64,000 nt of DNA from Salinispira sp. Its GTDB lineage: Bacteria > Spirochaetota > Spirochaetia > DSM-27196 > Salinispiraceae. The notes under the pieces were generated by a model. That model did no database searches. It was given only the letters and a program-made list of their open reading frames with translations, and was not told where the DNA came from. The stretch covers positions 192,001 through 256,000 of the forward strand of contig CBDDDG010000010.1 of assembly GCA_965226555.1 (NCBI GenBank), in the 5' to 3' direction. The translations under genes and the position numbers were made by a program. This document shows, one piece after another, positions 1-64,000 of the stretch. How positions within the stretch are numbered: the stretch's first letter is position 1; each line of letters begins with the position of its first letter.

Positions 1-331
1 TACTCATATTGAAAGCGGAATTGTTGTACAATGTCAGAATGAGAGAAGTCAGCACAAAAATAGGGAACAGGCCATGAAAATGTTAAGATCCCGTCTGTAC
101 GATTTTTATAAGGCGCAGCAGGAGGCTGAAAAGCAGAAGCATGCTTCTGAAAAACGCGACATTTCATGGGGGAGCCAGATCAGATCCTATGTTTTTCAGC
201 CCTACACCATGGTGAAGGATCTCCGCACCCGAAGGGAAACCGGAAACATTCAGGCTGTTATGAACGGCAACCTTGATATTTTTATTGAGTCCTACCTGCA
301 GATGCTCTGGAACAAGAGATCGGGGGCATAG
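1..331 (+). CDS. prfB: Peptide chain release factor 2, C-terminal part (5' end outside window)
   Basis: C-terminal RF2 signature [21 protein letters not shown]...VMNGNLD. Confidence 0.9.
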
Positions 332-339
332 CACTACCT

Positions 340-1779
340 ATGGTACGGCATTGGCGCATTATGGCACGCAGAATGAGTTTTATTGTTATAAGTATATGTA
401 CCCTCGCTGTTCTTCCCGCCCAGGGTTCCATGGAAGATCAGGCAGAGAAAGAGAAGATGATTGCCGAAGAACTGGAACGTGAATGGGTAGCAGTTGTGCT
501 GCCGTTTATTTCAGATGAACGGGACATTTTGCGGGCATCGCCGATTGTGCAGACCCTCCCCGATGTTATTGAAGAAAGCCTCAAGTTTCTGCGGCTGCGG
601 TATTTGGAAGACGGTGAACACAGCGGATACCGTATGTATCTTGATGAGCTCTTTGGAGTTGGTGAAATTGCGGCGGAGAATGTTCCGCAGAAACGGCGGC
701 TCCGTGTTGAAAAAAAGGACATTGCATCGAGCATTCGGAAGCAGTTATATTTTTCCGAGCTTCGATCCTATCTGCAAAGGGATGAAGCATTTTCTCCAGA
801 ACTTATTTCCCGTCTTCAGGAAGAAACCGGAGCCGATATTTTTATTGCAGGGAATGTGCGGGTAGAAGATCAGTATGTGTTTGTTGAATTTCTGCTTATA
901 AGTCCATATGTACGGGCAGCGGGCGCTGCCGGGCGGGAGGGGGTATTGCCGCTCACTTATGATCTGTTCAGCCTCCGAAGCATTGAGGCATTGAACGAAG
1001 TGCGGCGTTTAACGGCTCAGAATATGGGACAGAATATCTATAATGCTCCGGCCGGCAGTCTGTTGGTCAGTTCCCGTGAGGGGGCAGCGGATGAAGATGT
1101 TCGGGTATACATTGATGGGGAATATCGGGGAACAGCTCCCCTCTTTGCCGCCCCGCTTGCTGTCGGAGCCCACACCATGAGCCTGTACACGGGGAGGGAA
1201 CTTTTCCTGTCAACCGAAGTGGATATTCTGGAAAATACAACCCTGAATTTCGACATACCTCCGAGGGATGCCACATCTTCACCATTTGCGTTTAACACCT
1301 TCCCATCTGGCTCGAAGGTATATGAAGGAAGCACGTTTCTCGGATACACTCCCCTATTGCTTGAGCGGCCTGAAGAAAGGGGGTATCTTCAACTAACAGG
1401 AGAAAATATCCGGCAAAGCTATGTGAAGATCGATCCCGATACAGCCGATCATCTTTCGGTTGTTCTGCCGGAAAAAGGCATAGATCTGCAGAGCCGCCTT
1501 GTCCTTGACCGTGAACAATTTTACTTCGGTTTGGGTTTTACCATTGTGGCTGCCGTTGTTCCCCTGCTGATGAATGGAATGAGTGAGGATATTATCGGCA
1601 GCGATATATCAGGATTAAATAATACCCAACTGCAGGAGCTTAACAGCAATTTCGCGATCATTCGATCATTAACGCTTGTCGGTTGGGGGGTAGTCATTAT
1701 TTCTCTTGTGAATACACTAGAGGAACTTTTCGATTATCTTGCGAGCGCTGAAGCGTCGCGCTCCATTATCAGACCCTGA
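340..1779 (+). CDS. PEGA-domain exported/membrane protein
   Basis: Signal peptide; two PEGA-like motifs (VYIDGEYRGTAPL, PSGSKVYEGSTFLGYTPL); C-terminal hydrophobic segments. Confidence 0.7.
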   Translation: MVRHWRIMARRMSFIVISICTLAVLPAQGSMEDQAEKEKMIAEELEREWVAVVLPFISDERDILRASPIVQTLPDVIEESLKFLRLRYLEDGEHSGYRMYLDELFGVGEIAAENVPQKRRLRVEKKDIASSIRKQLYFSELRSYLQRDEAFSPELISRLQEETGADIFIAGNVRVEDQYVFVEFLLISPYVRAAGAAGREGVLPLTYDLFSLRSIEALNEVRRLTAQNMGQNIYNAPAGSLLVSSREGAADEDVRVYIDGEYRGTAPLFAAPLAVGAHTMSLYTGRELFLSTEVDILENTTLNFDIPPRDATSSPFAFNTFPSGSKVYEGSTFLGYTPLLLERPEERGYLQLTGENIRQSYVKIDPDTADHLSVVLPEKGIDLQSRLVLDREQFYFGLGFTIVAAVVPLLMNGMSEDIIGSDISGLNNTQLQELNSNFAIIRSLTLVGWGVVIISLVNTLEELFDYLASAEASRSIIRP

Positions 1780-1787
1780 GAGGCGCT

Positions 1788-2747
1788 ATGATGTTCGGAA
1801 AGAAGGGAAAAATTCGGAAATTATTTCAGAAGAAAACACGCGCGGAAAACTTTTACGAAGAGCTGGAAGATTGCCTCATTGAGGCTGATGTATCTCCACT
1901 GATTGCTTTTCAAATGATTGAAGAATTGAAAGTATCCGCTCCCCGGAATGCGGATGATGTACTGCAGTTCATCCGTACAAAGCTTGAGGGGCTGATTCAC
2001 ACCCGCGAACTAATTCCTCCTTCCCCCGACCCCACCGAGGCAGACCCCGCAGCGCAGGCAAACCCCACAGCGAAAACCGGCTGCTGGCTTTTTCTCGGAG
2101 TAAACGGATCGGGAAAAACAACTTCTCTGGCAAAAACTGCGCATTACCTGAAGAACCGCGGAACAAAAATTATCCTTGCGGCGGGCGATACCTTCAGGGC
2201 AGCAGCGGCAGAACAGCTGGAACGTCACGCCGAAAACCTCAATGTCCGCTGTATCGGGCATGGAGACGGGGCAAATCCCGGAGCTGTTATCTTTGACGCT
2301 ATTGAACACGCTAAGAGCCAATCGAAACAACAGCCAAAACAACAATCGGAAAAGCAGCGCAGCGCGGGAACGATTGTGCTTGCCGACAGCGCGGGACGCA
2401 TGCATACAAAATCGCAGCTCATGCAGGAACTGCAAAAAATTGATCGGATCATCAGCAATAAAATTGATCGGGAACACTACCGAAAACTGCTGGTACTCGA
2501 TGCCACCACCGGGCAGAACGGTATGCAGCAGGCCGAAACATTCCATGAAACGCTCGGAATAGATGGAATTATCCTGAGCAAATACGACTCCGGCGCCGGC
2601 GGCGGACTCGCGCTGAGCATCTCCCAACAATTGAACATTCCCTTTGTTTTTCTGGGAAACGGAGAAAAATATGAGGACATTGCCCCCTTTACCGCAGATG
2701 CCGTCATCGACAGAATTATGATGAATCTGGAAGGAGACGATAGATAA
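1788..2747 (+). CDS. ftsY: Signal recognition particle receptor FtsY
   Basis: GVNGSGKTT, DTFRAAA, DSAGR, DATTGQN and GEKYEDI motifs. Confidence 0.95.
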   Translation: MMFGKKGKIRKLFQKKTRAENFYEELEDCLIEADVSPLIAFQMIEELKVSAPRNADDVLQFIRTKLEGLIHTRELIPPSPDPTEADPAAQANPTAKTGCWLFLGVNGSGKTTSLAKTAHYLKNRGTKIILAAGDTFRAAAAEQLERHAENLNVRCIGHGDGANPGAVIFDAIEHAKSQSKQQPKQQSEKQRSAGTIVLADSAGRMHTKSQLMQELQKIDRIISNKIDREHYRKLLVLDATTGQNGMQQAETFHETLGIDGIILSKYDSGAGGGLALSISQQLNIPFVFLGNGEKYEDIAPFTADAVIDRIMMNLEGDDR

Positions 2748-2749
2748 AC

Positions 2750-4195
2750 ATGAATACCGCCAATTCCCGTAGACCGCAGACAATTCTTATTATCTGCGCA
2801 ATCCTCTCATGTATGTGGGCGCTGTCCGCTCAGGAACTACCCGCGCAGGAACTGCCGGACTCAGAAAGCGGAGCATCCGAAGGACCCAGTGATCTTGAAC
2901 AGCTTATCGGAGAAATCAACACAACTTTACGCCAATCTCCTCAGCAATACTCCCTGAGACTTTTCAGGGGCAACCGACTTTTTATTGGCTCCGATCCTCT
3001 TTCGGAATCGCAATTTCACACCGGAAGCATATATAGTGAGTCGGAAATTCCGGTTTTTCGGGCAGATATTCTCACCCGACTACGCGTAGGAACTGCCCGC
3101 ATTGAATTTTCGCAGCCCCTCTCCCTTGAGGAACCGGAAGTGCTCCTGATGTACCAGACAGACATCATTTTCCCTGAGCTGCCGGAAACATTCAGCCACC
3201 TCGATTCTTCGCTGTTCGCGTATTTTACCGTCCATATACGGATGCTCTACGAATACGAAAACCTGCGCTTCAATTTTTACGGCGCGCAGATCGACGTTAC
3301 GGGAGAGCAACGGCGCGAAGGTTCCGGCAGGCCCGGAAGTTCCGGTGTTCTCCCGGGAAGTCCCCTGCTGATATGGCAGGCGCAGGGCGGGCAATCCGGC
3401 AGAGGTGGGCAAGCTGACATAGGCGGGCAAGCTGACATACAGGAATCCCGAAACCTTGCCCGCATACTGTTTAATCGCAAACAGGAGGAAACAGAAAACT
3501 TCCGTTACCGCTACAATTCCCGCGGGGAATTCTATGAATTACAGCAGGTATCGGCGAATTCCGAAAAACGCTTTGTAACACTCAATGAAAATGAGCAGGG
3601 GCTCCGGGTATTGATATTTGATAAAAACTGGTCAACAATAAGCCTGCGCCGCTTTGATGATAAGGGGCGTCTGCGCTACAGCGATATCAAAGACAATGTA
3701 TCAAATAATCAATCTACGACCCACATTCAATACCTCGACAACGGAAATCGGGAAGAAGTTGAAACTTTTTCCCCGGAGAACAATGAGCGCCGAACGTATG
3801 ATGCGGAGAACAATCTGCTCTCATCTCTCAGAAATTTTCCCGACGGCAGGAGTGAGGAACGGAGTTTCACCTATACCGACGGCGGCGACATTCTGCGTGA
3901 GGAATTTCGGGGAATTCTGAGTAACATAGTAACAACATATCAATATGATGGCGATGGCAATGAGGATAGCGAAGATGAAGTTTCCCGAATTGAAACCACC
4001 GAAGACGGATATATTTCACGAATTGTGGAAATAGATGACGATGAAACCCGTGAAACCCGCTACCTTCGCGGGAAGCCGATACTGAGAATTTATCTGAAAG
4101 ACGGAAAGCGCATAGCGGAAGAAGAACTTTTTGAAGATACCGTCATCAGACGCAGAGAATACGATACTGAACCGACGGAAGAACTAACAGAATAG
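2750..4195 (+). CDS. Hypothetical exported protein with YD-like acidic repeats
   Basis: 481 aa ORF with signal peptide; repeated YD/Y-x-D-G motifs in the C-terminal half. Confidence 0.55.
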   Translation: MNTANSRRPQTILIICAILSCMWALSAQELPAQELPDSESGASEGPSDLEQLIGEINTTLRQSPQQYSLRLFRGNRLFIGSDPLSESQFHTGSIYSESEIPVFRADILTRLRVGTARIEFSQPLSLEEPEVLLMYQTDIIFPELPETFSHLDSSLFAYFTVHIRMLYEYENLRFNFYGAQIDVTGEQRREGSGRPGSSGVLPGSPLLIWQAQGGQSGRGGQADIGGQADIQESRNLARILFNRKQEETENFRYRYNSRGEFYELQQVSANSEKRFVTLNENEQGLRVLIFDKNWSTISLRRFDDKGRLRYSDIKDNVSNNQSTTHIQYLDNGNREEVETFSPENNERRTYDAENNLLSSLRNFPDGRSEERSFTYTDGGDILREEFRGILSNIVTTYQYDGDGNEDSEDEVSRIETTEDGYISRIVEIDDDETRETRYLRGKPILRIYLKDGKRIAEEELFEDTVIRRREYDTEPTEELTE

Positions 4196-4321
4196 TCCCG
4201 CAGAATGTGTGGGAGTAATGCCGAACAGCACCGGCAAACCACAGATCGGGAACAAGCCCCAACGGTAATTTGCCGGTCTGTTTCTTATGATGAAGGATAA
4301 ACACCTCCACCTCCGTACGCT

Positions 4322-4921
4322 CTATTGATTAGCCGGTGAATCGATACCTTTTGAACGCGGAGGGTTCTTCTCTACATCAGCCTCTAAGCGTTCAAGTGCC
4401 TGCTGGGCATTAAACTCGGCAAAGGCAGCATTTTCATTTCGCTCAAAAACACTGCCTACCTCATTAAGGAGTGCGTCCTTGGGAAAGTGAACCATAACGT
4501 ACCATGTACCATCCTGAGCAGGATACTGTTCTTGGGTTATAGCTCCCCGCAACTCAATATTGGAGACTTCCTTGGTAACCTGCTCTACAAAGGAAACATA
4601 TTGGGAATCGCCTTCAGCGCCGCCTTCCTGGGCATAGTCCACAAGCATGGTCTCAACAGCTACCGATACCTGCAGGGCAATATCGGCCCGGGCACGGATA
4701 AGCGCCGTACGGCGAGAGAGCGCGGCATCACTAAGTTTGGCTACCCCCAACCCGACAAACTGATCTTCCAGCACAGGCGGGTTCAGGAAAAATTCCGGTA
4801 TATCTGTGAGCTGCGATGATCCCGTCTCAGTCGATTGGGCCGACATACAGGCTGAAAGTAACAGCACTGCAAGCACTGCCAATAGCAGGGATATCTTAAC
4901 GTGTATCTTAATCATATTCAT
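4322..4921 (-). CDS. LPP20-family lipoprotein
   Basis: Lipobox LLSAC; IPEFFLNPP...GLGVAK...A..RARADIA.QV pattern; RBS AGGAGG. Confidence 0.75.
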   Translation of the reverse strand: MNMIKIHVKISLLLAVLAVLLLSACMSAQSTETGSSQLTDIPEFFLNPPVLEDQFVGLGVAKLSDAALSRRTALIRARADIALQVSVAVETMLVDYAQEGGAEGDSQYVSFVEQVTKEVSNIELRGAITQEQYPAQDGTWYVMVHFPKDALLNEVGSVFERNENAAFAEFNAQQALERLEADVEKNPPRSKGIDSPANQ

Positions 4922-4945
4922 CCTCCTGATGAAAAAATAATTTTA

Positions 4946-4998
4946 GAAAGTTTTGCATTGGAAAATTACGCTTGCACAATTTCAGTAGCAAAACATTG
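4946..4998. repeat. Palindromic mini-element, long form (53 bp), flanked by TTTTA direct repeats
   Basis: gaaagttttgcattggaaaattacgcttgcacaatttcagtagcaaaacattg; TTTTA at 4941-4945 and 4999-5003. Confidence 0.85.
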
Positions 4999-5096
4999 TT
5001 TTAGTTATTGTAGAATAATCAGAATAATTGAGTCAAGAACAAAAAAATTCAGATTGTCTCTGATCAGTCGTTGCCAAACAGGAATAATTACGGGTA

Positions 5097-5696
5097 TTAA
5101 AATCGCACATCAGCACGTTCAATAATTTTCTTAATTTCCCTGCTCCCGATCCACGCTTTTATGTTAGTCTCAATGTGTATGAGCTCCATATCAACCTGAT
5201 ACAGTATGGCCTTTGTTCCCTCTATTTGATCAGTTACGGAAGATATTGTACCAATTATTATATAATCCGCCCCTGTTTCCTGACCAATGCGCTTCAGGCT
5301 TTCAAGATTTGCCTCCGACTGCTGATCGACACGCTCTCCGCGGATCTCTCCCCGTTCTTCGGCGCTGGCAACAAGGCTGACTAAACCTGAATTGATAAAT
5401 TCACGCTCAATATCTTTTGTAAAAACACGGGTTTCAATATGCTCACTGGAACGGTTACGAATGGAACCCACAATGAGCACCGGAGCCCGGCTTTCTCTCT
5501 CATGAAATTGATCTATCCAAGGGCGAGAAAGACTGTCAGATATCATTTCTTCTGCAACTAATTTTGAATCAGTATCATTCCAGCGTCCCGATAAATCTGT
5601 AACCGTATCGGCATCAGTACGGGTTACCTGTACAGTGCTACAGGAAGCAAGAAAGAAAAAAGCAGAGCAAAGAATAAGTAATTGTTTCATATTCAC
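5097..5696 (-). CDS. lpoB: Penicillin-binding protein activator LpoB-family lipoprotein
   Basis: Lipobox LASC; DLSGRWNDTDS, NRSSEHI and GADY..G.I motifs. Confidence 0.8.
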   Translation of the reverse strand: MNMKQLLILCSAFFFLASCSTVQVTRTDADTVTDLSGRWNDTDSKLVAEEMISDSLSRPWIDQFHERESRAPVLIVGSIRNRSSEHIETRVFTKDIEREFINSGLVSLVASAEERGEIRGERVDQQSEANLESLKRIGQETGADYIIIGTISSVTDQIEGTKAILYQVDMELIHIETNIKAWIGSREIKKIIERADVRF

Positions 5697-5744
5697 CTCA
5701 CATATTACATATGTTAATTTATTTCTCTAATTTATAACCTGCGG

Positions 5745-6788
5745 TTAACCATCACCCAACACTTCACCTGTTGAATTTAACCGCTGGGCTGTCAAATTTG
5801 CAAATAATTGCGACATAAGATCAGTATCAACAACTGTTTTAACTGTTCTAAGAGCAAGCATTCTGGCCATATTCGCTTCTGCCGCCTGTTCCCTGTTCGT
5901 TTCCTCAACAGTTGCAATAATGCTGCCAGCCTCATTGACAATGTTCAGAACAATGTTCCAGATGACTGTTTCATACCTGCCGGAAGACATAGTGAGTTGC
6001 AGGCTTCCCTGAACAGCCAGAATACCATCATCAGCGGTAGAAAAACCAAGGCGGCTGATTCCCTCGCCGATAAACGCAGCTATTTGACCATCATCATCAC
6101 CTTCTATGTCAACACGGAAAACCATTTCAGACTGCAGGGACTGCCGCTCCCTTTCTATATCTTCCAGACTGGTACCTGATGGACTGATCATTTCGGGAGC
6201 AATAATCTGCAGCTGTCCGCCAAGCCTTTCATTGACAGCGGCAATGACATGGGCGGCATTCAGACGGGCGTAGGCAGTCATAAGACTGTCTGCCGATTCT
6301 GCTGACTCCCTGAAACTTTCAATACGTTTATTGTTTGTGCGAATAAGATCCGCATAAATACTTCCTGTCTCATCCCGATTGAGATAGGCAATAATACTGA
6401 CAAGACCGGATGGATCGCTGACAGGCTCGCTGAAACGGACATTTATGAGTTCCTGCCTGGCCTGCACATGAATGTTATCAACAAGCTCCATTTCCCGCTC
6501 CGTGTACTCAGTATCATCTGCGGTCAGGGAACGGTAGGTATCAGCAATACGTGTATCTACGGCAACTTCGGAACCGAATATTCGAGCAAGGTTCCCTACA
6601 GCATCTTCCTCAGCGGCACGGCGGGTATCGCCGCTGCCCACTGCTGTCAGGTACTCTGCTTCAGGATACATATCTTTAGAGATGAACTCTTCTTCGGGGA
6701 CAATATCTCTCCAAGATTGGTCCGGCTGAGCGGTTGCGCAGGAGAAAAGCAGAGCAAACAGTACTATTACCACAGGCAGTTTCATCAT
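5745..6788 (-). CDS. LPP20-like lipoprotein
   Basis: Lipobox LFSC; YLTAVGSG..RRAAEEDA..NLARIF motif. Confidence 0.65.
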   Translation of the reverse strand: MMKLPVVIVLFALLFSCATAQPDQSWRDIVPEEEFISKDMYPEAEYLTAVGSGDTRRAAEEDAVGNLARIFGSEVAVDTRIADTYRSLTADDTEYTEREMELVDNIHVQARQELINVRFSEPVSDPSGLVSIIAYLNRDETGSIYADLIRTNNKRIESFRESAESADSLMTAYARLNAAHVIAAVNERLGGQLQIIAPEMISPSGTSLEDIERERQSLQSEMVFRVDIEGDDDGQIAAFIGEGISRLGFSTADDGILAVQGSLQLTMSSGRYETVIWNIVLNIVNEAGSIIATVEETNREQAAEANMARMLALRTVKTVVDTDLMSQLFANLTAQRLNSTGEVLGDG

Positions 6789-6794
6789 TTTTTG

Positions 6795-8204
6795 TTATCT
6801 CGGTATATAGGAATATATCAGGTTAAGATTATCTTTCTGATATTCTTTTTCCGCATAATCCTCAGAGAAAAGAATACTGTCAGATTCGTCATAATACTCA
6901 AGAACTATTCTGTGAGATCCCGGGTCAATACGAAATTCACCGCCATAGGCAAAACCGGGGTAGTAGCGCGCAGAGCGTAGGTCGGCCACCTCGCTCGCAT
7001 CTGTCGCTACATCAGTAAATACGCCGAGTACAGTTCCCAAGAGAGGATCTGCTGCGGATGCGGCATCTTTTACTCCTTTATTCAGGAGTCCCTTAATAAT
7101 AGTGCGCGTAATGGTTTTAGCATAAATAAGAGGTTCTTTCAGTTTATACATTTCAGCTCCGACATTCTCCAAACTTTCAACAAGTTCAAGATCTCCCTGC
7201 GGTTCTCCATCAACAACAACCTGTATACGCTTTACATCCGAACCGTGACTGTGCAGAACAGGCAGTTCAAACGTAAATTGGTAGCCCTCAGACATGGCTG
7301 GCCAGAACAGACTTTCAACATCTTCGGTTTCGAGTACTCCATCTTCATTTTCTTTTTGAAGAACAATTAATACCTGATTCGTAAAGGTTTTAATGAATAG
7401 GGTATTTGCCCGTTTTTCCGGCATTCGTCCGGTAAAGGCAAGGACATTGAGCCTTACCTTATCGGTTTCTTCCAGCAGGGGGCTGATATCCGGCTCGGGA
7501 AAGTCATACACGGCAGGCTGCGCCGCGAAGGCTCTGCGAAAGGCATCAGCATCAATACTTGCCCCATCCCAATTTCCATCGGCACGATATACCAGCAGGC
7601 TCAGATAACGCCCAAGAGCTGAATTGTGGAACTCGGTACTGCCCGCCTTTACTTCAACTTCATTGTCTTCAAACTGATTAAGTCCCTCAGCAAGTTCCCC
7701 ATACTTATCTTCAAGGAGATTGAGCTTGTCATTGAGTCGGTTAATTTCCACAAAAGCAGAGTCCAAGTTATTTTCGGCAAGGAAGGATAGTGCTTTGAAA
7801 ACATTTACGTATAGTTCCTCATATGGTTCGCCGGGGTAGTCGATAACAGTATCGTTCAGAAGGAAACTGCCAATTGCCTGCGTTACACTCGCGGTGAATA
7901 GTTCCTCCATGAGGCGCTCGGCCTCGCTGAGATACTCCTGCGCACGGGGATAGTTCCCTGCATAAAAATGCAGCATGCCGATGTCGAGAGACTTCAGTAC
8001 CTGATCGGTCTCAAGATATATTTCATCCTGCTGTTCTGGATCCTCCAGAATATTGAGGGCTTCCTCATATTGGCGATTGTTCGCAAATTCATCTACTTCA
8101 ACGAATTTCTCATTGAGGGTCACGCAACCCATGATAAATGGAACAAGCATTAATAACAACGGAAAGAGGGATCCCGTAGTTTGTATTTTAGTTTTGGTTT
8201 TCAC
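6795..8204 (-). CDS. COG3014-like TPR lipoprotein (commonly found next to lpoB)
   Basis: In-frame GTG at 8204 with RBS GGGAGG; lipobox IMGC; LLNDTVIDYPGEPYE and ADLRS motifs. Confidence 0.7.
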   Translation of the reverse strand: MKTKTKIQTTGSLFPLLLMLVPFIMGCVTLNEKFVEVDEFANNRQYEEALNILEDPEQQDEIYLETDQVLKSLDIGMLHFYAGNYPRAQEYLSEAERLMEELFTASVTQAIGSFLLNDTVIDYPGEPYEELYVNVFKALSFLAENNLDSAFVEINRLNDKLNLLEDKYGELAEGLNQFEDNEVEVKAGSTEFHNSALGRYLSLLVYRADGNWDGASIDADAFRRAFAAQPAVYDFPEPDISPLLEETDKVRLNVLAFTGRMPEKRANTLFIKTFTNQVLIVLQKENEDGVLETEDVESLFWPAMSEGYQFTFELPVLHSHGSDVKRIQVVVDGEPQGDLELVESLENVGAEMYKLKEPLIYAKTITRTIIKGLLNKGVKDAASAADPLLGTVLGVFTDVATDASEVADLRSARYYPGFAYGGEFRIDPGSHRIVLEYYDESDSILFSEDYAEKEYQKDNLNLIYSYIPR

Positions 8205-8238
8205 AGTATTTTGCCTCCCGCAAACTATAAAACAATAA

Positions 8239-8263
8239 GAAAGTTTTCCAATGCAAAACTTTC
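8239..8263. repeat. Palindromic mini-element, short form
   Basis: gaaagttttccaatgcaaaactttc; same arms as the other copies; no clear direct repeat. Confidence 0.65.
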
Positions 8264-8356
8264 TATACCTTGAGGAAATCAAACATATAGATAAGAGAAT
8301 CCTCATTATTTTCAACAAATAATTTATTCAGCCCTGAAATTATAGGCTGTTTTTTT

Positions 8357-8422
8357 ACTATATCAGTTACAATAAAAGTAGGTCAACCCTTTTTCACCGA
8401 TTTTTTGGGAAATAAACATTTG
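8357..8422 (-). promoter_or_regulatory. Sigma70-type promoter with upstream CAAATGTTTATTTCC motif
   Basis: TTGACC (8386-8381)-N18-TATAGT (8362-8357); motif at 8408-8422. Confidence 0.6.
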
Positions 8423-8516
8423 GGAAGCTCTGGAAAAAGCCCGCCCGTTCCCGTATGGGCACACAAGAACGAAGGGCGGGGCATTAATTGCCACAGTGTT
8501 GGCGACAAGTCAACTA

Positions 8517-8849
8517 TTACTGCCGGGTAAACACAACTGAGCCCAATGTTAGCTTATCTCCCTCAATGGAATACTCAACTGTACCCTCCCAGAGGAGTAC
8601 TCCCACTCTGTTTCCTATACAATTCGAGAACGTAAACGATGTCTCCCCGTTTTTATTTGCAGCCGAGTAAATACACGTCACATCATAAAAATGGTCTGTG
8701 AAGGTACCCAAAAGGGTGAATTCAATAGTCCAGTCGTCACCTGATGTATAGACACCAGTTTCTTCTGTCCAACGTCCTATGAATTCACATCCTATCAACA
8801 TAGTCATCATTACAACAACTATAAATAATGGCATTAACTTTTTTTTCAT
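8517..8849 (-). CDS. Small hypothetical lipoprotein
   Basis: RBS AGGAGG; MKKK + hydrophobic stretch + LIGC. Confidence 0.7.
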   Translation of the reverse strand: MKKKLMPLFIVVVMMTMLIGCEFIGRWTEETGVYTSGDDWTIEFTLLGTFTDHFYDVTCIYSAANKNGETSFTFSNCIGNRVGVLLWEGTVEYSIEGDKLTLGSVVFTRQ

Positions 8850-9106
8850 AAAGTTAGCCTCCTAAGAGTTAGTATAGAAATTCCCCAAGGGAACCTCTGG
8901 AAACTCAATATTCGGCAGTGTGAAATACTACGTTTCCAGATATTCCCAATGTTTTCTTACACATAACACATTCAGAAAAACACTGTCAACCCCAAAAATG
9001 TGCTGGTGGGTATACATGAGGAGAGAGAAAACGTACAAGGGGAGCATGCCAACATGCATGGATGATGTTCACCTACTAGGTGAACACGTTACTCTTATTC
9101 AAAGAA

Positions 9107-9454
9107 TCAATCTTTTCGAAATTGCGTCCATTGGACAGCAACACCTTCTGCAACTGTTTTAGTATCTTGGAAAAGAACAAAACTTGTCTGAACCACTGAA
9201 ACAGTAATGTCAATTACATCATCTACTCGCGAGCCATACAGCTCCTGAGCTTTTTCATTAATGAGGTTTCTTAACCCCACTTCACCAAGCGATACAATAT
9301 TATCCAGTTTTACTACTACTCTCCCGAGTATCTCAAACTCATCACGAACTATTGTCGCACTTGTTTCATTAGCAAAAACTGGAGTAACTGTTGTACATCC
9401 ATACATTGTTAGAAATCCAACTAACAATAAAATAACGATAGAAACTTTTTTCAT
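9107..9454 (-). CDS. Small hypothetical lipoprotein
   Basis: RBS AAGGAGG before the MKKVSIVILLLVGFLTMYGC start. Confidence 0.7.
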   Translation of the reverse strand: MKKVSIVILLLVGFLTMYGCTTVTPVFANETSATIVRDEFEILGRVVVKLDNIVSLGEVGLRNLINEKAQELYGSRVDDVIDITVSVVQTSFVLFQDTKTVAEGVAVQWTQFRKD

Positions 9455-9589
9455 ACTTCCATCCTCCTTATCTTTCGATCTTGAATAAGTGTTTTCCACA
9501 GCAAGTACAGCTTCCGCTCCATCTCGCTATTTTCTCCCCCCCCTATTTTTTAAAGTACAAATCGGAAAACAATCAGTCCCCGCCATGGA

Positions 9590-9826
9590 AACGGCAACAG
9601 GGGTTCCCGCGCTCGCTGCCGACCATGCGCCATTGCCCTGTGTTAGTTCTGTAATGGTATGGTTTGCGGCCGGCACAGGAACTGTAATAGTCTCCGACCA
9701 GTTGGTATTGCTGTCAGCGCTATGGAGAAGGTGATACTCGGTAATTTCGCTGCTGCCCGTATCTTCCGACACGGCCAATGGAGCAATTAGTTGCCCATTC
9801 CCCGCTTTAAGGGTTGGGCACGCATT
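9590..9826 (-). pseudogene. Fibronectin type III domain remnant
   Basis: DTGSSEITEYHLLH...TITELT/QGNGAWS aligns with the Fn3 domain at 55.5-55.8 kb but lacks the YDVRVRAVN strand and is frameshifted upstream. Confidence 0.7.
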
Positions 9827-9841
9827 GCACCCGGTGAGATT

Positions 9842-9875
9842 TGTGTGTGTGTGTGGGGGGGGGGGGGGGGGGGGG
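9842..9875. repeat. (TG)7 followed by a G21 homopolymer
   Basis: Read directly from the sequence. Confidence 0.9.
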
Positions 9876-10195
9876 TGATATCATCCGCTCACGGTGTTGG
9901 ACACCCGGCAGGTAGTGTAAATGAAAATTGAGCAGGATATGAAATGCTTTCCTTACATAATTTGTGCGACTCATAGTGTTACTCCTAACTGCCGACACGC
10001 CTATCGTATAGAGATTGTTGCACGGCAACAGTCTCATCGGTGATATTATAGTACCGTTCATGTATCTGGAGTGTCAACATTCCATATGAACTTTTTTGAA
10101 TTTTTCTTTCGATTTTTTGCTTTCTGGCTGTAATCGGTCAACTTTTTCTATGGGGAGTTGATACAATGCCGGAAAATTTTATACAATGGCAATAT

Positions 10196-11449
10196 ATGAA
10201 CAAACACTGGATATTCCTCACGGCGCGGCGCTTCATACATTCCCGCAAGCGGTCACGGAGCTCGGTTACCGCCCTGCTCTCCATCTTCGGACTCGCTGCA
10301 GGCATTACAACCCTCACAACGGTCATTTCCGTTACAAACGGATTACAGCAAAGTACCATTGAAGATCTCATTGAGATCAATAGCTTTCATCTCCGCCTCC
10401 GCCCCCCCTTTCCCGATACAGCAGAGAACATTGAAACAATTCCGGGCATCAGCGAGGCATTCCCCATTATTGAAACCCAGGCGCTTTTCAGGGGAGAACG
10501 GGGGAGAACGCAGGCTGTCATTCTCAAGGCCCTCGATTCCCGCTTCCTTCAGGAAAACACCGAATTTTCCTACCGCCTCGGTCTTTTCTCCCGACCTCCT
10601 CTGGATGACAGAACAGTCATAGTCGGGCGTGAACTCGCGCGCTTTCTCGGCATAGAGCGGGGAGACCGTATTTACGCCATTGGGCTCGGGGGCGATGGAA
10701 TTTCCCTGAACAATCCCATAGACATTGAATTAACCGTGAGCGAACTCTTCGCAAGCGGATATTACGATTTTGACCGCAACTGGGCCTTCATCAACCTGAA
10801 TACCGCAGAACATGATTTTCAGTCGGCATACCGTACGGAACTCGCCATCAACATTGATGATCGGCTGAATGACCTCAGTATTGTTCAGAAATTGCGTAGC
10901 CGGTATCCCGATCTGAGGGGGGGGAATGTGCAATCGTGGCGGGAATTTAACCGCAGTATTTTCGGCGCCCTCCGGCTGGAAAAAACAATACTCGCCTTCC
11001 TTATCGGCCTCATATTCCTCGTTGTCGGGGTAAATATCTTTCAGGGGCTCAAGCGGACAGTGCATGATCATTATGAAGACATCGCCATTCTCAAAACTCT
11101 CGGAGCATCGGAAAGGAATGTGCGGATGGTCTTCCTCTGCGAGGGACTTCTCATTGCGCTTGGCGGAATACTTATTGGTCTGCCGGGGGGGATATGGATT
11201 TCAACGGGGATCAATGAGATTTTCCGTTTTGCGGAGAATGTTGTCCAATTCTTCATACAGGACAAAAGTCTGGAAGGTCTGGATCAGGTGTCCAGCTACT
11301 TTTATTTGCAGAATGTGCCCGTCCACATTATTCCTGCCGAACTTGCAGCCATTGCCCTTGTTGCCGCCGCCTCCGCAATTTTTTCCGCCTACGCCGCGTC
11401 GCGGCAGGTACTTACTCTCAGACCCCGTGAGGTATTCAACAATGAATAA
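10196..11449 (+). CDS. Lipoprotein-releasing ABC transporter permease (LolC/E family)
   Basis: GITTLTTVISVTNGLQ; SWREFNRSIFGALRLEK; IAILKTLGA. Confidence 0.9.
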   Translation: MNKHWIFLTARRFIHSRKRSRSSVTALLSIFGLAAGITTLTTVISVTNGLQQSTIEDLIEINSFHLRLRPPFPDTAENIETIPGISEAFPIIETQALFRGERGRTQAVILKALDSRFLQENTEFSYRLGLFSRPPLDDRTVIVGRELARFLGIERGDRIYAIGLGGDGISLNNPIDIELTVSELFASGYYDFDRNWAFINLNTAEHDFQSAYRTELAINIDDRLNDLSIVQKLRSRYPDLRGGNVQSWREFNRSIFGALRLEKTILAFLIGLIFLVVGVNIFQGLKRTVHDHYEDIAILKTLGASERNVRMVFLCEGLLIALGGILIGLPGGIWISTGINEIFRFAENVVQFFIQDKSLEGLDQVSSYFYLQNVPVHIIPAELAAIALVAAASAIFSAYAASRQVLTLRPREVFNNE

Positions 11450-12177
11450 AAGCCCCGCAACCGTTTCCGTCAATCAGCCGGAAACGCCCCGATAACAGCT
11501 ATATCGAACTCAGCCGCATCAGCAAGGCCTACCGCAACCCGGGCAGCCGGAACAATCAGCTTGTTATTAATGACCTTAGCCTCAACCTCAGGAAGGGGGA
11601 AGTGCTCATTATTACCGGCGAGAGCGGTTCAGGAAAAACGACCCTCCTCAATCTGCTCGGCGGACTCGACACAGTCGACTCCGGTACCATTCGGGTCGAT
11701 GACCTGCAAGTCAGCGATCTGAAGGAACATCAGCTGTTCATGTATCGGCAGCACAAACTCGGCTTCATTTTTCAGTTTCATCATTTGCTCAGAGATTTTA
11801 CCGCCCTTGAAAACACCATGCTCCCCGCTCTCATTGCGGGAAAGAAAGATGTTGAAGAGCAGGCAGCCGAACTGCTGAAGAGGGTCGGACTCGAAAAACA
11901 ACTCAACAACTATCCTCATCAGCTCTCGGGAGGAGAATGTCAGCGGGTTGCCATTACCCGAGCGCTCATAAACAGTCCTGCGCTCATCCTCGCAGATGAA
12001 CCGACAGGCAGCCTCGATGAAAAGCGCAGCCGTGAAATTGAGGGGATGCTCTTTGAACTTGTGCGTGAAGAAGGCCGCACCATGGTAATTGTTACCCATA
12101 ATGCCCGCCTGAAAAAATTCGGCAGCCGCAATCTTCACCTCACGCAGGGACGGCTCACGCAGGAGAAGATCACATGA
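11442..12177 (+). CDS. lolD: Lipoprotein-releasing ABC transporter ATPase, with an apparent +1 frameshift near 11487-11490
   Basis: GESGSGKTT, LSGGECQRVAI, ADEPTGSLD; the IELSRISKAY N-terminus is out of frame with ATG 11442. Confidence 0.85.
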
Positions 12178-13532
12178 ATACGGGGCTTGTTCTGAAACTC
12201 GTACGGAATTTTATCTTCGGACGGCACGGAAACTTCAGCCTCCGGCGCATCCGCGGGGGAGTTATCGGCATTGCCTGCAGCCTCGTTCCGCTTGTGCTTG
12301 TTTTTGTGGTAGCAAACGGCATGATAAGCGGTATAACCATGCGCTTCATTGAAACGGGAACATATCATCTTCAGCTTATTCCCCGCGACAGGAGCAATGC
12401 GGAAACAATTCCTTCAGAGGAAACCCCCGCCCTTCTGGAGGAGCTTCGGAGCATTGAGGGCATTCGGCAGGCCTTTGTTGAGGTGCAGGGAGTCGGACTC
12501 ATTGCCGGCGGCATTGGACACAGCGGGGGGCAGATAAGAGGTGTGGATCCGCAAATATATGACAGCGATCCGAATTTTTCCCGCTACATCGAAATTGTTG
12601 CGGGGAGCTTTGATCTGACGGGAAGGCGGAAAATTCTTCTGGGAGAAAATCTTGCATCCACATTGCAGATAGGGGTGGGCGATGATGTTCGTCTCATCAC
12701 GGCTCGGACCAGTGAGCGGATCATTCCGCGGGTGAGCCATTTCACGGTCAGCGGTATTGTTTCCAGCGGATATCGGGATCTCGATTCTCTCTGGATATTC
12801 ATTAATGCGACAGATGCGCGCCGCGTTATACCACGCGATGAGGCGCGGGAAATAATCGGTATAAAGGTGGACAATCCCTTTAGCCTCACGAGTGAATCGC
12901 GGGAACTGGAATTTATTCAGGCCCGCGCAGGCGCCGAAAATGCTGTTTCAGATGCCATTCGCGCGCTCACATACGAACAGTGGCGTCTGCGCACATGGTT
13001 TGATCTTGAGAAAAATCAATACCGCAGTTTCATAACCACCCGCAACGTGCTCCTCTTCATTACTGTTCTTATTGTCCTCATTGCTGCGGTGAACATCAGC
13101 TCGGCCATGATCATGCTGGTGCTGGAAAAACAGGAGGAAATTGCCATGTTAAAGGCGCTGGGCATACAAAACCGGCACATTTTTACCGTTTTTCTCATTG
13201 GCGGAGGAATTACCGGCGGAATCGGCGCAGTTATCGGCTTATCATTGGGGGCGCTGGCCACATATTATGTAAACGAAATTGTGAAATTTATGGAGCGTGT
13301 TATTAACGGCATCGGCTATATCGGGACGGTGCTGAGCTCACCGGGTGAATTATATGTTCCCTTTGAATTGTTTAATCCCGATTTTTATCTGACGAGAATA
13401 CCCGTCAATCTGCATGTTGCCGATCTCGCTGTTATGGGACTCATTACCCTTTTTCTCAGCATTCTGATGAGCTGTCTTCCCGCGCGAAGGGCTGTACGGT
13501 TGAAACCGGTTGCCCTTATGCATCATTATTAA
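12174..13532 (+). CDS. Lipoprotein-releasing ABC transporter permease (LolC/E family)
   Basis: VLIAAVNISSAMIMLVLEKQEEIAMLKALG; PARRA..L.P. Confidence 0.9.
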   Translation: MNTGLVLKLVRNFIFGRHGNFSLRRIRGGVIGIACSLVPLVLVFVVANGMISGITMRFIETGTYHLQLIPRDRSNAETIPSEETPALLEELRSIEGIRQAFVEVQGVGLIAGGIGHSGGQIRGVDPQIYDSDPNFSRYIEIVAGSFDLTGRRKILLGENLASTLQIGVGDDVRLITARTSERIIPRVSHFTVSGIVSSGYRDLDSLWIFINATDARRVIPRDEAREIIGIKVDNPFSLTSESRELEFIQARAGAENAVSDAIRALTYEQWRLRTWFDLEKNQYRSFITTRNVLLFITVLIVLIAAVNISSAMIMLVLEKQEEIAMLKALGIQNRHIFTVFLIGGGITGGIGAVIGLSLGALATYYVNEIVKFMERVINGIGYIGTVLSSPGELYVPFELFNPDFYLTRIPVNLHVADLAVMGLITLFLSILMSCLPARRAVRLKPVALMHHY

Positions 13533-13595
13533 ACGGGAACGAGGGAAATCCGGCGGCGGCCGTCAGCGAAGGCGCCGCCGAAGAAGGAGCCAGAG

Positions 13596-14123
13596 ATGAC
13601 AAGGCCGACTACATCCGGTACCCCCGATTCATGCGCAATGTGTTCCGCAACAACGCGCATTCTTGTGCTTCAGCAGGTAATTGGGAAACAGACGCATACC
13701 GTCCGCATATGTACGCAATGCGCGGAAATGTTGGGAATTGAGCGGAGCAGTGCCCATGCCGCGTTGAGAATTGGAGATTTGTTTGCTGCCGTTCTTGACC
13801 CCGAGGGCGCAGATGAAAAAGACGGAAAATTCTGCGGGCACTGCGGGTGCACCTATCTTGACTTGCGGCACAGCGGCATGGTCGGCTGCAGCAATTGTTA
13901 CGAGGTATTCAAGGATGAAATTGCCTTTCATCTCCGCAGAATCAACATACGGAAAAAACATCGGGGAAAACTCCCCCGCAGCCTTCACATAGTCAGCAAT
14001 CTCCTCATTAAAAAACCCGCCCTTAATTATCGGCTCGAACAGGCCCTCCAGCGCGAGGACTACGAAGACGCAGTCCGCATACAGGCACAAATAAAACAGA
14101 TGGAAGAGGAGGGAAAACCGTGA
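13596..14123 (+). CDS. mcsA: McsA-like protein (CxxC motifs + UVR domain)
   Basis: Four CxxC motifs; GCSNCYEVF, H.GKLP, A..REDYEDAVRI. Confidence 0.85.
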   Translation: MTRPTTSGTPDSCAMCSATTRILVLQQVIGKQTHTVRICTQCAEMLGIERSSAHAALRIGDLFAAVLDPEGADEKDGKFCGHCGCTYLDLRHSGMVGCSNCYEVFKDEIAFHLRRINIRKKHRGKLPRSLHIVSNLLIKKPALNYRLEQALQREDYEDAVRIQAQIKQMEEEGKP

Positions 14124-15214
14124 AAACAATTCAGCAGATTCTTCCGGCATGGATGTCGGCAGAGGGTGAGTGCCAAGATGTTGTTTTGTTCACTAGGTTA
14201 TCGCTTAATCGGAATGTGGAGAATTTCCCCTTTCCGCATTTCCTTGATCAGGCATATCTTCCCGAACTGCTGGCGCTCGGAGAACAGGCGGCGGCAACAT
14301 TGTATCCGAATGCTTCGAGCTTTGATCTTGGCGGAGACAGCACGGGAATTCTGACCGAGCAGTTTTATGTTGACCGCAATATGCTTGGAATGGGCAGGCG
14401 CATCAATATTTCCGAAAACAAAAACAGTGCTCTTCTGGTAAATGGGGAAGATCATCTCTCAATAATGGAGTTTGCTGCGGGTTTTTCTCCGGGCAAACAG
14501 CTGGATATACTGGGACAATATGATGCGGTATTGGAAGATATCTTTCAATATGCGGTTTCCGTGGATATGGGATATTTGCTCTCACGGATAGATCGGGCAG
14601 GCAGCGGTCTCCACATTGATGTCTGCCTTCATCTTCCCGCTCTCAGCGAATGTGAACTTTTCAGCGGCCTTGTCGCGCGCGCCCGGAGAAATGGTCTGGA
14701 TATTATGAGCTTCGGAGATTCGGAACGCCCAATTGCTCACCTATTTCTTCTCAGTACCGATGCGGCGCTCGGAAATAGCGAAGAGGAAATTCTCGAACTC
14801 ATTGATACGATCATACAGGAGTTTGTTCATCTGGAACGGGAACAGAGGGAAAAATTCAGGAAGATAACACAGACGGTAGACAGAATGTGGCGGGATTTTG
14901 CCATTCTCCGGCACTGCCGCCTGCTGTCTCTCAGGGAATCGCTGAACCGTTTCAGTAATGTGCGCATCGGCTCTGCCCTCGGCATACTCCCACTTCCTCC
15001 CCTGTCGCTGCCCTTCTTTGCCTCCCAGTCGGCGCATCTCCGGGCAATTTCCTCCCTGCCCGCCTTCAAAAAATACGGCAACCCCAATTCCACTGCCCCC
15101 ACTGCGAAAAACGCCGCGGAAAGCGCCGCAGAAAGCAGCGGCGACGGGTATAACGAACTGCGGGCAGCAGTGTTCAGAACGCTCATGGAAGGGTATGCGC
15201 CATGTATTGCATGA
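14120..15214 (+). CDS. mcsB: McsB-like ATP:guanido phosphotransferase-family protein (divergent active site)
   Basis: RLSLNRNVENFPFP, VNGEDHL, LHLPAL; coupled to mcsA. Confidence 0.7.
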   Translation: MKTIQQILPAWMSAEGECQDVVLFTRLSLNRNVENFPFPHFLDQAYLPELLALGEQAAATLYPNASSFDLGGDSTGILTEQFYVDRNMLGMGRRINISENKNSALLVNGEDHLSIMEFAAGFSPGKQLDILGQYDAVLEDIFQYAVSVDMGYLLSRIDRAGSGLHIDVCLHLPALSECELFSGLVARARRNGLDIMSFGDSERPIAHLFLLSTDAALGNSEEEILELIDTIIQEFVHLEREQREKFRKITQTVDRMWRDFAILRHCRLLSLRESLNRFSNVRIGSALGILPLPPLSLPFFASQSAHLRAISSLPAFKKYGNPNSTAPTAKNAAESAAESSGDGYNELRAAVFRTLMEGYAPCIA

Positions 15215-16332
15215 ATTTCTACCGCGATTTTTTTACTGTCCCCGATAATGAAATACGCATTTTTATTCTCATCGATGGATTCGGCATGAACCTCTTTGAG
15301 AAACTGGAAAGCGAGTATGGAGATGCGAGCTGGTTTGCGCGGCATTTTACCCGGGAAATGCAGTCGGTATACCCATCCACAACGGCTGTCGCCCTCACCT
15401 GCCTCGCGAGCCTCAGGGGGCCGGGAGAACTCGGCGTGAGCGGCTGGACAACCTGGCTTCCCGAGCACAAAAAACTGGTCAATGTACTTATTTCCCGAAA
15501 CCCTCTGGCAAAGTACCCCAAGGGCACCTGGGACAGGGAAATTGTTTCCCAGACTATTCAGGTTGAATCGGCCATTGGACATCGGGGAGTGTACCTTGTG
15601 CAGCCATTTCCCTACATTCCCCAGGAGTATGCAGCCTGGGCATCCGGCGGACGTCAGGCGCAGCTTCTGGGCTACAATGCCGGAAAAGACTGGAATAATA
15701 AAAAAAATCCGCGGCATTGGAGACGGGTCGTCTCAAAGCTGTGTACCGAAATGGAATTAGGATCACTCATGTACCTCTATCTTCCAATGGTCGATTCACA
15801 GAGCCACATATCGGGCTGGGACTCAGCTGAAACCTTCGAAAGGTTACGGAACATTGAGGATGACCTTCAGAAATGTATCGAAAATCTTGAAAAACAGAAC
15901 AAACACTGTACCATCGGCATTACTGCCGATCACGGGCTCATTAACATTCCCCGCGAACAGCAATTTCCTGTTGAGGACGCAACCCCGTGGATGCAGTATC
16001 TGGAATCGTCCATGAGCTGTGAAAGCCGAAATCCTGTGTTCCATGTTATTCCCGGGCAGGAAGATAGCTTCCGCAAACATTTTTCCGCCAGCAGGGAAGG
16101 CGCGCACTTTGAGCTTCATAGTCCGGAGGAACTGGCGGCGCGGGGCTATTTTGGTCCCGAGGGCATAAGCGAATGTGCCCGCCCCCGCTGGGGCACCTTC
16201 ATCGGACTCGCTGGAACAGGTGCCTGCCTCAAGGATTTCTGCAAGGGGCATAAGGTTCCGCAGTTTGTTGCGTATCATGGAGGAGATGATCCCGGCGAGC
16301 GCCGTGTGCCCTTATTTTCCTTTACGGTGTAA
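15202..16332 (+). CDS. Alkaline phosphatase superfamily (nucleotide pyrophosphatase/phosphodiesterase-like) protein
   Basis: LIDGFG, SVYPSTT, VDSQSH, ITADHG, YHGG...E..VPL. Confidence 0.85.
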
Positions 16333-17106
16333 TATCTGCGGAACAGAGCGTACCGGAAGGCCTGCTTCGGAAAGGCAGCGCTTTATATCCGTAATGGTAT
16401 AGTCTCCGTTGTGGACCATGCCCGCAACGAGGGCTGCGTCTGCCCGTCCACGCCTGAAAACCTCATTCAGATGCTCGGGTCTGCCTGCTCCTCCCGATGC
16501 CACTACCGGAATACGCAACTCCGCGCTCATCATACTGGTAAGCTCAAGATCATAGCCATTTTTCATGCCGTCTCTGTCAATCGAATTCAGCACGATCTCG
16601 CCGGCGCCCCGATCCTGCGCCTCAAGCGCCCAGCGCAGCGCATCTTTTTCGGTAGCCACGCGCCCGCCCTTAACAACTACCCGATATGAGGAGGGCATAC
16701 CCTCATCTCTCAGAGCATCCATGCCGAGCACAATACATTGCTGCCCGAAAACTGCCGCCCCCTGCCCAATAATGCCGGGGTCGCGGACTGCCTGCGAATT
16801 CAGGCTCACTTTTTCAGCTCCCGCGCCAATTACACGGCGTATATCTTCCAGACTGCCAATACCCCCGCCGACACAGAAGGGAATGAATATCTTCTCTGCC
16901 ACCCGTTCAACAATTGAGATAAATATGCCTCTATCTTCATGGGATGCGGTAATATCGTAGAATACCAGTTCATCGCAGCCCTGCTCATAATACTCTCCTG
17001 CCATATCCACAGGATTGCCGATATCAACATTATTCTTAAACCGCACCCCCTTGGTCGTTCTGCCGTTGCGGACATCAAGACACACAATAACGCGCTTTTC
17101 CAGCAT
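16312..17106 (-). CDS. hisF: Imidazole glycerol phosphate synthase cyclase subunit
   Basis: [33 protein letters not shown]. Confidence 0.97.
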
Positions 17107-17199
17107 TCCATCTCCTTCACATGCCGTTCCGCTTGCATCTGCCCGAGCTCCGTTTGCCGCTGCCCGAGCTCCGCTCCGCAGGGCGTCTCAGAAAGCAGC

Positions 17200-17886
17200 T
17201 CAGAAATATTTCAGAAAATTTTCCAGAAGTTTCAGACCAGCCGGCCCCGATTTCTCCGGATGAAACTGACATGCCGCCAAGCCCTCCCGCCCATACACAG
17301 AAGGAAAGCTCAGCCCATAATCTGTTCTCCCCAATATGAGCGCCTCGTCAGGCTGCGGATAGAAACTATGTACAAAGTAAAAACTTGAATTCTGCGGAAT
17401 GCCCTCAAAAAGACGAGCTGCCACGGGGCATTCCTCCGGTACAACCTGATTCCAACCGATATGCGGAACCTTATACTGCCTCTGATCCTCGCCGGCAGCC
17501 GTGCCGATAGCCTTCACGGCATCCTCGCCGGCAGCCGAGCCGGCAAGCTTCCCGAGCTCAGCGCTCAGCGAAGCAACACTTCCCGATTCCAGAGCGAGAC
17601 AGGGGGTATTATCCTCGGCGGAATGTTCCAGAAGAATGTGGCAGCCTATACATATACCGAGAATGGGGCGGCCCTTTTGGTGAGCCGCTGCGATGGCCTG
17701 ATCCAGTCCCCGTTCCCTGAGCGCCTGCATGGCATGGGAGGCCTGACCAACTCCGGGAAAAATAATTTTATCGGCCATGAACAGACGATCGGGATCGCTG
17801 CTTATCTCAATATCTGCTTCAAGATAATTCAGGGCTGTCTCCACCGAACGCACATTACCGGCATCGTAGTCAACAACAAGAACCAT
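17200..17886 (-). CDS. hisH: Imidazole glycerol phosphate synthase glutaminase subunit
   Basis: DYDAGN, PGVG, LGICIG, VPHIGWN, YFVHS, QFHPEKS. Confidence 0.97.
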   Translation of the reverse strand: MVLVVDYDAGNVRSVETALNYLEADIEISSDPDRLFMADKIIFPGVGQASHAMQALRERGLDQAIAAAHQKGRPILGICIGCHILLEHSAEDNTPCLALESGSVASLSAELGKLAGSAAGEDAVKAIGTAAGEDQRQYKVPHIGWNQVVPEECPVAARLFEGIPQNSSFYFVHSFYPQPDEALILGRTDYGLSFPSVYGREGLAACQFHPEKSGPAGLKLLENFLKYF

Positions 17887-18002
17887 TTTTCATGCCGCCG
17901 CTGCCCATGTCGCAGGCAGACGGGAGAAGCATGACAATCATACAGAAAGAAACACATCGTAACATCATGCTCATTCATCCTTCATATTATGTAAGATATG
18001 GC

Positions 18003-18066
18003 ATTATATACACATTACCTTTTGCGGTCAATATTTTTGTAAGATGTTATGGGAAATAAACATTTG
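18003..18066 (-). promoter_or_regulatory. hisHF sigma70 promoter with upstream CAAATGTTTATTTCC motif
   Basis: TTGACC (18031-18026)-N17-TATAAT (18008-18003); motif at 18052-18066. Confidence 0.75.
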
Positions 18067-18206
18067 ATCTGCCGGATCATGCAAAAACTTGGTATGAATA
18101 ATGTCCATTGACAGACCCTCCCTGAGCATTCCTGACGGAACTGGTATGTGAGGTTGATCCGGATGTTGATATTATCCGATATGCGCGCAGGCCGAGCGGT
18201 TCCAAC

Positions 18207-18515
18207 TTAATGCGATCCGTTCCGCAATGTCCGCATTTCCTCATCGCTCAGCCCGGTAACATCCTGAATGTCATGGGCTGAAAATCCTTTGGAAAACATA
18301 CTGCGGGCGTTTTTTCTCCGCTCTTCAATATGCCCCTCAGCGCGGCCTGCCTGTAGCCCCTTTTGAAGTCCTTCTTCACGACCTGTCTGAAGTCCTTCCT
18401 GCCGACCTGTCTGCAATCCTGTCTGAAGTCCTTCTTCGCGACCTGTTCGCAGTCCTTCCTGCCGACCCATTTCCGCAATGCGCGCTCTGAATGTTTCCGC
18501 ATTCATTCTGAACAT
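18207..18515 (-). CDS. Putative small C-terminal Rpn product (internal start, 102 aa)
   Basis: AAGGAGG at 18530-18524, then an in-frame ATG at 18515. Confidence 0.6.
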   Translation of the reverse strand: MFRMNAETFRARIAEMGRQEGLRTGREEGLQTGLQTGRQEGLQTGREEGLQKGLQAGRAEGHIEERRKNARSMFSKGFSAHDIQDVTGLSDEEMRTLRNGSH

Positions 18516-18555
18516 TTTTGCTACCTCCTTACCTCTCGGTTCTTTTGTTCTTTCT

Positions 18556-18681
18556 GAAACTTTTGCATTGGAAAATTGTGCAAGCACAATTTCCAGTAGC
18601 AAAAGTTTCAAATTTGGAATGCTTTCTTTGTGCTTAGCATTCTCCAATTTTATAGAAAGTTTTGCCTCTGGCAAAACTTTG
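18556..18681. mobile_element. Composite palindromic mini-element (long hairpin + 45 bp spacer + short hairpin), 126 bp
   Basis: Flanks TTTCT/CTTCT; spacer homologous to that of 48559-48656; disrupts the Rpn frame. Confidence 0.8.
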
Positions 18682-19574
18682 CTTCTAATTGATTCATTAA
18701 CGTGTCTAAATCTATAACAATTCCAAACATAGAATCTACCACGCCGACAAATTCCTTTATCAGCTCCAGCGATTCCTCATTCAGCATTTCTGCTATCGCG
18801 TTCTCCACCTTCCGAATGTCCCAATCCGTATTCAGCAGATTTTTCGAGTACAGATCAAGGTACATAACAGCCGCAAACATTCTTCCCCGCTGCTGCAGCT
18901 GCTCCGCAGAATAATCGCTCTCACTTATCAGAGCATAAGGAAAGGGGGCAAGATACTGCGGGAATTCCCGCTTCCGTTGCTCTCTGACGTTCCCGGGCAC
19001 CTTCCATTTTCGCGTACCATTATAGAACACAATGGGAAGAAATACCAACTCGCAGTCATCGGGAATTGCACCGGAGCGGTGAATGTTCCGATAGAGAAGG
19101 TTTGTGTACTCTGACATGCGGAGGGGCATGTCGTTGTCCACTCCAGACTGATGCTCAAGGAGCACATAGATAGCAACATCTCCCGTATGATCCCGACTTC
19201 TGATTTTGCAGACGATGTCGGCCATTCGTGTTTTCGCATGGTCAATGAAAAAGGTACCGTTTTCGATGGTGATGTCTTCACGGCGCAATTTTTTCGTCCA
19301 TGCGCCTCCGACAAAGCGTTGAAGAAATTGGAGCATTATTGCGGGTTGGAACAGCAGGGAGCGGTAGCCTTGGTCGTAGGGAACGGGGGCGGGTTTTTCT
19401 TTGAAATCGATCATATAATCCTCCTGAAGGTTTTTTTTGAACCTTTCTTTCTGAATAGGGGAGCTCCCATGGCGACATGGTCCCATGGTGAATTCTCTCC
19501 TCTATATCTGTGACGGGTAAACTGTCATTTTTGATTGTGTTTTTGGAAATAATTTGCAAAAAGTTTTGCTACTG

Positions 19575-19819
19575 AATATAGCTTTTCGGTCGGGGTCTGA
19601 CAGGAAGGGGGCGCTGACAACGAGAGCGCAGAGAAGGTTCTTTTTTCCTGCAATGTAGCTGGGGGTTTCAATGCGGATTTTGTCCATGTCCAGCTTGGCA
19701 AGCGTTGTATCCTCACAGAACAGCCGCAGCAGGTCGAGAATCATCCGGGGGGTTCTGTAGTAGGCGATCTTGAAGGCTATGTCGTGGATGTGGCCTGTGC
19801 TGTGGGATGATTTTTTCAT
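19575..19819 (-). pseudogene. Truncated Rpn N-terminus (copy B)
   Basis: MKKSSHSTGHIHDIAFK...; near-identical to 21165-21390; ends at a half palindrome (19557-19576). Confidence 0.8.
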
Positions 19820-20206
19820 AAATATTCCTCTTATATCTATGACGGGTAAAATGTCATTCTTGACTATGTATTTTGAAAGAATTTGAAAAGAAATTGAAAG
19901 AATGTTGTGAATTTTTTTCGGGGATGGGGGAAGGAGGGATGAGTGGGCAAGAATGGGATGAGCGTATGGTTGAATTCGCCCTGTATTATAGGGTGTATTG
20001 ACGCGCGCTCCCCGGGACAATGCTCCGCGCGAGGTCTTTGTTGAAGTATGAATATATGAAATTCCGGAATATCTGAGCATTCCCGAAAACATATTTCCAG
20101 CGTGTACCATACCGATATATTTTTTGCTCATACCATATAGACGGGTAAAATATAAACGGTGAAAATGAGAAAGTTTTTGAAAAAGTTTTATTATTTTGGG
20201 ATATTA

Positions 20207-20260
20207 CAAAGTTTTGCTACTGAAAATTGTGCTTGCACAATTTTCCAATGCAAAAGTTTC
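20207..20260. repeat. Palindromic mini-element, long form (54 bp)
   Basis: caaagttttgctactgaaaattgtgcttgcacaattttccaatgcaaaagtttc; flanks TATTA/TATTG. Confidence 0.85.
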
Positions 20261-20307
20261 TATTGACCTGATCCAGACGCATGAGCGAGCAGGCCGAGCA
20301 GCGCCAA

Positions 20308-21390
20308 TTACTGCGATCCGTTCCGCACTGTCCGCATTTCCTCATCGCTCAGCCCCGTAATTCTCTGAACAGCCTTGGTCGACAACCCTTCCAAAAACAT
20401 ACTGCGGGCGTTTTTTCTCCGCTCCTCAATATGCCCCTCAGCACGACCTGTTCGCAGTCCTTTCAGAATGCCCTCAGCCCGGCCCTTTGTGATACCCTGC
20501 TCAAGACCCTCAATCCGGCCCTTCGCAATGCCTTTCTGACATACGTTGGTAATATTATATTCCCATACTGTTTTCTCCTACTGAAACTTTTGCATTGGAA
20601 AATTGTGCAGAGCCTTCCCTCACGAAGGCGTTGGTTATGTTATATGTCCGCATACTGTTTTCTCCTTCAGGATATAGTTCCCTGTCAATTTTCTCAAACT
20701 GTTCATACAGTCCCAAGTCCTTCAGGTAACCTAGCACACTCTCTGCCAGATCAGTAAAGTCTTGTGAAGACAAACCGTTCAGGAGCTGCGCAATCTCTTT
20801 CAGCCCCTCAGCATCCATTTCATTGTCTCGCATTATATACCACAACGCAGTCGATGTATATCGTTTTCCATCGAAACGCCATGCCAACTGCCTCTTGTCC
20901 ATTCGCCTCAGATCGCGCACAATGTACGATACTCTCGCCCTGACATCTACCGTGCCTTCGGTAAGGGATTCGGAAGCAGCATTTCCATGCGAACTATAAA
21001 ATGTGAGTGGGAGGTTCCATTCCTTTTTTCCATGGTAGAGCAGCAGTATATAGATAGCATCATTTTCATTGTACACATTGCTGTTTCTGAGGGCATGCTG
21101 ATAATTATCGATCTGTGCGAGAGCCTGTTTGTGCTGGTAGCTTTTATGTTCAATAATAAAAAGAGCTTTCCGCTCGGGGTCAGACAGGAAGGGGGCGCTG
21201 ACAACGAGATCGCAGTGAAGGTGCAATGTAGCTGGGGATATCAATGCGGATTTTATCCATGTCCAGCTTGGACAGCGTTGTATCCTCTCAGAACAGCCGC
21301 CAGGTCGGGAATCATCCGGGGGGTTCTGTAGTAGGCGATCTTGAAGGTTATGTCGTGGATGTGGTCTGTGCACTGGGATGATTTTGTCAT
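20308..21390 (-). pseudogene. Rpn/YhgA-like nuclease (copy A), multiply frameshifted, with duplicated C-terminal start
   Basis: HIHDITFK, CDLVV, FIIEHKS, LLYHG..W; 3' end closely matches 18207-18350; half palindrome at 20583-20608. Confidence 0.8.
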
Positions 21391-21539
21391 AAACATTCCT
21401 CCTATATCTATAACGGGTAAAAAGGGAAACTATGTTTTTGAAAAGAAGTGAAAGAATGTTGTGTTTTTTTCGGGGAGTCGGGAATGGGGGTGAGCGTATG
21501 GTATTCGCTCAGTATCATCTCAAGCTCTCGGAACAGTGC

Positions 21540-22520
21540 TCAGCGCGAGGTCTTTGTTGAAGTATGAATATATATCCCGGAATATCTGAGCATTCCCGAA
21601 AACATATTTCCAGCGTGGATGGTTCGGTATGCCCAGGAGCATTCGATCAAGGCGGCTGCTCGGGAGTTCGAGGTGTCGCGCAACACGGTGCGGCGGTGGG
21701 TTCGGCGCTTTGAATCCGGCGAGGGGCTTGAAGACAAAAAGCGGGGCACGACCAATCATCCGATGAAGATGAAATTCGGGGATCACACCGGTGTCATCTC
21801 GAGAGTCTTGTCCAGACCAAGAATCGGAATCACAACAAAATCATTGGAACTCAGGTGCAAAAGCAGTTGCAGACGGAAGTTGGCGGGAAGTACAGCCTGC
21901 CGACGATTATCAAGACGCTAAAGCAGATAGGGGCGCAGAAAACAAAGAAGCCGAAGGCGCTACCCAAGAGAGATTTGCGGGACTCGCGGTAACCGACAGG
22001 ATGAAGTTTGGCGAGTGCATTCAGATTGATATCAAGTATCTGACGGACATTCCCGCTATGCGGTTTTCTCAGAAGTGTTTAGACGTTCCGAAGTACCAGA
22101 TAACTGCCCGGGATCGGGCGACAGGGGCTCTGTGGTACGCCTTTGCCAATGAGAAGAGCAGCCGGCGCGTATGGTAACAACCTTGTTCGCCGAGTACCTG
22201 CTGGAGCACCTGCGGAATCATGACGGAGACCTTGCCAAGGACATAACGGTTCAGACCGATAACGGGGCAGAGTTCACCGTTCGACATCTGAGCAAAACCC
22301 GAACATCGGGGTTTGAGCAGGCGCTCATACAGGCGGGTGTCGAGTATCGGCGTATTCCGCCCGGGCATTGCACATGGAACAGTTCTGTAACGAGTCCTCG
22401 CACCGGCTCATTGAGGATGAGTTCTACAGTCAGGTGATGAATCCAAAGCTCAATGAGTTTCTTAAGGAAGCCGAGGAGTATCAGATAGATTTCGATGTGG
22501 GAGGGCGAATTCAACCATAA
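21540..22520 (+). pseudogene. IS481-like DDE transposase remnant in three frames
   Basis: HTH (AAAREFEVSRNTVRRWVRRF), IQIDIKY, VQTDNGAEF; boundaries approximate. Confidence 0.7.
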
Positions 22521-22574
22521 GTGTAGCACATCTATTCCCTCGCCGATTCAAAATTCGTACAAAATTCACTTCCA

Positions 22575-22628
22575 GAAACCTTTGCATTGGAAAATTGTGC
22601 TCTGCAAAATTTCCAGTAGCACAATTTA
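22575..22628. repeat. Palindromic mini-element, long variant
   Basis: gaaacctttgcattggaaaattgtgctctgcaaaatttccagtagcacaattt; overlaps the stop codon of the adjacent ORF. Confidence 0.8.
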
Positions 22629-22865
22629 TATGCGATTTCTCTGGAAATTCTCTATAGACTTCATGAGGGATTGAATGTCTTTGCTCTGCTCCTGTATAAC
22701 TTTTTTCAATTCCTGAATGTCGATTTGCAGGGATGTGACATCGTGCTTCATTACCGGTTCTTCGTCGCACTGGGCAATGACATTTACCAGCGCTTCCGAT
22801 TGTTGGGAAGAAAAGCCGTTTTCAAGCAGTTTTTTTGATGCTTTTAAGGTATCAATCATAATCAT
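22626..22865 (-). CDS. DUF1640/CCDC90-like coiled-coil protein, possibly truncated
   Basis: DTLKASKKLLENGFSSQQSEAL...V.KHD motif. Confidence 0.65.
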   Translation of the reverse strand: MIMIDTLKASKKLLENGFSSQQSEALVNVIAQCDEEPVMKHDVTSLQIDIQELKKVIQEQSKDIQSLMKSIENFQRNRI

Positions 22866-22951
22866 AATTTATGTATACAAAATTCGGGAATGATTATCAA
22901 TAGGAATCGTGTCATTTGTGAACTGCGCTGAAATACGGTATATTTCAGGCA

Positions 22952-24835
22952 ATGAATAGCCCGAAACTCAACCGCCGCATGTACTATGTTATCATCTTTC
23001 TTGGTATTTTTGCCGCCGGCATTATCCTGCATTTCGGAAACATCATGCTCAGCGCCGATCCGCCGCAGCCGGCAACCATAACGGCAGAGGTTGAGCGCGG
23101 CCCCATACTCGACAGAAACGGACGCCTGCTTGCCATACAGTCCGAACTCCCGACCGTTACCGTCTGGAATCCCGATGTGGAGGACAGAGAAAAACTTGCC
23201 GGAACACTTGCCCAAATACTGGACATTCCTGTTGAGGAAATTCTCCCGCGGCTCAGCATCCCCGACAGGGATATCATAATAAAACGTACCATAAGCCCCG
23301 AAGAGGCAGGAATAATTGAACTGCTCAAACAACAGGGGGAACTGCGGGGGGTAACTCTGCGCCGCGGTTTCGGGAGAATTTATCCTGAAAGCACGACCGC
23401 TTCCCACGTAATTGGTTTTACCGGTGTCGATAACATTGGACTTGAAGGCATTGAATTTACAATGGAAAACATTCTGAACCCGCCGCCTGAGCCCGATGCC
23501 GATAGCGGGGGGCGCAGGCGAAATTACGGGAATCAGGTATTTTTGACCATTGATATTGTTCTGCAGCACGCCGTGGAGGATATTGCGGAAAAACTCATGG
23601 AAGAACACAATCCGGATTCGGTCATGGTGCTTATATCGGAGGCAAAAACCGGTGAAATTCTGACCTTTGCGGTTAAGCCCGATTTTGATCCTAACAATTT
23701 TGCCGATTATGACGATAACAGCCGCCGCAACCGGCCTGTTCAAATGACCTATGAGCCCGGCTCGGTCTTTAAGGCCTTCTCCCTTGCGGCGATCATGCAG
23801 CTTGGGGGTATTAGCGACAGTTCGCGTTTTAACACATCGGGCGGCTATACGAATCCGCAGATCGGTATACCCATAAATGAGCTGGGGGGCGCCAATTACG
23901 GAATTATCGGGGCTCGGGGAACTATCAGGTTCAGTTCAAACGTTGGGGCAGCATTCGCATCGGATACGGTGAATGAACGGGATTTCTACCAGATGCTCCG
24001 CCAGTTCGGCTTCGGCCAGATCACCGGCATCACCCTGAACGGAGAGGAGCGGGGGCTCCTTGCCCCCCTGACCCGCTGGTCGCGGCGCAGCAAGCCGACC
24101 ATCGCAATTGGTCAGGAAATTGGGGTAACTGCCATTCAGATAATGCAGGCAGCGAGCGCCCTCACAAACGGGGGAATCATGCTCAAACCACGGATCATCA
24201 AGCGTATTGTCCGGTCTTCCGGTGAACTCATTGAAGAATACGGAGCGGAGGAGGTCCGCAGGGTGCTCCGCACCGATGTTGCCGCTCAGATGCTGGACTA
24301 CATGCGGAGCGCGAGTATTGACGGCGGCACCGGCCGCAGGGTGTTTATTGACGGAACAGATATTTCAGTAAAAACCGGTACAGGGGAAGTATTCGACCCT
24401 GAACTGAGAGCCTACTCCAGAGAACTTTTTATTGCATCCACCCTGGCCATACTCCCGACTGACGATCCTGAAATAATTATATACCTCGTTATTCAACATC
24501 CCCGCGGAGCGAGTAATCTCGGCGGGGTAATTGCCACTCCGGCTGTCAGGGAAATTGCATCCTTTCTCATTCCCTATCTGCAAATTGGCACTCAGGCTGA
24601 TATTTTCGGTCTCCCGAAGACACTTGAAATTGATGAGCCGATGGTACCCGAAATTACATCGGCAGTTCCCGACTTCAGCGGCCTGCCCCTCTCCACCCTC
24701 ATTTCCCTCTACGCCCGCGAAGACATTGCCGTGCAAATTTACGGAAGCGGCTGGGTTCGCAGGCAGACCCCTCCCCCCGGAAGCCCCTACCGCGAAGGTA
24801 TGCTCATAGAACTCTTCCTTGAGAGCGGGCCATGA
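22952..24835 (+). CDS. Class B penicillin-binding protein (FtsI/SpoVD-like) with C-terminal PASTA-like region
   Basis: RGPILDRNG, EPGSVFK (SxxK), SSNVG (SxN), KTGT. Confidence 0.9.
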   Translation: MNSPKLNRRMYYVIIFLGIFAAGIILHFGNIMLSADPPQPATITAEVERGPILDRNGRLLAIQSELPTVTVWNPDVEDREKLAGTLAQILDIPVEEILPRLSIPDRDIIIKRTISPEEAGIIELLKQQGELRGVTLRRGFGRIYPESTTASHVIGFTGVDNIGLEGIEFTMENILNPPPEPDADSGGRRRNYGNQVFLTIDIVLQHAVEDIAEKLMEEHNPDSVMVLISEAKTGEILTFAVKPDFDPNNFADYDDNSRRNRPVQMTYEPGSVFKAFSLAAIMQLGGISDSSRFNTSGGYTNPQIGIPINELGGANYGIIGARGTIRFSSNVGAAFASDTVNERDFYQMLRQFGFGQITGITLNGEERGLLAPLTRWSRRSKPTIAIGQEIGVTAIQIMQAASALTNGGIMLKPRIIKRIVRSSGELIEEYGAEEVRRVLRTDVAAQMLDYMRSASIDGGTGRRVFIDGTDISVKTGTGEVFDPELRAYSRELFIASTLAILPTDDPEIIIYLVIQHPRGASNLGGVIATPAVREIASFLIPYLQIGTQADIFGLPKTLEIDEPMVPEITSAVPDFSGLPLSTLISLYAREDIAVQIYGSGWVRRQTPPPGSPYREGMLIELFLESGP

Positions 24836-26751
24836 ACACCGGAAAGCAGCCGGATGCGCGGGAGCAGCCGGAGACAAGCGAGCAGCCGGAGACAGGCGAG
24901 CAGCCGGAGGCGCGGATATTCAGAACGGAACGTGGTATTCCGGCAGCAGAGATCGGGGGCATGACCATCCACAGCCTCCGCAATCCCCGGAGGGAGGCTG
25001 AAAAGCTCATGAACGGCATGGTCGACCCTGCGGCGCCCGGGCTGCTGGTATTCGGTATGGGACTTGTCTATCATCTGGATGCTCTGAAGCGCCTGTTCCC
25101 GCAGAAGGAATGCGTTTGCTTTGAACCCAATTCCAACTGGCCTGCGCGCCTTGCGGAATGTGGTCTGATGGAGCCTGCGCGGCAGATCATCACCCCCGAG
25201 ACGCCGGACTGGCAGGAGCTGCTCAAAGATTTTTTTCAGAACTCCTATCAGCTTGTTGCGCTTAGCTCCTATCGCCGAGCCTACCCCCAGCTCTTCGATG
25301 AGGTTCAGACACTTCAGAAAGCCTACGGTTCACGGAAGAATATGAACCGTAATACGCTCAAGCGCTTCGGCTCCCGCTGGGTGGAAAATCTTCTCAGCAA
25401 CTTCATCTTCTTGGAGGAACAGCGGAGTATAAATGAAATGCGGGGAATGTTTTCCGGATTTCCCGCGCTACTGCTCGCCGGGGGGCCGACCCTCGAAGCG
25501 GTTCTGCCGCTTCTGCCGGAGCTTCGTGTGCGGATGATTATTCTGGCAGTAGACACGGCGCTGCCGCGCTGCCGTGAAAGCGGGGTTGAGCCGGATTTTC
25601 TCATGGTCGTCGATCCGCAGTACTGGAATACGAAACATTTTGAGCGCATTTTTCAGGAATTACCCCCGCCGCCCAGCCGAAGCATCCTCATATCGGAATC
25701 ATCGGCACATCCGAGAACCTTCCGCCTGAACAACACAGTGCCGTATTTCTGCGGTTCACCCTTTCCCTTGGGCGCCCTCTTTGAACAGGCACTGCCGCCG
25801 CGCGACAGGCTTGGTTCTGGAGGATCGGTGAGCACTACTGCCTGGGATTTTCTGAAATACATCGGCGCATCCACTATCTACATCGCAGGAATGGACATGG
25901 GCTTCCCCGGACAGAGAACACATTTTCACGGTTCTTATTTCGAAGAGATGATAGCCATGTCCGGCACCGCCCTCTGCCCCGCCGAAACTGCTGCGGTCAA
26001 TTATCTGTACTCCGGCAATCCCGAATACCGGAAGGCATTCTCTGGTGAAACCCTCCTGAGCGACAGCCGCATGGATCTCTTCTGTCAATGGTTCGAAAAA
26101 CGCCTGAAGGACGAAAGCCTGAAGGACGAAAGGCTGAATAAGGAAATTGATAAAACAGACAGCGCAAGAACCTTCGCCCTTAGCAGCAAAAGCCGCAGGA
26201 TTCCCGGCATGCTGCAAACCACAGCGGAAAAACTGCTGTCCCTGCCCGATATCCGGATGAAAATCACCTCCCTCATGCGCAAGCTGAAAGACAGCCATCA
26301 AAAAAACGGGCAGCAGGAAATCTTCATCGCAACCTTCCGCGCACTGGAAAATTCCATGCGGGAAATGTCCGAGCACTGCCAAACCGCCCTGAATGTTCTC
26401 ACCGCTTACCGGGAAGATGCTCCCCACCCCGCCGGGCGGGACGAACATCCAGCCGCTGGCAAAGCAGACCATCAACACGTACTCGACCGCCTCAATGAAA
26501 TAGACAAACATCTCCTCTCCGACAAGAACCGGAACCTCGCCGGCTTCCTCATTCAGGACATTATGAACACACTCGCAGCCCTTCCCGCGCCTGAAAACCT
26601 CGATGAAGCTCTGGAGCGCAGCCGGAAACTCTACGCGGAGCTCAAAGAAAGCATGGAAACCCATCTGCGAATATTCAGAAAAATTGATGCACGGATCAAG
26701 AAATCGGGACGCCTGACCGACAATGTAAGCAGGAACAAAACATCCTACTAA
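24832..26751 (+). CDS. Motility-associated factor (MAF_flag10/DUF115) family protein
   Basis: IHSLRNPRREA, AGGPTL, EPDFLMVVDPQ, GGSVST, GMDMGF. Confidence 0.8.
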   Translation: MNTGKQPDAREQPETSEQPETGEQPEARIFRTERGIPAAEIGGMTIHSLRNPRREAEKLMNGMVDPAAPGLLVFGMGLVYHLDALKRLFPQKECVCFEPNSNWPARLAECGLMEPARQIITPETPDWQELLKDFFQNSYQLVALSSYRRAYPQLFDEVQTLQKAYGSRKNMNRNTLKRFGSRWVENLLSNFIFLEEQRSINEMRGMFSGFPALLLAGGPTLEAVLPLLPELRVRMIILAVDTALPRCRESGVEPDFLMVVDPQYWNTKHFERIFQELPPPPSRSILISESSAHPRTFRLNNTVPYFCGSPFPLGALFEQALPPRDRLGSGGSVSTTAWDFLKYIGASTIYIAGMDMGFPGQRTHFHGSYFEEMIAMSGTALCPAETAAVNYLYSGNPEYRKAFSGETLLSDSRMDLFCQWFEKRLKDESLKDERLNKEIDKTDSARTFALSSKSRRIPGMLQTTAEKLLSLPDIRMKITSLMRKLKDSHQKNGQQEIFIATFRALENSMREMSEHCQTALNVLTAYREDAPHPAGRDEHPAAGKADHQHVLDRLNEIDKHLLSDKNRNLAGFLIQDIMNTLAALPAPENLDEALERSRKLYAELKESMETHLRIFRKIDARIKKSGRLTDNVSRNKTSY

Positions 26752-26828
26752 ACGGTATGCGCGAGACATCCAGGCATACCGTTTTTTTTATGCGCGAGCG
26801 GGTTGCTCAGGATCAGCCGGATCCATTA

Positions 26829-26853
26829 GAAACTTTATCAATTCAAAACTTTG
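26829..26853. repeat. Palindromic mini-element, 25 bp, flanked by CATTA direct repeats
   Basis: CATTA at 26824-26828 and 26854-26858. Confidence 0.75.
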
Positions 26854-26871
26854 CATTAGTATTACAACACC

Positions 26872-27888
26872 ATGGCAAACACGGTAAAAGCCTCTGCCCC
26901 AATTCCAATGTTCACAGTATCTGCCGCGGCAGTGTCCATGATCGCGGAAATTTCCGCGCTGCTGGAACGTTTCGCCATGTATGTTGAGGGAGATGATGCC
27001 CTGCGCTTACGTCGGGTGAATAAGATCAAGACAATTCATTCATCATTGGCCATTGAGGGAAATACTCTGAGCGAGAATCAGGTGTCCGACATTCTCGAGG
27101 GCAAGCGGGTGGTGGCGCCAATTCGTCAGATTCAGGAAGTCAAAAATGCCATTGCCGCCTACGATATAGCGGCGGCATTGAATCCTTTTTCGAGCAAGGA
27201 TCTTCTGAAAGCCCATAAAATTCTCATGTCCGCGCTGGTGGACGAGCCCGGGAAATTCAGGCGCATAGGCGTCGGTGTTTTCGCCGGTAAAAAGCTCATT
27301 CATCGGGCTCCCCCCGCTCATCGCGTTCCAATGCTCATCGCCGATCTCTTTCAGTGGCTGAACACAGCCGAGGATCATTTACTCATACGCGCCTGTGTTT
27401 TTCACTATGAGTTTGAATTCATTCATCCTTTTGACGATGGCAATGGACGGATGGGACGGCTCTGGCAATCGCTCATTCTCGGTCGGCTCCATGATGCCTT
27501 CCTGTCTTTGCCCGTTGAAACGATGATTCACCACAATCAGCAAAATTATTACCATGCCATCAATGAAAGTACCTCCATGAAAGACTGCGGAACCTTCATC
27601 GACTTTATGCTGACCGAAATTACACAGACGCTGAGAATTCATCGGCAGAAAGTTGAATCTTCACTTGGCGGTGTAAATGGCGGTGTAAATGGCGGTGTAA
27701 GTGGCGGTGTAAGTGAGGTGCTGGCATATGTGGGAAGTCATCCTGGAGAGAGGGCAAAAACCATTGCAGGCGCATTGGATATACCGTTCCGGTCTGCGCA
27801 GCGTTATTTGGCGCATTTGAAGGATGCCGGAAAAATTGAGTTTCGCGGCGCTCCGCGAAATGGCGGATACTTTCTCAGATCTGCCTGA
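26872..27888 (+). CDS. Fic-family protein with C-terminal HTH
   Basis: HPFDDGNGRMGR catalytic motif; SLAIEGN autoinhibitory motif; 12 bp tandem repeat GGV(N/S) x4. Confidence 0.92.
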   Translation: MANTVKASAPIPMFTVSAAAVSMIAEISALLERFAMYVEGDDALRLRRVNKIKTIHSSLAIEGNTLSENQVSDILEGKRVVAPIRQIQEVKNAIAAYDIAAALNPFSSKDLLKAHKILMSALVDEPGKFRRIGVGVFAGKKLIHRAPPAHRVPMLIADLFQWLNTAEDHLLIRACVFHYEFEFIHPFDDGNGRMGRLWQSLILGRLHDAFLSLPVETMIHHNQQNYYHAINESTSMKDCGTFIDFMLTEITQTLRIHRQKVESSLGGVNGGVNGGVSGGVSEVLAYVGSHPGERAKTIAGALDIPFRSAQRYLAHLKDAGKIEFRGAPRNGGYFLRSA

Positions 27889-27932
27889 CAGATATGTTGT
27901 GCCTACATACGCGGTCGAATCGGAATCAGTTT

Positions 27933-30011
27933 TTACTGGTGCATCCTTCGGTGAGATTGATCCGTTGAAGGAAATCCAAGTTTGTCAAAGAAAGCTCTAT
28001 TTCTCTCCTCAGACATTTTAACAATTTGATCGAACGAGATAACCTGAACATGCGCCTTATAGTTCTTGTTATAAAAGAAGTACCCCATTTGATCTTGGGT
28101 CAATGTAGCATCATACTTGAGGCATCTCTCACGCATCTTTGGAGTGAGATCACACAAAATGTAACAATAACCAGGTATCTGGTCCGATTTAGGTATTGGT
28201 CTTCCAGATACAGTAGTAATTTCACCTTCCCGTATACGATTCAAATACCCCAACGTTTGCTCAATGGGGTCCTTATCTTCTCCAGCCGCAGCATCATTTC
28301 TCATTGGTCTCTTTATTTCAACGACTACAATCGATGCCAAGGGAGCGCTCGCGGTTTCGGATACCAAATGAGGATTATCATAGATGTTTAAAGCGAATAT
28401 ATCGGGCTTTTTAGTACTGTCAGATCCAGTAATAAGATTCGATTTCAGCGTTACATTGGAAGCAAGATAATGATGAAAAGCAAGGCGTTCATCTATAAGC
28501 CATAGATTTGCCTCATCCTGAAAGATATTATTTGTTTCTTTGCCCATTGGCATAATGAGCTCGTGGATAATTTCCTCTTTCGCATACTTCCCCTGCGCAT
28601 CGGCTTCAAGAGCCTTTCGAAACATGTTAATAATTACCCGACGATGTGAGACGTACCCCGCGAGATCCGATTTTTTCACATCAGATACTTTATCAAGGTA
28701 ATCCTGCACTCGCGATCTGTACTGTTCCTGATCTTCATCATCCTTTGGGCCTAAAACATCATGTCCTTCTGAGAGAAGCCTAGTTTCCAGCTGATAGAGA
28801 TGGTTGTGCAAAATGATGTCTAGGTCCTTGTCAGATATAGTGGGATCAATGGATGATATATCTTCCTCTGGTATATGCCCGATGATAGGCCGATATCGTG
28901 GCGCCGTATCTGCGACAAACGAATCAAGCCTCGCCTTGGATTTTGCTTTATTTTCTTCAAGATACTCTTTCAAATAAGATTGAACATCAGCAAGAATCGC
29001 TGACTGAACTTCGCTTATGCGCGGACTATCGGGGTCAAAAAGGTCTCCATTTTCATCACCAAAATCAAAGTCAATTCGCTCCACTCGAACGCGTTCATCA
29101 AGATATTTCGAGTTAATGTAGCAGGTATATACGAAATCGTTTTCACCATCATCAATCCTCCCAAAGAGTCCCGGAACCTTGTTGTTAATGTTTTCTTCCC
29201 GCACTAATCTGCTTGCCGCGCAGTAAGCCAAGTTGTGTGTCGAAGATATTGTATTGAGAAGTTTCACATGTGTTAGCTCAAACTTGTAATTCCTGACCTT
29301 TATGGTCTTCTTTTCTGTAGATGCAATCATATGGGCATCGTAAATAGTATCCAAGTTTATTATCTCGTCATGATCTGTCACTATAATGTGAGGCGCTCCG
29401 CCATCGCGAATAAAGTACCATAGACAGTGTTCGAACAAGGCCTTGGCAATAGCCTCAGTAGTCCTTTTCGAAGACTTGCGGTAATCATCCTTGAAATCCT
29501 TCAAGTGGACAATAGTAGAATTCGGATGGGTGCCATTATGATTTTCTGTCTCTATGGCAGTCACTCCACCTACACTATCAAAAATAAATTTTCTGGTGCT
29601 GCTCCTGCCACCATCAGAATAGGTGCTCTGAATTTCAATTGAGTCAAATGCTTTCAGCCAAAGCAGGCGGCCAACACCTTTGCAGCCTTTTTCAATTTTA
29701 TAATCCGAATCGAGAATCTGGAATGATTCCATGTTGCTGTCTGTGAATCCCACTCCGTTGTCATGAACCTTAAAGCCAATTATATTACCAACAGCTTCAG
29801 GTCCTCGCCGGTTATCATGATCCGCAAGTCGCAGCAATTCCTGATGATCGCGGAGAATTTCAACTTTTATTGAACCCTCTGACACATCATTAGCCAGTTC
29901 TTCTATTGAGTGAATGGAGTTGACGACAGCCTCGAACAATGGGAAAAGACCACGGCTTTGAGGTAACGTGGTGTTCCTCACTCTGCCTTTCAGGTTAGTA
30001 ATCATAGCCAT
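27933..30011 (-). CDS. GHKL ATPase with probable C-terminal PD-(D/E)XK nuclease domain
   Basis: EAVVNSI, DNGVG, GCKGVGR; C-terminal KPDI...VVEIKRP...Q..GY. Confidence 0.75.
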   Translation of the reverse strand: MAMITNLKGRVRNTTLPQSRGLFPLFEAVVNSIHSIEELANDVSEGSIKVEILRDHQELLRLADHDNRRGPEAVGNIIGFKVHDNGVGFTDSNMESFQILDSDYKIEKGCKGVGRLLWLKAFDSIEIQSTYSDGGRSSTRKFIFDSVGGVTAIETENHNGTHPNSTIVHLKDFKDDYRKSSKRTTEAIAKALFEHCLWYFIRDGGAPHIIVTDHDEIINLDTIYDAHMIASTEKKTIKVRNYKFELTHVKLLNTISSTHNLAYCAASRLVREENINNKVPGLFGRIDDGENDFVYTCYINSKYLDERVRVERIDFDFGDENGDLFDPDSPRISEVQSAILADVQSYLKEYLEENKAKSKARLDSFVADTAPRYRPIIGHIPEEDISSIDPTISDKDLDIILHNHLYQLETRLLSEGHDVLGPKDDEDQEQYRSRVQDYLDKVSDVKKSDLAGYVSHRRVIINMFRKALEADAQGKYAKEEIIHELIMPMGKETNNIFQDEANLWLIDERLAFHHYLASNVTLKSNLITGSDSTKKPDIFALNIYDNPHLVSETASAPLASIVVVEIKRPMRNDAAAGEDKDPIEQTLGYLNRIREGEITTVSGRPIPKSDQIPGYCYILCDLTPKMRERCLKYDATLTQDQMGYFFYNKNYKAHVQVISFDQIVKMSEERNRAFFDKLGFPSTDQSHRRMHQ

Positions 30012-30087
30012 AGTTCACTCCTCCACACAGAAAGATTAAGTATACGAATATGTATAAATTCTCTCAAGCATATTTTGGGAATATTTT

Positions 30088-30114
30088 CAAAATTTTGCAT
30101 TTTGTAAAACTTTA
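30088..30114. repeat. Palindromic mini-element, short form, upstream of hsdM
   Basis: Core ttttgcattttgtaaaacttt identical to 38701-38721. Confidence 0.7.
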
Positions 30115-30135
30115 TAATTGTATATACTTTGCGCT

Positions 30136-31718
<1,583 letters not shown>

Positions 31719-31722
<4 letters not shown>

Positions 31723-32165
31723 GCGGAATGAGTGGAATGAGCGGAGTTAATTACAGCAAACTGGAAAAATCGCTTGCGGAGTTGAAAGAGCAATATGAAA
31801 ACTATCGAACATTGGACACACAAAACCTGTCCGATGTGAACCAACGAGCCGTAAAAAATTCAGTTATCAAATGTTTTGAATTTGTCTATGACACATTGTG
31901 GAAAACAGTAAAGAAATACCTACAAGACCATGGAATTATTAATATGCCTCATTCTCCTGTCGGCATTTTCAGAGAGGCGCATAAAAATTTGTTAATTGAA
32001 GATTTGGAAGGGTGGATTGATGAAAAAACCGGCTACAACCAATTCAGAATAGATAGCGCGCACGATTATAGCGAAGAAAAAGCGAAAGGCGTATTGTCTC
32101 AAGTTGGCAACTTCATTGAAGATGCTACAGAAATTTATGAAAAAATGACTGCGGAAAATGAGTAA
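31719..32165 (+). CDS. HEPN protein (nucleotidyltransferase substrate-binding/HI0074-like), putative RNase toxin
   Basis: IKCFEFVYDTLWKTVK; R-x4-H-x-Y motif RIDSAHDY. Confidence 0.85.
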
Positions 32166-33633
32166 AGAACGGCACATTAAAGAAAAGCTCATAGATTTGG
32201 AGCCGAAGCAACTACAGTTGCTGAAAACAATTATTACGCGCCACATTCCCAACAAAACCGTTTGGGCCTACGGCTCCCGCGTAACATGGAAGGCATCGGA
32301 AACATCCGATTTGGATTTGGTTGTTTTTGGCTCTCATTCAGGCAAAATATTTGACCTGAAAGAATCCTTTGTTGAGAGTTCCCTTCTGATTTCGGTTGAT
32401 GTAATGGATTGGGAAAGCATTCCCGACAGCTTCAAAGAAAACATTAGAAAGAAGTATGTGGTGATTCAGCAAAGCTCCGTGCCGGAGGGGTGGCGGGAAG
32501 TGAAGTTCGAAAACATAGCCCATTTGGTCAAAAATACATGGCGAGTCGGTGATGAAAAATTACCATATGTAGGACTAGAACATATTGATAAGAACAGACT
32601 AAGGTTAAATAGTGTTGGAAATTCTGATTCTATCTCAAGCAATAAATTCAGATTTGCCGTTGGAGATACTCTTTTTGGAAGGTTAAACCCATATTTTAGA
32701 AAAGTCATAAAGCCGAAGTTTGAAGGAATTTGCTCTACGGATATTTGGGTTGTCCGACCAAAAGAAAATGTAAACAAAGATTATCTCTTTTACTTTTTTG
32801 CGAATCAAGAACTAGTGGATATTGCCTCATCATCATCAATGGGCACAAGTCTGCCGAGAGCAGATTGGGATTTTCTTTCAGAAACCACATGGAAACTCCC
32901 CCCGCCCCCCGAACAAAAAGCCATTGCCGAAGTCCTATCATCTCTGGACGACAAAATAGACCTGCTCCATCGCCAAAACACAACTCTGGAAAATATGGCG
33001 CAGACCTTGTTCCGCAAGTGGTTTGTGGAAGATGCGGATGAGGGATGGAAAGATGTTGAGTTAGGTGAGACCGTCAATATAGCCATTGGGAGAACCCCGC
33101 CAAGAAAAGAACATGAATGGTTTTCTAAGAAACCAGGTGATTGGAAATGGGTCTCCATTAAGGACATGGGAAAATGCGGGGTGTATATTTTTGACACCGC
33201 TGAATACCTGACTCAAGCAGCAGTTGAAAAATACAATATCCCTGTCATACCAAATAAAACCGTCATTCTTAGTTTTAAAATGACACTAGGAAGAGTAGGA
33301 ATAACAACCGAAGATATGCTATCCAATGAAGCAATAGCGCATTTCAAGTTTCGTCCCGGCACACCGTATAGCCGAGAGTATCTCTATTTTTTCCTGAAAT
33401 TATTCAAGTTTGCCTCTCTGGGAAGCACATCCTCAATCGTAACATCAATAAACACGGAAATGATTAGATCATTCAAAATTCCCATACCAGATGCAGAATC
33501 TATGTCCAAATTCGAAGGTATCGGTAAACTACTATTTGAGGGAATACACTCTAACCAATCACAAATCCGTACACTCGAAAACCTACGGAATCTGCTTTTG
33601 CCAAAACTGATGAGCGGGAAAGCGAGAATATGA
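32158..33633 (+). CDS. hsdS: Fusion of a minimal nucleotidyltransferase (MNT) and a type I specificity subunit HsdS
   Basis: N-terminal YGSR...SDLDL...VDV; then PEGW, PPPEQKAIAEVLSSLDDKI, two TRDs, LLPKLMSG. Confidence 0.9.
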   Translation: MSKERHIKEKLIDLEPKQLQLLKTIITRHIPNKTVWAYGSRVTWKASETSDLDLVVFGSHSGKIFDLKESFVESSLLISVDVMDWESIPDSFKENIRKKYVVIQQSSVPEGWREVKFENIAHLVKNTWRVGDEKLPYVGLEHIDKNRLRLNSVGNSDSISSNKFRFAVGDTLFGRLNPYFRKVIKPKFEGICSTDIWVVRPKENVNKDYLFYFFANQELVDIASSSSMGTSLPRADWDFLSETTWKLPPPPEQKAIAEVLSSLDDKIDLLHRQNTTLENMAQTLFRKWFVEDADEGWKDVELGETVNIAIGRTPPRKEHEWFSKKPGDWKWVSIKDMGKCGVYIFDTAEYLTQAAVEKYNIPVIPNKTVILSFKMTLGRVGITTEDMLSNEAIAHFKFRPGTPYSREYLYFFLKLFKFASLGSTSSIVTSINTEMIRSFKIPIPDAESMSKFEGIGKLLFEGIHSNQSQIRTLENLRNLLLPKLMSGKARI

Positions 33634-36011
33634 TTAAGAAAATATTGAAAATTGAGAATATGGGATCATTCAAGAATTTTGAGTGGGATTCTTCCATGAG
33701 TGATGGTGGTAACAACATAGTTGAATTTAAAAAGGTAAATATATTCTACGGAAGAAACTATTCAGGAAAAACAACGCTTTCTCGAATCTTTCGTGCAATA
33801 GAAAAAAATGAACTGCCACCAAATTATAAAGATGTGTATTTTTCTTTTTCAGATGAAAACAATAATGAAATTTCACAAGACTCTTTGGCAAACTATACCA
33901 AAAACATAAGAGTATTTAACAAGGACTTTATGAAAGAAAATTTGAATTTCATCTACGATGAAGACAGAGATATCAAATCATTTGCAATTCTGGGACAAGA
34001 GAACACAAAAATCCAAGAGCAGATAAATGAATTGGAGAATCAGTTAGGTTCAGAAGAAGAGAAAACAGGTCTTTATGGTAAATTAGCAACTGCCGAAGAC
34101 AAGCAGGAAGAAGCTCAAAACAAGCACACGGAAGCTATTGAGGAATTGGATAATACATTAAGAAATAAAGCTCGTAACATAAAACAGGCAGCTGAGGAGT
34201 TTGGAGATGTAAACTATGATATTAGAAAAATTAAAACAGATATTGATTTGGTGAAAAAATTCTCATATTCACCTATCACTCCAGAGAAGAAAAAACAATT
34301 CAAGGATATCATAAAGGAAAAGGCAAAACATCAAATGATACCCCTCACAGCGATGAGTCTACACTTTGATGATTTATCAAAAAAAACCAATATACTGGTT
34401 GAAAAAGAAATTTCTGTTACAAAACCTATACAGGAACTTTTAAATGACTCCACATTACAAAAATGGGTATTAAATGGAATGGAACTCCATCGCAAAAGAA
34501 ATCGGTGTGGATTTTGTGGGCAATCTCTGCCGAAAGATATATGGAAAAAACTGGAAGACCACTTTAATGAAGAATCAAAAAATCTTACAAGCGAAATCGA
34601 ATCACTTGTGCAAGAAGTAGAGCAAGAAAGAAAAATGGTCTCGGGTTATAGAGAAAACGATACATTGAAAAAAATGAACTACTATTCAAATTTTCATGAT
34701 GAACTAGATACTAATATGACAAGATACAAGAATGAATCAGAAAAATATTGCAAAGCCTTAGAATTGTTAATGAAACAACTTAACTACAGAAAGGAAAATA
34801 TACTCAAACATGGTAGTTTTCAAAATTGCAATTCGAGCGCATTTGAATTACTTAAAGCCGTGAAGAATTTGCTCGGTATTATTAAGAAATCAAACAAATT
34901 CTCCTACTCATTGTCTGACAAGCAGAAGCTGGCAAAAGAATCTTTACGGTTGCATGAAGTGGAGAAATTCATTAAAGACATCCGTTATGATAAAAAAAAC
35001 AAAACAATCAGTGATTTGGAATCTGATAAGTTAGCTGCGAAAAAAGATTACGCCGAGAAATTGGAAAATGTGGAATATCAAATTGAAAAAATAGAACCCC
35101 TGAGAACCGAATTAAAAGATGAGTCCAAAGCTGCAGGAAAAATCAATAGTCTTTTAAAATCTCATTTTAGACATGACTCTTTGTCATTACATGCTATTGA
35201 AAAAGAAGATGGAGATTCAAAAACATATCAATTTGAGATAAGAAGAGAAAATGAGAAAGCATACAACTTAAGTGAAGGTGAATGTAGCCTGATTGCATTT
35301 TGCTATTTTGTAGCGAGTCTTAGTGATAGTGAGACGGGAGAAACACCTCTTATTTGGATTGACGACCCTATATCAAGCCTTGACTCCAACCACATATTTT
35401 TTGTTTATAGTATGATTCACAGCGAAATTGTGAAACCAAAGAAATATGAACAGCTATTTATTGCAACACATAATCTTGATTTTCTTAAATATCTCAAAAG
35501 AATTTCGAAAGATTGGGAAGGAAAAGGTAAAAACAAAAAGAAGATACGCGAATTCTTTCTTGTGGAAAAAGAACAAAAAAACAGTACAGTTTCAGTAATG
35601 CCACGATATCTTAAGGAATATGCCACCGAGTTTAATTACCTGTTTGGAAAAATTTATAAATGCGCCACAGCAGACAAATCTGATGATAGCAACTATCAGG
35701 ATTTCCTCAGCTTTGGAAACAATGCAAGGAAGTTTTTAGAACTTTTCCTCTATTATCGCTATCCCAGCACAATAGAGGATCATGAGAAGCAGAGGAAATT
35801 TTTTGGAAAAGAAGAAAACATTCCTACCATTCTAACAAGGAAACTTACAAACGAACGTTCACATTTATCTGGACAATTGGAACGGGGTGCACAACCCATT
35901 GATACGGAAATAGCAGAAATACAAAATGTTGCTAACCTGATACTCGATAAAATCAAAAAGTATAATAAAGGGCAATATAATGAACTTGTGAAAAGCATTG
36001 GAGCTGATTAA
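33630..36011 (+). CDS. RloC-like ABC/SMC ATPase with zinc hook and C-terminal HEPN domain
   Basis: GRNYSGKT, CGFC hook within coiled coil, LSEGE, IDDPISSLD, THN; RKFLE...RKLTNERSH. Confidence 0.85.
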   Translation: MIKKILKIENMGSFKNFEWDSSMSDGGNNIVEFKKVNIFYGRNYSGKTTLSRIFRAIEKNELPPNYKDVYFSFSDENNNEISQDSLANYTKNIRVFNKDFMKENLNFIYDEDRDIKSFAILGQENTKIQEQINELENQLGSEEEKTGLYGKLATAEDKQEEAQNKHTEAIEELDNTLRNKARNIKQAAEEFGDVNYDIRKIKTDIDLVKKFSYSPITPEKKKQFKDIIKEKAKHQMIPLTAMSLHFDDLSKKTNILVEKEISVTKPIQELLNDSTLQKWVLNGMELHRKRNRCGFCGQSLPKDIWKKLEDHFNEESKNLTSEIESLVQEVEQERKMVSGYRENDTLKKMNYYSNFHDELDTNMTRYKNESEKYCKALELLMKQLNYRKENILKHGSFQNCNSSAFELLKAVKNLLGIIKKSNKFSYSLSDKQKLAKESLRLHEVEKFIKDIRYDKKNKTISDLESDKLAAKKDYAEKLENVEYQIEKIEPLRTELKDESKAAGKINSLLKSHFRHDSLSLHAIEKEDGDSKTYQFEIRRENEKAYNLSEGECSLIAFCYFVASLSDSETGETPLIWIDDPISSLDSNHIFFVYSMIHSEIVKPKKYEQLFIATHNLDFLKYLKRISKDWEGKGKNKKKIREFFLVEKEQKNSTVSVMPRYLKEYATEFNYLFGKIYKCATADKSDDSNYQDFLSFGNNARKFLELFLYYRYPSTIEDHEKQRKFFGKEENIPTILTRKLTNERSHLSGQLERGAQPIDTEIAEIQNVANLILDKIKKYNKGQYNELVKSIGAD

Positions 36012-36167
36012 ACCGAATTGGATAACAGATAATATTCACAAAAATGATAAAAAAAGATACAAGATTAGACATTTTTAAAACTGCATTATTCATCTTAATG
36101 GTACTATAGTACATGAAACCTCCGTAGGAAATTGACTGTGATGTGAAATGTATTTTATAGTCTATTT

Positions 36168-37103
36168 TTAGTTTAGTAGTCTTCTGTTTTTATTTTCAAT
36201 TCTTTTTTGTGCTTTTTTAGCAATATTAATTAAGTTTAATTTCTTTGGAGCATTACGTTTCAAATTTTCTTCAAATTTTTTCAGATTACCTGAGTCTTTT
36301 GCCGCAGATGCTTTAATAATATCAATTAAATCATCAATTTGTTTAACTCCAATAATCATTCCGCCTGTAACATTGGCTACCCATGAAAAAAAATTGGGAT
36401 GTCCCAGACAAGATACTCTTTCAGAAAAATCGCCGACATCTGTATCTTTCAGTTGTTGTAATTCGTCATCCGAATAACCTCCGCCACAAAAAACACTATT
36501 GACGATAATGTTATTTCCAAACATTTTTTTTGTTAAATCAAAATAACTGTATTGATTAGGACATTGAGCAGGTTCATGAGGTTGGGCATCACCAAATAAA
36601 ACTACAGAACGATTACCAATTTCTCGCCAATTCAAATTGATAATATCATTAAATGCATCTTCCACGGCTTCATCAAATGTGTTATTCCCATTGTGATCAA
36701 CAGAGATACTTTCAATAAAATACTGCAATTGTTCAATATCCTTGGTTAATTGACACACTTTTGTAAGGTAAGGCAGGTGATCATCATGATCTAAATAAAA
36801 AATAATTCCTATTTTCAAATTTTTAATCATAGGGAAAAGTTCTTTACATAAGTCTTTAAATTTATCTTTCAATATCCTATGATATTCTGTCATTGAAGCT
36901 GTCAAATCTCCTACCAAAACCAAATCAAGTCCTTGATTCTTTTGATAAATATCTTGTTGAACTGATTTAGTTTCTTTCATTGCTTTAGCAACAGCTGTTT
37001 TTTTACTTAAATCCAAAGTTTGTATTTTCTTTTTTTTAGTTACTTTAGATAATGAACCAGTTTTTTTAACAGCAGGTAAATTCAATTTTTTGTCATCACT
37101 CAT
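36168..37103 (-). CDS. von Willebrand factor A domain protein
   Basis: DLVLVGDLTASM MIDAS-like motif; EAVEDA...NWR...VVLFGDAQPH. Confidence 0.85.
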   Translation of the reverse strand: MSDDKKLNLPAVKKTGSLSKVTKKKKIQTLDLSKKTAVAKAMKETKSVQQDIYQKNQGLDLVLVGDLTASMTEYHRILKDKFKDLCKELFPMIKNLKIGIIFYLDHDDHLPYLTKVCQLTKDIEQLQYFIESISVDHNGNNTFDEAVEDAFNDIINLNWREIGNRSVVLFGDAQPHEPAQCPNQYSYFDLTKKMFGNNIIVNSVFCGGGYSDDELQQLKDTDVGDFSERVSCLGHPNFFSWVANVTGGMIIGVKQIDDLIDIIKASAAKDSGNLKKFEENLKRNAPKKLNLINIAKKAQKRIENKNRRLLN

Positions 37104-37123
37104 TGTTTTTCTCCTTGATTGCT

Positions 37124-38488
37124 TTATTTTCTTTTATCATCATAATCCTTTCTTTTATTTTCATCTGATAATATTTCGTATGCTTTATTCAGTTCTTTCA
37201 TTTTCTCCTCTGATTCTTTCTTTTTCTCCTCTGATGCGTTATCAGGATTATCAGGGTGATATTTCTTTGCCAACTTCCTATAAGCCCCTTTTATTTCTTC
37301 GGGCGTGGCATTTTTCTCGACACCTAATATTTCATAATAATCGGTTTGATCTTCTTCACTATTTTCTTCTTCCTGTGACTCATCAAATATTTTAGCTAAT
37401 ATTTGTATTAACAATTCATAATTTTTACATGTTGCCAAACCAAACATAATATACCTGTATGCCGATGAAAACTCCCATGCTTTTTTAGATTTCTCTGCAT
37501 CTAAAAAATAATCATCAATTTGCTCAATCCATTTTTCTACACCATCTATTGGTTCATTTGAAATGGCATGTTCTTTTATCTGTTCTGATTGTATTCTCAA
37601 GTCATCAAATGATACATCAAGTTCATTGAGCGGAGTTGCAAAACCTTGAAACGTCCCTTTGCAATATTTCTCCTGTAATTCGTCAAATTCTTTTGCTTTA
37701 TCTTCCGATAACTTTTTGGCCTGCCTAATAGCTTCTTGTACAACAATTTTAGCTTCTTTACCTTCTTCACTTCTATCAAACTTTATAGCATCTGCTGTAT
37801 CTTTAATTTTTTCTATATCTGCTAGTTTTCTATCGTATTCTTCAATTTTTTCTTTTAATTTCTGTTCTATTTCTCCTCTTTCTTCTTCAAACTTTCTTTC
37901 TCTTTCTGTTATTTCTTCATCTTTTTTTTCAGCATTTTGAAAAATTTTCTTTGACTCTCTTTTTTGACGATTAATATCGGTTTTTCTTTCTTTTAAATTT
38001 GATTCTAATTCTTTTAATTCCTTTTCTTTTTGTACAATTTCACGATTTTTTTGTTCAAATTCTTCTTTTATTTTTTGGGCAGAATTAACCTCTTTTTTAG
38101 CCTTCTTTTCTCGTTTTCTAATATCATCTCTTTCATTATCCAAACTCTTATCTTTTTGTCTAACTCTCGACTCTTCTTGCCTAACAGTAGATTGTCTCGC
38201 TTCAATATTAATTTCGTGTTTTCGTATCTCTTTTACTCTCTCGTCCGAAGAATGTTCTTTTTCTTTTACATTAGTCTCCCTTTGTAAAAGAATATTTTTA
38301 GTTTTGTCATTTTCTAAAACCAGTTGAGTGAGATTTTTAGATTCTTGACCAACTTTTTTAGATTCATTAACAAGTTCAGCACCAATTTTTAAACTACTTT
38401 CTTGAATCTTTGTATTAGTTGCTATTTTCTCATCTAATACTTGTCTTCTATTTTTACCACCGAGACCGAATTTTTTTAACCACTCCAT
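37124..38488 (-). CDS. Long coiled-coil protein with C-terminal J-domain
   Basis: DYYEILGV...[15 protein letters not shown]...[17 protein letters not shown]-rich heptad region. Confidence 0.88.
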
Positions 38489-38695
38489 TCTTTTTCCTTT
38501 ATTAAGAAACAAAAACAATCCATTAACATTAAATATTTCACAAACCTCATTTTTGTACAATAAGAGTATATTGTGCAGACACTAAAAAACAATACTACCC
38601 CATAAATTGTTTGTATGTCGATTTTTATGGAAACAATTTTAAGATAGGTTTTATAGCCAGCTCCCCAAAGAACGAAATCCTGCATAAATCTAATA

Positions 38696-38721
38696 GAAAC
38701 TTTTGCATTTTGTAAAACTTT
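38696..38721. repeat. Palindromic mini-element interrupted at its end by IS3
   Basis: gaaacttttgcattttgtaaaacttt, with the final c at 39990 beyond the IS. Confidence 0.75.
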
Positions 38722-38784
38722 TGATCTTGCTTCGATTTAACGGACACTCTTCTAAGCACGATACTATAGGGAGAGGAGAGTGTT

Positions 38785-39069
38785 ATGGAAACACGGAAAG
38801 TCAGAAAATTCTATGATGAGGATTTTAAGGAACAGGCTGTGGAGCTTGCCAAAGAAATTGGCACGAAGCAGGCGACGGAAAAGCTGGGTATAGCAAGTTA
38901 TCATACCCTCGCGAAATGGGTTCGGAACGACCAGAAAGGTCCCGAGTTTCGGGAACTTCAGGAAGCCCTGGCCGAGAACAAACGATTGAGAAAGGAACTG
39001 CGCGCCGAGAAAAAGGCGGTGGCAATACTCAATGATGCAATGGTTTTTTTTGCAGAAAGGAGAACCTGA
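38785..39069 (+). CDS. IS3 OrfA
   Basis: YDEDFKEQAVEL HTH plus leucine-zipper-like tail. Confidence 0.9.
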   Translation: METRKVRKFYDEDFKEQAVELAKEIGTKQATEKLGIASYHTLAKWVRNDQKGPEFRELQEALAENKRLRKELRAEKKAVAILNDAMVFFAERRT

Positions 39070-39955
39070 AATGAAGTATCGGGGAATTGAGCAGCTGAAG
39101 CAGACCGGACATGCTGTTGCACCATGCTGCAAACTTCTGAAGGCGTCCAGCTCGGGATTCTATGACTGGCTTAAGCGAGAACCGTCCACAAACACCCGCA
39201 GGGATGATGAGCTTGCGGGTAAAATTCTGCGTATGTATACTGAAAATAAGGGATGCTACGGTTCGCCCCGAATTCACCGGCTGCTGCATCTTCATGGTGA
39301 AGAAATCGGAAGGAACCGGGTCGCCCGGCTTATGAGGGAATCGGGGCTCAATGCGGGGAGAACGAAGGCATATCGCCCGCGAACAACAATGAGCAATCCA
39401 TCCCAGAAGAAGTCTCCGCGGGTGTTTCGCATTGAAAGCTCCACGGTTACGAAAGCGAATGAGGTCTGGGCATCGGACCTCACGTACCTGCCCGCCGGCG
39501 CAGGATTTGCGTACCTTGTTGTGGTTCTGGACATCTATACCCGGGAAATTAAAGGCTGGAATGTCAGTGATTCCATGGAGAGTAAACAGACAGAAAATGC
39601 CCTGTTACAGGCCGTACGGAGAACTCCTGGGGAGTTGAATAGCGTGGTCTTTCATTCAGACCAGGGAACGCAGTATTGCGCGCAGAGCATTCGAGATAAA
39701 CTGGAAATGTTACATATTACCCAGTCGATGTCGAGAAGGGGAAATTGCTACGATAATGCCTTTGTGGAAAGTTTTTTTCACACGCTGAAGAATGAGCTTG
39801 GTAAGCCGAGGTTTCAGAACCTTCAGGAGGCGCGGAAGATAGTTTTTGAATACATCAACTGGTATAACCGAGAGAGGCTTCATTCTTCTCTTGACTATAT
39901 GAGTCCGATGAATTATGCTTTGAAAACAGCAGGAGAATCCTGTTGTGTTGCTTAG
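39032..39955 (+). CDS. IS3 OrfB DDE transposase
   Basis: YGSPR, WASDLTY, HSDQGTQY, GNCYDNAFVESFF, YNRER.HSSL. Confidence 0.95.
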   Translation: MMQWFFLQKGEPEMKYRGIEQLKQTGHAVAPCCKLLKASSSGFYDWLKREPSTNTRRDDELAGKILRMYTENKGCYGSPRIHRLLHLHGEEIGRNRVARLMRESGLNAGRTKAYRPRTTMSNPSQKKSPRVFRIESSTVTKANEVWASDLTYLPAGAGFAYLVVVLDIYTREIKGWNVSDSMESKQTENALLQAVRRTPGELNSVVFHSDQGTQYCAQSIRDKLEMLHITQSMSRRGNCYDNAFVESFFHTLKNELGKPRFQNLQEARKIVFEYINWYNRERLHSSLDYMSPMNYALKTAGESCCVA

Positions 39956-40005
39956 CGGATTGTCCGAATTTTCGAAGCAAGATCACTTTCACATAGAATA
40001 ACCCC

Positions 40006-41745
40006 ATGAAATTGACTCTAAAAAAAGAATACAAAAGCATTACCTTAGCAGATAAAAACGATTTTGAAAGCTTAGACCTACCAAGTTTTTCCGTTATAAC
40101 AGGAACAAACGGAAGCGGCAAAACACATTTCCTCGAAGCAATCGACAACACTCACATTTCAATTGATAGCAACAAAGTAGCCATTTTATTTAACTACAAC
40201 AACTTTCTTTTAGACAATACAGTGGGTGAAAATGCGCACGGAGACAAGCGGCGCCCCAAAAAATACAACGATGTTATTGGACTTTTTGAAAATGATATGT
40301 TTCTTGGACTTATAGGACATTGCAATGAAAATACTGCCTGTGAATTAGTTGACGAATTCCTTAACAACGGCAAATCTGAAAAGTTTCATAATTTAATTTT
40401 GAAATGCATCAAACAAGCAGGACACCCGGGAAGAATGCCAGAAGGTATTCAGTGGTTTCGATATAGTTTTAAGGTTTTAGAAGAAAACAACTTCATAAAA
40501 GACTTAAAAGAATCTGGATTACCAACACAAGAGTTTCTCCATAACTATAAAATGATGAGTTTAAGTTCTCTGATAGGCAGGTCTATATCCAATGACTATA
40601 AAATTTACTTGTCAGATTCTTACAATGCTAGACTCAAAAGCAAACAATTTTGCTCAGAAAACACACAAAACTATCAAAACCCCTTGAAGATATTCAATGA
40701 TGTGTTAAAAAAATACTCCTGCAATGATTTTTTGTTTGTTGAGAATAAAAAAATTAAGGATGCCGAACCCAGAGATATCCTATCTTTGGGCGAAACGACT
40801 TCAGAAAAGTTTAAAAAACATCTAATTCAATTAAAGTTGGTAAATCCTGAAGGATTGGAAATTGATGTTGAGCAATTATCTTCTGGAGAAAAAACTCTGC
40901 TCGCCCTGTCTTCCTTTGTGTATAAAAATACTTACAACAGAAAACTAAGCGGAATGTATAGAGAGGACATTGTTTTATTATTGGATGAGATAGATACCAA
41001 TCTGCACCCGTCCATGGTGAAACAAATGTTGGAAGTTATCAAAGATGTATTTGTAGGTGAGTATAAATACGATGTCATTATGGTTACACACTCGCCCACA
41101 ACTATTGCACTCGCGCCTGAAGGATCGGTTTTTGTAATGCGCAGGAAAAACGATGTGGGAAAGCGTCTGGAACAAACAACTAACGAATATGCCGTAAATA
41201 CTCTCACGGAAGGTTTTGCTACTCTAGACAAAGGCATTCATCTATTTGACCAAGTTGCCAGAGAAAAAATCTCAATAATCACCGAAGGAAACAACACCCA
41301 ATACATAGAAAAGGCCTTATCATTTTATTACGAAGGCGATGATATTGGAATATTAACCGGAGCTGAGGGCAGGTCTGGAAAAAACATACTGAAAACTTTG
41401 TTTCAATTGTTTACGAGGTTCAATCATAACAACAAAGTAATTTTTGTCTTTGACTGCGATACTGCTCAAGAAATGTCTTCTTTGAAAGATGAAAACAATA
41501 CCTATGCTTTTGTATTTGAGAAAAACGAAGAAAATGACAAAGTTAAAAAAGGTATTGAGAATTTATTTCCCAAAGAAAGATTTTTAGATGAGTTTTATAC
41601 ACAAAAACCATTAGACGATGGAGGGCAAACAGAACATTTGGATAAAAATTGTTTTATGGATTTTATGTTGAATGATGGAACCGAACAGGATTTTGCGAAA
41701 TTCCGCCCGTTAATAGATAAAATTAACGAACTAAAGAAAGGTTAA
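40006..41745 (+). CDS. ABC ATPase with C-terminal TOPRIM-like domain (OLD-like architecture)
   Basis: GTNGSGKT, LSSGE, LLDEID..LHP, THSP; ITEG...FDCD...IENLF. Confidence 0.8.
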   Translation: MKLTLKKEYKSITLADKNDFESLDLPSFSVITGTNGSGKTHFLEAIDNTHISIDSNKVAILFNYNNFLLDNTVGENAHGDKRRPKKYNDVIGLFENDMFLGLIGHCNENTACELVDEFLNNGKSEKFHNLILKCIKQAGHPGRMPEGIQWFRYSFKVLEENNFIKDLKESGLPTQEFLHNYKMMSLSSLIGRSISNDYKIYLSDSYNARLKSKQFCSENTQNYQNPLKIFNDVLKKYSCNDFLFVENKKIKDAEPRDILSLGETTSEKFKKHLIQLKLVNPEGLEIDVEQLSSGEKTLLALSSFVYKNTYNRKLSGMYREDIVLLLDEIDTNLHPSMVKQMLEVIKDVFVGEYKYDVIMVTHSPTTIALAPEGSVFVMRRKNDVGKRLEQTTNEYAVNTLTEGFATLDKGIHLFDQVAREKISIITEGNNTQYIEKALSFYYEGDDIGILTGAEGRSGKNILKTLFQLFTRFNHNNKVIFVFDCDTAQEMSSLKDENNTYAFVFEKNEENDKVKKGIENLFPKERFLDEFYTQKPLDDGGQTEHLDKNCFMDFMLNDGTEQDFAKFRPLIDKINELKKG

Positions 41746-41778
41746 ATCGAAATCGAATATGACCACCATCTACGAATC
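41736..41778 (+). repeat. 43 bp direct repeat (second copy at 42566-42608): gene end + spacer + first 20 nt of an hsdR-like start
   Basis: 40/43 identical by eye. Confidence 0.9.
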
Positions 41779-41840
41779 TTGCAAATCCGCGTGATAAATA
41801 CGATGATAGTCGCAATCAATAATTAGATAGGGTAAAACTG

Positions 41841-42575
41841 ATGCCAGATATAGATAATAAAACAGTACACGCCGCGTATGCTGAAGCCAAGCAGGTTTAT
41901 GAAGGCTTAGAAAAAAAAGCCGCAGCCGACAAGCGCTTGGTTAAGGAGCACGGCATGAACCGTTCATCGGCAAGCGATTATGTAAAACGCTTCCAGGAAA
42001 TGATGGCGGGTAAAGTATACAAACGAACAATTAATATTTATGCGACCGACTATTATTTGGGTCAAATATTGGCGGACTATGGCGTAGAAAAGTTACGATT
42101 TGCCATCCATTCTGTTAATTTACATATCGCGTACTATAAAAAGAAAACAGGCGCCAATTCAGGTGAAACTCAAAAAATTGTGTCACGCTATGAAGAAAAA
42201 ATGCGATTAGCAGAATTCTCCCATCCTGATGAGCTGGACGAAGACGACAGCAAGCAGATTTTCGAAGGGGCAAAAAAGCACGTGGTAGTCAATTCGTATG
42301 AGCGCAACCCGAAAGGGCGAGTCGAATGCATCGAGTATTATGGCCTTCGTTGTGCAGTGTGTGAATTTGATTTTGAGAAAACCTACGGCACTGTCGGCGC
42401 AAGGTATATTCATGTGCATCATCTAACGCCGATATCGGAAATAGGGCGTGAATACACTCTTGACCCGATTGAAGATTTGCGTCCGGTGTGTCCAAATTGC
42501 CACGCAATGTTGCACAAAAACAAACCGCCCTACACACTAGAAGAGTTGCGGGAAAAAATAAAAACGAAAGGTTAA
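41841..42575 (+). CDS. HNH endonuclease (McrA-like C-terminal domain)
   Basis: ERN, CAVC, IHVHH, DLRPVCPNCHAMLH. Confidence 0.9.
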   Translation: MPDIDNKTVHAAYAEAKQVYEGLEKKAAADKRLVKEHGMNRSSASDYVKRFQEMMAGKVYKRTINIYATDYYLGQILADYGVEKLRFAIHSVNLHIAYYKKKTGANSGETQKIVSRYEEKMRLAEFSHPDELDEDDSKQIFEGAKKHVVVNSYERNPKGRVECIEYYGLRCAVCEFDFEKTYGTVGARYIHVHHLTPISEIGREYTLDPIEDLRPVCPNCHAMLHKNKPPYTLEELREKIKTKG

Positions 42576-42588
42576 AGCGAAATCGAAT

Positions 42589-42744
42589 ATGACCCCCATC
42601 CACGAATCCAACATAGAAAAACTTGCCATTGAGCTCCTCCGGCAGCAGGGCTACACCTACATTGCGCCCGATCAGCAGGAAACGGATCGGGACAGCGCCG
42701 CGGAAGTTGTTCTGAAGCCGCGGCTGCAACAGGCAATTGACTAG
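42589..42744 (+). pseudogene. Duplicated hsdR 5' fragment (150 bp, 51 aa)
   Basis: 42589-42738 aligns ungapped with 43850-43999. Confidence 0.92.
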
Positions 42745-42890
42745 TTCATAAGCCAATTCAACCATACCAGCCCCCCATTCCCGACTCCCCGAAAAAAATT
42801 CACAAATTTTGCAAACTTTTTTCAAATTCTTTTCAAAAAACATAGTCAAAAATGACAGTTCTCCCGTTATAGATATAGCAGGAGGTATGT

Positions 42891-43853
42891 ATGAGTAATG
42901 CCGGATACAATATCCATGATATTGCTTTTAAGAGCATCTATGGCACCCCCGAGGCGGCAGCCGACATTCCACGAATAATTTTTCCAAAGAACATCGTTAA
43001 CATTATGGACCTAGATGCTATTCGCATCGAAAACACCATCTACATTGACAAAGGGCGTGAGATGCTCTGCGACCTCATTCTCATTATTCCCCTCAAAGGG
43101 GAATTCGAGGGTTTACGAATTGTACTGCTTATTGAGCACAAAAGCATGTTTGATCCGAAGGTCAGCGAACAGTTCGATAAATACCAGAAAGCCCTCATAA
43201 ACAGCAGGACATTTCAGGCGCAGACCGATCTTCTTGTTCTGGTGCTGTGGTATCATGGCGAAGCACTATGGGAAGGAAATCTCAGTTTTCACAGTTCCCA
43301 AGATATACATACACACATACCGGAAAAATTGTACACAATGATGGAAAAATACCTTGCGAGGCCAAAGGTTCTCAATAGGCCTGTGATGGTCGATTTGAAT
43401 AGGATGAGCGAGGATAAGTTTACCCGGGGGTCAGACGGGGTTGTGTTGACAGGGGGAGCTCTGTGCTATATTATGCGGAAAGTCAGTAAGACAGGCGATG
43501 AAGACTTGCGGAAGGTTGCGAAGTATCTGAAAGAGCTTCCCGCAGAGAATTCCCGAGAGATGATCCCGAACCTTCTGCTCTATCTGAAGGCCTTGAAACT
43601 GGATACACGCTTTGAAAAAATCAACAGGGAAATAAATCCCGAAGGAGAAAGGGTTATGATGAAAAAAGTTCAGATGAGTGATTGGTTTGTCAACCAAGGC
43701 ATGGAGAAGGGCATTGAAAAGACGGCTCGGAATATGATCCGGATCGGAATAGAAGAGTCCGATGTGGTTGCCGCTACAGAACTTTCACCGGAACGGGTGC
43801 GTGAACTCAGGGGACGTGAATTAAACGAATCTGCGGCATCTACAGGACAATGA
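42891..43853 (+). CDS. Rpn/YhgA-like PD-(D/E)XK nuclease (copy D, intact)
   Basis: HDIAFK, CDLI, LLIEHKS, WYHG, QGMEKGIEKTARNMI; internal GAAGGAG + ATG at 43656. Confidence 0.88.
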   Translation: MSNAGYNIHDIAFKSIYGTPEAAADIPRIIFPKNIVNIMDLDAIRIENTIYIDKGREMLCDLILIIPLKGEFEGLRIVLLIEHKSMFDPKVSEQFDKYQKALINSRTFQAQTDLLVLVLWYHGEALWEGNLSFHSSQDIHTHIPEKLYTMMEKYLARPKVLNRPVMVDLNRMSEDKFTRGSDGVVLTGGALCYIMRKVSKTGDEDLRKVAKYLKELPAENSREMIPNLLLYLKALKLDTRFEKINREINPEGERVMMKKVQMSDWFVNQGMEKGIEKTARNMIRIGIEESDVVAATELSPERVRELRGRELNESAASTGQ

Positions 43854-46800
43854 CCACCCTCTACGAATCGGACATTGAAGAACTTGCCATTGAGCTCCTC
43901 CGGCAGCAGGGCTACACCTACATTGCGCCCGATCAGCAGGAAACGGAGAGGGACAGTACAGCGGAAGTTATCCTGAAGCCGCGGCTGCAACAGGCAATTC
44001 ACGACCTCAACCCGAACCTGCCCGACATGGTCAAAACGCAGGCAATGCGGCAGGTAACCGACCTGTCGTCCGCGCAGGTGGCGGAGACCAACGCCAATTT
44101 TTACAAAATGCTCATTGAAGGCGTGCCGGAGGAATATCAGCAAAACAATAACACGGTCGGCGCGAGGCTCCGCCTTATCGATTTTGAAAATGCGGCAAAC
44201 AACGACTTCGCTGTCTGCAATCAATTCTCCGTGAAGGAGAACAGAACGACCAGACGCCCCGATGTGGTGCTCTTTGTGAACGGCTTGCCGATGGGGGTCA
44301 TTGAGCTGAAAAATCCTGCCGATGAAAAGGCAACCATTCATAGCGCCTTTGTCCAGCTGCAAAACTATAAGCATTCCATTCCCACGCTGTTTCGTTATAA
44401 CGGCATTTTGGTTGCCTCGGACGGGCTGAATGCACAGGCAGGATCGCTGACGGCGGGTGAGGCGCGCTTTATGGCGTGGAAAACTGTTGATGGTACGTTT
44501 GAAGACCCTGCCACAACACCGCAGCTGGAAACCCTCATTAAGGGGATGCTACGCCCCGCTGTTCTGCTGGATATCATACGCTACTTTACCGTATTTGAAA
44601 CCACAGGCAGAGAAGACCCGAAAACCGGTACCATTGCCACAGAAAAAGAAAAGAAAATTGCAGCCTACCACCAATACCACGCCGTTAAAAAAGCGGTGAG
44701 CTCCACCATCCGAGCTGCCGGCGCTGCCCCCCAACTCGGCGCGCCCCAAATAGGCAGCGCGCAGCCCCAACCCGGCACCGCGCAGCCCCAACTCGGCACA
44801 GCCCAACCCGGCACCGCGCAGCCCCAACTCGGCACAGCCCAACCCGGCACCGCGCAGCCCCAACCCGGCGCTGCCCCCCAACCCGGCACCGCGCAGCCCC
44901 AACCCGGCGCTGCCCCCCAACCCGGCACCGCGCAGCCCCAACCCCCCGCAACAGAAACGCACGAAGACCCCGAGGCCTACGGATTGCCCGGGGTGAAAAG
45001 CCAGCCGGCGGGCGACCGCAAAGCGGGGGTACTGTGGCATACGCAGGGCAGCGGTAAATCGTTGTCCATGCTGTTCTATGCGGGGCTACTGGTGATCGAT
45101 CGGCGCATGGCAAACCCAACCATTGTTATCATTACCGACCGCAATAATTTAGACGAGCAACTATTCGAGGCCTTCACCGCGGGCAAGGACCTGCTGCGGC
45201 AGGAACCCGTGCGGGCGAAAAATCGGCGCCAGCTTAAAAACCTGCTCACAACACTCGGCGGCGGCGTGGTTTTCTCCACCATTCAGAAATTCTCCCCCGA
45301 AGACGACAGCGAAGAGTTCGATGTGCTATCGGAGCGGGAAAACATCGTTGTTATTGCCGATGAAGCCCACCGCAGCCAATACGGCTTTGGCGCAAAGACC
45401 CATTTTGTGAAAGACGGCGCAAAAACCCGCTACGGCTTCGCAAAATACCTGCGGGACGCGCTGCCGAGGGCATCCTTTGTGGGCTTTACGGGCACCCCAA
45501 TTGAGAAAGACGATGCCTCCACGCCGGCGGTTTTCGGCAACTACATAGACATCTACGACATAGAACAGGCGGTTAAAGACGGCGCAACCGTGCCGATTTA
45601 CTACGAATCGCGCCTTGCGCGCGTTCATCTCAAAGAAGAATACACCGAAGAACTGGACGCGGAAATTGAAGAAATTGTTGAAAACAGAGAATTAGATGAT
45701 GCGGAAAGAGCCAAGGCGAAATCGGCGCGGCAGGAGGCCATTATCGGGCATGAAGACCGGCTGCGGACGGTTGTTGCGGACATTCTCCAGCACTTTGCCG
45801 AGCGGCGCGATGCCTGCCAAGGCAAGGCGATGATTGTTACTACCAGCCGCCGCATTGCCGTTGCAATGTATGCCGACATCATCTCCCTCCGTCCGCACTG
45901 GCATAACCAGAACGCCGACAAGGGGGCAGTAAAAATCGTTATGACCTCATCATCGAGCGACCCGCCCGAATGGCAGCAGCACTCAACGACAAAAGATGAG
46001 AAAACAGCAATAAGAAAACGCTTTGTTATTCCCGAAGATTCTTTGCAGATGGTCATTGTCTGCGATATGTGGCTGACGGGTTTTGACGCGCCCTGTCTGG
46101 ACACCCTCTACATTGACAAAATAATGAGCGGACACAATTTGATGCAGGCAATAGCGCGGGTGAACAGGGTCTATAAGGACAAGGCGGGCGGGCTCATTGT
46201 CGACTACATCGGCATTGCCTCCAATTTGAAGCGCGCCCTCGCAGCCTACACCCAAAACGGCGGGCGGGGAAGTCCCGCGCTCAAACAGGAAGATGCCGTA
46301 AAGCTCATGCTGGAAAAATACGATGTGGCAGCGAACCTCTTTGCCGGTTTCAACTACAAACCGTACTTCACGGCAGACACCGCCGGCAAGCTGACCATCA
46401 TTTTAGAAGCGCAAGAACACATTCTTGCTCTGGAAAACGGCAGGGAACGCTTTTCGCAGGCGGTCTACCTGCTTGCCAGAGCATTTGCCATGTCCGTTCC
46501 CTCTGCCGCGGCAATGAACATAAAGGCGGAGGTAGGGTTTTTTCAGGCGGTGCGGGCGCGGCTCATAAAGTTTGAACCGACAGGCAGCGGAAAAAGCACT
46601 GTTGAAATGGAAACGGCAATTCGGCAAATTGTCGACAAGGCCCTTGCGGCAGACGGCGTAATCGACATATTCGATGCCGCAGGCATAAAGAAGCCCGATG
46701 TATCCATTCTCTCCGACGATTTTCTGGCAGAAATACGGGGAATGCGGCATAAAAATCTTGCTCTGGCGCTCCTGAAAAAAATTCTCAACAACGAAATACG

Positions 46801-47245
46801 AAGCAGAAGCAAAAAAAACCTGACGCAGGGCAGGAAGTTTTCCGAGATGATCGAAACGGCGCTCAAGAAGTATCGGAACCGAACCATAGAAGCTGCCGAG
46901 ATTATTCAGGAGCTCATTGACATAGCCATAGAAATGCGGGAGTCCGAACAGCGGGGCGCCGATCTTGGTCTGAGCGATAATGAAATAGCCTTCTACGATG
47001 CCCTTGCCGATAATGGCAGCGCTCGGGAAATAATGGGCGATAAAAAACTCAGAACAATTGCCCAACTGCTCACCGACATGGTGAATAACAACGTATCCAT
47101 CGACTGGATAATAAAAGAAAGCGCGCGGGCGCGGCTGCGAACCATGGTGAAGCGGCTGCTAAACCAATACGGCTACCCGCCCGATCTGCAGAAATCGGCA
47201 ACAGAGCTGGTCATTGAACAGGCAGAACGATTCGCCGAGGATTAG
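43850..47245 (+). CDS. hsdR: Type I R-M restriction subunit with a P/Q/A/G repeat insertion
   Basis: RPDVVLFVNG...IELK, HTQGSGKS, DEAH, FTGTP, TGFD, QAIARVNR. Confidence 0.96.
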   Translation: MTTLYESDIEELAIELLRQQGYTYIAPDQQETERDSTAEVILKPRLQQAIHDLNPNLPDMVKTQAMRQVTDLSSAQVAETNANFYKMLIEGVPEEYQQNNNTVGARLRLIDFENAANNDFAVCNQFSVKENRTTRRPDVVLFVNGLPMGVIELKNPADEKATIHSAFVQLQNYKHSIPTLFRYNGILVASDGLNAQAGSLTAGEARFMAWKTVDGTFEDPATTPQLETLIKGMLRPAVLLDIIRYFTVFETTGREDPKTGTIATEKEKKIAAYHQYHAVKKAVSSTIRAAGAAPQLGAPQIGSAQPQPGTAQPQLGTAQPGTAQPQLGTAQPGTAQPQPGAAPQPGTAQPQPGAAPQPGTAQPQPPATETHEDPEAYGLPGVKSQPAGDRKAGVLWHTQGSGKSLSMLFYAGLLVIDRRMANPTIVIITDRNNLDEQLFEAFTAGKDLLRQEPVRAKNRRQLKNLLTTLGGGVVFSTIQKFSPEDDSEEFDVLSERENIVVIADEAHRSQYGFGAKTHFVKDGAKTRYGFAKYLRDALPRASFVGFTGTPIEKDDASTPAVFGNYIDIYDIEQAVKDGATVPIYYESRLARVHLKEEYTEELDAEIEEIVENRELDDAERAKAKSARQEAIIGHEDRLRTVVADILQHFAERRDACQGKAMIVTTSRRIAVAMYADIISLRPHWHNQNADKGAVKIVMTSSSSDPPEWQQHSTTKDEKTAIRKRFVIPEDSLQMVIVCDMWLTGFDAPCLDTLYIDKIMSGHNLMQAIARVNRVYKDKAGGLIVDYIGIASNLKRALAAYTQNGGRGSPALKQEDAVKLMLEKYDVAANLFAGFNYKPYFTADTAGKLTIILEAQEHILALENGRERFSQAVYLLARAFAMSVPSAAAMNIKAEVGFFQAVRARLIKFEPTGSGKSTVEMETAIRQIVDKALAADGVIDIFDAAGIKKPDVSILSDDFLAEIRGMRHKNLALALLKKILNNEIRSRSKKNLTQGRKFSEMIETALKKYRNRTIEAAEIIQELIDIAIEMRESEQRGADLGLSDNEIAFYDALADNGSAREIMGDKKLRTIAQLLTDMVNNNVSIDWIIKESARARLRTMVKRLLNQYGYPPDLQKSATELVIEQAERFAED
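44719..44948 (+). repeat. In-frame VNTR of 15/18/21 bp units within hsdR
   Basis: Repeated cagccccaacccggcaccgcg / gctgccccccaacccggc. Confidence 0.92.
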
Positions 47246-47338
47246 ACGAACTCAAGAAATAGTTCCGTAGTAGATGTATGTAAGAAATTCGCTTATGAAT
47301 TAAGAATTTGTGATACAAAAAATGCTGAAGTAGATTGT

Positions 47339-47782
47339 ATGGAACTGTCGTTGACACAATATGAAGCAGATACCTTATTTGCTCTGGAAAAACATCACAG
47401 AGAAACTGAGTCATACACATTTCCAAGTCTTGGCGGAAGAATAAATATTCCCTTATATTTTGAAGATAGTAGCGAGAAATTCCATATGGATATAACTCGG
47501 AGTCGAATAGAACTCAAGAAATATACCTTCCAAAACCGTGTGCGTAAAACCATTGCATTAGTTAGAATAGATATACATGGCCCGCCACATCGGAATCCAG
47601 ATGGAGAAGAAATTCCATGTCCTCATATGCACAAATATCGCGAAAAATGGGGCGATAAATGGGCGGAACCTTTACCAAATATATTTAGTGAAATATCAGA
47701 TACATGGCAAACACTTGAGCATTTTATGCAATTCTGCAATATTAAAACTAAGCCGGAAATCATAGGGGATTTGTTTACATGA
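47339..47782 (+). CDS. DUF6978-like protein
   Basis: LVRIDI.GPPHRNPDGEEIPCPHMHKY.E.WGDKWA. Confidence 0.7.
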   Translation: MELSLTQYEADTLFALEKHHRETESYTFPSLGGRINIPLYFEDSSEKFHMDITRSRIELKKYTFQNRVRKTIALVRIDIHGPPHRNPDGEEIPCPHMHKYREKWGDKWAEPLPNIFSEISDTWQTLEHFMQFCNIKTKPEIIGDLFT

Positions 47783-48549
47783 TCATTAATGAAATAGAAC
47801 ATATTCTACAGGATTATACTAACTGGCTTAAAGATAAGACCGTACTGAAACAAATTGATGCGCGCTGGATTGAAATTACCACGCCGTATCTCGACCGCCA
47901 CAATGACTATCTCCAAATATATGCCCGGAAAGATGGAAATAAGTTTGTTTTAACCGATGACGGATACATAATACATGACCTAATCAATTCAGGATGTTCT
48001 CTGAATTCCCCAAAACGCCAGCAATTGCTTCATACAACATTGAATGGATTTGGCATACACATGAAAGATGAACAATTAATTGTGCATAGCGATCCTGAAG
48101 AATTTTCTCAGAAGAAACACAATATCATTCAAGCAATGCTCTCGGTAAATGACCTTTTCTATCTGGCATCACCATATATTGAAAATCTATTCCTTGAAGA
48201 TGTTACAAAATGGCTTGATATATCCAACATACGGTATACCCCAAATTTAAAGTTTGCGGGAAAAAGCGGATATGATCATGTGTTTAATTTCGTTATTCCT
48301 AAATCAAGAAAACAACCAGAGCGCATTGTGCAAACATTGACAAATCCAAAGAAGAATAATGCTGAAAATTTGGTGTTCAAGTGGCTGGATACGCGGGAAA
48401 TGCGATCGGCAGAGTCAGAACTATTCGCCGTCCTAAACGATGGGGATAATGGAATTTCTCATGGTGTTGCGGAAGCATTCAAACGCTATGACATAATACC
48501 AATGGCATGGTCAGAAAGAGAAAATAATCAGGAGAGATTGGCGGGTTAA
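47779..48549 (+). CDS. DUF1828/DUF1829-like protein
   Basis: ITTPYLDRHND...LTDDG; GKSG..H.FNFVIP; coupled to the upstream gene. Confidence 0.75.
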   Translation: MIINEIEHILQDYTNWLKDKTVLKQIDARWIEITTPYLDRHNDYLQIYARKDGNKFVLTDDGYIIHDLINSGCSLNSPKRQQLLHTTLNGFGIHMKDEQLIVHSDPEEFSQKKHNIIQAMLSVNDLFYLASPYIENLFLEDVTKWLDISNIRYTPNLKFAGKSGYDHVFNFVIPKSRKQPERIVQTLTNPKKNNAENLVFKWLDTREMRSAESELFAVLNDGDNGISHGVAEAFKRYDIIPMAWSERENNQERLAG

Positions 48550-48558
48550 TGAATATGA

Positions 48559-48656
48559 CAAAGTTTTGCAGAATGCAAAACTTTCTACAAAATGCGAGAA
48601 TGCTCAGCACATAGAGTCATTCAAAATGTGAAACTTTTGCAAAATGCAAAAGTTTC
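48559..48656. mobile_element. Composite palindromic mini-element (98 bp) flanked by TATGA direct repeats
   Basis: Two 27 bp hairpins around a 44 bp spacer; TATGA at 48554-48558 and 48657-48661. Confidence 0.8.
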
Positions 48657-48711
48657 TATGATCATATCACCGGCTATTCCGTTCCCAAAAAACAGCCGTT
48701 GTAATAATATA

Positions 48712-48785
48712 TGGGCCCAGTAGGACTTGAACCTACGACCAATGGATTATGAGTCCACTGCTCTAACCAACTGAGCTATGGGCCC
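48712..48785 (-). tRNA. tRNA with CAT anticodon, most likely tRNA-Ile2 (lysidine); CCA not encoded
   Basis: GGGCCCA acceptor stem; TAGCTCAGTTGGTTAGAGC D arm; GGACTCATAATCC anticodon arm; GGTTCAAGTCC T arm. Confidence 0.9.
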
Positions 48786-48923
48786 GCAGTAATAAAAAGT
48801 ATCCGAATTATCGGCATTACTGTCAATCCTCGAAAATATTTTATCCAATACCCTTTGCATACATATTTTTGTTTGATATAATGATGACTTGTTGTGTTGT
48901 AAAGACACATAAAAGGAGGCTTT

Positions 48924-50564
48924 ATGAAAAAAGTAATAGCCAAAAAAATAATAGCCATACTTGTGTTCACACTTGTATGTTCAATGATCGTAAGCGCAGG
49001 CGGAGATGCGGAAAGCTCTGCATCGGAGTCAGTATCGGAAATGGTGCTGAACTGGAACCTTGCGGCGGATCCGAAAACACTCGACCCAGGCCTAGCCGGA
49101 GCGACTGATGAAGGCGATATTATTGCCAATACCTTTGAGGGTCTTATCAGGGAGCGCGGCGGAATAGTTGAGCCGGGTATTGCCGAAAGTTGGGAAATTT
49201 CTCCCGATGGACAGACGGTTACCTTCAATCTCCGCAGATCACAATGGTCAGACGGCTCCGATCTCACTGCCGATGACTTCGTCTATTCCTGGAAACGGGC
49301 AATTGATCCTGCAACAGCTGCAGAATACAGCTGGATCTGGAAATATACAAATGTTGTGAATGCAGATGACGCAACTTTAGGCAAAGTTTCACCAGACAGT
49401 GTCGGTGTACGGGCCATTGATGACTATACCCTTGAGGTAAAACTCATTGCGCCCACTCCCTACATTATCTCACTAACATCGTTCTACCACTTCATGCCGG
49501 TAAAGCAGTCTGCCGTTGAGGCAGGTCCTGAAGGCGCATGGGCAAAAGACCCCGAACTCTATGTTTCAAACGGTCCCTTCGTGCTGACATCGTACACAAT
49601 TGGAGATGGGCTCACTCTGGAGAAGAACCCCAATTTCTGGAATGCAGGTAATGTCAGTATTGATATGATAAACGTTAAGTTTATTGATGAATCCCCTACC
49701 GCGTACACCGCCTATGAGGCCGGCGAATTCGACTTTCTCAACGATGTTCCTCCTGCGGAAATCCCCCGCCTTGTTGCTGAAAACCCTGAATTCCACATTT
49801 TCCCCCTGCTTGGAACCTACTACTATAACTTCAACATGGATCTGCCTCGCTGGCAGGATCCGCTCGTGCGCAGGGCGCTCACCCTTTCCATTGACAGGGA
49901 GCAGATTGTCGAAGTGCTCGCACGCGGTAATGTACCCGCTCCGGGCTTTGTTCCTCCGGGTTTCCGTGATAATGATGGACGCGACTTTTTCGAAACTGCC
50001 GGAAACTACGGCATTATGACCGATAATTCGCAGTTCGCTGAAGCGCGCAGTCTTCTCGCTGAAGCCGGATATCCGAACGGAGAAGGATTTCCGAAGTTCA
50101 CCCTCATATACAACACCAGTGATGGGCATAAGCTTGTCGCTGAAATAATTCAGGAAGCATGGAAAACCAACCTCGGTATCGAAATTGACCTCGAAAACCA
50201 GGAATGGGCTGTATTTCAGGAAACCCGAAGACAGGGCGACTACGAACTGTCGCGCGGCGGCTGGCTAACAGACTTCTTGGATCCCAGCGGTCTGCTCGCC
50301 ATTTTTGAGACGGACAATAACTATAATGATCCCAACTTCGATAACTCCGCCTTCAACGAAGCAATGAAGCGCTCCCGCGAAGCTCCCGGCACTGCAGAGC
50401 ATTTCAATGCCCTCTATGAGGCGCAGGAAATTCTTATGACCGAGCTGCCTGTTATTCCGGTGTATCACTACACCGATTACATGCTCTCAAGTCCTCATGT
50501 CAAAGGATGGGAACGGAGTCTGCTGAGCGGAACTGATTTCCGCTATGCGACTGTCGAACGCTAA
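48924..50564 (+). CDS. oppA: Oligopeptide ABC transporter substrate-binding protein
   Basis: DPKTLDP, PGIAESWEISPDG..TFNLR, SNGPF. Confidence 0.93.
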   Translation: MKKVIAKKIIAILVFTLVCSMIVSAGGDAESSASESVSEMVLNWNLAADPKTLDPGLAGATDEGDIIANTFEGLIRERGGIVEPGIAESWEISPDGQTVTFNLRRSQWSDGSDLTADDFVYSWKRAIDPATAAEYSWIWKYTNVVNADDATLGKVSPDSVGVRAIDDYTLEVKLIAPTPYIISLTSFYHFMPVKQSAVEAGPEGAWAKDPELYVSNGPFVLTSYTIGDGLTLEKNPNFWNAGNVSIDMINVKFIDESPTAYTAYEAGEFDFLNDVPPAEIPRLVAENPEFHIFPLLGTYYYNFNMDLPRWQDPLVRRALTLSIDREQIVEVLARGNVPAPGFVPPGFRDNDGRDFFETAGNYGIMTDNSQFAEARSLLAEAGYPNGEGFPKFTLIYNTSDGHKLVAEIIQEAWKTNLGIEIDLENQEWAVFQETRRQGDYELSRGGWLTDFLDPSGLLAIFETDNNYNDPNFDNSAFNEAMKRSREAPGTAEHFNALYEAQEILMTELPVIPVYHYTDYMLSSPHVKGWERSLLSGTDFRYATVER

Positions 50565-50666
50565 ATTGTCGATTGGCGCCGATTGCGCCGAATTCCGATA
50601 TTTTGTCGGAATGATGTTCAGGCGCCGGCGGCAGGGTCATTGCTGCCGGTTGTCCTGCCTATTTGT

Positions 50667-50776
50667 GTAGCCCGCAGCGTGCGGCAGCGGCTTGGTATTA
50701 CTCTGTGTAACCCTCCTTATAAGATTGTAGCCCGCAGTATGCGGCGCTACTGCTGCTGCCGCACGCTGCGGGCTAT
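50667..50776. repeat. Cluster of three GTAG-type REP-like palindromes (two direct, one inverted)
   Basis: gtagcccgcagcgtgcggc at 50667; gtagcccgcagtatgcggc at 50727; inverted copy at 50755-50776. Confidence 0.65.
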
Positions 50777-50803
50777 GTAAACGTGCTGCCCGGAGGAAAT
50801 TGT

Positions 50804-51733
50804 ATGGTCAAGTATTTTCTTAAGCGCCTCGCGTATTCGCTTTTTACCATCTTCGTTATAATTACGGTACTTTTTTTCGTGCTCCGCTCCATACCGGGCG
50901 GTCCCTTCACCCGGGAAAGAGCCATTCCCGATGAAATTCTCCGTATTATTGAACAAAAATATAACCTTGATCTCCCCCTGTATCAGCAGTATTTCAATTA
51001 TCTTAAGGGACTCATTACCTTTGATTTCGGCCCCTCGTATCAGAAAATTGGGACAAGCGTAAACGATATTATTGAGGCGGGCTTCCCGAACACTGCGCGT
51101 GTCGGCTTTTTTGCCGTTTTGTTTATTATCATTGTCGGAATACCGGTGGGCATTATCTCTGCCCTCAAAATGGGCAAGCCTGTGGACTATATGGTCATGT
51201 TTATGGCCACACTCGGCGTAACTCTGCCGAGTTTTGTTGTGGCAACACTGTTCATTCATTTATTCGCCGGAAAACTTGACTGGGTTCCTCCCTTCGGCAT
51301 AGGCCTTCCCGCCGGTTATATTGGTCCTGTGCTCGCGCTGTCGGGTTATTCTCTGTCCTTCGTGGCGCGTCTTACCCGATCCAGTATGCTTGAAGTACTC
51401 CGTGCCGACTACATTCAGACAGCTCGGGCAAATGGTCTCAGCGAATTTTCTGTTATTGTCAAACATGCGGTGAAAAACGCCATTATTCCTGTCATTACCT
51501 ACATGGGACCAACCATAGCAACTATTCTGACCGGCTCCTTCGTTGTTGAGAGGATATTTGCCATTCCGGGAATTGGGCGCTATTTTGTGGAAAGCGTCAC
51601 CAACAGAGATTACACAACCTATATGGCAGTAACCATTCTTTTTGCCGTCTTTTATGTGTTTATGATTCTTCTGGTGGATATTGCCTACGCGCTTGTTGAC
51701 CCGAGAATTCGTTTTGAAAAGGAAAAGGGGTAG
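50804..51733 (+). CDS. oppB: Oligopeptide ABC permease
   Basis: PGGPF, DFGPS, RSSMLEVL..DYI.TARANGL. Confidence 0.93.
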   Translation: MVKYFLKRLAYSLFTIFVIITVLFFVLRSIPGGPFTRERAIPDEILRIIEQKYNLDLPLYQQYFNYLKGLITFDFGPSYQKIGTSVNDIIEAGFPNTARVGFFAVLFIIIVGIPVGIISALKMGKPVDYMVMFMATLGVTLPSFVVATLFIHLFAGKLDWVPPFGIGLPAGYIGPVLALSGYSLSFVARLTRSSMLEVLRADYIQTARANGLSEFSVIVKHAVKNAIIPVITYMGPTIATILTGSFVVERIFAIPGIGRYFVESVTNRDYTTYMAVTILFAVFYVFMILLVDIAYALVDPRIRFEKEKG

Positions 51734-51736
51734 GCT

Positions 51737-52942
51737 ATGGAGTCACATGATGCGGCGCATTTTGATGCGGCACTTTTTGAAAGAGCATACCAGCAGGCCG
51801 AAAGCGAGCCTGTCCGAGAAAGTCTCACCTACTGGCAGGATGCGTGGAGAAGGCTGAAAACCCACAAGCCGGCCATCGCGGGCCTCCTTGGTGTTATTTT
51901 CATTATATGCTTCGCGGTCTTCGGCCCCCTCTTTTCGTCTGTCTCCTATTCCGATCAGGCAATCGATTTTGCAAATCTTCCTCCCCGTCTCAGTATTTAC
52001 GAACTCGAAAAAGATCTCTTTGTCTTCCTCAACGCCGACTACAAGCTCATTCAGGTCTCGCAGCGCGGCGACATTCTTTCCCGTTTTGAACGAATTGAAC
52101 AGGATAACATTAACAAAATCTATGTCTACAGCAATGGCATTCATGACGTAACTCTGGACTTTTCCTACAACCTCCTGCCGGACAAAATGGACAGCCCCTT
52201 CGACTACAGCTTCATGTACCGAGGGAAGGAATACACCGAGGTAAGCCGGCGGGTACGGAACAGAACCTACCCCTTCGGAACCGACATTGTCGGCCGGAGC
52301 CTCCTTGTGCGTCTCATGGACGGCGCCCGCATTTCCCTCATGGTGGCCTTCGTTGCAAGCCTCGTGAACCTGCTCATCGGCGTTCTCTACGGTTCAATAG
52401 CGGCCTATGAAGGCGGACAAACGGATATTATCATGATGCGCATTGTCGACATACTCAACTCAATTCCTCTTGTGCTCTATGTTATTCTCATTAGGGTCAT
52501 TGCCGGCAACAGGGGACTGTGGACAATGATTTTCGCGCTCGGATCAGTCTACTGGGTTATTATGGCCCGGCTTGTCCGCGGACAGGTGCTCAGCCTCAAG
52601 GATCAGGAATTTGTTCTGGCTGCCCGCGCTCTTGGGGTTCCCCGTCTGCAAATTATTGTTAGGCATCTCATTCCGAACGCCATCGGGCCAATTATCGTGT
52701 CAATGACCATGATGATCCCCACGGCAGTGTTCACCGAAGCCTTTATCAGCTTCATTGGTCTGGGAGTATCGGCGCCCACGGCGTCCTGGGGAACCCTCGC
52801 GAACGATGCCCTCGGCAGCCTTCTGTCCTACCCCTATCAGCTTTTGTATCCTATTTTTGCCATAGCCATTACCATGCTGTCGTTCAACCTGCTTGGCGAT
52901 GGATTGCGGGATGCGCTGGACCCGCGTTTGAGAAAGGGCTGA
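51737..52942 (+). CDS. oppC: Oligopeptide ABC permease
   Basis: GTDIVGR, EFVLAARALG, GDGLRDALDP. Confidence 0.93.
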   Translation: MESHDAAHFDAALFERAYQQAESEPVRESLTYWQDAWRRLKTHKPAIAGLLGVIFIICFAVFGPLFSSVSYSDQAIDFANLPPRLSIYELEKDLFVFLNADYKLIQVSQRGDILSRFERIEQDNINKIYVYSNGIHDVTLDFSYNLLPDKMDSPFDYSFMYRGKEYTEVSRRVRNRTYPFGTDIVGRSLLVRLMDGARISLMVAFVASLVNLLIGVLYGSIAAYEGGQTDIIMMRIVDILNSIPLVLYVILIRVIAGNRGLWTMIFALGSVYWVIMARLVRGQVLSLKDQEFVLAARALGVPRLQIIVRHLIPNAIGPIIVSMTMMIPTAVFTEAFISFIGLGVSAPTASWGTLANDALGSLLSYPYQLLYPIFAIAITMLSFNLLGDGLRDALDPRLRKG

Positions 52943-52955
52943 GGGGAGTAATGGA

Positions 52956-53963
52956 ATGAAAGCCCTGCTGGACGTCAGGAATCTTGAAACATCGTTTTAC
53001 ACCCATCTCGGTGAAATTCAGGCTGTGCGGGGCGCCAGCTTTGACCTCGAAGAAGGTGAGGTTCTTGGAATAGTTGGAGAGTCGGGAAGCGGTAAGAGTG
53101 TTACCGCCCTTTCCATTATGGGACTTATCCAGAACCCGGGGAAAATAAAAAACGGCACCATTACATTCCAGAATCAGGAACTTACCGCCCTGAGCACTAA
53201 GGAAATGTCCATGCTCAGGGGCAGCGATATCTCCATGATCTTCCAGGACCCCATGACCTCGCTCAACCCTGTGTATTCCATTGAAAACCAGATGATAGAG
53301 GTTATCCGCCGGCATCAGAAGCTGAAAAAACATGAAGCCCGCGAACGCGCGGTACATATGCTCAACCTTGTCGGCATACCCCACCCCAAAAAACGGATCA
53401 AAAACTATCCGCACGAGTTCTCGGGGGGAATGCGGCAGCGTGTCATGATCGCCACCGCCCTGAGCTGCAACCCGAAACTCCTCATTGCAGATGAACCAAC
53501 CACCGCTCTCGATGTTACTATTCAAGCGCAGATTCTTGAGCTTATGCGGGACCTCAAGGAGCGCATAAAAACCTCCATCATCATTATTACCCATGATCTC
53601 GGAGTGATCGCCGAAGTCTGCAATTACATTGTCGTTATGTATGGCGGAACCATCATGGAGACCGGAACAGAAAAGGATATTTTTTATAATCCGCAGAATC
53701 CTTACACAATCGGCCTTCATCAGTCCATACCCAAACCAACTGAAAAAGAAAAGCAGCGCCTCATTCCGATCACCGGCACTCCGCCCGATCTCCTTCATCC
53801 TCCTGCCGGCTGTCCCTTTGCTGCGCGCTGTCCCCATGCAATGAAAATATGTCTTGAAAAACGTCCTCCGAGTTTCAAACTATCGGATACTCATACCTCC
53901 GCATGCTGGCTCCTTCATTCCGAAGCTCCAACGGCGGCACCATACACGAATAAAGTTTCATGA
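52956..53963 (+). CDS. oppD: Oligopeptide ABC ATPase
   Basis: [20 protein letters not shown]. Confidence 0.93.
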
Positions 53964-53972
53964 AGGGAGAAG

Positions 53973-54953
53973 TTGATCATGAGTGAAGATTTACTGGCAG
54001 TTAAAGGACTGAAAAAATATTTTCCCGTAGACAGCCGCATTTTCCGCCGTAATCAGTCCTGGCTTAAGGCGGTTGATGGTGTGGATATCACGATTAAACG
54101 GGGTGAAACTTTCGGGCTTGTCGGGGAATCGGGCTGCGGAAAATCGACAACAGGCCGTACCATTCTCCGGCTCTATGAAGCGAGCAGCGGTAAAATCTTC
54201 TTCGATGGACAGGATATCACCAGTCTTGATGAAAAGAAACTCAAACCCTTTCGCAAGCGCATGCAGATGATTTTTCAGGATCCCTACGCAAGCCTCAACG
54301 GAAGAATGACCGTAAACGATATTATCGGAGAAGGAATAAGCATTCATCATCTCAGTGAAGGACGTGAAAAGCAGGAACGAATCTATGATCTGCTGTCTTA
54401 TGTCGGCCTCAAAAAAGAGCATGCCAACCGCTACCCCCACGAATTTTCCGGCGGACAGCGCCAGCGCATCGGCATTGCCCGGGCACTGGCTGTTGAACCC
54501 GAGCTGATAATATGCGATGAACCCATTTCTGCGCTGGATGTCTCAATTCAGGCTCAGGTCGTGAACATGCTGGAAGACCTCCAAGATGAATTGGGCCTCA
54601 CATATCTGTTCATTGCCCATGATCTTTCCATGGTAAAACACATTTCCAACCGCATCGGGGTTATGTATTTAGGTAAGCTGGTGGAGGTCTGTGAAAGCGG
54701 CGAACTGTACCGGAATCCGATGCACCCCTACACGAAGGCCCTGCTCTCGGCCATCCCCATTCCTGATCCTGATGTAACCAGAAATAACAAGCGAATCATT
54801 CTCAAGGGAGAGGTAACAAGCCCCATTGATCCGCCGAAAGGATGCCGCTTCGCCTCACGCTGTCCCCTGAAGACTGATCGCTGCACCGAAGAATCTCCCG
54901 ATCTGCGGGAACGTGCGCCGGGGCATTTCGTATCGTGCCATAACGTTGGCTGA
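53973..54953 (+). CDS. oppF: Oligopeptide ABC ATPase
   Basis: [20 protein letters not shown]. Confidence 0.93.
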
Positions 54954-55168
54954 GCGGCGGGCACGGGGCGCTGGTGATCGGCAATTACCGTGAATAATTG
55001 GAATTTCCTGTCGGGACAGTTTTTGCCGGAAGCCATATAAGGGTTCAATAGCCGCTGAGGGCTATGGGTTATGAAACTAATCATTTACCATGTCACCATC
55101 AATGTGTTTGGAAAGAATTTTGCAAAATTGTGAATTTTTTCGGGGCGGGCGGGGAGATGGAGTCTGCT

Positions 55169-55232
55169 CAAATGTTTATTTCCAATAAAATTCATGTAAG
55201 TAGTTGATATTTCAGATACTTTGTGGTAACCT
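55169..55232 (+). promoter_or_regulatory. CAAATGTTTATTTCC motif plus sigma70-type promoter
   Basis: Motif at 55169-55183; TTGATA (55204)-N17-TAACCT (55227) with TG extension. Confidence 0.6.
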
Positions 55233-55272
55233 TTGTATAAGGTTTCAGTGCGTATCTGCAATGAAACATAGA

Positions 55273-55299
55273 CAAAGTTTTGCAAAATGCAAAACTTTC
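55273..55299. repeat. Palindromic mini-element, 27 bp, flanked by TAGA
   Basis: caaagttttgcaaaatgcaaaactttc. Confidence 0.8.
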
Positions 55300-55334
55300 T
55301 AGAGACAAATATTTTTAGAGAAAGAGGTATTAGT

Positions 55335-56612
55335 ATGATGTTTACTTTTAATCCACTACGAAAGTTATGGGGAGGGTTTCCTGGTTTTGTTGCAATAATC
55401 GTGATTCTCATCGCCTTACTTGCTGGATGTCCAATGCCGGAACCAACTCCTGACTCCGAGCCCATGACGGAACCCGAGCCCATGCCGGAACCCGAGCCCA
55501 TGACGGAAGCAACCCCTCCAAGCACCATGGATGCTCCCGCGATCACCGTTGGACACACCCAGCTCACCGCGACATGGAGCCCCCCCAACAATGACGGCGG
55601 CAGTGAAATTACTGCGTACCATGTGCAGCACAAAATAAGCGCCGCAGAATGGCCAGAGGACGACACAACGGACACCGCCATTATCAGTGATACTACTATC
55701 ACAAGCCACCCCATTACCGGGCTGATAAATGGCAACGTCTACGATGTGCGGGTGCGCGCGGTCAACATGCAGGGCAATGGGGTTTGGTCTGAACACGCAT
55801 CAGCAATGTTGCCGATTCCTGTGACACAGACTCCTGCGGGTACGGCAGCGACGGTAAGCCTATCGGCTGCCGCGCGAGCCATTATTGCCGATGAGAGCCC
55901 AACCGTTACGTTGACCATCGTGGAACAGGGTACCCTCGCGGTTAGTGCATCAGGAGTCAGTATCACTCCCGCAACTACGCCCGCAGGGCTTACCGTTCCG
56001 ACAGTTGATTCGGGTACCGGCATGGTTACGGTTGCTGCGGATACAACGGCAGGGACATATCTGGTATATGGCGAAACCGGAACAGGAGATATACTCTTTG
56101 CTGAATATTTCTTTGTTACCGTGAGTCCTCAAGATAAAACCGAACTGCAAGCAATAGTAACTGCGGCGATAGGAAACATCAACGATGCTAATGATTCTGG
56201 AATCTGGGGCGATACTGCCAATCTCAACTACATTATTACTACGGCAGTAACGGATATGTCCAATATGTTCCAGAGTGCAAGTGCATTCAATGGCGATATC
56301 TCGGGCTGGGATGTCAGCGCGGTAACGACTATGCGGTCGATGTTCTTTCAGGCAAGCACATTCAATAGCGATATCACCGGCTGGGATGTCAGCGCGGTAA
56401 CGGATATAGCTTGGATGTTCTATCAGGCAAGCGCATTCAATCGCGATCTTGAGGAGTGGAAGGATCATTGGACACTCAGTGATAACAAATACACCCTTGG
56501 CAAATACACCGGAGCAAAAGGCGGTATGTTTTTGTTTTCCGGCGTGGTGACGAATACGGACGGGTCGGATATGAGTAAGCCTACAGGTGTGGGTGCTCCG
56601 TCATGGTATTAG
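55335..56612 (+). CDS. Surface lipoprotein: PE-rich linker, Fn3 domain, DUF285/BspA-like repeats
   Basis: Lipobox LLAGC; WSPP..DGGSEITAY...YDVRVRAVN; FNGDISGWDVSAVT.M..MF repeats. Confidence 0.85.
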   Translation: MMFTFNPLRKLWGGFPGFVAIIVILIALLAGCPMPEPTPDSEPMTEPEPMPEPEPMTEATPPSTMDAPAITVGHTQLTATWSPPNNDGGSEITAYHVQHKISAAEWPEDDTTDTAIISDTTITSHPITGLINGNVYDVRVRAVNMQGNGVWSEHASAMLPIPVTQTPAGTAATVSLSAAARAIIADESPTVTLTIVEQGTLAVSASGVSITPATTPAGLTVPTVDSGTGMVTVAADTTAGTYLVYGETGTGDILFAEYFFVTVSPQDKTELQAIVTAAIGNINDANDSGIWGDTANLNYIITTAVTDMSNMFQSASAFNGDISGWDVSAVTTMRSMFFQASTFNSDITGWDVSAVTDIAWMFYQASAFNRDLEEWKDHWTLSDNKYTLGKYTGAKGGMFLFSGVVTNTDGSDMSKPTGVGAPSWY

Positions 56613-57549
56613 GAGCAGTTTTATAGCCCGCAGTAACTCTCGAATTTTTATCAATTTTTTTAAGGGGACATTCATCGGTATCGCAAATGTTATTCCCGGC
56701 GTAAGCGGGGGAACAATTGCCGTCATTACCGGTGTATATGAACCGCTTGTGGGCTTTTTCGGCACATCGCTGAACCGTGAGTGGCCGGGCAAATTCCGAA
56801 ACATTATGCCCCTGCTCTTTCCCGTTATGTTTGGCATGTTCGCGGGCATTCTTCTGCTGGCCAACCTCATTGACAGCCTCTTTCTAGTTGCGCCATCGCA
56901 AATTCAGTTCTTTTTCATAGGGCTTATTCTCGGAAGCGCTCCATATGTTGCGAAGCAGGGCAGCAAAAATCAGTTCAAAATCTCATATCTCATAGTCTTT
57001 CTCCTCGCAGCCGCCCTGATCATATGGATGGGCATACGGGCGCGGGAAATGGGCGACCGTTCTACCCTCATTGACACCCAGAACATCATCAGAACACTGA
57101 CCCCCCTCAACGCTGTCATCATCATCAGCACCGGAATACTCACTTCTGCCACCATGCTCATGCCGGGAGTAAGCGGCGCCTTTATTATGGTACTCATTGG
57201 CATGTATGCGACCTACATTGTCATGATTGAGGAACTGAACTTTCCCATTATCCTCACCTTTCTTACCGGCGCAATTGCCGGGCTCTTTCTCTGCGCGAAA
57301 ATCATTTCCACGCTTCTGAATAAATTCCATGGACACAGTTACTACACCATTCTCGGGCTCATGATCGGCTCCATATCCTTCCTCTGGCCGGGGCTGAGTT
57401 TCAATGTATCCGACATTGTCTCAGTCATCGCCTGCCTCGGAGGTTTCCTGCTTGCCTTTTTTCTCAGCAATGGTCACAAAAATGATGACCACCGATATCG
57501 CAGTCAGAACCATCGGATCAGCCAATCGGAAACGGAGAGTAAGCAATGA
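56587..57549 (+). CDS. DUF368-family membrane protein (start uncertain)
   Basis: Two PGVSG motifs (ANVIPGVSGGT, MPGVSGA). Confidence 0.85.
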   Translation: MWVLRHGIRSSFIARSNSRIFINFFKGTFIGIANVIPGVSGGTIAVITGVYEPLVGFFGTSLNREWPGKFRNIMPLLFPVMFGMFAGILLLANLIDSLFLVAPSQIQFFFIGLILGSAPYVAKQGSKNQFKISYLIVFLLAAALIIWMGIRAREMGDRSTLIDTQNIIRTLTPLNAVIIISTGILTSATMLMPGVSGAFIMVLIGMYATYIVMIEELNFPIILTFLTGAIAGLFLCAKIISTLLNKFHGHSYYTILGLMIGSISFLWPGLSFNVSDIVSVIACLGGFLLAFFLSNGHKNDDHRYRSQNHRISQSETESKQ

Positions 57550-58445
57550 GCAGCGAAAAAAACAAAACACACATACTTCGAAAGACAGCCCTGACAATTG
57601 TCATAATTGTCATACTCTGGCAGGCAGCCCGATTAATTACCGGCATTGTTGTTCCTCCCTTTCCGCCGCATCCTCTGCAGGAAAAACCAATGACAGTTAT
57701 CGCGCATCAGGGGGGGAAGAATCTCCTTCCCGAAAATACCCTGCCGGCCTTTGAGAACGCGCTCCGGGTCGGCGCAGATGCGCTCGAAATGGATGTTCAC
57801 CTCACGAAGGACGGACATCTTGTCGTTATTCATGATGATACTGTCGACCGCACAACAAACGGAAGCGGCAGCGTTGCCGAGTTCAGCCTCCGTGAGCTGA
57901 AGGAACTGGATGCTGCCTACCGATGGCAGGAAGGCGATAATTTTCCCTACCGCGGACAGGGCATACGCATTCCGACCCTGACGGAAATTCTTGAGCAATT
58001 TCCCGACACCATAAAAATTATTGAAATGAAACCGGATGACCCTAACATTGCGGCAGCTCTTGGAACCATGCTCAGGGAATGGGAACAGGATGAGCTTGTC
58101 ATTGTCGGTTCTTTCCACATCGATATCCTGAAACGTTTTCGCAGGAATTATCCTGAATTTATGACCAGCGCAGGATTAAATGAGGTTGCCCGATTTTTTG
58201 TTATGAATCATCTTGGTTTTTCTGGAAGTTATCCCTTCCACTTCGGTTTTTTTCAGGTGCCTGTGCAGTATGGACCGCTGAAGGTTGTTACATCTTCATT
58301 CATTAAAAACGCGCAGAGAAATAACATCATTGTTCAGGCATGGACTATTAATGATCCCGATGAAATGCGTGAACTGCTGAATATGGGAATTAACGGTATT
58401 ATTACCGATGACCCTGAAACACTCAAAATGATTTCAGAACAATAA
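57546..58445 (+). CDS. Glycerophosphodiester phosphodiesterase
   Basis: IAHQGG, PENTL, EMDV..TKDG..V.HD..VDRTT, GIITD.P. Confidence 0.92.
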   Translation: MSSEKNKTHILRKTALTIVIIVILWQAARLITGIVVPPFPPHPLQEKPMTVIAHQGGKNLLPENTLPAFENALRVGADALEMDVHLTKDGHLVVIHDDTVDRTTNGSGSVAEFSLRELKELDAAYRWQEGDNFPYRGQGIRIPTLTEILEQFPDTIKIIEMKPDDPNIAAALGTMLREWEQDELVIVGSFHIDILKRFRRNYPEFMTSAGLNEVARFFVMNHLGFSGSYPFHFGFFQVPVQYGPLKVVTSSFIKNAQRNNIIVQAWTINDPDEMRELLNMGINGIITDDPETLKMISEQ

Positions 58446-58484
58446 CAAAGTTTTGCTACTGAAAATTTTGCTCTCAAAAGTTTC
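58446..58484. repeat. Palindromic mini-element, 39 bp, flanked by AATAA direct repeats
   Basis: AATAA at 58441-58445 and 58485-58489. Confidence 0.8.
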
Positions 58485-58499
58485 AATAAGGAAAGAGAT

Positions 58500-59420
58500 G
58501 TGGCGCTACTTGGCGGAATTGAGGCAGGCGGAACAAAGTTTGTCTGTGTTCTGGGCGATAGTCCCAATAACATTCTTCGGGAAGAACGAATACCCACCAC
58601 AAATCCTGAAGAAACACTCTCACGATCTCTTGAGTTCTTTCAGAATGCCTCTGCCGATTTAGGCAGTACCTACGGACCGCTCAGGGCAATGGGCATTGGA
58701 ACCTTCGGACCGGTGGATATGCGCTCCGAATCGGCAACCTGGGGCTTCGTTACCACCACTCCCAAAGCCGGTTGGCAGAATACTGATATGTGCTCCCTGT
58801 TCTCCCGAAGCCTCGGAATACCTGTTGATTTTGATACCGATGTAAACGCAGCTGCCCTCGGTGAGGGATATGCGGGCGCAGGGCGCGGTTTGTCCGTTTT
58901 CATGTACATTACCGTTGGAACAGGCATAGGCGGCGGCATTATGATTAACGGAAGTCCTGTTCACGGGCTCCTTCATCCTGAGGTAGGGCATATACTTCTC
59001 AGCCCGAAAGAGGGTGATGATTTTTCGGGAAACTGCCCCTATCATGGACGCTGCATGGAAGGGCTGTGCTCGGGACCTGCCATTGAAAAGCGCTGGGGAA
59101 TATCTGCAGAAAAACTCTCCTCTGAGCATCCGGCATGGGATATAGAAGCATTCTACCTCGCGCAGGCGCTCATGTCTTATGTCTTGACTATAAGTCCTGA
59201 GTGTATTATTTTAGGTGGAGGTGTAATGCACCAGCGCCAACTCTTTCCGAAAATCCGCAGATTTCTGAAGGAATTTCTTAATGGATATGTTGCTTCCCCT
59301 GCCATATTGGAAGAAGATGAGAATTTTATTATTCCTTCCGAATTGGGGGATAGGGCAGGAGTTACCGGCACTCTTGTTATGGCGCGTACTATTTTCAGCA
59401 GACAGGACAGGGAGGGATAG
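58500..59420 (+). CDS. ROK-family fructokinase
   Basis: GGIEAGGTKFVC, TDVNAAALGE, TVGTGIGGG, HPEVGH, CPYH..CMEG. Confidence 0.9.
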   Translation: MALLGGIEAGGTKFVCVLGDSPNNILREERIPTTNPEETLSRSLEFFQNASADLGSTYGPLRAMGIGTFGPVDMRSESATWGFVTTTPKAGWQNTDMCSLFSRSLGIPVDFDTDVNAAALGEGYAGAGRGLSVFMYITVGTGIGGGIMINGSPVHGLLHPEVGHILLSPKEGDDFSGNCPYHGRCMEGLCSGPAIEKRWGISAEKLSSEHPAWDIEAFYLAQALMSYVLTISPECIILGGGVMHQRQLFPKIRRFLKEFLNGYVASPAILEEDENFIIPSELGDRAGVTGTLVMARTIFSRQDREG

Positions 59421-59425
59421 CAGAC

Positions 59426-59977
59426 ATGAGCCCCAGACAGAGAAGAAGAGGAAGAAGAGGAGGAAGAGGAAGACGGAGCTCACGCAATACATTGGATATT
59501 CTCAGCCGGTCATCGGAAAAACAAAACCGGCAGATAACGCAGCGAGACCGGCAACCGGCGTATGTATACCTGCCGCCTCCGGTACCAGAAAAAGAATATG
59601 ATCCCTGCCCCATAAGCGGTGAAGCAATTGATAACATTTACATCGCCATATCAGACCCCGACTCCGGCAAACCCGCCCGCTTTGACAAGGTGCTTGAACA
59701 CATCAGTCAACAGGAAGTGCTGAGCAATAAACAGAGGCTGGCCTACATCGGGGCCGGTAATTTCGCCATTCTTGAAAACAAAACCGAAAACGGAAAAACC
59801 CAGATCCAAGTCATGAAAAAAATCCCCTATGAGGACCCCTACGATAGAAAAAAGTGGCGGAAGGAGCTGAGCCCCGGTATTTCCCGGGATTATGTGCCGA
59901 ATCCGCAGCCCTTAGACGATTTATATACCCGGGAGGAAATAAGAGCCTTCCCCTCCTTTGAATTTACCCGCTTATGA
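59426..59977 (+). CDS. Hypothetical protein with Arg-rich N-terminus
   Basis: 183 aa ORF with RBS; CPISGE.I...YIGAGNF. Confidence 0.65.
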   Translation: MSPRQRRRGRRGGRGRRSSRNTLDILSRSSEKQNRQITQRDRQPAYVYLPPPVPEKEYDPCPISGEAIDNIYIAISDPDSGKPARFDKVLEHISQQEVLSNKQRLAYIGAGNFAILENKTENGKTQIQVMKKIPYEDPYDRKKWRKELSPGISRDYVPNPQPLDDLYTREEIRAFPSFEFTRL

Positions 59978-59988
59978 TCCTCTCGGGC

Positions 59989-61719
59989 TTACCCAGCGCC
60001 CGCCCGCATCTCGCTGTTTCGCTGAACCCGTGCCCACCCATCTTTCAAGCTGACCGTCCGATTAAACACCGGGCGCTCAGGGCTATGATCAGAATCGGCG
60101 CAGAAATATCCCTGCCGAAGAAACTGAAACTTCTCCCCGCAGGCAGCTCCGGCAAGGGCGGGTTCAATTTTTCCGGTAACTACCCGCAGACTCCGGGGGT
60201 TAACGGCATCTGGAAAATCCGCATCGCCGGGCAGGGCAGCAGGGTTTTCACAGGTAAAAAGCGGTTCATACAGCCGTAGTTCTGCGTCCGGTGCATGGGC
60301 AGCGCTAAGCCAGTGGAGAGCCCCCCGCACCTTGCGGCCGTCCGGACTCCGCCCCCCCCTGCTTGCGGGATCATAGGTGCAATGAATTTCAGTAACCGCT
60401 CCCGCAGCGTCCTTCACTACCCGCCCGCAGCGGATAAAATAGGCATGCTTCAGGCGCACCTCCCTGCCCGGAGCAAGACGGAAAAATTTCTTCGGCGGAT
60501 CTTCCATGAAATCTTCTCTTTCAATGAAGATCACCCGGGAAAAGGGAAGCTCGCGGGTACCGGCGCCCTCGTCTTCAGGATTGTTATCCGCCTCAATCAT
60601 TTCCACCTTCTCTTCGGGATAGTTGTCGATAATCACCTTCACCGGATCAATGACCGCCATAGCTCGTTGAACTGTTTTGTTCATATCCTCACGCACAAAA
60701 AACTCAAGCAGGCTCAGCGCAACCATGCTCTCGGTTTTCGTTACCCCGATATGGGCCACAAAATTGCGGATGGCTCGGGCAGTATAGCCTCGGCGCCGCA
60801 TACCGCTGATTGTGGGCATGCGGGGGTCATCCCAGGAACTAACATATTTTTCTTCCACAAGGCGGCGGAGTTTGCGTTTGCTCATAATGGTATGGCTCAG
60901 GTTCAGGCGGGCAAATTCAATTTGACGCGGCGGATAGGGAAGGTCGATTTTTTCCAGAAACCAGTTGTACAGCGGGCGGTGGTTTTCAAATTCCAGGGTA
61001 CAGATGGAATGGCTGATGCCTTCAATCGCGTCCGATTGCCCGTGCGCCCAGTCATACATTGGGTAGATACACCAGGCATTACCGCTTCGCTGATGCTCCT
61101 CGTGCCGAATTCGATACATGACGGGGTCCCGCATATTCAAATTGGGATGCGCCATATCAATTTTGGCCCGTAAAACATGGGAACCATCGGGGTGCTTGCC
61201 CTCCCGCATCTCGCGAAAGAGGCGCGCATTTTCCTCAACGGGGCGTTCGCGGTAAGGGCTGTTTACTCCGGCTGTGGTCGGGGTACCGCGGTTCTGTGAT
61301 ATTGCATCGGCATTCTGGCTATCCACATATGCCAGATCCTTTTCGATAAGTTCGACAGCCCAGTCATACAGCTGATCAAAATAATCCGAGGTAAAGTAGA
61401 GCCTATCCTTCCAGTCAAAGCCCAGCCAACGGATGTCTTCCTGAATGGCCTCGACAAATTCCTGTTCCTCACTGGAGGGGTTGGTATCATCAAAGCGAAG
61501 ATTGTACACCGCGTTGGGGAATTCATCCGCAATACCATAGTTCAGGCAGATACTCTTTGCATGTCCAATGTGGAGATAGCCGTTTGGTTCGGGAGGAAAT
61601 CGGGTACGCACCGATCCCCGTACAAGCCCATCTCTCAGATCTTCCTCAATAATGGAACAAATAAAATTCATCCTGCTTACGGCAGTAGTATCTTCTTTCT
61701 CTTTCATATTCATGTTCAT
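59989..61719 (-). CDS. glnS: Glutamine--tRNA ligase
   Basis: TRFPPEPNGYLHIGH, MSKRKL, WDDPRMPT, FQFLRQGYF. Confidence 0.97.
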   Translation of the reverse strand: MNMNMKEKEDTTAVSRMNFICSIIEEDLRDGLVRGSVRTRFPPEPNGYLHIGHAKSICLNYGIADEFPNAVYNLRFDDTNPSSEEQEFVEAIQEDIRWLGFDWKDRLYFTSDYFDQLYDWAVELIEKDLAYVDSQNADAISQNRGTPTTAGVNSPYRERPVEENARLFREMREGKHPDGSHVLRAKIDMAHPNLNMRDPVMYRIRHEEHQRSGNAWCIYPMYDWAHGQSDAIEGISHSICTLEFENHRPLYNWFLEKIDLPYPPRQIEFARLNLSHTIMSKRKLRRLVEEKYVSSWDDPRMPTISGMRRRGYTARAIRNFVAHIGVTKTESMVALSLLEFFVREDMNKTVQRAMAVIDPVKVIIDNYPEEKVEMIEADNNPEDEGAGTRELPFSRVIFIEREDFMEDPPKKFFRLAPGREVRLKHAYFIRCGRVVKDAAGAVTEIHCTYDPASRGGRSPDGRKVRGALHWLSAAHAPDAELRLYEPLFTCENPAALPGDADFPDAVNPRSLRVVTGKIEPALAGAACGEKFQFLRQGYFCADSDHSPERPVFNRTVSLKDGWARVQRNSEMRAGAG

Positions 61720-61772
61720 TGATGTGGTATACCTCGTAAAAAATACTGATAGAAACTTTGTGATAGAAACGT

Positions 61773-62381
61773 TTAGTGCGAATCATCTCCAGACAGAATG
61801 TGACGGCGGAAGACGAGCAGATAATCGACAAGCGAGAAAAGGGAGATCCCCGCTGCCGCGAAGAAGCAGGCATGGATGAAAATTTTAAGGCTGTCCTGCC
61901 CCGCAGAGGCGGCGGGCGCTGTTTCAGGATTAATCCACCGCAGGTACATAAACACAAGACTGAGAATTGATACTGCGGAATAGCATAAACTTTTAATTTT
62001 CCCGCTTATGCGCGCGGCAAGAAAGACCTTCTCCTTCGTGAGAACCATGCGGAGAAATACGCTGCCAAATTCACGATAGAGAATAATGAGAAAACTCAGC
62101 GGAGGCATGATGCCGATGACCGTAAATAGCAGAAAATACGATACCCGACTGATAATATCGGAAAAGGGGTCAAGCACCTTGCCGATGTCGGTAATCTGAT
62201 TCGTTTTGCGCGCAATGTAGCCGTCGATAAGATCGCTTGCTTCTATGTACAGGAAAAGCCCCACGAGAATTGGGAACACAAGGGAGCGGGGAACACCTGC
62301 CAACTGCGGAAGAAATGCGCATACAAAGAATGCCGGTGCGAGAATAATTCTGGATATCGTAAAAAAATTTGCAAGATTCAT
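61773..62381 (-). CDS. pgsA: CDP-diacylglycerol--glycerol-3-phosphate phosphatidyltransferase
   Basis: NLAN..T.SR; SDLIDGYIARK...T..GKVLDPFSD. Confidence 0.85.
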   Translation of the reverse strand: MNLANFFTISRIILAPAFFVCAFLPQLAGVPRSLVFPILVGLFLYIEASDLIDGYIARKTNQITDIGKVLDPFSDIISRVSYFLLFTVIGIMPPLSFLIILYREFGSVFLRMVLTKEKVFLAARISGKIKSLCYSAVSILSLVFMYLRWINPETAPAASAGQDSLKIFIHACFFAAAGISLFSLVDYLLVFRRHILSGDDSH

Positions 62382-62429
62382 TTTATTGCTCATTCTCATT
62401 GACCTGTATGCCCGAGTTCCATATTCTAT

Positions 62430-63413
62430 ATGCGTATGAGAATTGCTGATCATAATAAACTTATTACAAGTATTAATCTATGTGTTTCAACTCTTTTGAT
62501 AATTCACGGAAGTATTTTTATTATTCTTGCGCTCATTTTCATGTTCCCGCAGCGTTTGATTTTCTCATTTATTACCGCGCTGATTCTTTACCATATCATG
62601 TTGATAATTGGTCTTTCCAGACTTTCCGACTTGTTTGTGTATTCACAGACAGGCGGGCAGAACATCGACAGTCAGAAGACAGACCGGCAGGATACCGGCG
62701 AGCATGATCATACTATCAGCAAAAAACGGCTTGACCATATAAACATTCCCATAATTCTCACGCTCATGCGAATTACCAGCCTCGTTACAATTATTGTACT
62801 CATATTCCTCATACATACCTACCCTCTTCTGAATGTACTCATTGTATACATGATTACCGCCTTCATTACCGACCTCCTCGATGGCATTGTCTCCCGCAGG
62901 ACACGGCAGACAACAATAATTGGCGCGTATCTGGACAGCATAAGCGATTATGCCATGCTCTTTACCATTTCCATTGCCTATTTCCGCTTTCATCTTCTGC
63001 CGGATTGGTTCATCATTCTGGTTATTATCCGCTTGGCTTTTCAGGCGACAATTGTTATCGGCATATCAATTCGAAAAGGAAGCATGGAAATTCACCGTTC
63101 AAGCGTGGTTGCGAAGGCAGCTATTTTCCTTGTGATGCTCACATATGCCTGCGCCCTGCTCCGTCTCTTTTCGAATCCGGGACCAATATATCTGCAATTC
63201 ATGCGTATTTTGGAGTGGATATGCACCATAGTTTTGCTTGTATCTCTGATGGAGAAGTGCATGCTGTTTCTTTACGACCTTCGATCCCGAAAACAGAAAA
63301 TGCGGGAAGCGGGAGGAGCGCAGGAAGGGGGAGGAGCGCGGGAAGAGCGCGGGGCGCGGGAAGGGCGCGGGGCGCAGGAAGGGGGAAGGGCGCGGGAAAA
63401 ATTAGGCGAGTGA
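62430..63413 (+). CDS. CDP-alcohol phosphatidyltransferase-family protein with extra N-terminal TM segments
   Basis: TDLLDGIVSR...T..GAYLDSISD; 18 bp G-rich repeats at the 3' end. Confidence 0.8.
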   Translation: MRMRIADHNKLITSINLCVSTLLIIHGSIFIILALIFMFPQRLIFSFITALILYHIMLIIGLSRLSDLFVYSQTGGQNIDSQKTDRQDTGEHDHTISKKRLDHINIPIILTLMRITSLVTIIVLIFLIHTYPLLNVLIVYMITAFITDLLDGIVSRRTRQTTIIGAYLDSISDYAMLFTISIAYFRFHLLPDWFIILVIIRLAFQATIVIGISIRKGSMEIHRSSVVAKAAIFLVMLTYACALLRLFSNPGPIYLQFMRILEWICTIVLLVSLMEKCMLFLYDLRSRKQKMREAGGAQEGGGAREERGAREGRGAQEGGRAREKLGE

Positions 63414-64000
63414 GTATACTGCGCGGTATTTTTCGCGCAGATAGTTCATGAAATGGGAAGCATTCAGAGTTTCTCCGCTTATTTCAACCGCAAGCTCCGC
63501 TGCCGTTTTGCTGGAACCGTAGCGGTATATCTTTTTCTGAAGCCATGAATGAATACCGGAGAACTCGCCGGCGGCGATCTGGCTCCCGACATCGGGCAGG
63601 TCCTTCACCATGGCGTTCCAGAACTGCGATGCGTAGAGGTTGCCCAGAGCATAGGTGGGAAAATAGCCAAAAAGGCCGGCGCTCCAATGCACATCCTGAA
63701 GAATACCCTCGGCTGCCGTTGCAGGGACAATGCCAAGCATGCTTTTCATACCCTCATTCCATGCCTCGGGAAGATCCTTCACCGCTATGTTTCTGCTGAT
63801 AATGTCTTTCTCAAGCTCAAAACGGAGCATGACATGCAAACTATAGGTAACTTCATCGGCTTCCACCCGAATAAACGAGGGCTCCACCTTGTTTATTCCG
63901 CGCCAGAATGTATCGGCTTCAATTCCTTCAAGATTTTCGGGGAATAGTTTTTTGAGCCCCGGCAGAAAATACTGCCAGAATTCGCGGCTGCGTCCGATGA
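63402..64000 (-). CDS. Carboxypeptidase Taq (M32), C-terminal part
   Basis: IRVEADEVTY.LH, G.LQDVHW..G.FGYFPTYALG. Confidence 0.92.
   Translation of the reverse strand, partial: IGRSREFWQYFLPGLKKLFPENLEGIEADTFWRGINKVEPSFIRVEADEVTYSLHVMLRFELEKDIISRNIAVKDLPEAWNEGMKSMLGIVPATAAEGILQDVHWSAGLFGYFPTYALGNLYASQFWNAMVKDLPDVGSQIAAGEFSGIHSWLQKKIYRYGSSKTAAELAVEISGETLNASHFMNYLREKYRAVYSLA

Follow-up and report, generated by a model that had tools for sequence, protein, structure and literature searches.

An IS5-type miniature element family in Salinispira sp. and its probable decay into REP-sized hairpins

Short hairpins in the window and across the genome

We analyzed a 64,000-nucleotide stretch of a Salinispira sp. 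genome (the window; contig CBDDDG010000010.1, positions 192,001 to 256,000) in which small palindromes lie within and between genes. A sequence-only reading had listed 13 such loci, and all are present (Table 1), with sizes of 25, 25, 26/27, 27, 27, 39, 53, 54, 54, 98, and 126 bp plus two half copies. At the Rfam gathering score, the sole match in the window was one tRNA, and the hairpins had no match.

Table 1. Copies of the hairpin family, and one insertion sequence, in window coordinates
Feature	Position	Strand	Flanks and context
53-bp hairpin, long module only, right arm decayed	4946..4998	+	exact 5-bp duplication TTTTA
Collapsed copy, 25 bp	8239..8263	-	flanks 3/5, no duplication; right flank runs on into spacer-like element sequence
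Full-length master, 126 bp (54-bp hairpin, 45-bp spacer, 27-bp hairpin)	18556..18681	+	interrupts Rpn-like gene; flanks TTTCT/CTTCT
Half copy, lone decayed arm	19559..19576	not assigned	
54-bp copy	20207..20260	-	flanks TATTA/TATTG
Truncated master, left half	20583..20613	+	within Rpn-like gene
54-bp copy	22575..22628	+	no duplication; identical paralogous copy on contig C17
Decayed 25-bp copy	26829..26853	+	exact duplication CATTA
Decayed 27-bp copy, C18T variant	30088..30114	+	no duplication
27-bp copy, C18T variant	38696..38721	+	right arm split by IS3-family element; last base of copy at 39990
IS3-family element	38722-39985		4-bp CTTT repeat; sits in right arm of copy 38696
98-bp form (27 + 44 + 27)	48559..48656	-	exact duplication TATGA
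27-bp copy	55273..55299	-	no in-register 5-bp duplication; 4-bp TAGA only
39-bp copy, between GDPD and ROK genes	58446..58484	-	exact duplication AATAA

The 11-bp arms occur in 1,068 exact copies genome-wide, compared with 1 to 28 for seven permuted control motifs, and the hairpin family comprises 563 loci, or 1.2% of the 3-Mb genome (assembly 93.5% complete). Its 393 two-ended loci are 20 to 309 bp long, have terminal inverted repeats of 11 to 12 bp, and encode no transposase gene. Copies are AT-rich, number in the hundreds, are mostly intergenic, and also form tandem arrays; some insertions lie inside genes. Forms of 27 to 126 bp fold into strong single-strand hairpins, with z scores of -4 to -7 (-7.4 for the master at 18556). 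Placement beside ribosome-binding sites was weak (19 versus 9 of 195), and frame-preserving size selection inside genes was rejected (0/93 copies with length plus 5 divisible by 3 in a long open reading frame).

A search of 60 related genomes for the arm pattern had no match, nor did searches of the seven family genomes for the 98-mer or of metagenome contigs for a 23-bp pattern. The one match among species genomes is on a contig labelled Anderseniella, but at 94.8% identity to G000 this contig probably comes from a close relative and was mis-binned. A search of mostly open-access article texts found no earlier description of the family.

Target-site duplications and empty sites

Exact 5-bp direct repeats flank 75 of the 393 two-ended loci, against a permutation mean of 3.6 (maximum 8 in 200 permutations). 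With copies in duplicated DNA left out, 195 independent copies remained, of which 60 had such a duplication, where 2.2 were expected (maximum 8 in 1,000). Repeats of 3 bp (9 versus 10.6) and 4 bp (8 versus 4.8, maximum 12) were not in excess among the two-ended loci; those of 2 bp were slightly above permutation (59 versus 44, maximum 56), as would be expected from TAnTA targets. The 75 duplications comprise 45 different 5-mers, and the outer ends carry no fixed tag. As a control, 27-bp modules embedded in composites had an exact 5-mer of their own in 3/136 cases, compared with 25/99 solo copies. Pairs of arms separated by more than 300 bp showed no excess (0 to 1.7%, the background rate), so the idea of long elements, or of genes captured between far-apart arms, was rejected.

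In the window, the four exact flanks reported earlier are real: 4 of 11 two-ended copies have them against 0.12 expected, and none of 200,000 draws reached four. The 4-bp TAGA at 55273, in contrast, is within chance. So is the 4/5-matching class genome-wide (23/195 versus 14.4, maximum 26), which we rejected as stand-alone evidence, but both window cases are backed by empty paralogous sites. At 18556, 18 such sites have one 5-mer each (TTTCT in 13, TTTGT in 5). The paralogous site of 20207 has seven empty alleles (TATTA in four, TATTG in three), a 125-bp allele exactly flanked by TATTA on both sides, and further shortened alleles.

More generally, empty sites hold a single 5-mer, and a 5-bp gap was found in 18 of the 23 paralogous site families that have a short allele. 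Between strains, contig L006, which matches over 2.2 kb at 94.8% identity, carries a 126-mer with a GAATA duplication, and its G000 counterpart at C16:26710 is empty. These results bear out the proposal of a non-autonomous, modular, mobile family whose members insert at cuts staggered by 5 bp and which is neither an operator nor a REP. In a comparison of window positions 44000-63900 with four sequencing runs, two runs contained ~95%-identical relatives; among the pieces and joints listed for those, none bridged an element site. In run X4, possibly the source sample, one contig covers the 58446 copy and agrees with it at every base.

A resident IS5-family element as likely partner

No transposase with matching ends lies in the window, as the sequence-only reading had stated, but an IS5-family element elsewhere in the genome has them. 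This element is 1,340 bp long and present in six intact copies, the nearest 8.7 kb before the window. It ends in GAAACCTTTGCA and GAAAC(C/T)TTTGAA, and exact 5-bp duplications flank 7 of the 10 copies in which both ends are present. Its transposase matches NF033581 (228 bits; cut-off, 140) and contains DUF772 and DDE_Tnp_1 domains; a 338-amino-acid frame with the DDE motifs is kept in seven copies, one of them at G000 C18:62320-63333. Searches for close homologues yielded at best 38% identity in the phylum sample, 38% over near-full length in metagenomes, and 46% in plasmids, the last to ISAba23. No solved structure was found for the transposase.

The arms of the hairpin family match the left end of this element at 11/12 bp and one right-end variant at 10/11, and the left 12 bp of the window copy at 22575 are identical to that left end. 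The likeness is limited to about 12 terminal bp. Ends of seven other multi-copy insertion sequence types and of a third IS5 type match the arms less well. The seven targets of the partner score 4.0 on the target matrix of the hairpins (random, -3.3; 0 of 20,000 draws that high), whereas five targets of a second IS5 element score just 0.2. The resident IS5 element thus has ends nearly identical to those of the hairpins, also duplicates 5 bp, and prefers the same TAWTA-type targets. A match to the ends of a known insertion sequence family was what the sequence-only reading had named as the mark of an ordinary MITE, and the hairpins are most likely an IS5-type MITE family that is ordinary in kind though undescribed. 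From these sequence comparisons, the resident DDE transposase likely moves master forms of ~100 to 170 bp in trans. Two insertion sequences in the window were rejected as mobilisers: the IS3 element has TGATC ends and is itself inserted into a copy, and an IS481-like fragment has TGGGA-type ends.

Similar ends are known elsewhere. The first 13 bp at the left end of ISAba23 (IS5, NF033581 type) are identical to those of the resident element, and one of two copies examined has a 5-bp repeat; a homologue in G246, from the spirochaete phylum, has 5-bp duplications in 3/3 copies. ISPg1 (IS1126), ISPg4, and ISNme1 have closely similar 12-bp ends in Table 2 of PMC4596501. NF033581-type elements (ISAba23, ISPg1/IS1126, and ISNme1) are autonomous and 1.2 to 1.4 kb long, whereas the window hairpins encode nothing and match them at the terminal 11 to 12 bp only. 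As described in PMC4596501 and PMC2575886, MITEPgRS (MITE464) and BrickBuilt of Porphyromonas gingivalis and ATR of Neisseria are likewise non-autonomous; their ends belong to the same IS5 clade, and their interiors are modular, built of repeats, and variable in length. They number about 10 to 20 copies of hundreds of base pairs, compared with about 560 loci here, and in the window family the interior modules are further pairs of the terminal repeat itself.

Master elements, shrunken forms, and alternative readings

Masters follow the layout arm-interior-arm, 45-bp spacer, arm-interior-arm, with exchangeable interiors of 32 or 5 bp; the ~126-bp form consists of a 54-bp hairpin, the spacer, and a 27-bp hairpin. 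The outer-left arm is C-type in 65 of 70 masters and the inner-left arm G-type in 64 of 70. Forms of 25 to 55 bp retain the master's outer arms: among those with exact duplications, C/G hybrids account for 10/15 of the 25- to 28-mers and 11/16 of the 52- to 56-mers, and intact single modules for 1/15 and 1/16, respectively. Solo 27-mers are more decayed than their counterparts in composites (perfect arms in 23/79 versus 37/43), and C at position 5 is found in 36/62 solos versus 3/43 modules in composites (p = 4e-8). Paralogues display allele series at the same site: empty/54/126, empty/73/125, and, at window position 20207, empty/54/125.

The explanation that we consider probable is a MITE family of ~560 loci, with 11- to 12-bp terminal inverted repeats and 5-bp duplications, whose ~100- to 170-bp masters are likely moved by the resident IS5-family transposase and whose 20- to 55-bp forms are likely immobile scars of deletions between internally repeated arms. 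The transposase would bind the outer arms, cut sites resembling W-W-C-TAWTA-G-W-W with a 5-bp stagger, and place the element there. Left and right arms are each present twice in direct orientation within hairpin-rich sequence, and slippage or recombination could therefore remove the middle, sparing the outer arms and the duplication and giving the series of 98, 73, 54, 40, 27, 25, and 20 bp. The 39-bp copy at 58446 looks like a long module that has lost the sequence between its outer and inner arm. Mobility would be retained from about 98 bp upward, the smallest forms being mostly immobile. Counted in favor of this explanation are identical 98-mers at two unrelated sites: the copy at 48559 is 100% identical to C10:117265-117362, which has TAATA/TATTA flanks.

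The evidence thus favors a larger mobile unit than the one proposed earlier, which was smaller than typical MITEs. The usual size of bacterial MITEs is given as 50 to 1,000 bp in PMC4596501, a range that includes the 54- to 170-bp forms but not those of 20 to 46 bp, read here as remnants. These remnants reach 20 to 27 bp with a perfect duplication, below the minimum of 41 to 49 bp in a MITE-Tracker census (PMC11602168), a floor that may be a limit of the tool. The family is unusual in its copy number and its full decay series, from 126 bp down to 20 bp, and paralogues that carry empty, full-length, or shortened alleles of one site would, on this reading, be a clean example of how MITEs can decay to REP-sized palindromes. 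Such remnants resemble operators, and MITE finders would probably overlook them. The natural series of 126, 98, 54, and 27 bp, together with an intact transposase, offers ready substrates for determining the minimum length that an IS5 enzyme can move.

Solo 27-mers are most likely deletion scars rather than the smallest mobile elements. It is unlikely, though worth weighing, that the 27- and 54-bp hairpins transpose themselves as "ends-only" units, the 126-bp form being two such units plus 45 bp of captured DNA. On this reading, which we hold doubtful, the IS5-family transposase would directly excise and reinsert 27-bp hairpins, each a pair of 11-bp repeats separated by 5 bp, and new composite MITEs would start where neighboring units capture the DNA that lies between them. 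Among unique copies of ≤28 bp, 15/53 have exact duplications, and one 27-mer is identical at nine unrelated sites, five of them exactly duplicated; but repeated collapse of one master also gives identical 27-mers. The C18T variant occurs in 13/79 solos and 0/43 modules in composites, the mirror change in only 3/79 (p = 0.02), and the variant could mark a lineage of self-copying 27-mers. A G-type left arm is found in 26/79 solos, for which extended homology was rejected as the source (flanks ending in ATA/GTA in 8/26 versus 10/36, p = 1). A target-like TTATA/TTGTA stands at the spacer end before the inner arm. At 20207, the interior of the 54-mer is flipped relative to the 125-bp allele; the 54-mer is therefore not the product of a one-step deletion. 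Against independent movement stand the hybrid outer arms, the decay of solos, the long alleles at the same sites (none was found for any 27-mer), and the near absence of a duplication proper to modules in composites. The scar reading also presumes that 27 bp is too short for synapsis of transposon ends; a literature search found no published minimum spacing of ends and no source for a 27-bp limit. There is precedent for a DDE enzyme, PiggyMac, acting on 26- to 28-bp DNA in Paramecium, whose IESs are remnants of transposons that have inverted ends and have shortened to about 27 bp (mode, 28 bp; PMC4132734). This is an analogy only: a domesticated transposase excises the IESs at each sexual cycle, whereas any excision or movement of the 27-mers here is hypothetical. 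If the 27-mer does move, it would be the smallest transposable element known in bacteria and a bacterial parallel to the 26- to 28-bp ciliate IESs, and the lower size limit of bacterial transposons would need revision.

That the family belongs to a related IS5-clade element, either lost or in the unassembled part of the genome, with the resident element cross-mobilising it at most, seems improbable. The right end of the hairpins is often C rather than the partner's G (47/70 masters; 5/13 exactly duplicated 120- to 128-mers), and a related, now lost IS5 could therefore be the real mobiliser. Internal similarity to the resident element is absent, and the assembly is incomplete. The terminal base is variable within the clade, being A or G in relatives from other genomes. 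However, the target preference fits the resident element, and neither tblastn nor a listing of all arm contexts revealed an IS5 relic with closer ends.

The earlier suggestion that Rpn/YhgA-like PD-(D/E)XK nucleases (about 140 genes in the genome) spread the hairpins by nicking or cutting them is already largely refuted, and we give it very little credence. Copies do cluster around these genes, 155/393 two-ended loci lying in or within 300 bp of Rpn-like sequence, which makes up 9.9% of the genome. However, neither unique copies (18/195) nor unique copies with exact duplications (3/60) are enriched there, and the surplus stems mostly from sites common to paralogues; a looser grouping, in which 52/238 site families are near Rpn, leaves up to about a 2-fold excess. 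According to PMC10400941, rpn genes show neither inverted repeats nor target duplications, and transposase activity is deemed highly unlikely. The elements interrupt Rpn genes and do not bound them, distant arm pairs show no excess of duplications, and the genome encodes an IS5-family transposase whose element fits the hairpins in ends and target preference. Extra copies would arise passively as insertion-bearing Rpn genes duplicate.

REP, REPIN, and PATE elements are not known to make target duplications and typically carry a fixed short tag at the end. Spread of REP/REPIN- or PATE-like hairpins by an HUH (Y1) enzyme would suit the strong single-strand hairpins and the hundreds of mostly intergenic copies, but it is contradicted by the 5-bp duplications, the single-5-mer empty sites, and the untagged, diverse outer ends, and is hardly credible. 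REP/REPIN/BIME sequences served by RAYT are alike in size (21 to 65 bp, PMC3184786), hairpin shape, abundance between genes, and tandem arrays; unlike them, the window family is AT-rich and has IS5-type ends, and Y1_Tnp (PF01797) had 0 matches in the 93.5%-complete assembly, which led us to reject a RAYT/Y1 partner. Least probable of all are operator-like transcription factor binding sites conserved in place: short palindromes do lie upstream of genes, but the family had no match in the 60 related genomes, some insertions are inside genes, and presence varies among paralogues and between strains, with empty sites that refute the idea.

Five-base-pair duplications and empty sites

The sequence-only reading had listed 13 palindrome loci in the window, and all 13 are present where it placed them. 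In the 2.98-Mb source assembly, G000 (window, C10:192001-256000), the terminal inverted repeat SAAASTTTTGC, here called the arm, occurs 1,068 times, versus 1 to 28 times for seven permuted control motifs. The arms group into 563 loci covering 36 kb (1.2% of the genome), 393 of which are two-ended. Exact 5-bp flanking repeats are found at 75 of these 393 (permutation mean, 3.6; maximum, 8), with the signal maximal precisely where the arms end; repeats of 3 and 4 bp at the same loci show no excess over permutation. Collapsing copies with common flanks left 195 unique copies, 60 of them with exact 5-bp repeats (2.2 expected; maximum of 8 in 1,000 permutations), the excess over a null that the sequence-only reading had proposed looking for. 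Flanks matching at 4/5 positions are within chance among the unique copies (23 versus 14.4 expected; maximum, 26). Within the window, 4 of 11 copies have exact repeats (0.12 expected). The symmetrised target is T77 A52 W70 T52 A77, with C before and G after in 48%. In nine cases, copies arranged head to tail lie exactly 5 bp apart, and each other gap from 0 to 12 bp occurs at most once.

Empty sites with a single 5-mer, another proposed check, were also seen. A survey of 326 elements (67 of the 393 were left out for element-like flanks) gave 238 site families, of which 23 include a short allele, with a modal gap of 5 bp in 18 families, 6 bp in 3, and 7 bp in 2. Among the 18, the empty 5-mer equals both flanks in 5 families and matches one flank or both in 13. 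The paralogous alleles of window site 20207 number 15: seven empty (TATTA in four, TATTG in three), two with 11 bp, one of 125 bp with an exact TATTA duplication, three of 54 to 55 bp, and two truncated. The 4/5 flanks of the 20207 copy thus reflect a mosaic of both empty-site types. A contig of a close relative, L006, carries a 126-mer with a GAATA duplication, and the corresponding G000 site is empty. None of 60 related genomes yielded the MITE family, which thus looks lineage-specific among those searched. L006 (JBPCVV010000235.1; 94.8% identity to G000 across 2.2 kb) bears DUF285-like repeats in addition to this MITE and lies in a MAG labelled Anderseniella, in which it is likely misbinned.

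A probable IS5-family partner

The multicopy proteins of the genome were clustered into eight IS types, whose ends were then read. One 1,340-bp IS starts GAAACCTTTGCA, and its other end is the reverse of GAAAC(C/T)TTTGAA; window copy 22575 begins with the exact 12-mer found at the start of this IS. Ten copies are two-ended (six full length), seven of them with exact 5-bp duplications (e.g., TTATA, TAATA, TATTA, and TCATA), and eight more are right-end fragments. Its 338-amino-acid transposase, intact in seven copies, belongs to the IS5 family (DUF772 and DDE_Tnp_1 domains; NF033581 at 228 bits); the best named relative, ISAba23, has 46% identity and the same first 13 bp. The earlier statement that no transposase with matching ends lies in the window holds, the nearest copy being 8.7 kb before it, but the genome does contain an IS5 match. 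On the MITE target matrix, the seven partner targets, scored out of sample, average 4.0, compared with 3.0 for the MITE itself (scored in sample) and -3.3 for random flanks; none of 20,000 draws scored as high as the partner targets. Another IS5 element, whose ends are less similar, has targets averaging 0.2.

Two observations count against this partnership: similarity ends after ∼12 bp, and the right terminal base of the MITE is often C. Partner homologues in another spirochaete-phylum genome (G246) end in A and have 5-bp repeats, which suggests that variation at the terminal base may be tolerated. ISPg1, ISNme1, and their MITEs have similar ends, according to Table 2 of PMC4596501. The family behaves like an IS5-type MITE and agrees with one on every testable criterion; since its ends match the IS5 family, it is most likely an ordinary MITE rather than the unit, smaller than typical MITEs, first envisaged. 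The closest known systems are the IS5-type MITEs MITEPgRS, BrickBuilt, and ATR (PMC4596501 and PMC2575886). High MITE loads are reported in spirochaetes (PMC11602168, where an enriched cluster averages 145 per genome), and the REP size range is that of PMC3184786. A search of mostly non-subscription literature found no published description of this family.

Rpn/YhgA-like genes and other repeats

The 3-Mb genome has at least 140 Transposase_31 (Rpn/YhgA-like) matches, with 47 of the genes in one single-linkage group (≥92% identity); PMC10400941 quotes 26 rpn genes for a Bacillus strain, far fewer than here, and argues for a role of Rpn proteins as toxin-antitoxin nucleases, which are unlikely to be transposases. 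Rpn-like sequence occupies 9.9% of the genome, and 155 of the 393 loci lie in or near it, as do only 18 of the 195 unique copies and 3 of the 60 unique exact-duplication copies. The density at Rpn genes is mostly the same few sites copied along with the genes, and the idea that these genes mobilise the element was not borne out. With both-flank grouping, 52 of 238 site families lie in or near Rpn, so a modest enrichment may exist.

DUF285/BspA-like surface-repeat ORFs, a family typical of host-associated bacteria, form the largest paralogue family of the genome.

Repeats, IS elements, and genes in the window (W) and on contigs of the assembly
Feature	Location	Description
Partner IS, nearest copy	C10:181971-183310	
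Third, decayed IS5-type element	C6:2470-3500; C21:309864-311102	Different MITE insertions in the two copies, each site empty in the other; C6 copy also carries nested IS5 and IS982 insertions
Rpn/YhgA-like genes	W:18207-21373; W:42891-43850	Many of the genome's Rpn/YhgA-like genes are split by MITE insertions
DUF285/BspA-like surface-repeat ORF	W:55287-56612	One of ∼169
GC-rich dispersed repeat	Genome-wide, e.g., C21:294636-294803	Core GGGCTGGTCG; 164 copies; often 3' of Rpn genes; also cargo in 168-bp MITE forms
Type I restriction-modification/defence region	W:30118-48549	Also AAA, HNH, DUF1828/1829, Rpn gene
IS3-family element	W:38722-39985	Within the defence region; splits a 27-bp element in its right arm, with 4-bp CTTT repeat; 11 near-identical copies genome-wide
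HsdR (type I restriction subunit) repeat	W:44729-44956	Proline/glutamine-rich tandem repeat inserted into the HsdR reading frame
IS481-like element	C1:18297-19548	404 aa; 19 copies; TGGGATATAAACC ends; long, variable flanking direct repeats (∼12-17 bp)
IS481-like fragment	W:21617-22496	
ATP:guanido phosphotransferase gene	W:14120-15214	McsB/arginine-kinase-like

Element anatomy and the 25- to 55-bp forms

The commonest long form, or master, is 126 bp and comprises a 54-bp module (arm, 32-bp inner hairpin, arm), a 45-bp spacer hairpin, and a 27-bp module (arm, 5-bp loop, arm), with a three-hairpin fold (z = -7.4). Exchangeable interiors give forms of 98/99, 126, and 153 bp, as well as 168-bp forms containing one additional insert; the spacer, too, occurs in a second type. 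Duplications are not in excess for arm pairs separated by >300 bp, and there is accordingly no sign of a gene-carrying form. In 70 masters, each of the four arms is specific to its position: the outer left is GAAAC-type (C-type) in 65 and the inner left GAAAG-type (G-type) in 64, and the outer right has a terminal G in 47 and a terminal C in 14.

Collapse of masters by deletion between internal arm repeats would leave short forms with the master's outer arms. C/G hybrids account for 10 of 15 exact-duplication 25- to 28-mers (besides one intact short module, two both C-type, and two ambiguous) and for 11 of 16 exact-duplication 52- to 56-mers (besides one intact long module). Among dereplicated ATTYT-loop copies, C at position 5 occurs in 36/62 solo 27-mers versus 3/43 within composites, and perfect arms in 23/79 versus 37/43. 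Exact duplications are commoner at 102 to 130 bp (13/23) than at ≤28 bp (15/53) or 48 to 60 bp (17/55), and long and short alleles share sites (54 versus 126, 73 versus 125, and 54 versus 125 bp). The 39-, 25-, and 20-bp forms are read, from their sequences, as probable deletions between internal repeats.

The alternative, that the 27-bp hairpin is itself a mobile unit, draws on three observations that count against collapse: no 27-bp site in the site-family survey has a long allele, the left arm is G-type in 26/79 solos, and C18T occurs in 13/79 solos versus 0/43 composites (mirror change, 3). A homology-based explanation of the G-type solos failed. DNA of 27 bp may be too short for normal synapsis; we found no literature source for this limit, and Paramecium IESs of 26 to 28 bp (PMC4132734) show that it is not absolute. 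We consider independent mobility of the 27-bp hairpin improbable. Because the 98-mer of the window recurs unchanged at an unrelated site, forms of this size probably still move.

Follow-up and report, generated by a model that had tools for sequence, protein, structure and literature searches.

Insertion with long target duplication, reportedly described by Nobusato et al. in 2000, is a known kind of event in which a gene comes to lie between copies of the DNA that it entered. As analyzed in the main text of Furuta, Abe and Kobayashi (2010; PMC2853133), such inserts are shorter than 20 kb, are enclosed by unique, imperfect direct repeats of more than 30 bp and carry no integrase; the repeats span the start or stop of the target, which stays intact, and a lone mcrA-type HNH gene is found among the cases and restriction-modification (RM) genes among the targets. 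A laboratory counterpart is described in PMC3240628, where linearized DNA with one-sided homology was re-circularized and integrated by a single crossover, yielding partial duplications of 109–950 bp, as opposed to classical homology-facilitated illegitimate recombination (HFIR), which usually deletes and does not duplicate. Orphan immunity arrays at the T6SS and Rhs loci of Vibrio cholerae, which have been likened to integrons (PMC5361080), provide an example of integrase-free serial growth via a conserved anchor. The embedding of defence genes in type I restriction operons is common (bioRxiv 10.1101/2024.01.29.577857, PMC11411939, PMC12707154), the passages of these papers on embedded genes describing the pattern and not the mechanism considered here.

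The locus analyzed in this study is located in a 64-kb stretch of DNA (the window) from a 2.98-Mb metagenome bin with a contamination of 6.67%. It comprises a type I operon in the order hsdM, hsdS, a 10-kb variable interval and then hsdR (Table 1). The interval contains an AAA_13 gene, an IS3 element, an ABC-ATPase gene, a McrA-like HNH gene and an Rpn gene, as well as VWA and DnaJ genes on the opposite strand. Like the genes embedded in other type I RM operons (bioRxiv 10.1101/2024.01.29.577857, PMC11411939), the captured genes are defence-like, lie between hsd genes and share their strand. The start of hsdR is present in three copies, as 20 nt at 41759 (stub A, 41759–41778), as 150 nt at 42589 (stub B) and as the full gene at 43850, and we consider the two stubs to be likely scars of two gene captures via hsdR homology plus one illegitimate joint.

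Table 1. Features of the type I operon and of the units captured upstream of hsdR (positions in the window).
Feature	Position	Strand	Basis
hsdM, type I methyltransferase subunit	30118..31722	+	PF02384, PF12161
hsdS fused to nucleotidyltransferase domain, left border of variable interval	32158..33633	+	PF01420, PF18765
ABC-ATPase with TOPRIM-like C-terminus, embedded gene; last codons and spacer form left part of 43-bp repeat	40006..41745	+	AAA_21
43-bp repeat copy 1 (stub A preceded by 23 nt from the ATPase end and spacer)	41736..41778	+	two copies only in genome
McrA-like HNH endonuclease, 244 aa, captured gene 1	41841..42575	+	PF01844
43-bp repeat copy 2 (40/43), giving HNH stop and start of stub B	42566..42608	+	sequence comparison
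hsdR stub B, 150 nt, 136/150 identical to hsdR start	42589..42738	+	sequence comparison
13-nt junction filler and multicopy Rpn leader; homology to other copies from about 42752	42739..42890	+	copy comparison
Rpn/YhgA-family nuclease gene, 320 aa, captured gene 2	42891..43853	+	PF04754
Sigma-70-like promoter (11/12) within rpn, directed at predicted RpnS and hsdR; consensus match only	43446..43474	+	consensus
Predicted RpnS antitoxin frame, 65 aa, in frame, stop overlapping hsdR ATG	43656..43853	+	sequence; analogy to PMC10400941
Intact hsdR, 1131 aa	43850..47245	+	TIGR00348 above cut-off; Pfam

The anatomy reported in the first-pass annotation was reproduced in all its parts: the coordinates of the three hsdR starts, the 43-bp direct repeat (41736/42566) around the HNH gene, the placement of the Rpn cassette between copies of the 150-bp hsdR start, and unit lengths of 830 bp (HNH) and 1261 bp (Rpn). 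Both repeats are imperfect (40/43 and 136/150), and they bracket inserts of 787 and 1111 bp. Stub A shares 19 of 20 positions with the hsdR start, while the mismatches of stub B cluster at repeat positions 7–31 and 99–123 and leave an identical core of 67 bp, for which a contig depth of 16 vs. 8–10 is compatible with two copies without being a measure of copy number. The three hsdR starts and both repeats are far beyond chance, the best matches in 30 Markov resamplings of the region being 30 for a 43-mer and 17 for a 20-mer. Neither the 43-bp nor the 150-bp repeat was found elsewhere in the genome, and no integrase or transposase was identified inside the units, the Rpn family carrying the label "putative transposase." With repeats that are unique and longer than 30 bp, inserts below 20 kb and integrase-free units, the locus corresponds to insertion with long target duplication as defined in PMC2853133 and is not of a new kind. 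What sets it apart from the published cases is the target, namely the start of hsdR in a resident type I operon, which served twice in series; hsdR is unnamed in the relevant passages and Discussion of PMC2853133. A search of the open-access literature, with subscription papers mostly outside its scope, returned no description of stubs at hsd gene ends. The serial case, the population alleles and the cross-phylum footprint make it a variant of a known insertion type.

Other classes of mobile elements fit less well. The integron model is contradicted by the absence of an adjacent tyrosine integrase and of a fixed crossover point (right edges vary), and, of the 135 inverted repeats listed, none of the 25 longest is located at the junctions, where a palindromic attC would be expected. 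The terminal inverted repeats and short target duplication of insertion sequences were likewise not found at the units, and the ends of Rpn copies vary; by contrast, the neighboring IS3 element (38722–39985) has both. A tRNA-integrated island was considered and rejected, as no duplicated tRNA end was found. Genome-wide, tyrosine recombinases (PF00589) are confined to contigs C2 and C12 and no dedicated cassette machinery was found, in line with the earlier description of the process as integrase-free. The genome encodes recA, comEC and dprA; the latter two were also called in 10 of 14 control genomes, so their presence is no proof of competence. As in PMC3240628, homology is one-sided, a homologous joint is paired with an illegitimate one and a part of the homologous gene is duplicated, but those experiments used laboratory plasmids with identical homology and gave 109–950-bp duplications, whereas the stubs considered here are shorter and diverged. 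By this analogy, the process would work like HFIR without its classical outcome, since it is additive (with duplication) and recipient DNA is not deleted. Similarly, V. cholerae arrays displace the old effector (PMC5361080), whereas here the earlier genes remain in place and a fragment of the anchor gene is what is left as a scar.

The shared ends of the captured proteins were reconsidered as well. The ATPase (best PADLOC match ATPase-Toprim_I-B, E = 5.5e-23; closest homologue named as Salinispira sp.) and the HNH protein both end in KG*, as had been noted, but the KKG end is identical in the ATPase homologue P0122 and continues as KKGA in P0123. It is thus native to the ATPase, and only the HNH gene likely acquired its end from the repeat. 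A comparison of C-termini was also tried as evidence for HNH truncation and abandoned, the homologue C-termini being too variable to show it. These homologues carry the name 5-methylcytosine-specific restriction protein A, and the HNH protein is a candidate modification-dependent restriction enzyme.

Contigs from related populations reveal several alleles of this locus. In X1, a run from another study, one contig contains the ATPase end and stub A followed by hsdR letters in place of the HNH gene (as read from 8 letters beyond the junction and from a contig that overlaps them), representing a one-copy empty site for the HNH unit; none was seen for the Rpn unit, nor any Rpn-less allele, in the run contigs. 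A second X1 contig covers 42587–42762 with 12 differences (seven listed, five via a 30-nt overlap with the first contig), from which we deduce an X1 allele composed of ATPase, stub and Rpn leader without the HNH gene. Of the 14 sites that distinguish stub B from hsdR, 10 are hsdR-like in the stub of this allele, and its stub-to-Rpn junction is common to the window. The existence of an HNH-less allele in a related population implies that locus content varies, as the first-pass annotation would have it. Additional arrangements include stub A plus HNH behind another upstream sequence (X1 and X2), an HNH end joined to mid-Rpn sequence in X1 (27/30 letters match 43404–43433, any close Rpn copy being a possible partner), and a low-depth X4 contig running from stub B into sequence absent from this genome; X3 contains a distant ATPase homologue only. 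Divergence of X1 from the window is 12/176 in the stub B region vs. 2/328 and 8/343 in the ATPase, a comparison that did not decide the origin of stub B. No close match to hsdR or to the DNA of the locus was found in 40 relatives or 7 same-family genomes, there being no assembled sister locus, and both matches of a metagenome pattern scan were judged to be due to chance.

A census of hsd gene ends established that such stubs recur. It started from 130 hsdR loci in three sets (33/33, 57 of 68 rows and 40 of 42 rows; left out of the 68-row set were the own genome, seven entries without the N-terminus and three with little upstream DNA), of which 12 with an unlocated start or less than 1 kb upstream were dropped, giving 118 (the start of L017 was set by hand). 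A stub was defined as a 25–600-bp repeat covering the hsdR start with a copy upstream. Stubs were found at 8/118 hsdR starts vs. 9/821 other gene starts (P = 4.5e-4, overstated by the relatedness of loci), compared to a mean of 0.28 and a maximum of 1 at 54 interior hsdR positions. The eight stub-bearing loci represent eight separate clusters (of 85 at 80% identity), include other phyla and are distributed over the sets as 5/27, 2/55 and 1/36, the last being the replication set, whose low yield counts against the account. Mirror stubs occur at the hsdS end (8/108), the hsdM end (6/86) and the hsdS start (3/104), in contrast to the outer hsdM start (0/71) and hsdR end (1/98). Stubs thus favor the side of hsd genes that faces the variable interval (inner ends 24/415 vs. 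outer 1/169, P = 0.003, with three loci of other gene order kept unreclassified). The hsdR 5' end is, as proposed earlier, a recurrent insertion point but not a specific one, given these mirror stubs and the bracketed inserts at about 20 other places in this genome (from 43 low-copy repeat pairs, 32 were examined and about 20 appeared by eye to be inserts between copies of host DNA).

The left edge of hsdR stubs falls at -1 to +3 of the ATG in 6/8 loci and reaches -26 at most, whereas the right edge can be anywhere between +21 and +164, which points to a homology boundary and no fixed site. Most stubs are 43–82 bp long at 86–96% identity, less than a RecA crossover would normally require. The hsdR stubs of L028 and L029 are joined to a segment resembling an hsdS 3' end, an arrangement that a donor fragment would produce; internal stub remnants in L020 and L080 indicate that stubs erode; and L071 and L017 contain six hsdS-end stubs and two hsdR stubs, respectively. 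At other loci a variety of genes was captured, most of them defence-like (type II MTase cluster, DUF4143 ATPase, ABC-3C, RhuM, HEC-01, AbiD).

Stub B was first read as a decayed hsdR copy, a reading that we dropped after codon and homologue tests. Among 22 pooled stubs, 103 of 172 differences from the gene are at third positions and 101 are synonymous; the third-position share expected for a decayed local duplicate is 0.44–0.49 (pooled P from 3e-5 to 0.002, with non-independent loci). For hsdR stubs alone the signal is weak (28/48, P = 0.04–0.11 against the corrected null). In stub B itself, the 14 differences all avoid second positions, and 7/8 residue changes are present in at least 2% (a threshold of our choice) of 123 homologues vs. 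41–43% expected (P about 0.01). Such mostly third-position differences suggest that stub and gene are two different working alleles, and stub B likely derives, judging from these substitutions, from another working hsdR allele. The relevant passages and Discussion of PMC2853133 contain no test of a different-allele origin of the two copies; the two-allele comparison is made here. On the opposite side, the repeat-bracketed inserts of this genome that touch gene ends display no codon bias (22/11/12 by codon position) and several have 98–99% identical repeats, which fits local duplication or same-species donors and counts against the two-allele account.

In the proposed mechanism, the incoming DNA would contain a new gene followed immediately by an hsdR of its own, which would recombine with the resident hsdR 5' region by homologous exchange in this conserved gene end, and the other end of the donor would be joined illegitimately at a point shortly after the resident hsdR begins. 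The resident start would remain as a stub and the incoming start would complete the gene, so that hsdR stays whole and the capture adds without replacement; the intact gene agrees with the additive, hsdR-preserving insertion described in the first-pass annotation. Host recombination (RecA) would suffice, with no need for an integrase. Donors, capture order and route are what we infer, the order (Rpn first, HNH second) being suggested by X1 alone. A linear donor with a long anchor is plausible at somewhat less than an even chance, and a re-circularized fragment entering by a single crossover is a more tentative option. Both would give the same product; we lean to the linear form on the basis of the short, diverged stubs and the private changes in stub B up to position 121, a signal that the survival of short repeats could mimic.

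The single crossover into the hsdR 5' region, as originally suggested, has an experimental precedent that yields such partial duplications: in E. coli conjugation one-sided homology mostly gave duplications of 109–950 bp, at 10 times the level of true HFIR (PMC3240628). In its strict form, which is a subset of the account above, each unit would have been a circle of gene plus hsdR piece, integrated through a single crossover inside the repeat and still capable of excision; this is possible and on the doubtful side. The loss of long repeats would be fastest and would leave short ones, and the remnants in L020 and L080 are eroded, but most stubs have the small size and divergence given above, and the differences between stub B and the X1 stub extend to position 121, far beyond the 20 nt common with stub A. 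Furthermore, the HNH-less X1 allele lacks the private changes of stub B, which argues against a recent pop-out of the window allele, and the anticipated circular intermediates and excision were not seen, no joint skipping 830 or 1261 bp being present in contigs (which drop rare variants) of four runs. An unlikely alternative source is local: a resident gene copied in at a break or template switch, with illegitimate joints and initially identical copies of which the stub decays. Rpn copies on C12, C14, C18 and C25 are 93–94% identical to the window copy, a second Rpn unit is located between 226-bp repeats (99% identical) in a housekeeping region of C21, about 20 such inserts without codon bias exist genome-wide, and the 43-bp repeat starts inside ATPase-native codons. 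Local insertion, nevertheless, fails to predict the start-codon edges in 6/8 other genomes, the pooled third-position excess and the zero second-position changes in stub B. It may apply to the Rpn step alone, as the 6-nt microhomology between the right Rpn junction and the hsdR start allows; that step may be local or from a same-species donor.

That Rpn or another enzyme drives dedicated, site-directed insertion at hsdR starts is very improbable. The Rpn family has 140 matches in the genome, of which 7 are inside inserts bracketed by unique repeats; the other 133 are not, which led us to reject long repeats as a constant trait of Rpn insertion, and right edges vary and unrelated cargo is found elsewhere. 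The corresponding passages of PMC10400941 mention no sign of Rpn transposition and judge Rpn not to be a transposase despite its label. An origin of the repeats in a chimeric assembly of strain variants is, in our view, hardly credible. The locus does come from a metagenome bin with some contamination, several alleles coexist in related samples, and no contig among those listed bridges the whole multicopy Rpn unit. However, an X4 contig (41544–42649) spans stub A, HNH and the start of stub B without differences (X4 is possibly the source sample, hence non-independent), the A-to-HNH and B-to-Rpn junctions recur in runs of another study, and the repeats are 7–9% diverged, with the same anatomy in other genomes.

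Overall, hsd stubs are likely the traces of ordinary recombination by which candidate anti-phage genes were acquired with no integrase involved. Stubs at inward-facing hsd ends can be counted, allow events to be ordered, lend themselves to a direct transformation test and flag recently captured candidate defence genes. The evidence for two working alleles bears on how insertion with long target duplication takes place, a question that the 2010 study did not settle (PMC2853133). The broader proposition, that type I operons are integrase-free cassette arrays in which conserved gene ends serve as landing pads and constitute a main route of defence-gene embedding, is speculative and rather improbable; if true, each stub would be a new pad for swapping neighbors between strains, and L071 and L017 would be longer arrays.

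The Rpn gene appears, from its sequence, to match the toxin–antitoxin layout of PMC10400941 (an Rpn toxin with an intragenic antitoxin) in combining a PF04754 domain, an internal promoter-like site, a ribosome-binding site and an in-frame small protein. It is unlike the Rpn genes of that source, for which the relevant text reports no flanking target duplications, in that here 7/140 matches lie between long repeats. Promoter-like sites number 4 vs. 4.5 in shuffles. If the cassette-array proposition is true, the internal promoter and the predicted small antitoxin of Rpn would now also drive hsdR expression. The overlap of the Rpn stop with the hsdR ATG (ATGA) is present as noted earlier, but this end is native to the family: two other Rpn copies also close with ATGA, so the stop is Rpn's own, and the leader and ATGA end are common to other copies, which otherwise have variable ends. 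GAAGGAG is located 8 nt upstream of the predicted RpnS start.

The Rpn family (PF04754) is represented by 140 matches across the whole source genome (G000, a 2.98-Mb metagenome bin), many of them tandem or broken, which is far more than the high case of 26 copies given in PMC10400941. A second Rpn unit (G000:C21:116354-118470) lies in a housekeeping region and is flanked by 226-bp repeats with 99% identity. The starts or ends of housekeeping genes are likewise repeated around inserts at five sites of this genome, the target genes, as named by reading translations, including a topoisomerase subunit and an ABC ATPase, among others.

Inserts bracketed by housekeeping-gene repeats in the source genome (genome:contig:positions)
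Feature	Location
Insert between housekeeping-gene repeats	G000:C16:11119-12908
Insert between housekeeping-gene repeats	G000:C16:26584-27119
Insert between housekeeping-gene repeats	G000:C22:286534-288122
Insert between housekeeping-gene repeats	G000:C23:34974-35982
Insert between housekeeping-gene repeats	G000:C10:162113-164173

Orphan hsdS pieces, with conserved regions 87–97% identical to the window hsdS, are found at G000:C22:9988-15698, where they surround an ABC-3C-like cluster, and at C21:413492-414748; these pieces are possible donors for specificity switching. At locus L071 of another genome (G357), the hsdS-hsdR interval carries the hsdS 3' end six times (1924-9601, hsdR orientation), alternating with TPR-rich paralogues that we take to be FRG-like.

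Within the window, hsdR contains an in-frame insert of tandem repeats (44700-44960), and a contig from X1, a metagenome run of a different study with a related population, lacks the spanning segment 44698-45010. The ATPase (40006-41745) is a mosaic, its N-terminal half being very different from that of the homologue P0122 and its C-terminal half nearly identical. An IS3-family element (38722-39985) has a 4-bp target duplication, and its insertion point is the edge of a small palindrome, copies of which are present at 30089, 38693, 48560, and 48631. A DUF6978 and DUF1828/1829 pair (47339-48549; PADLOC PDC-M24) is located between hsdR and a tRNA (48712-48785).
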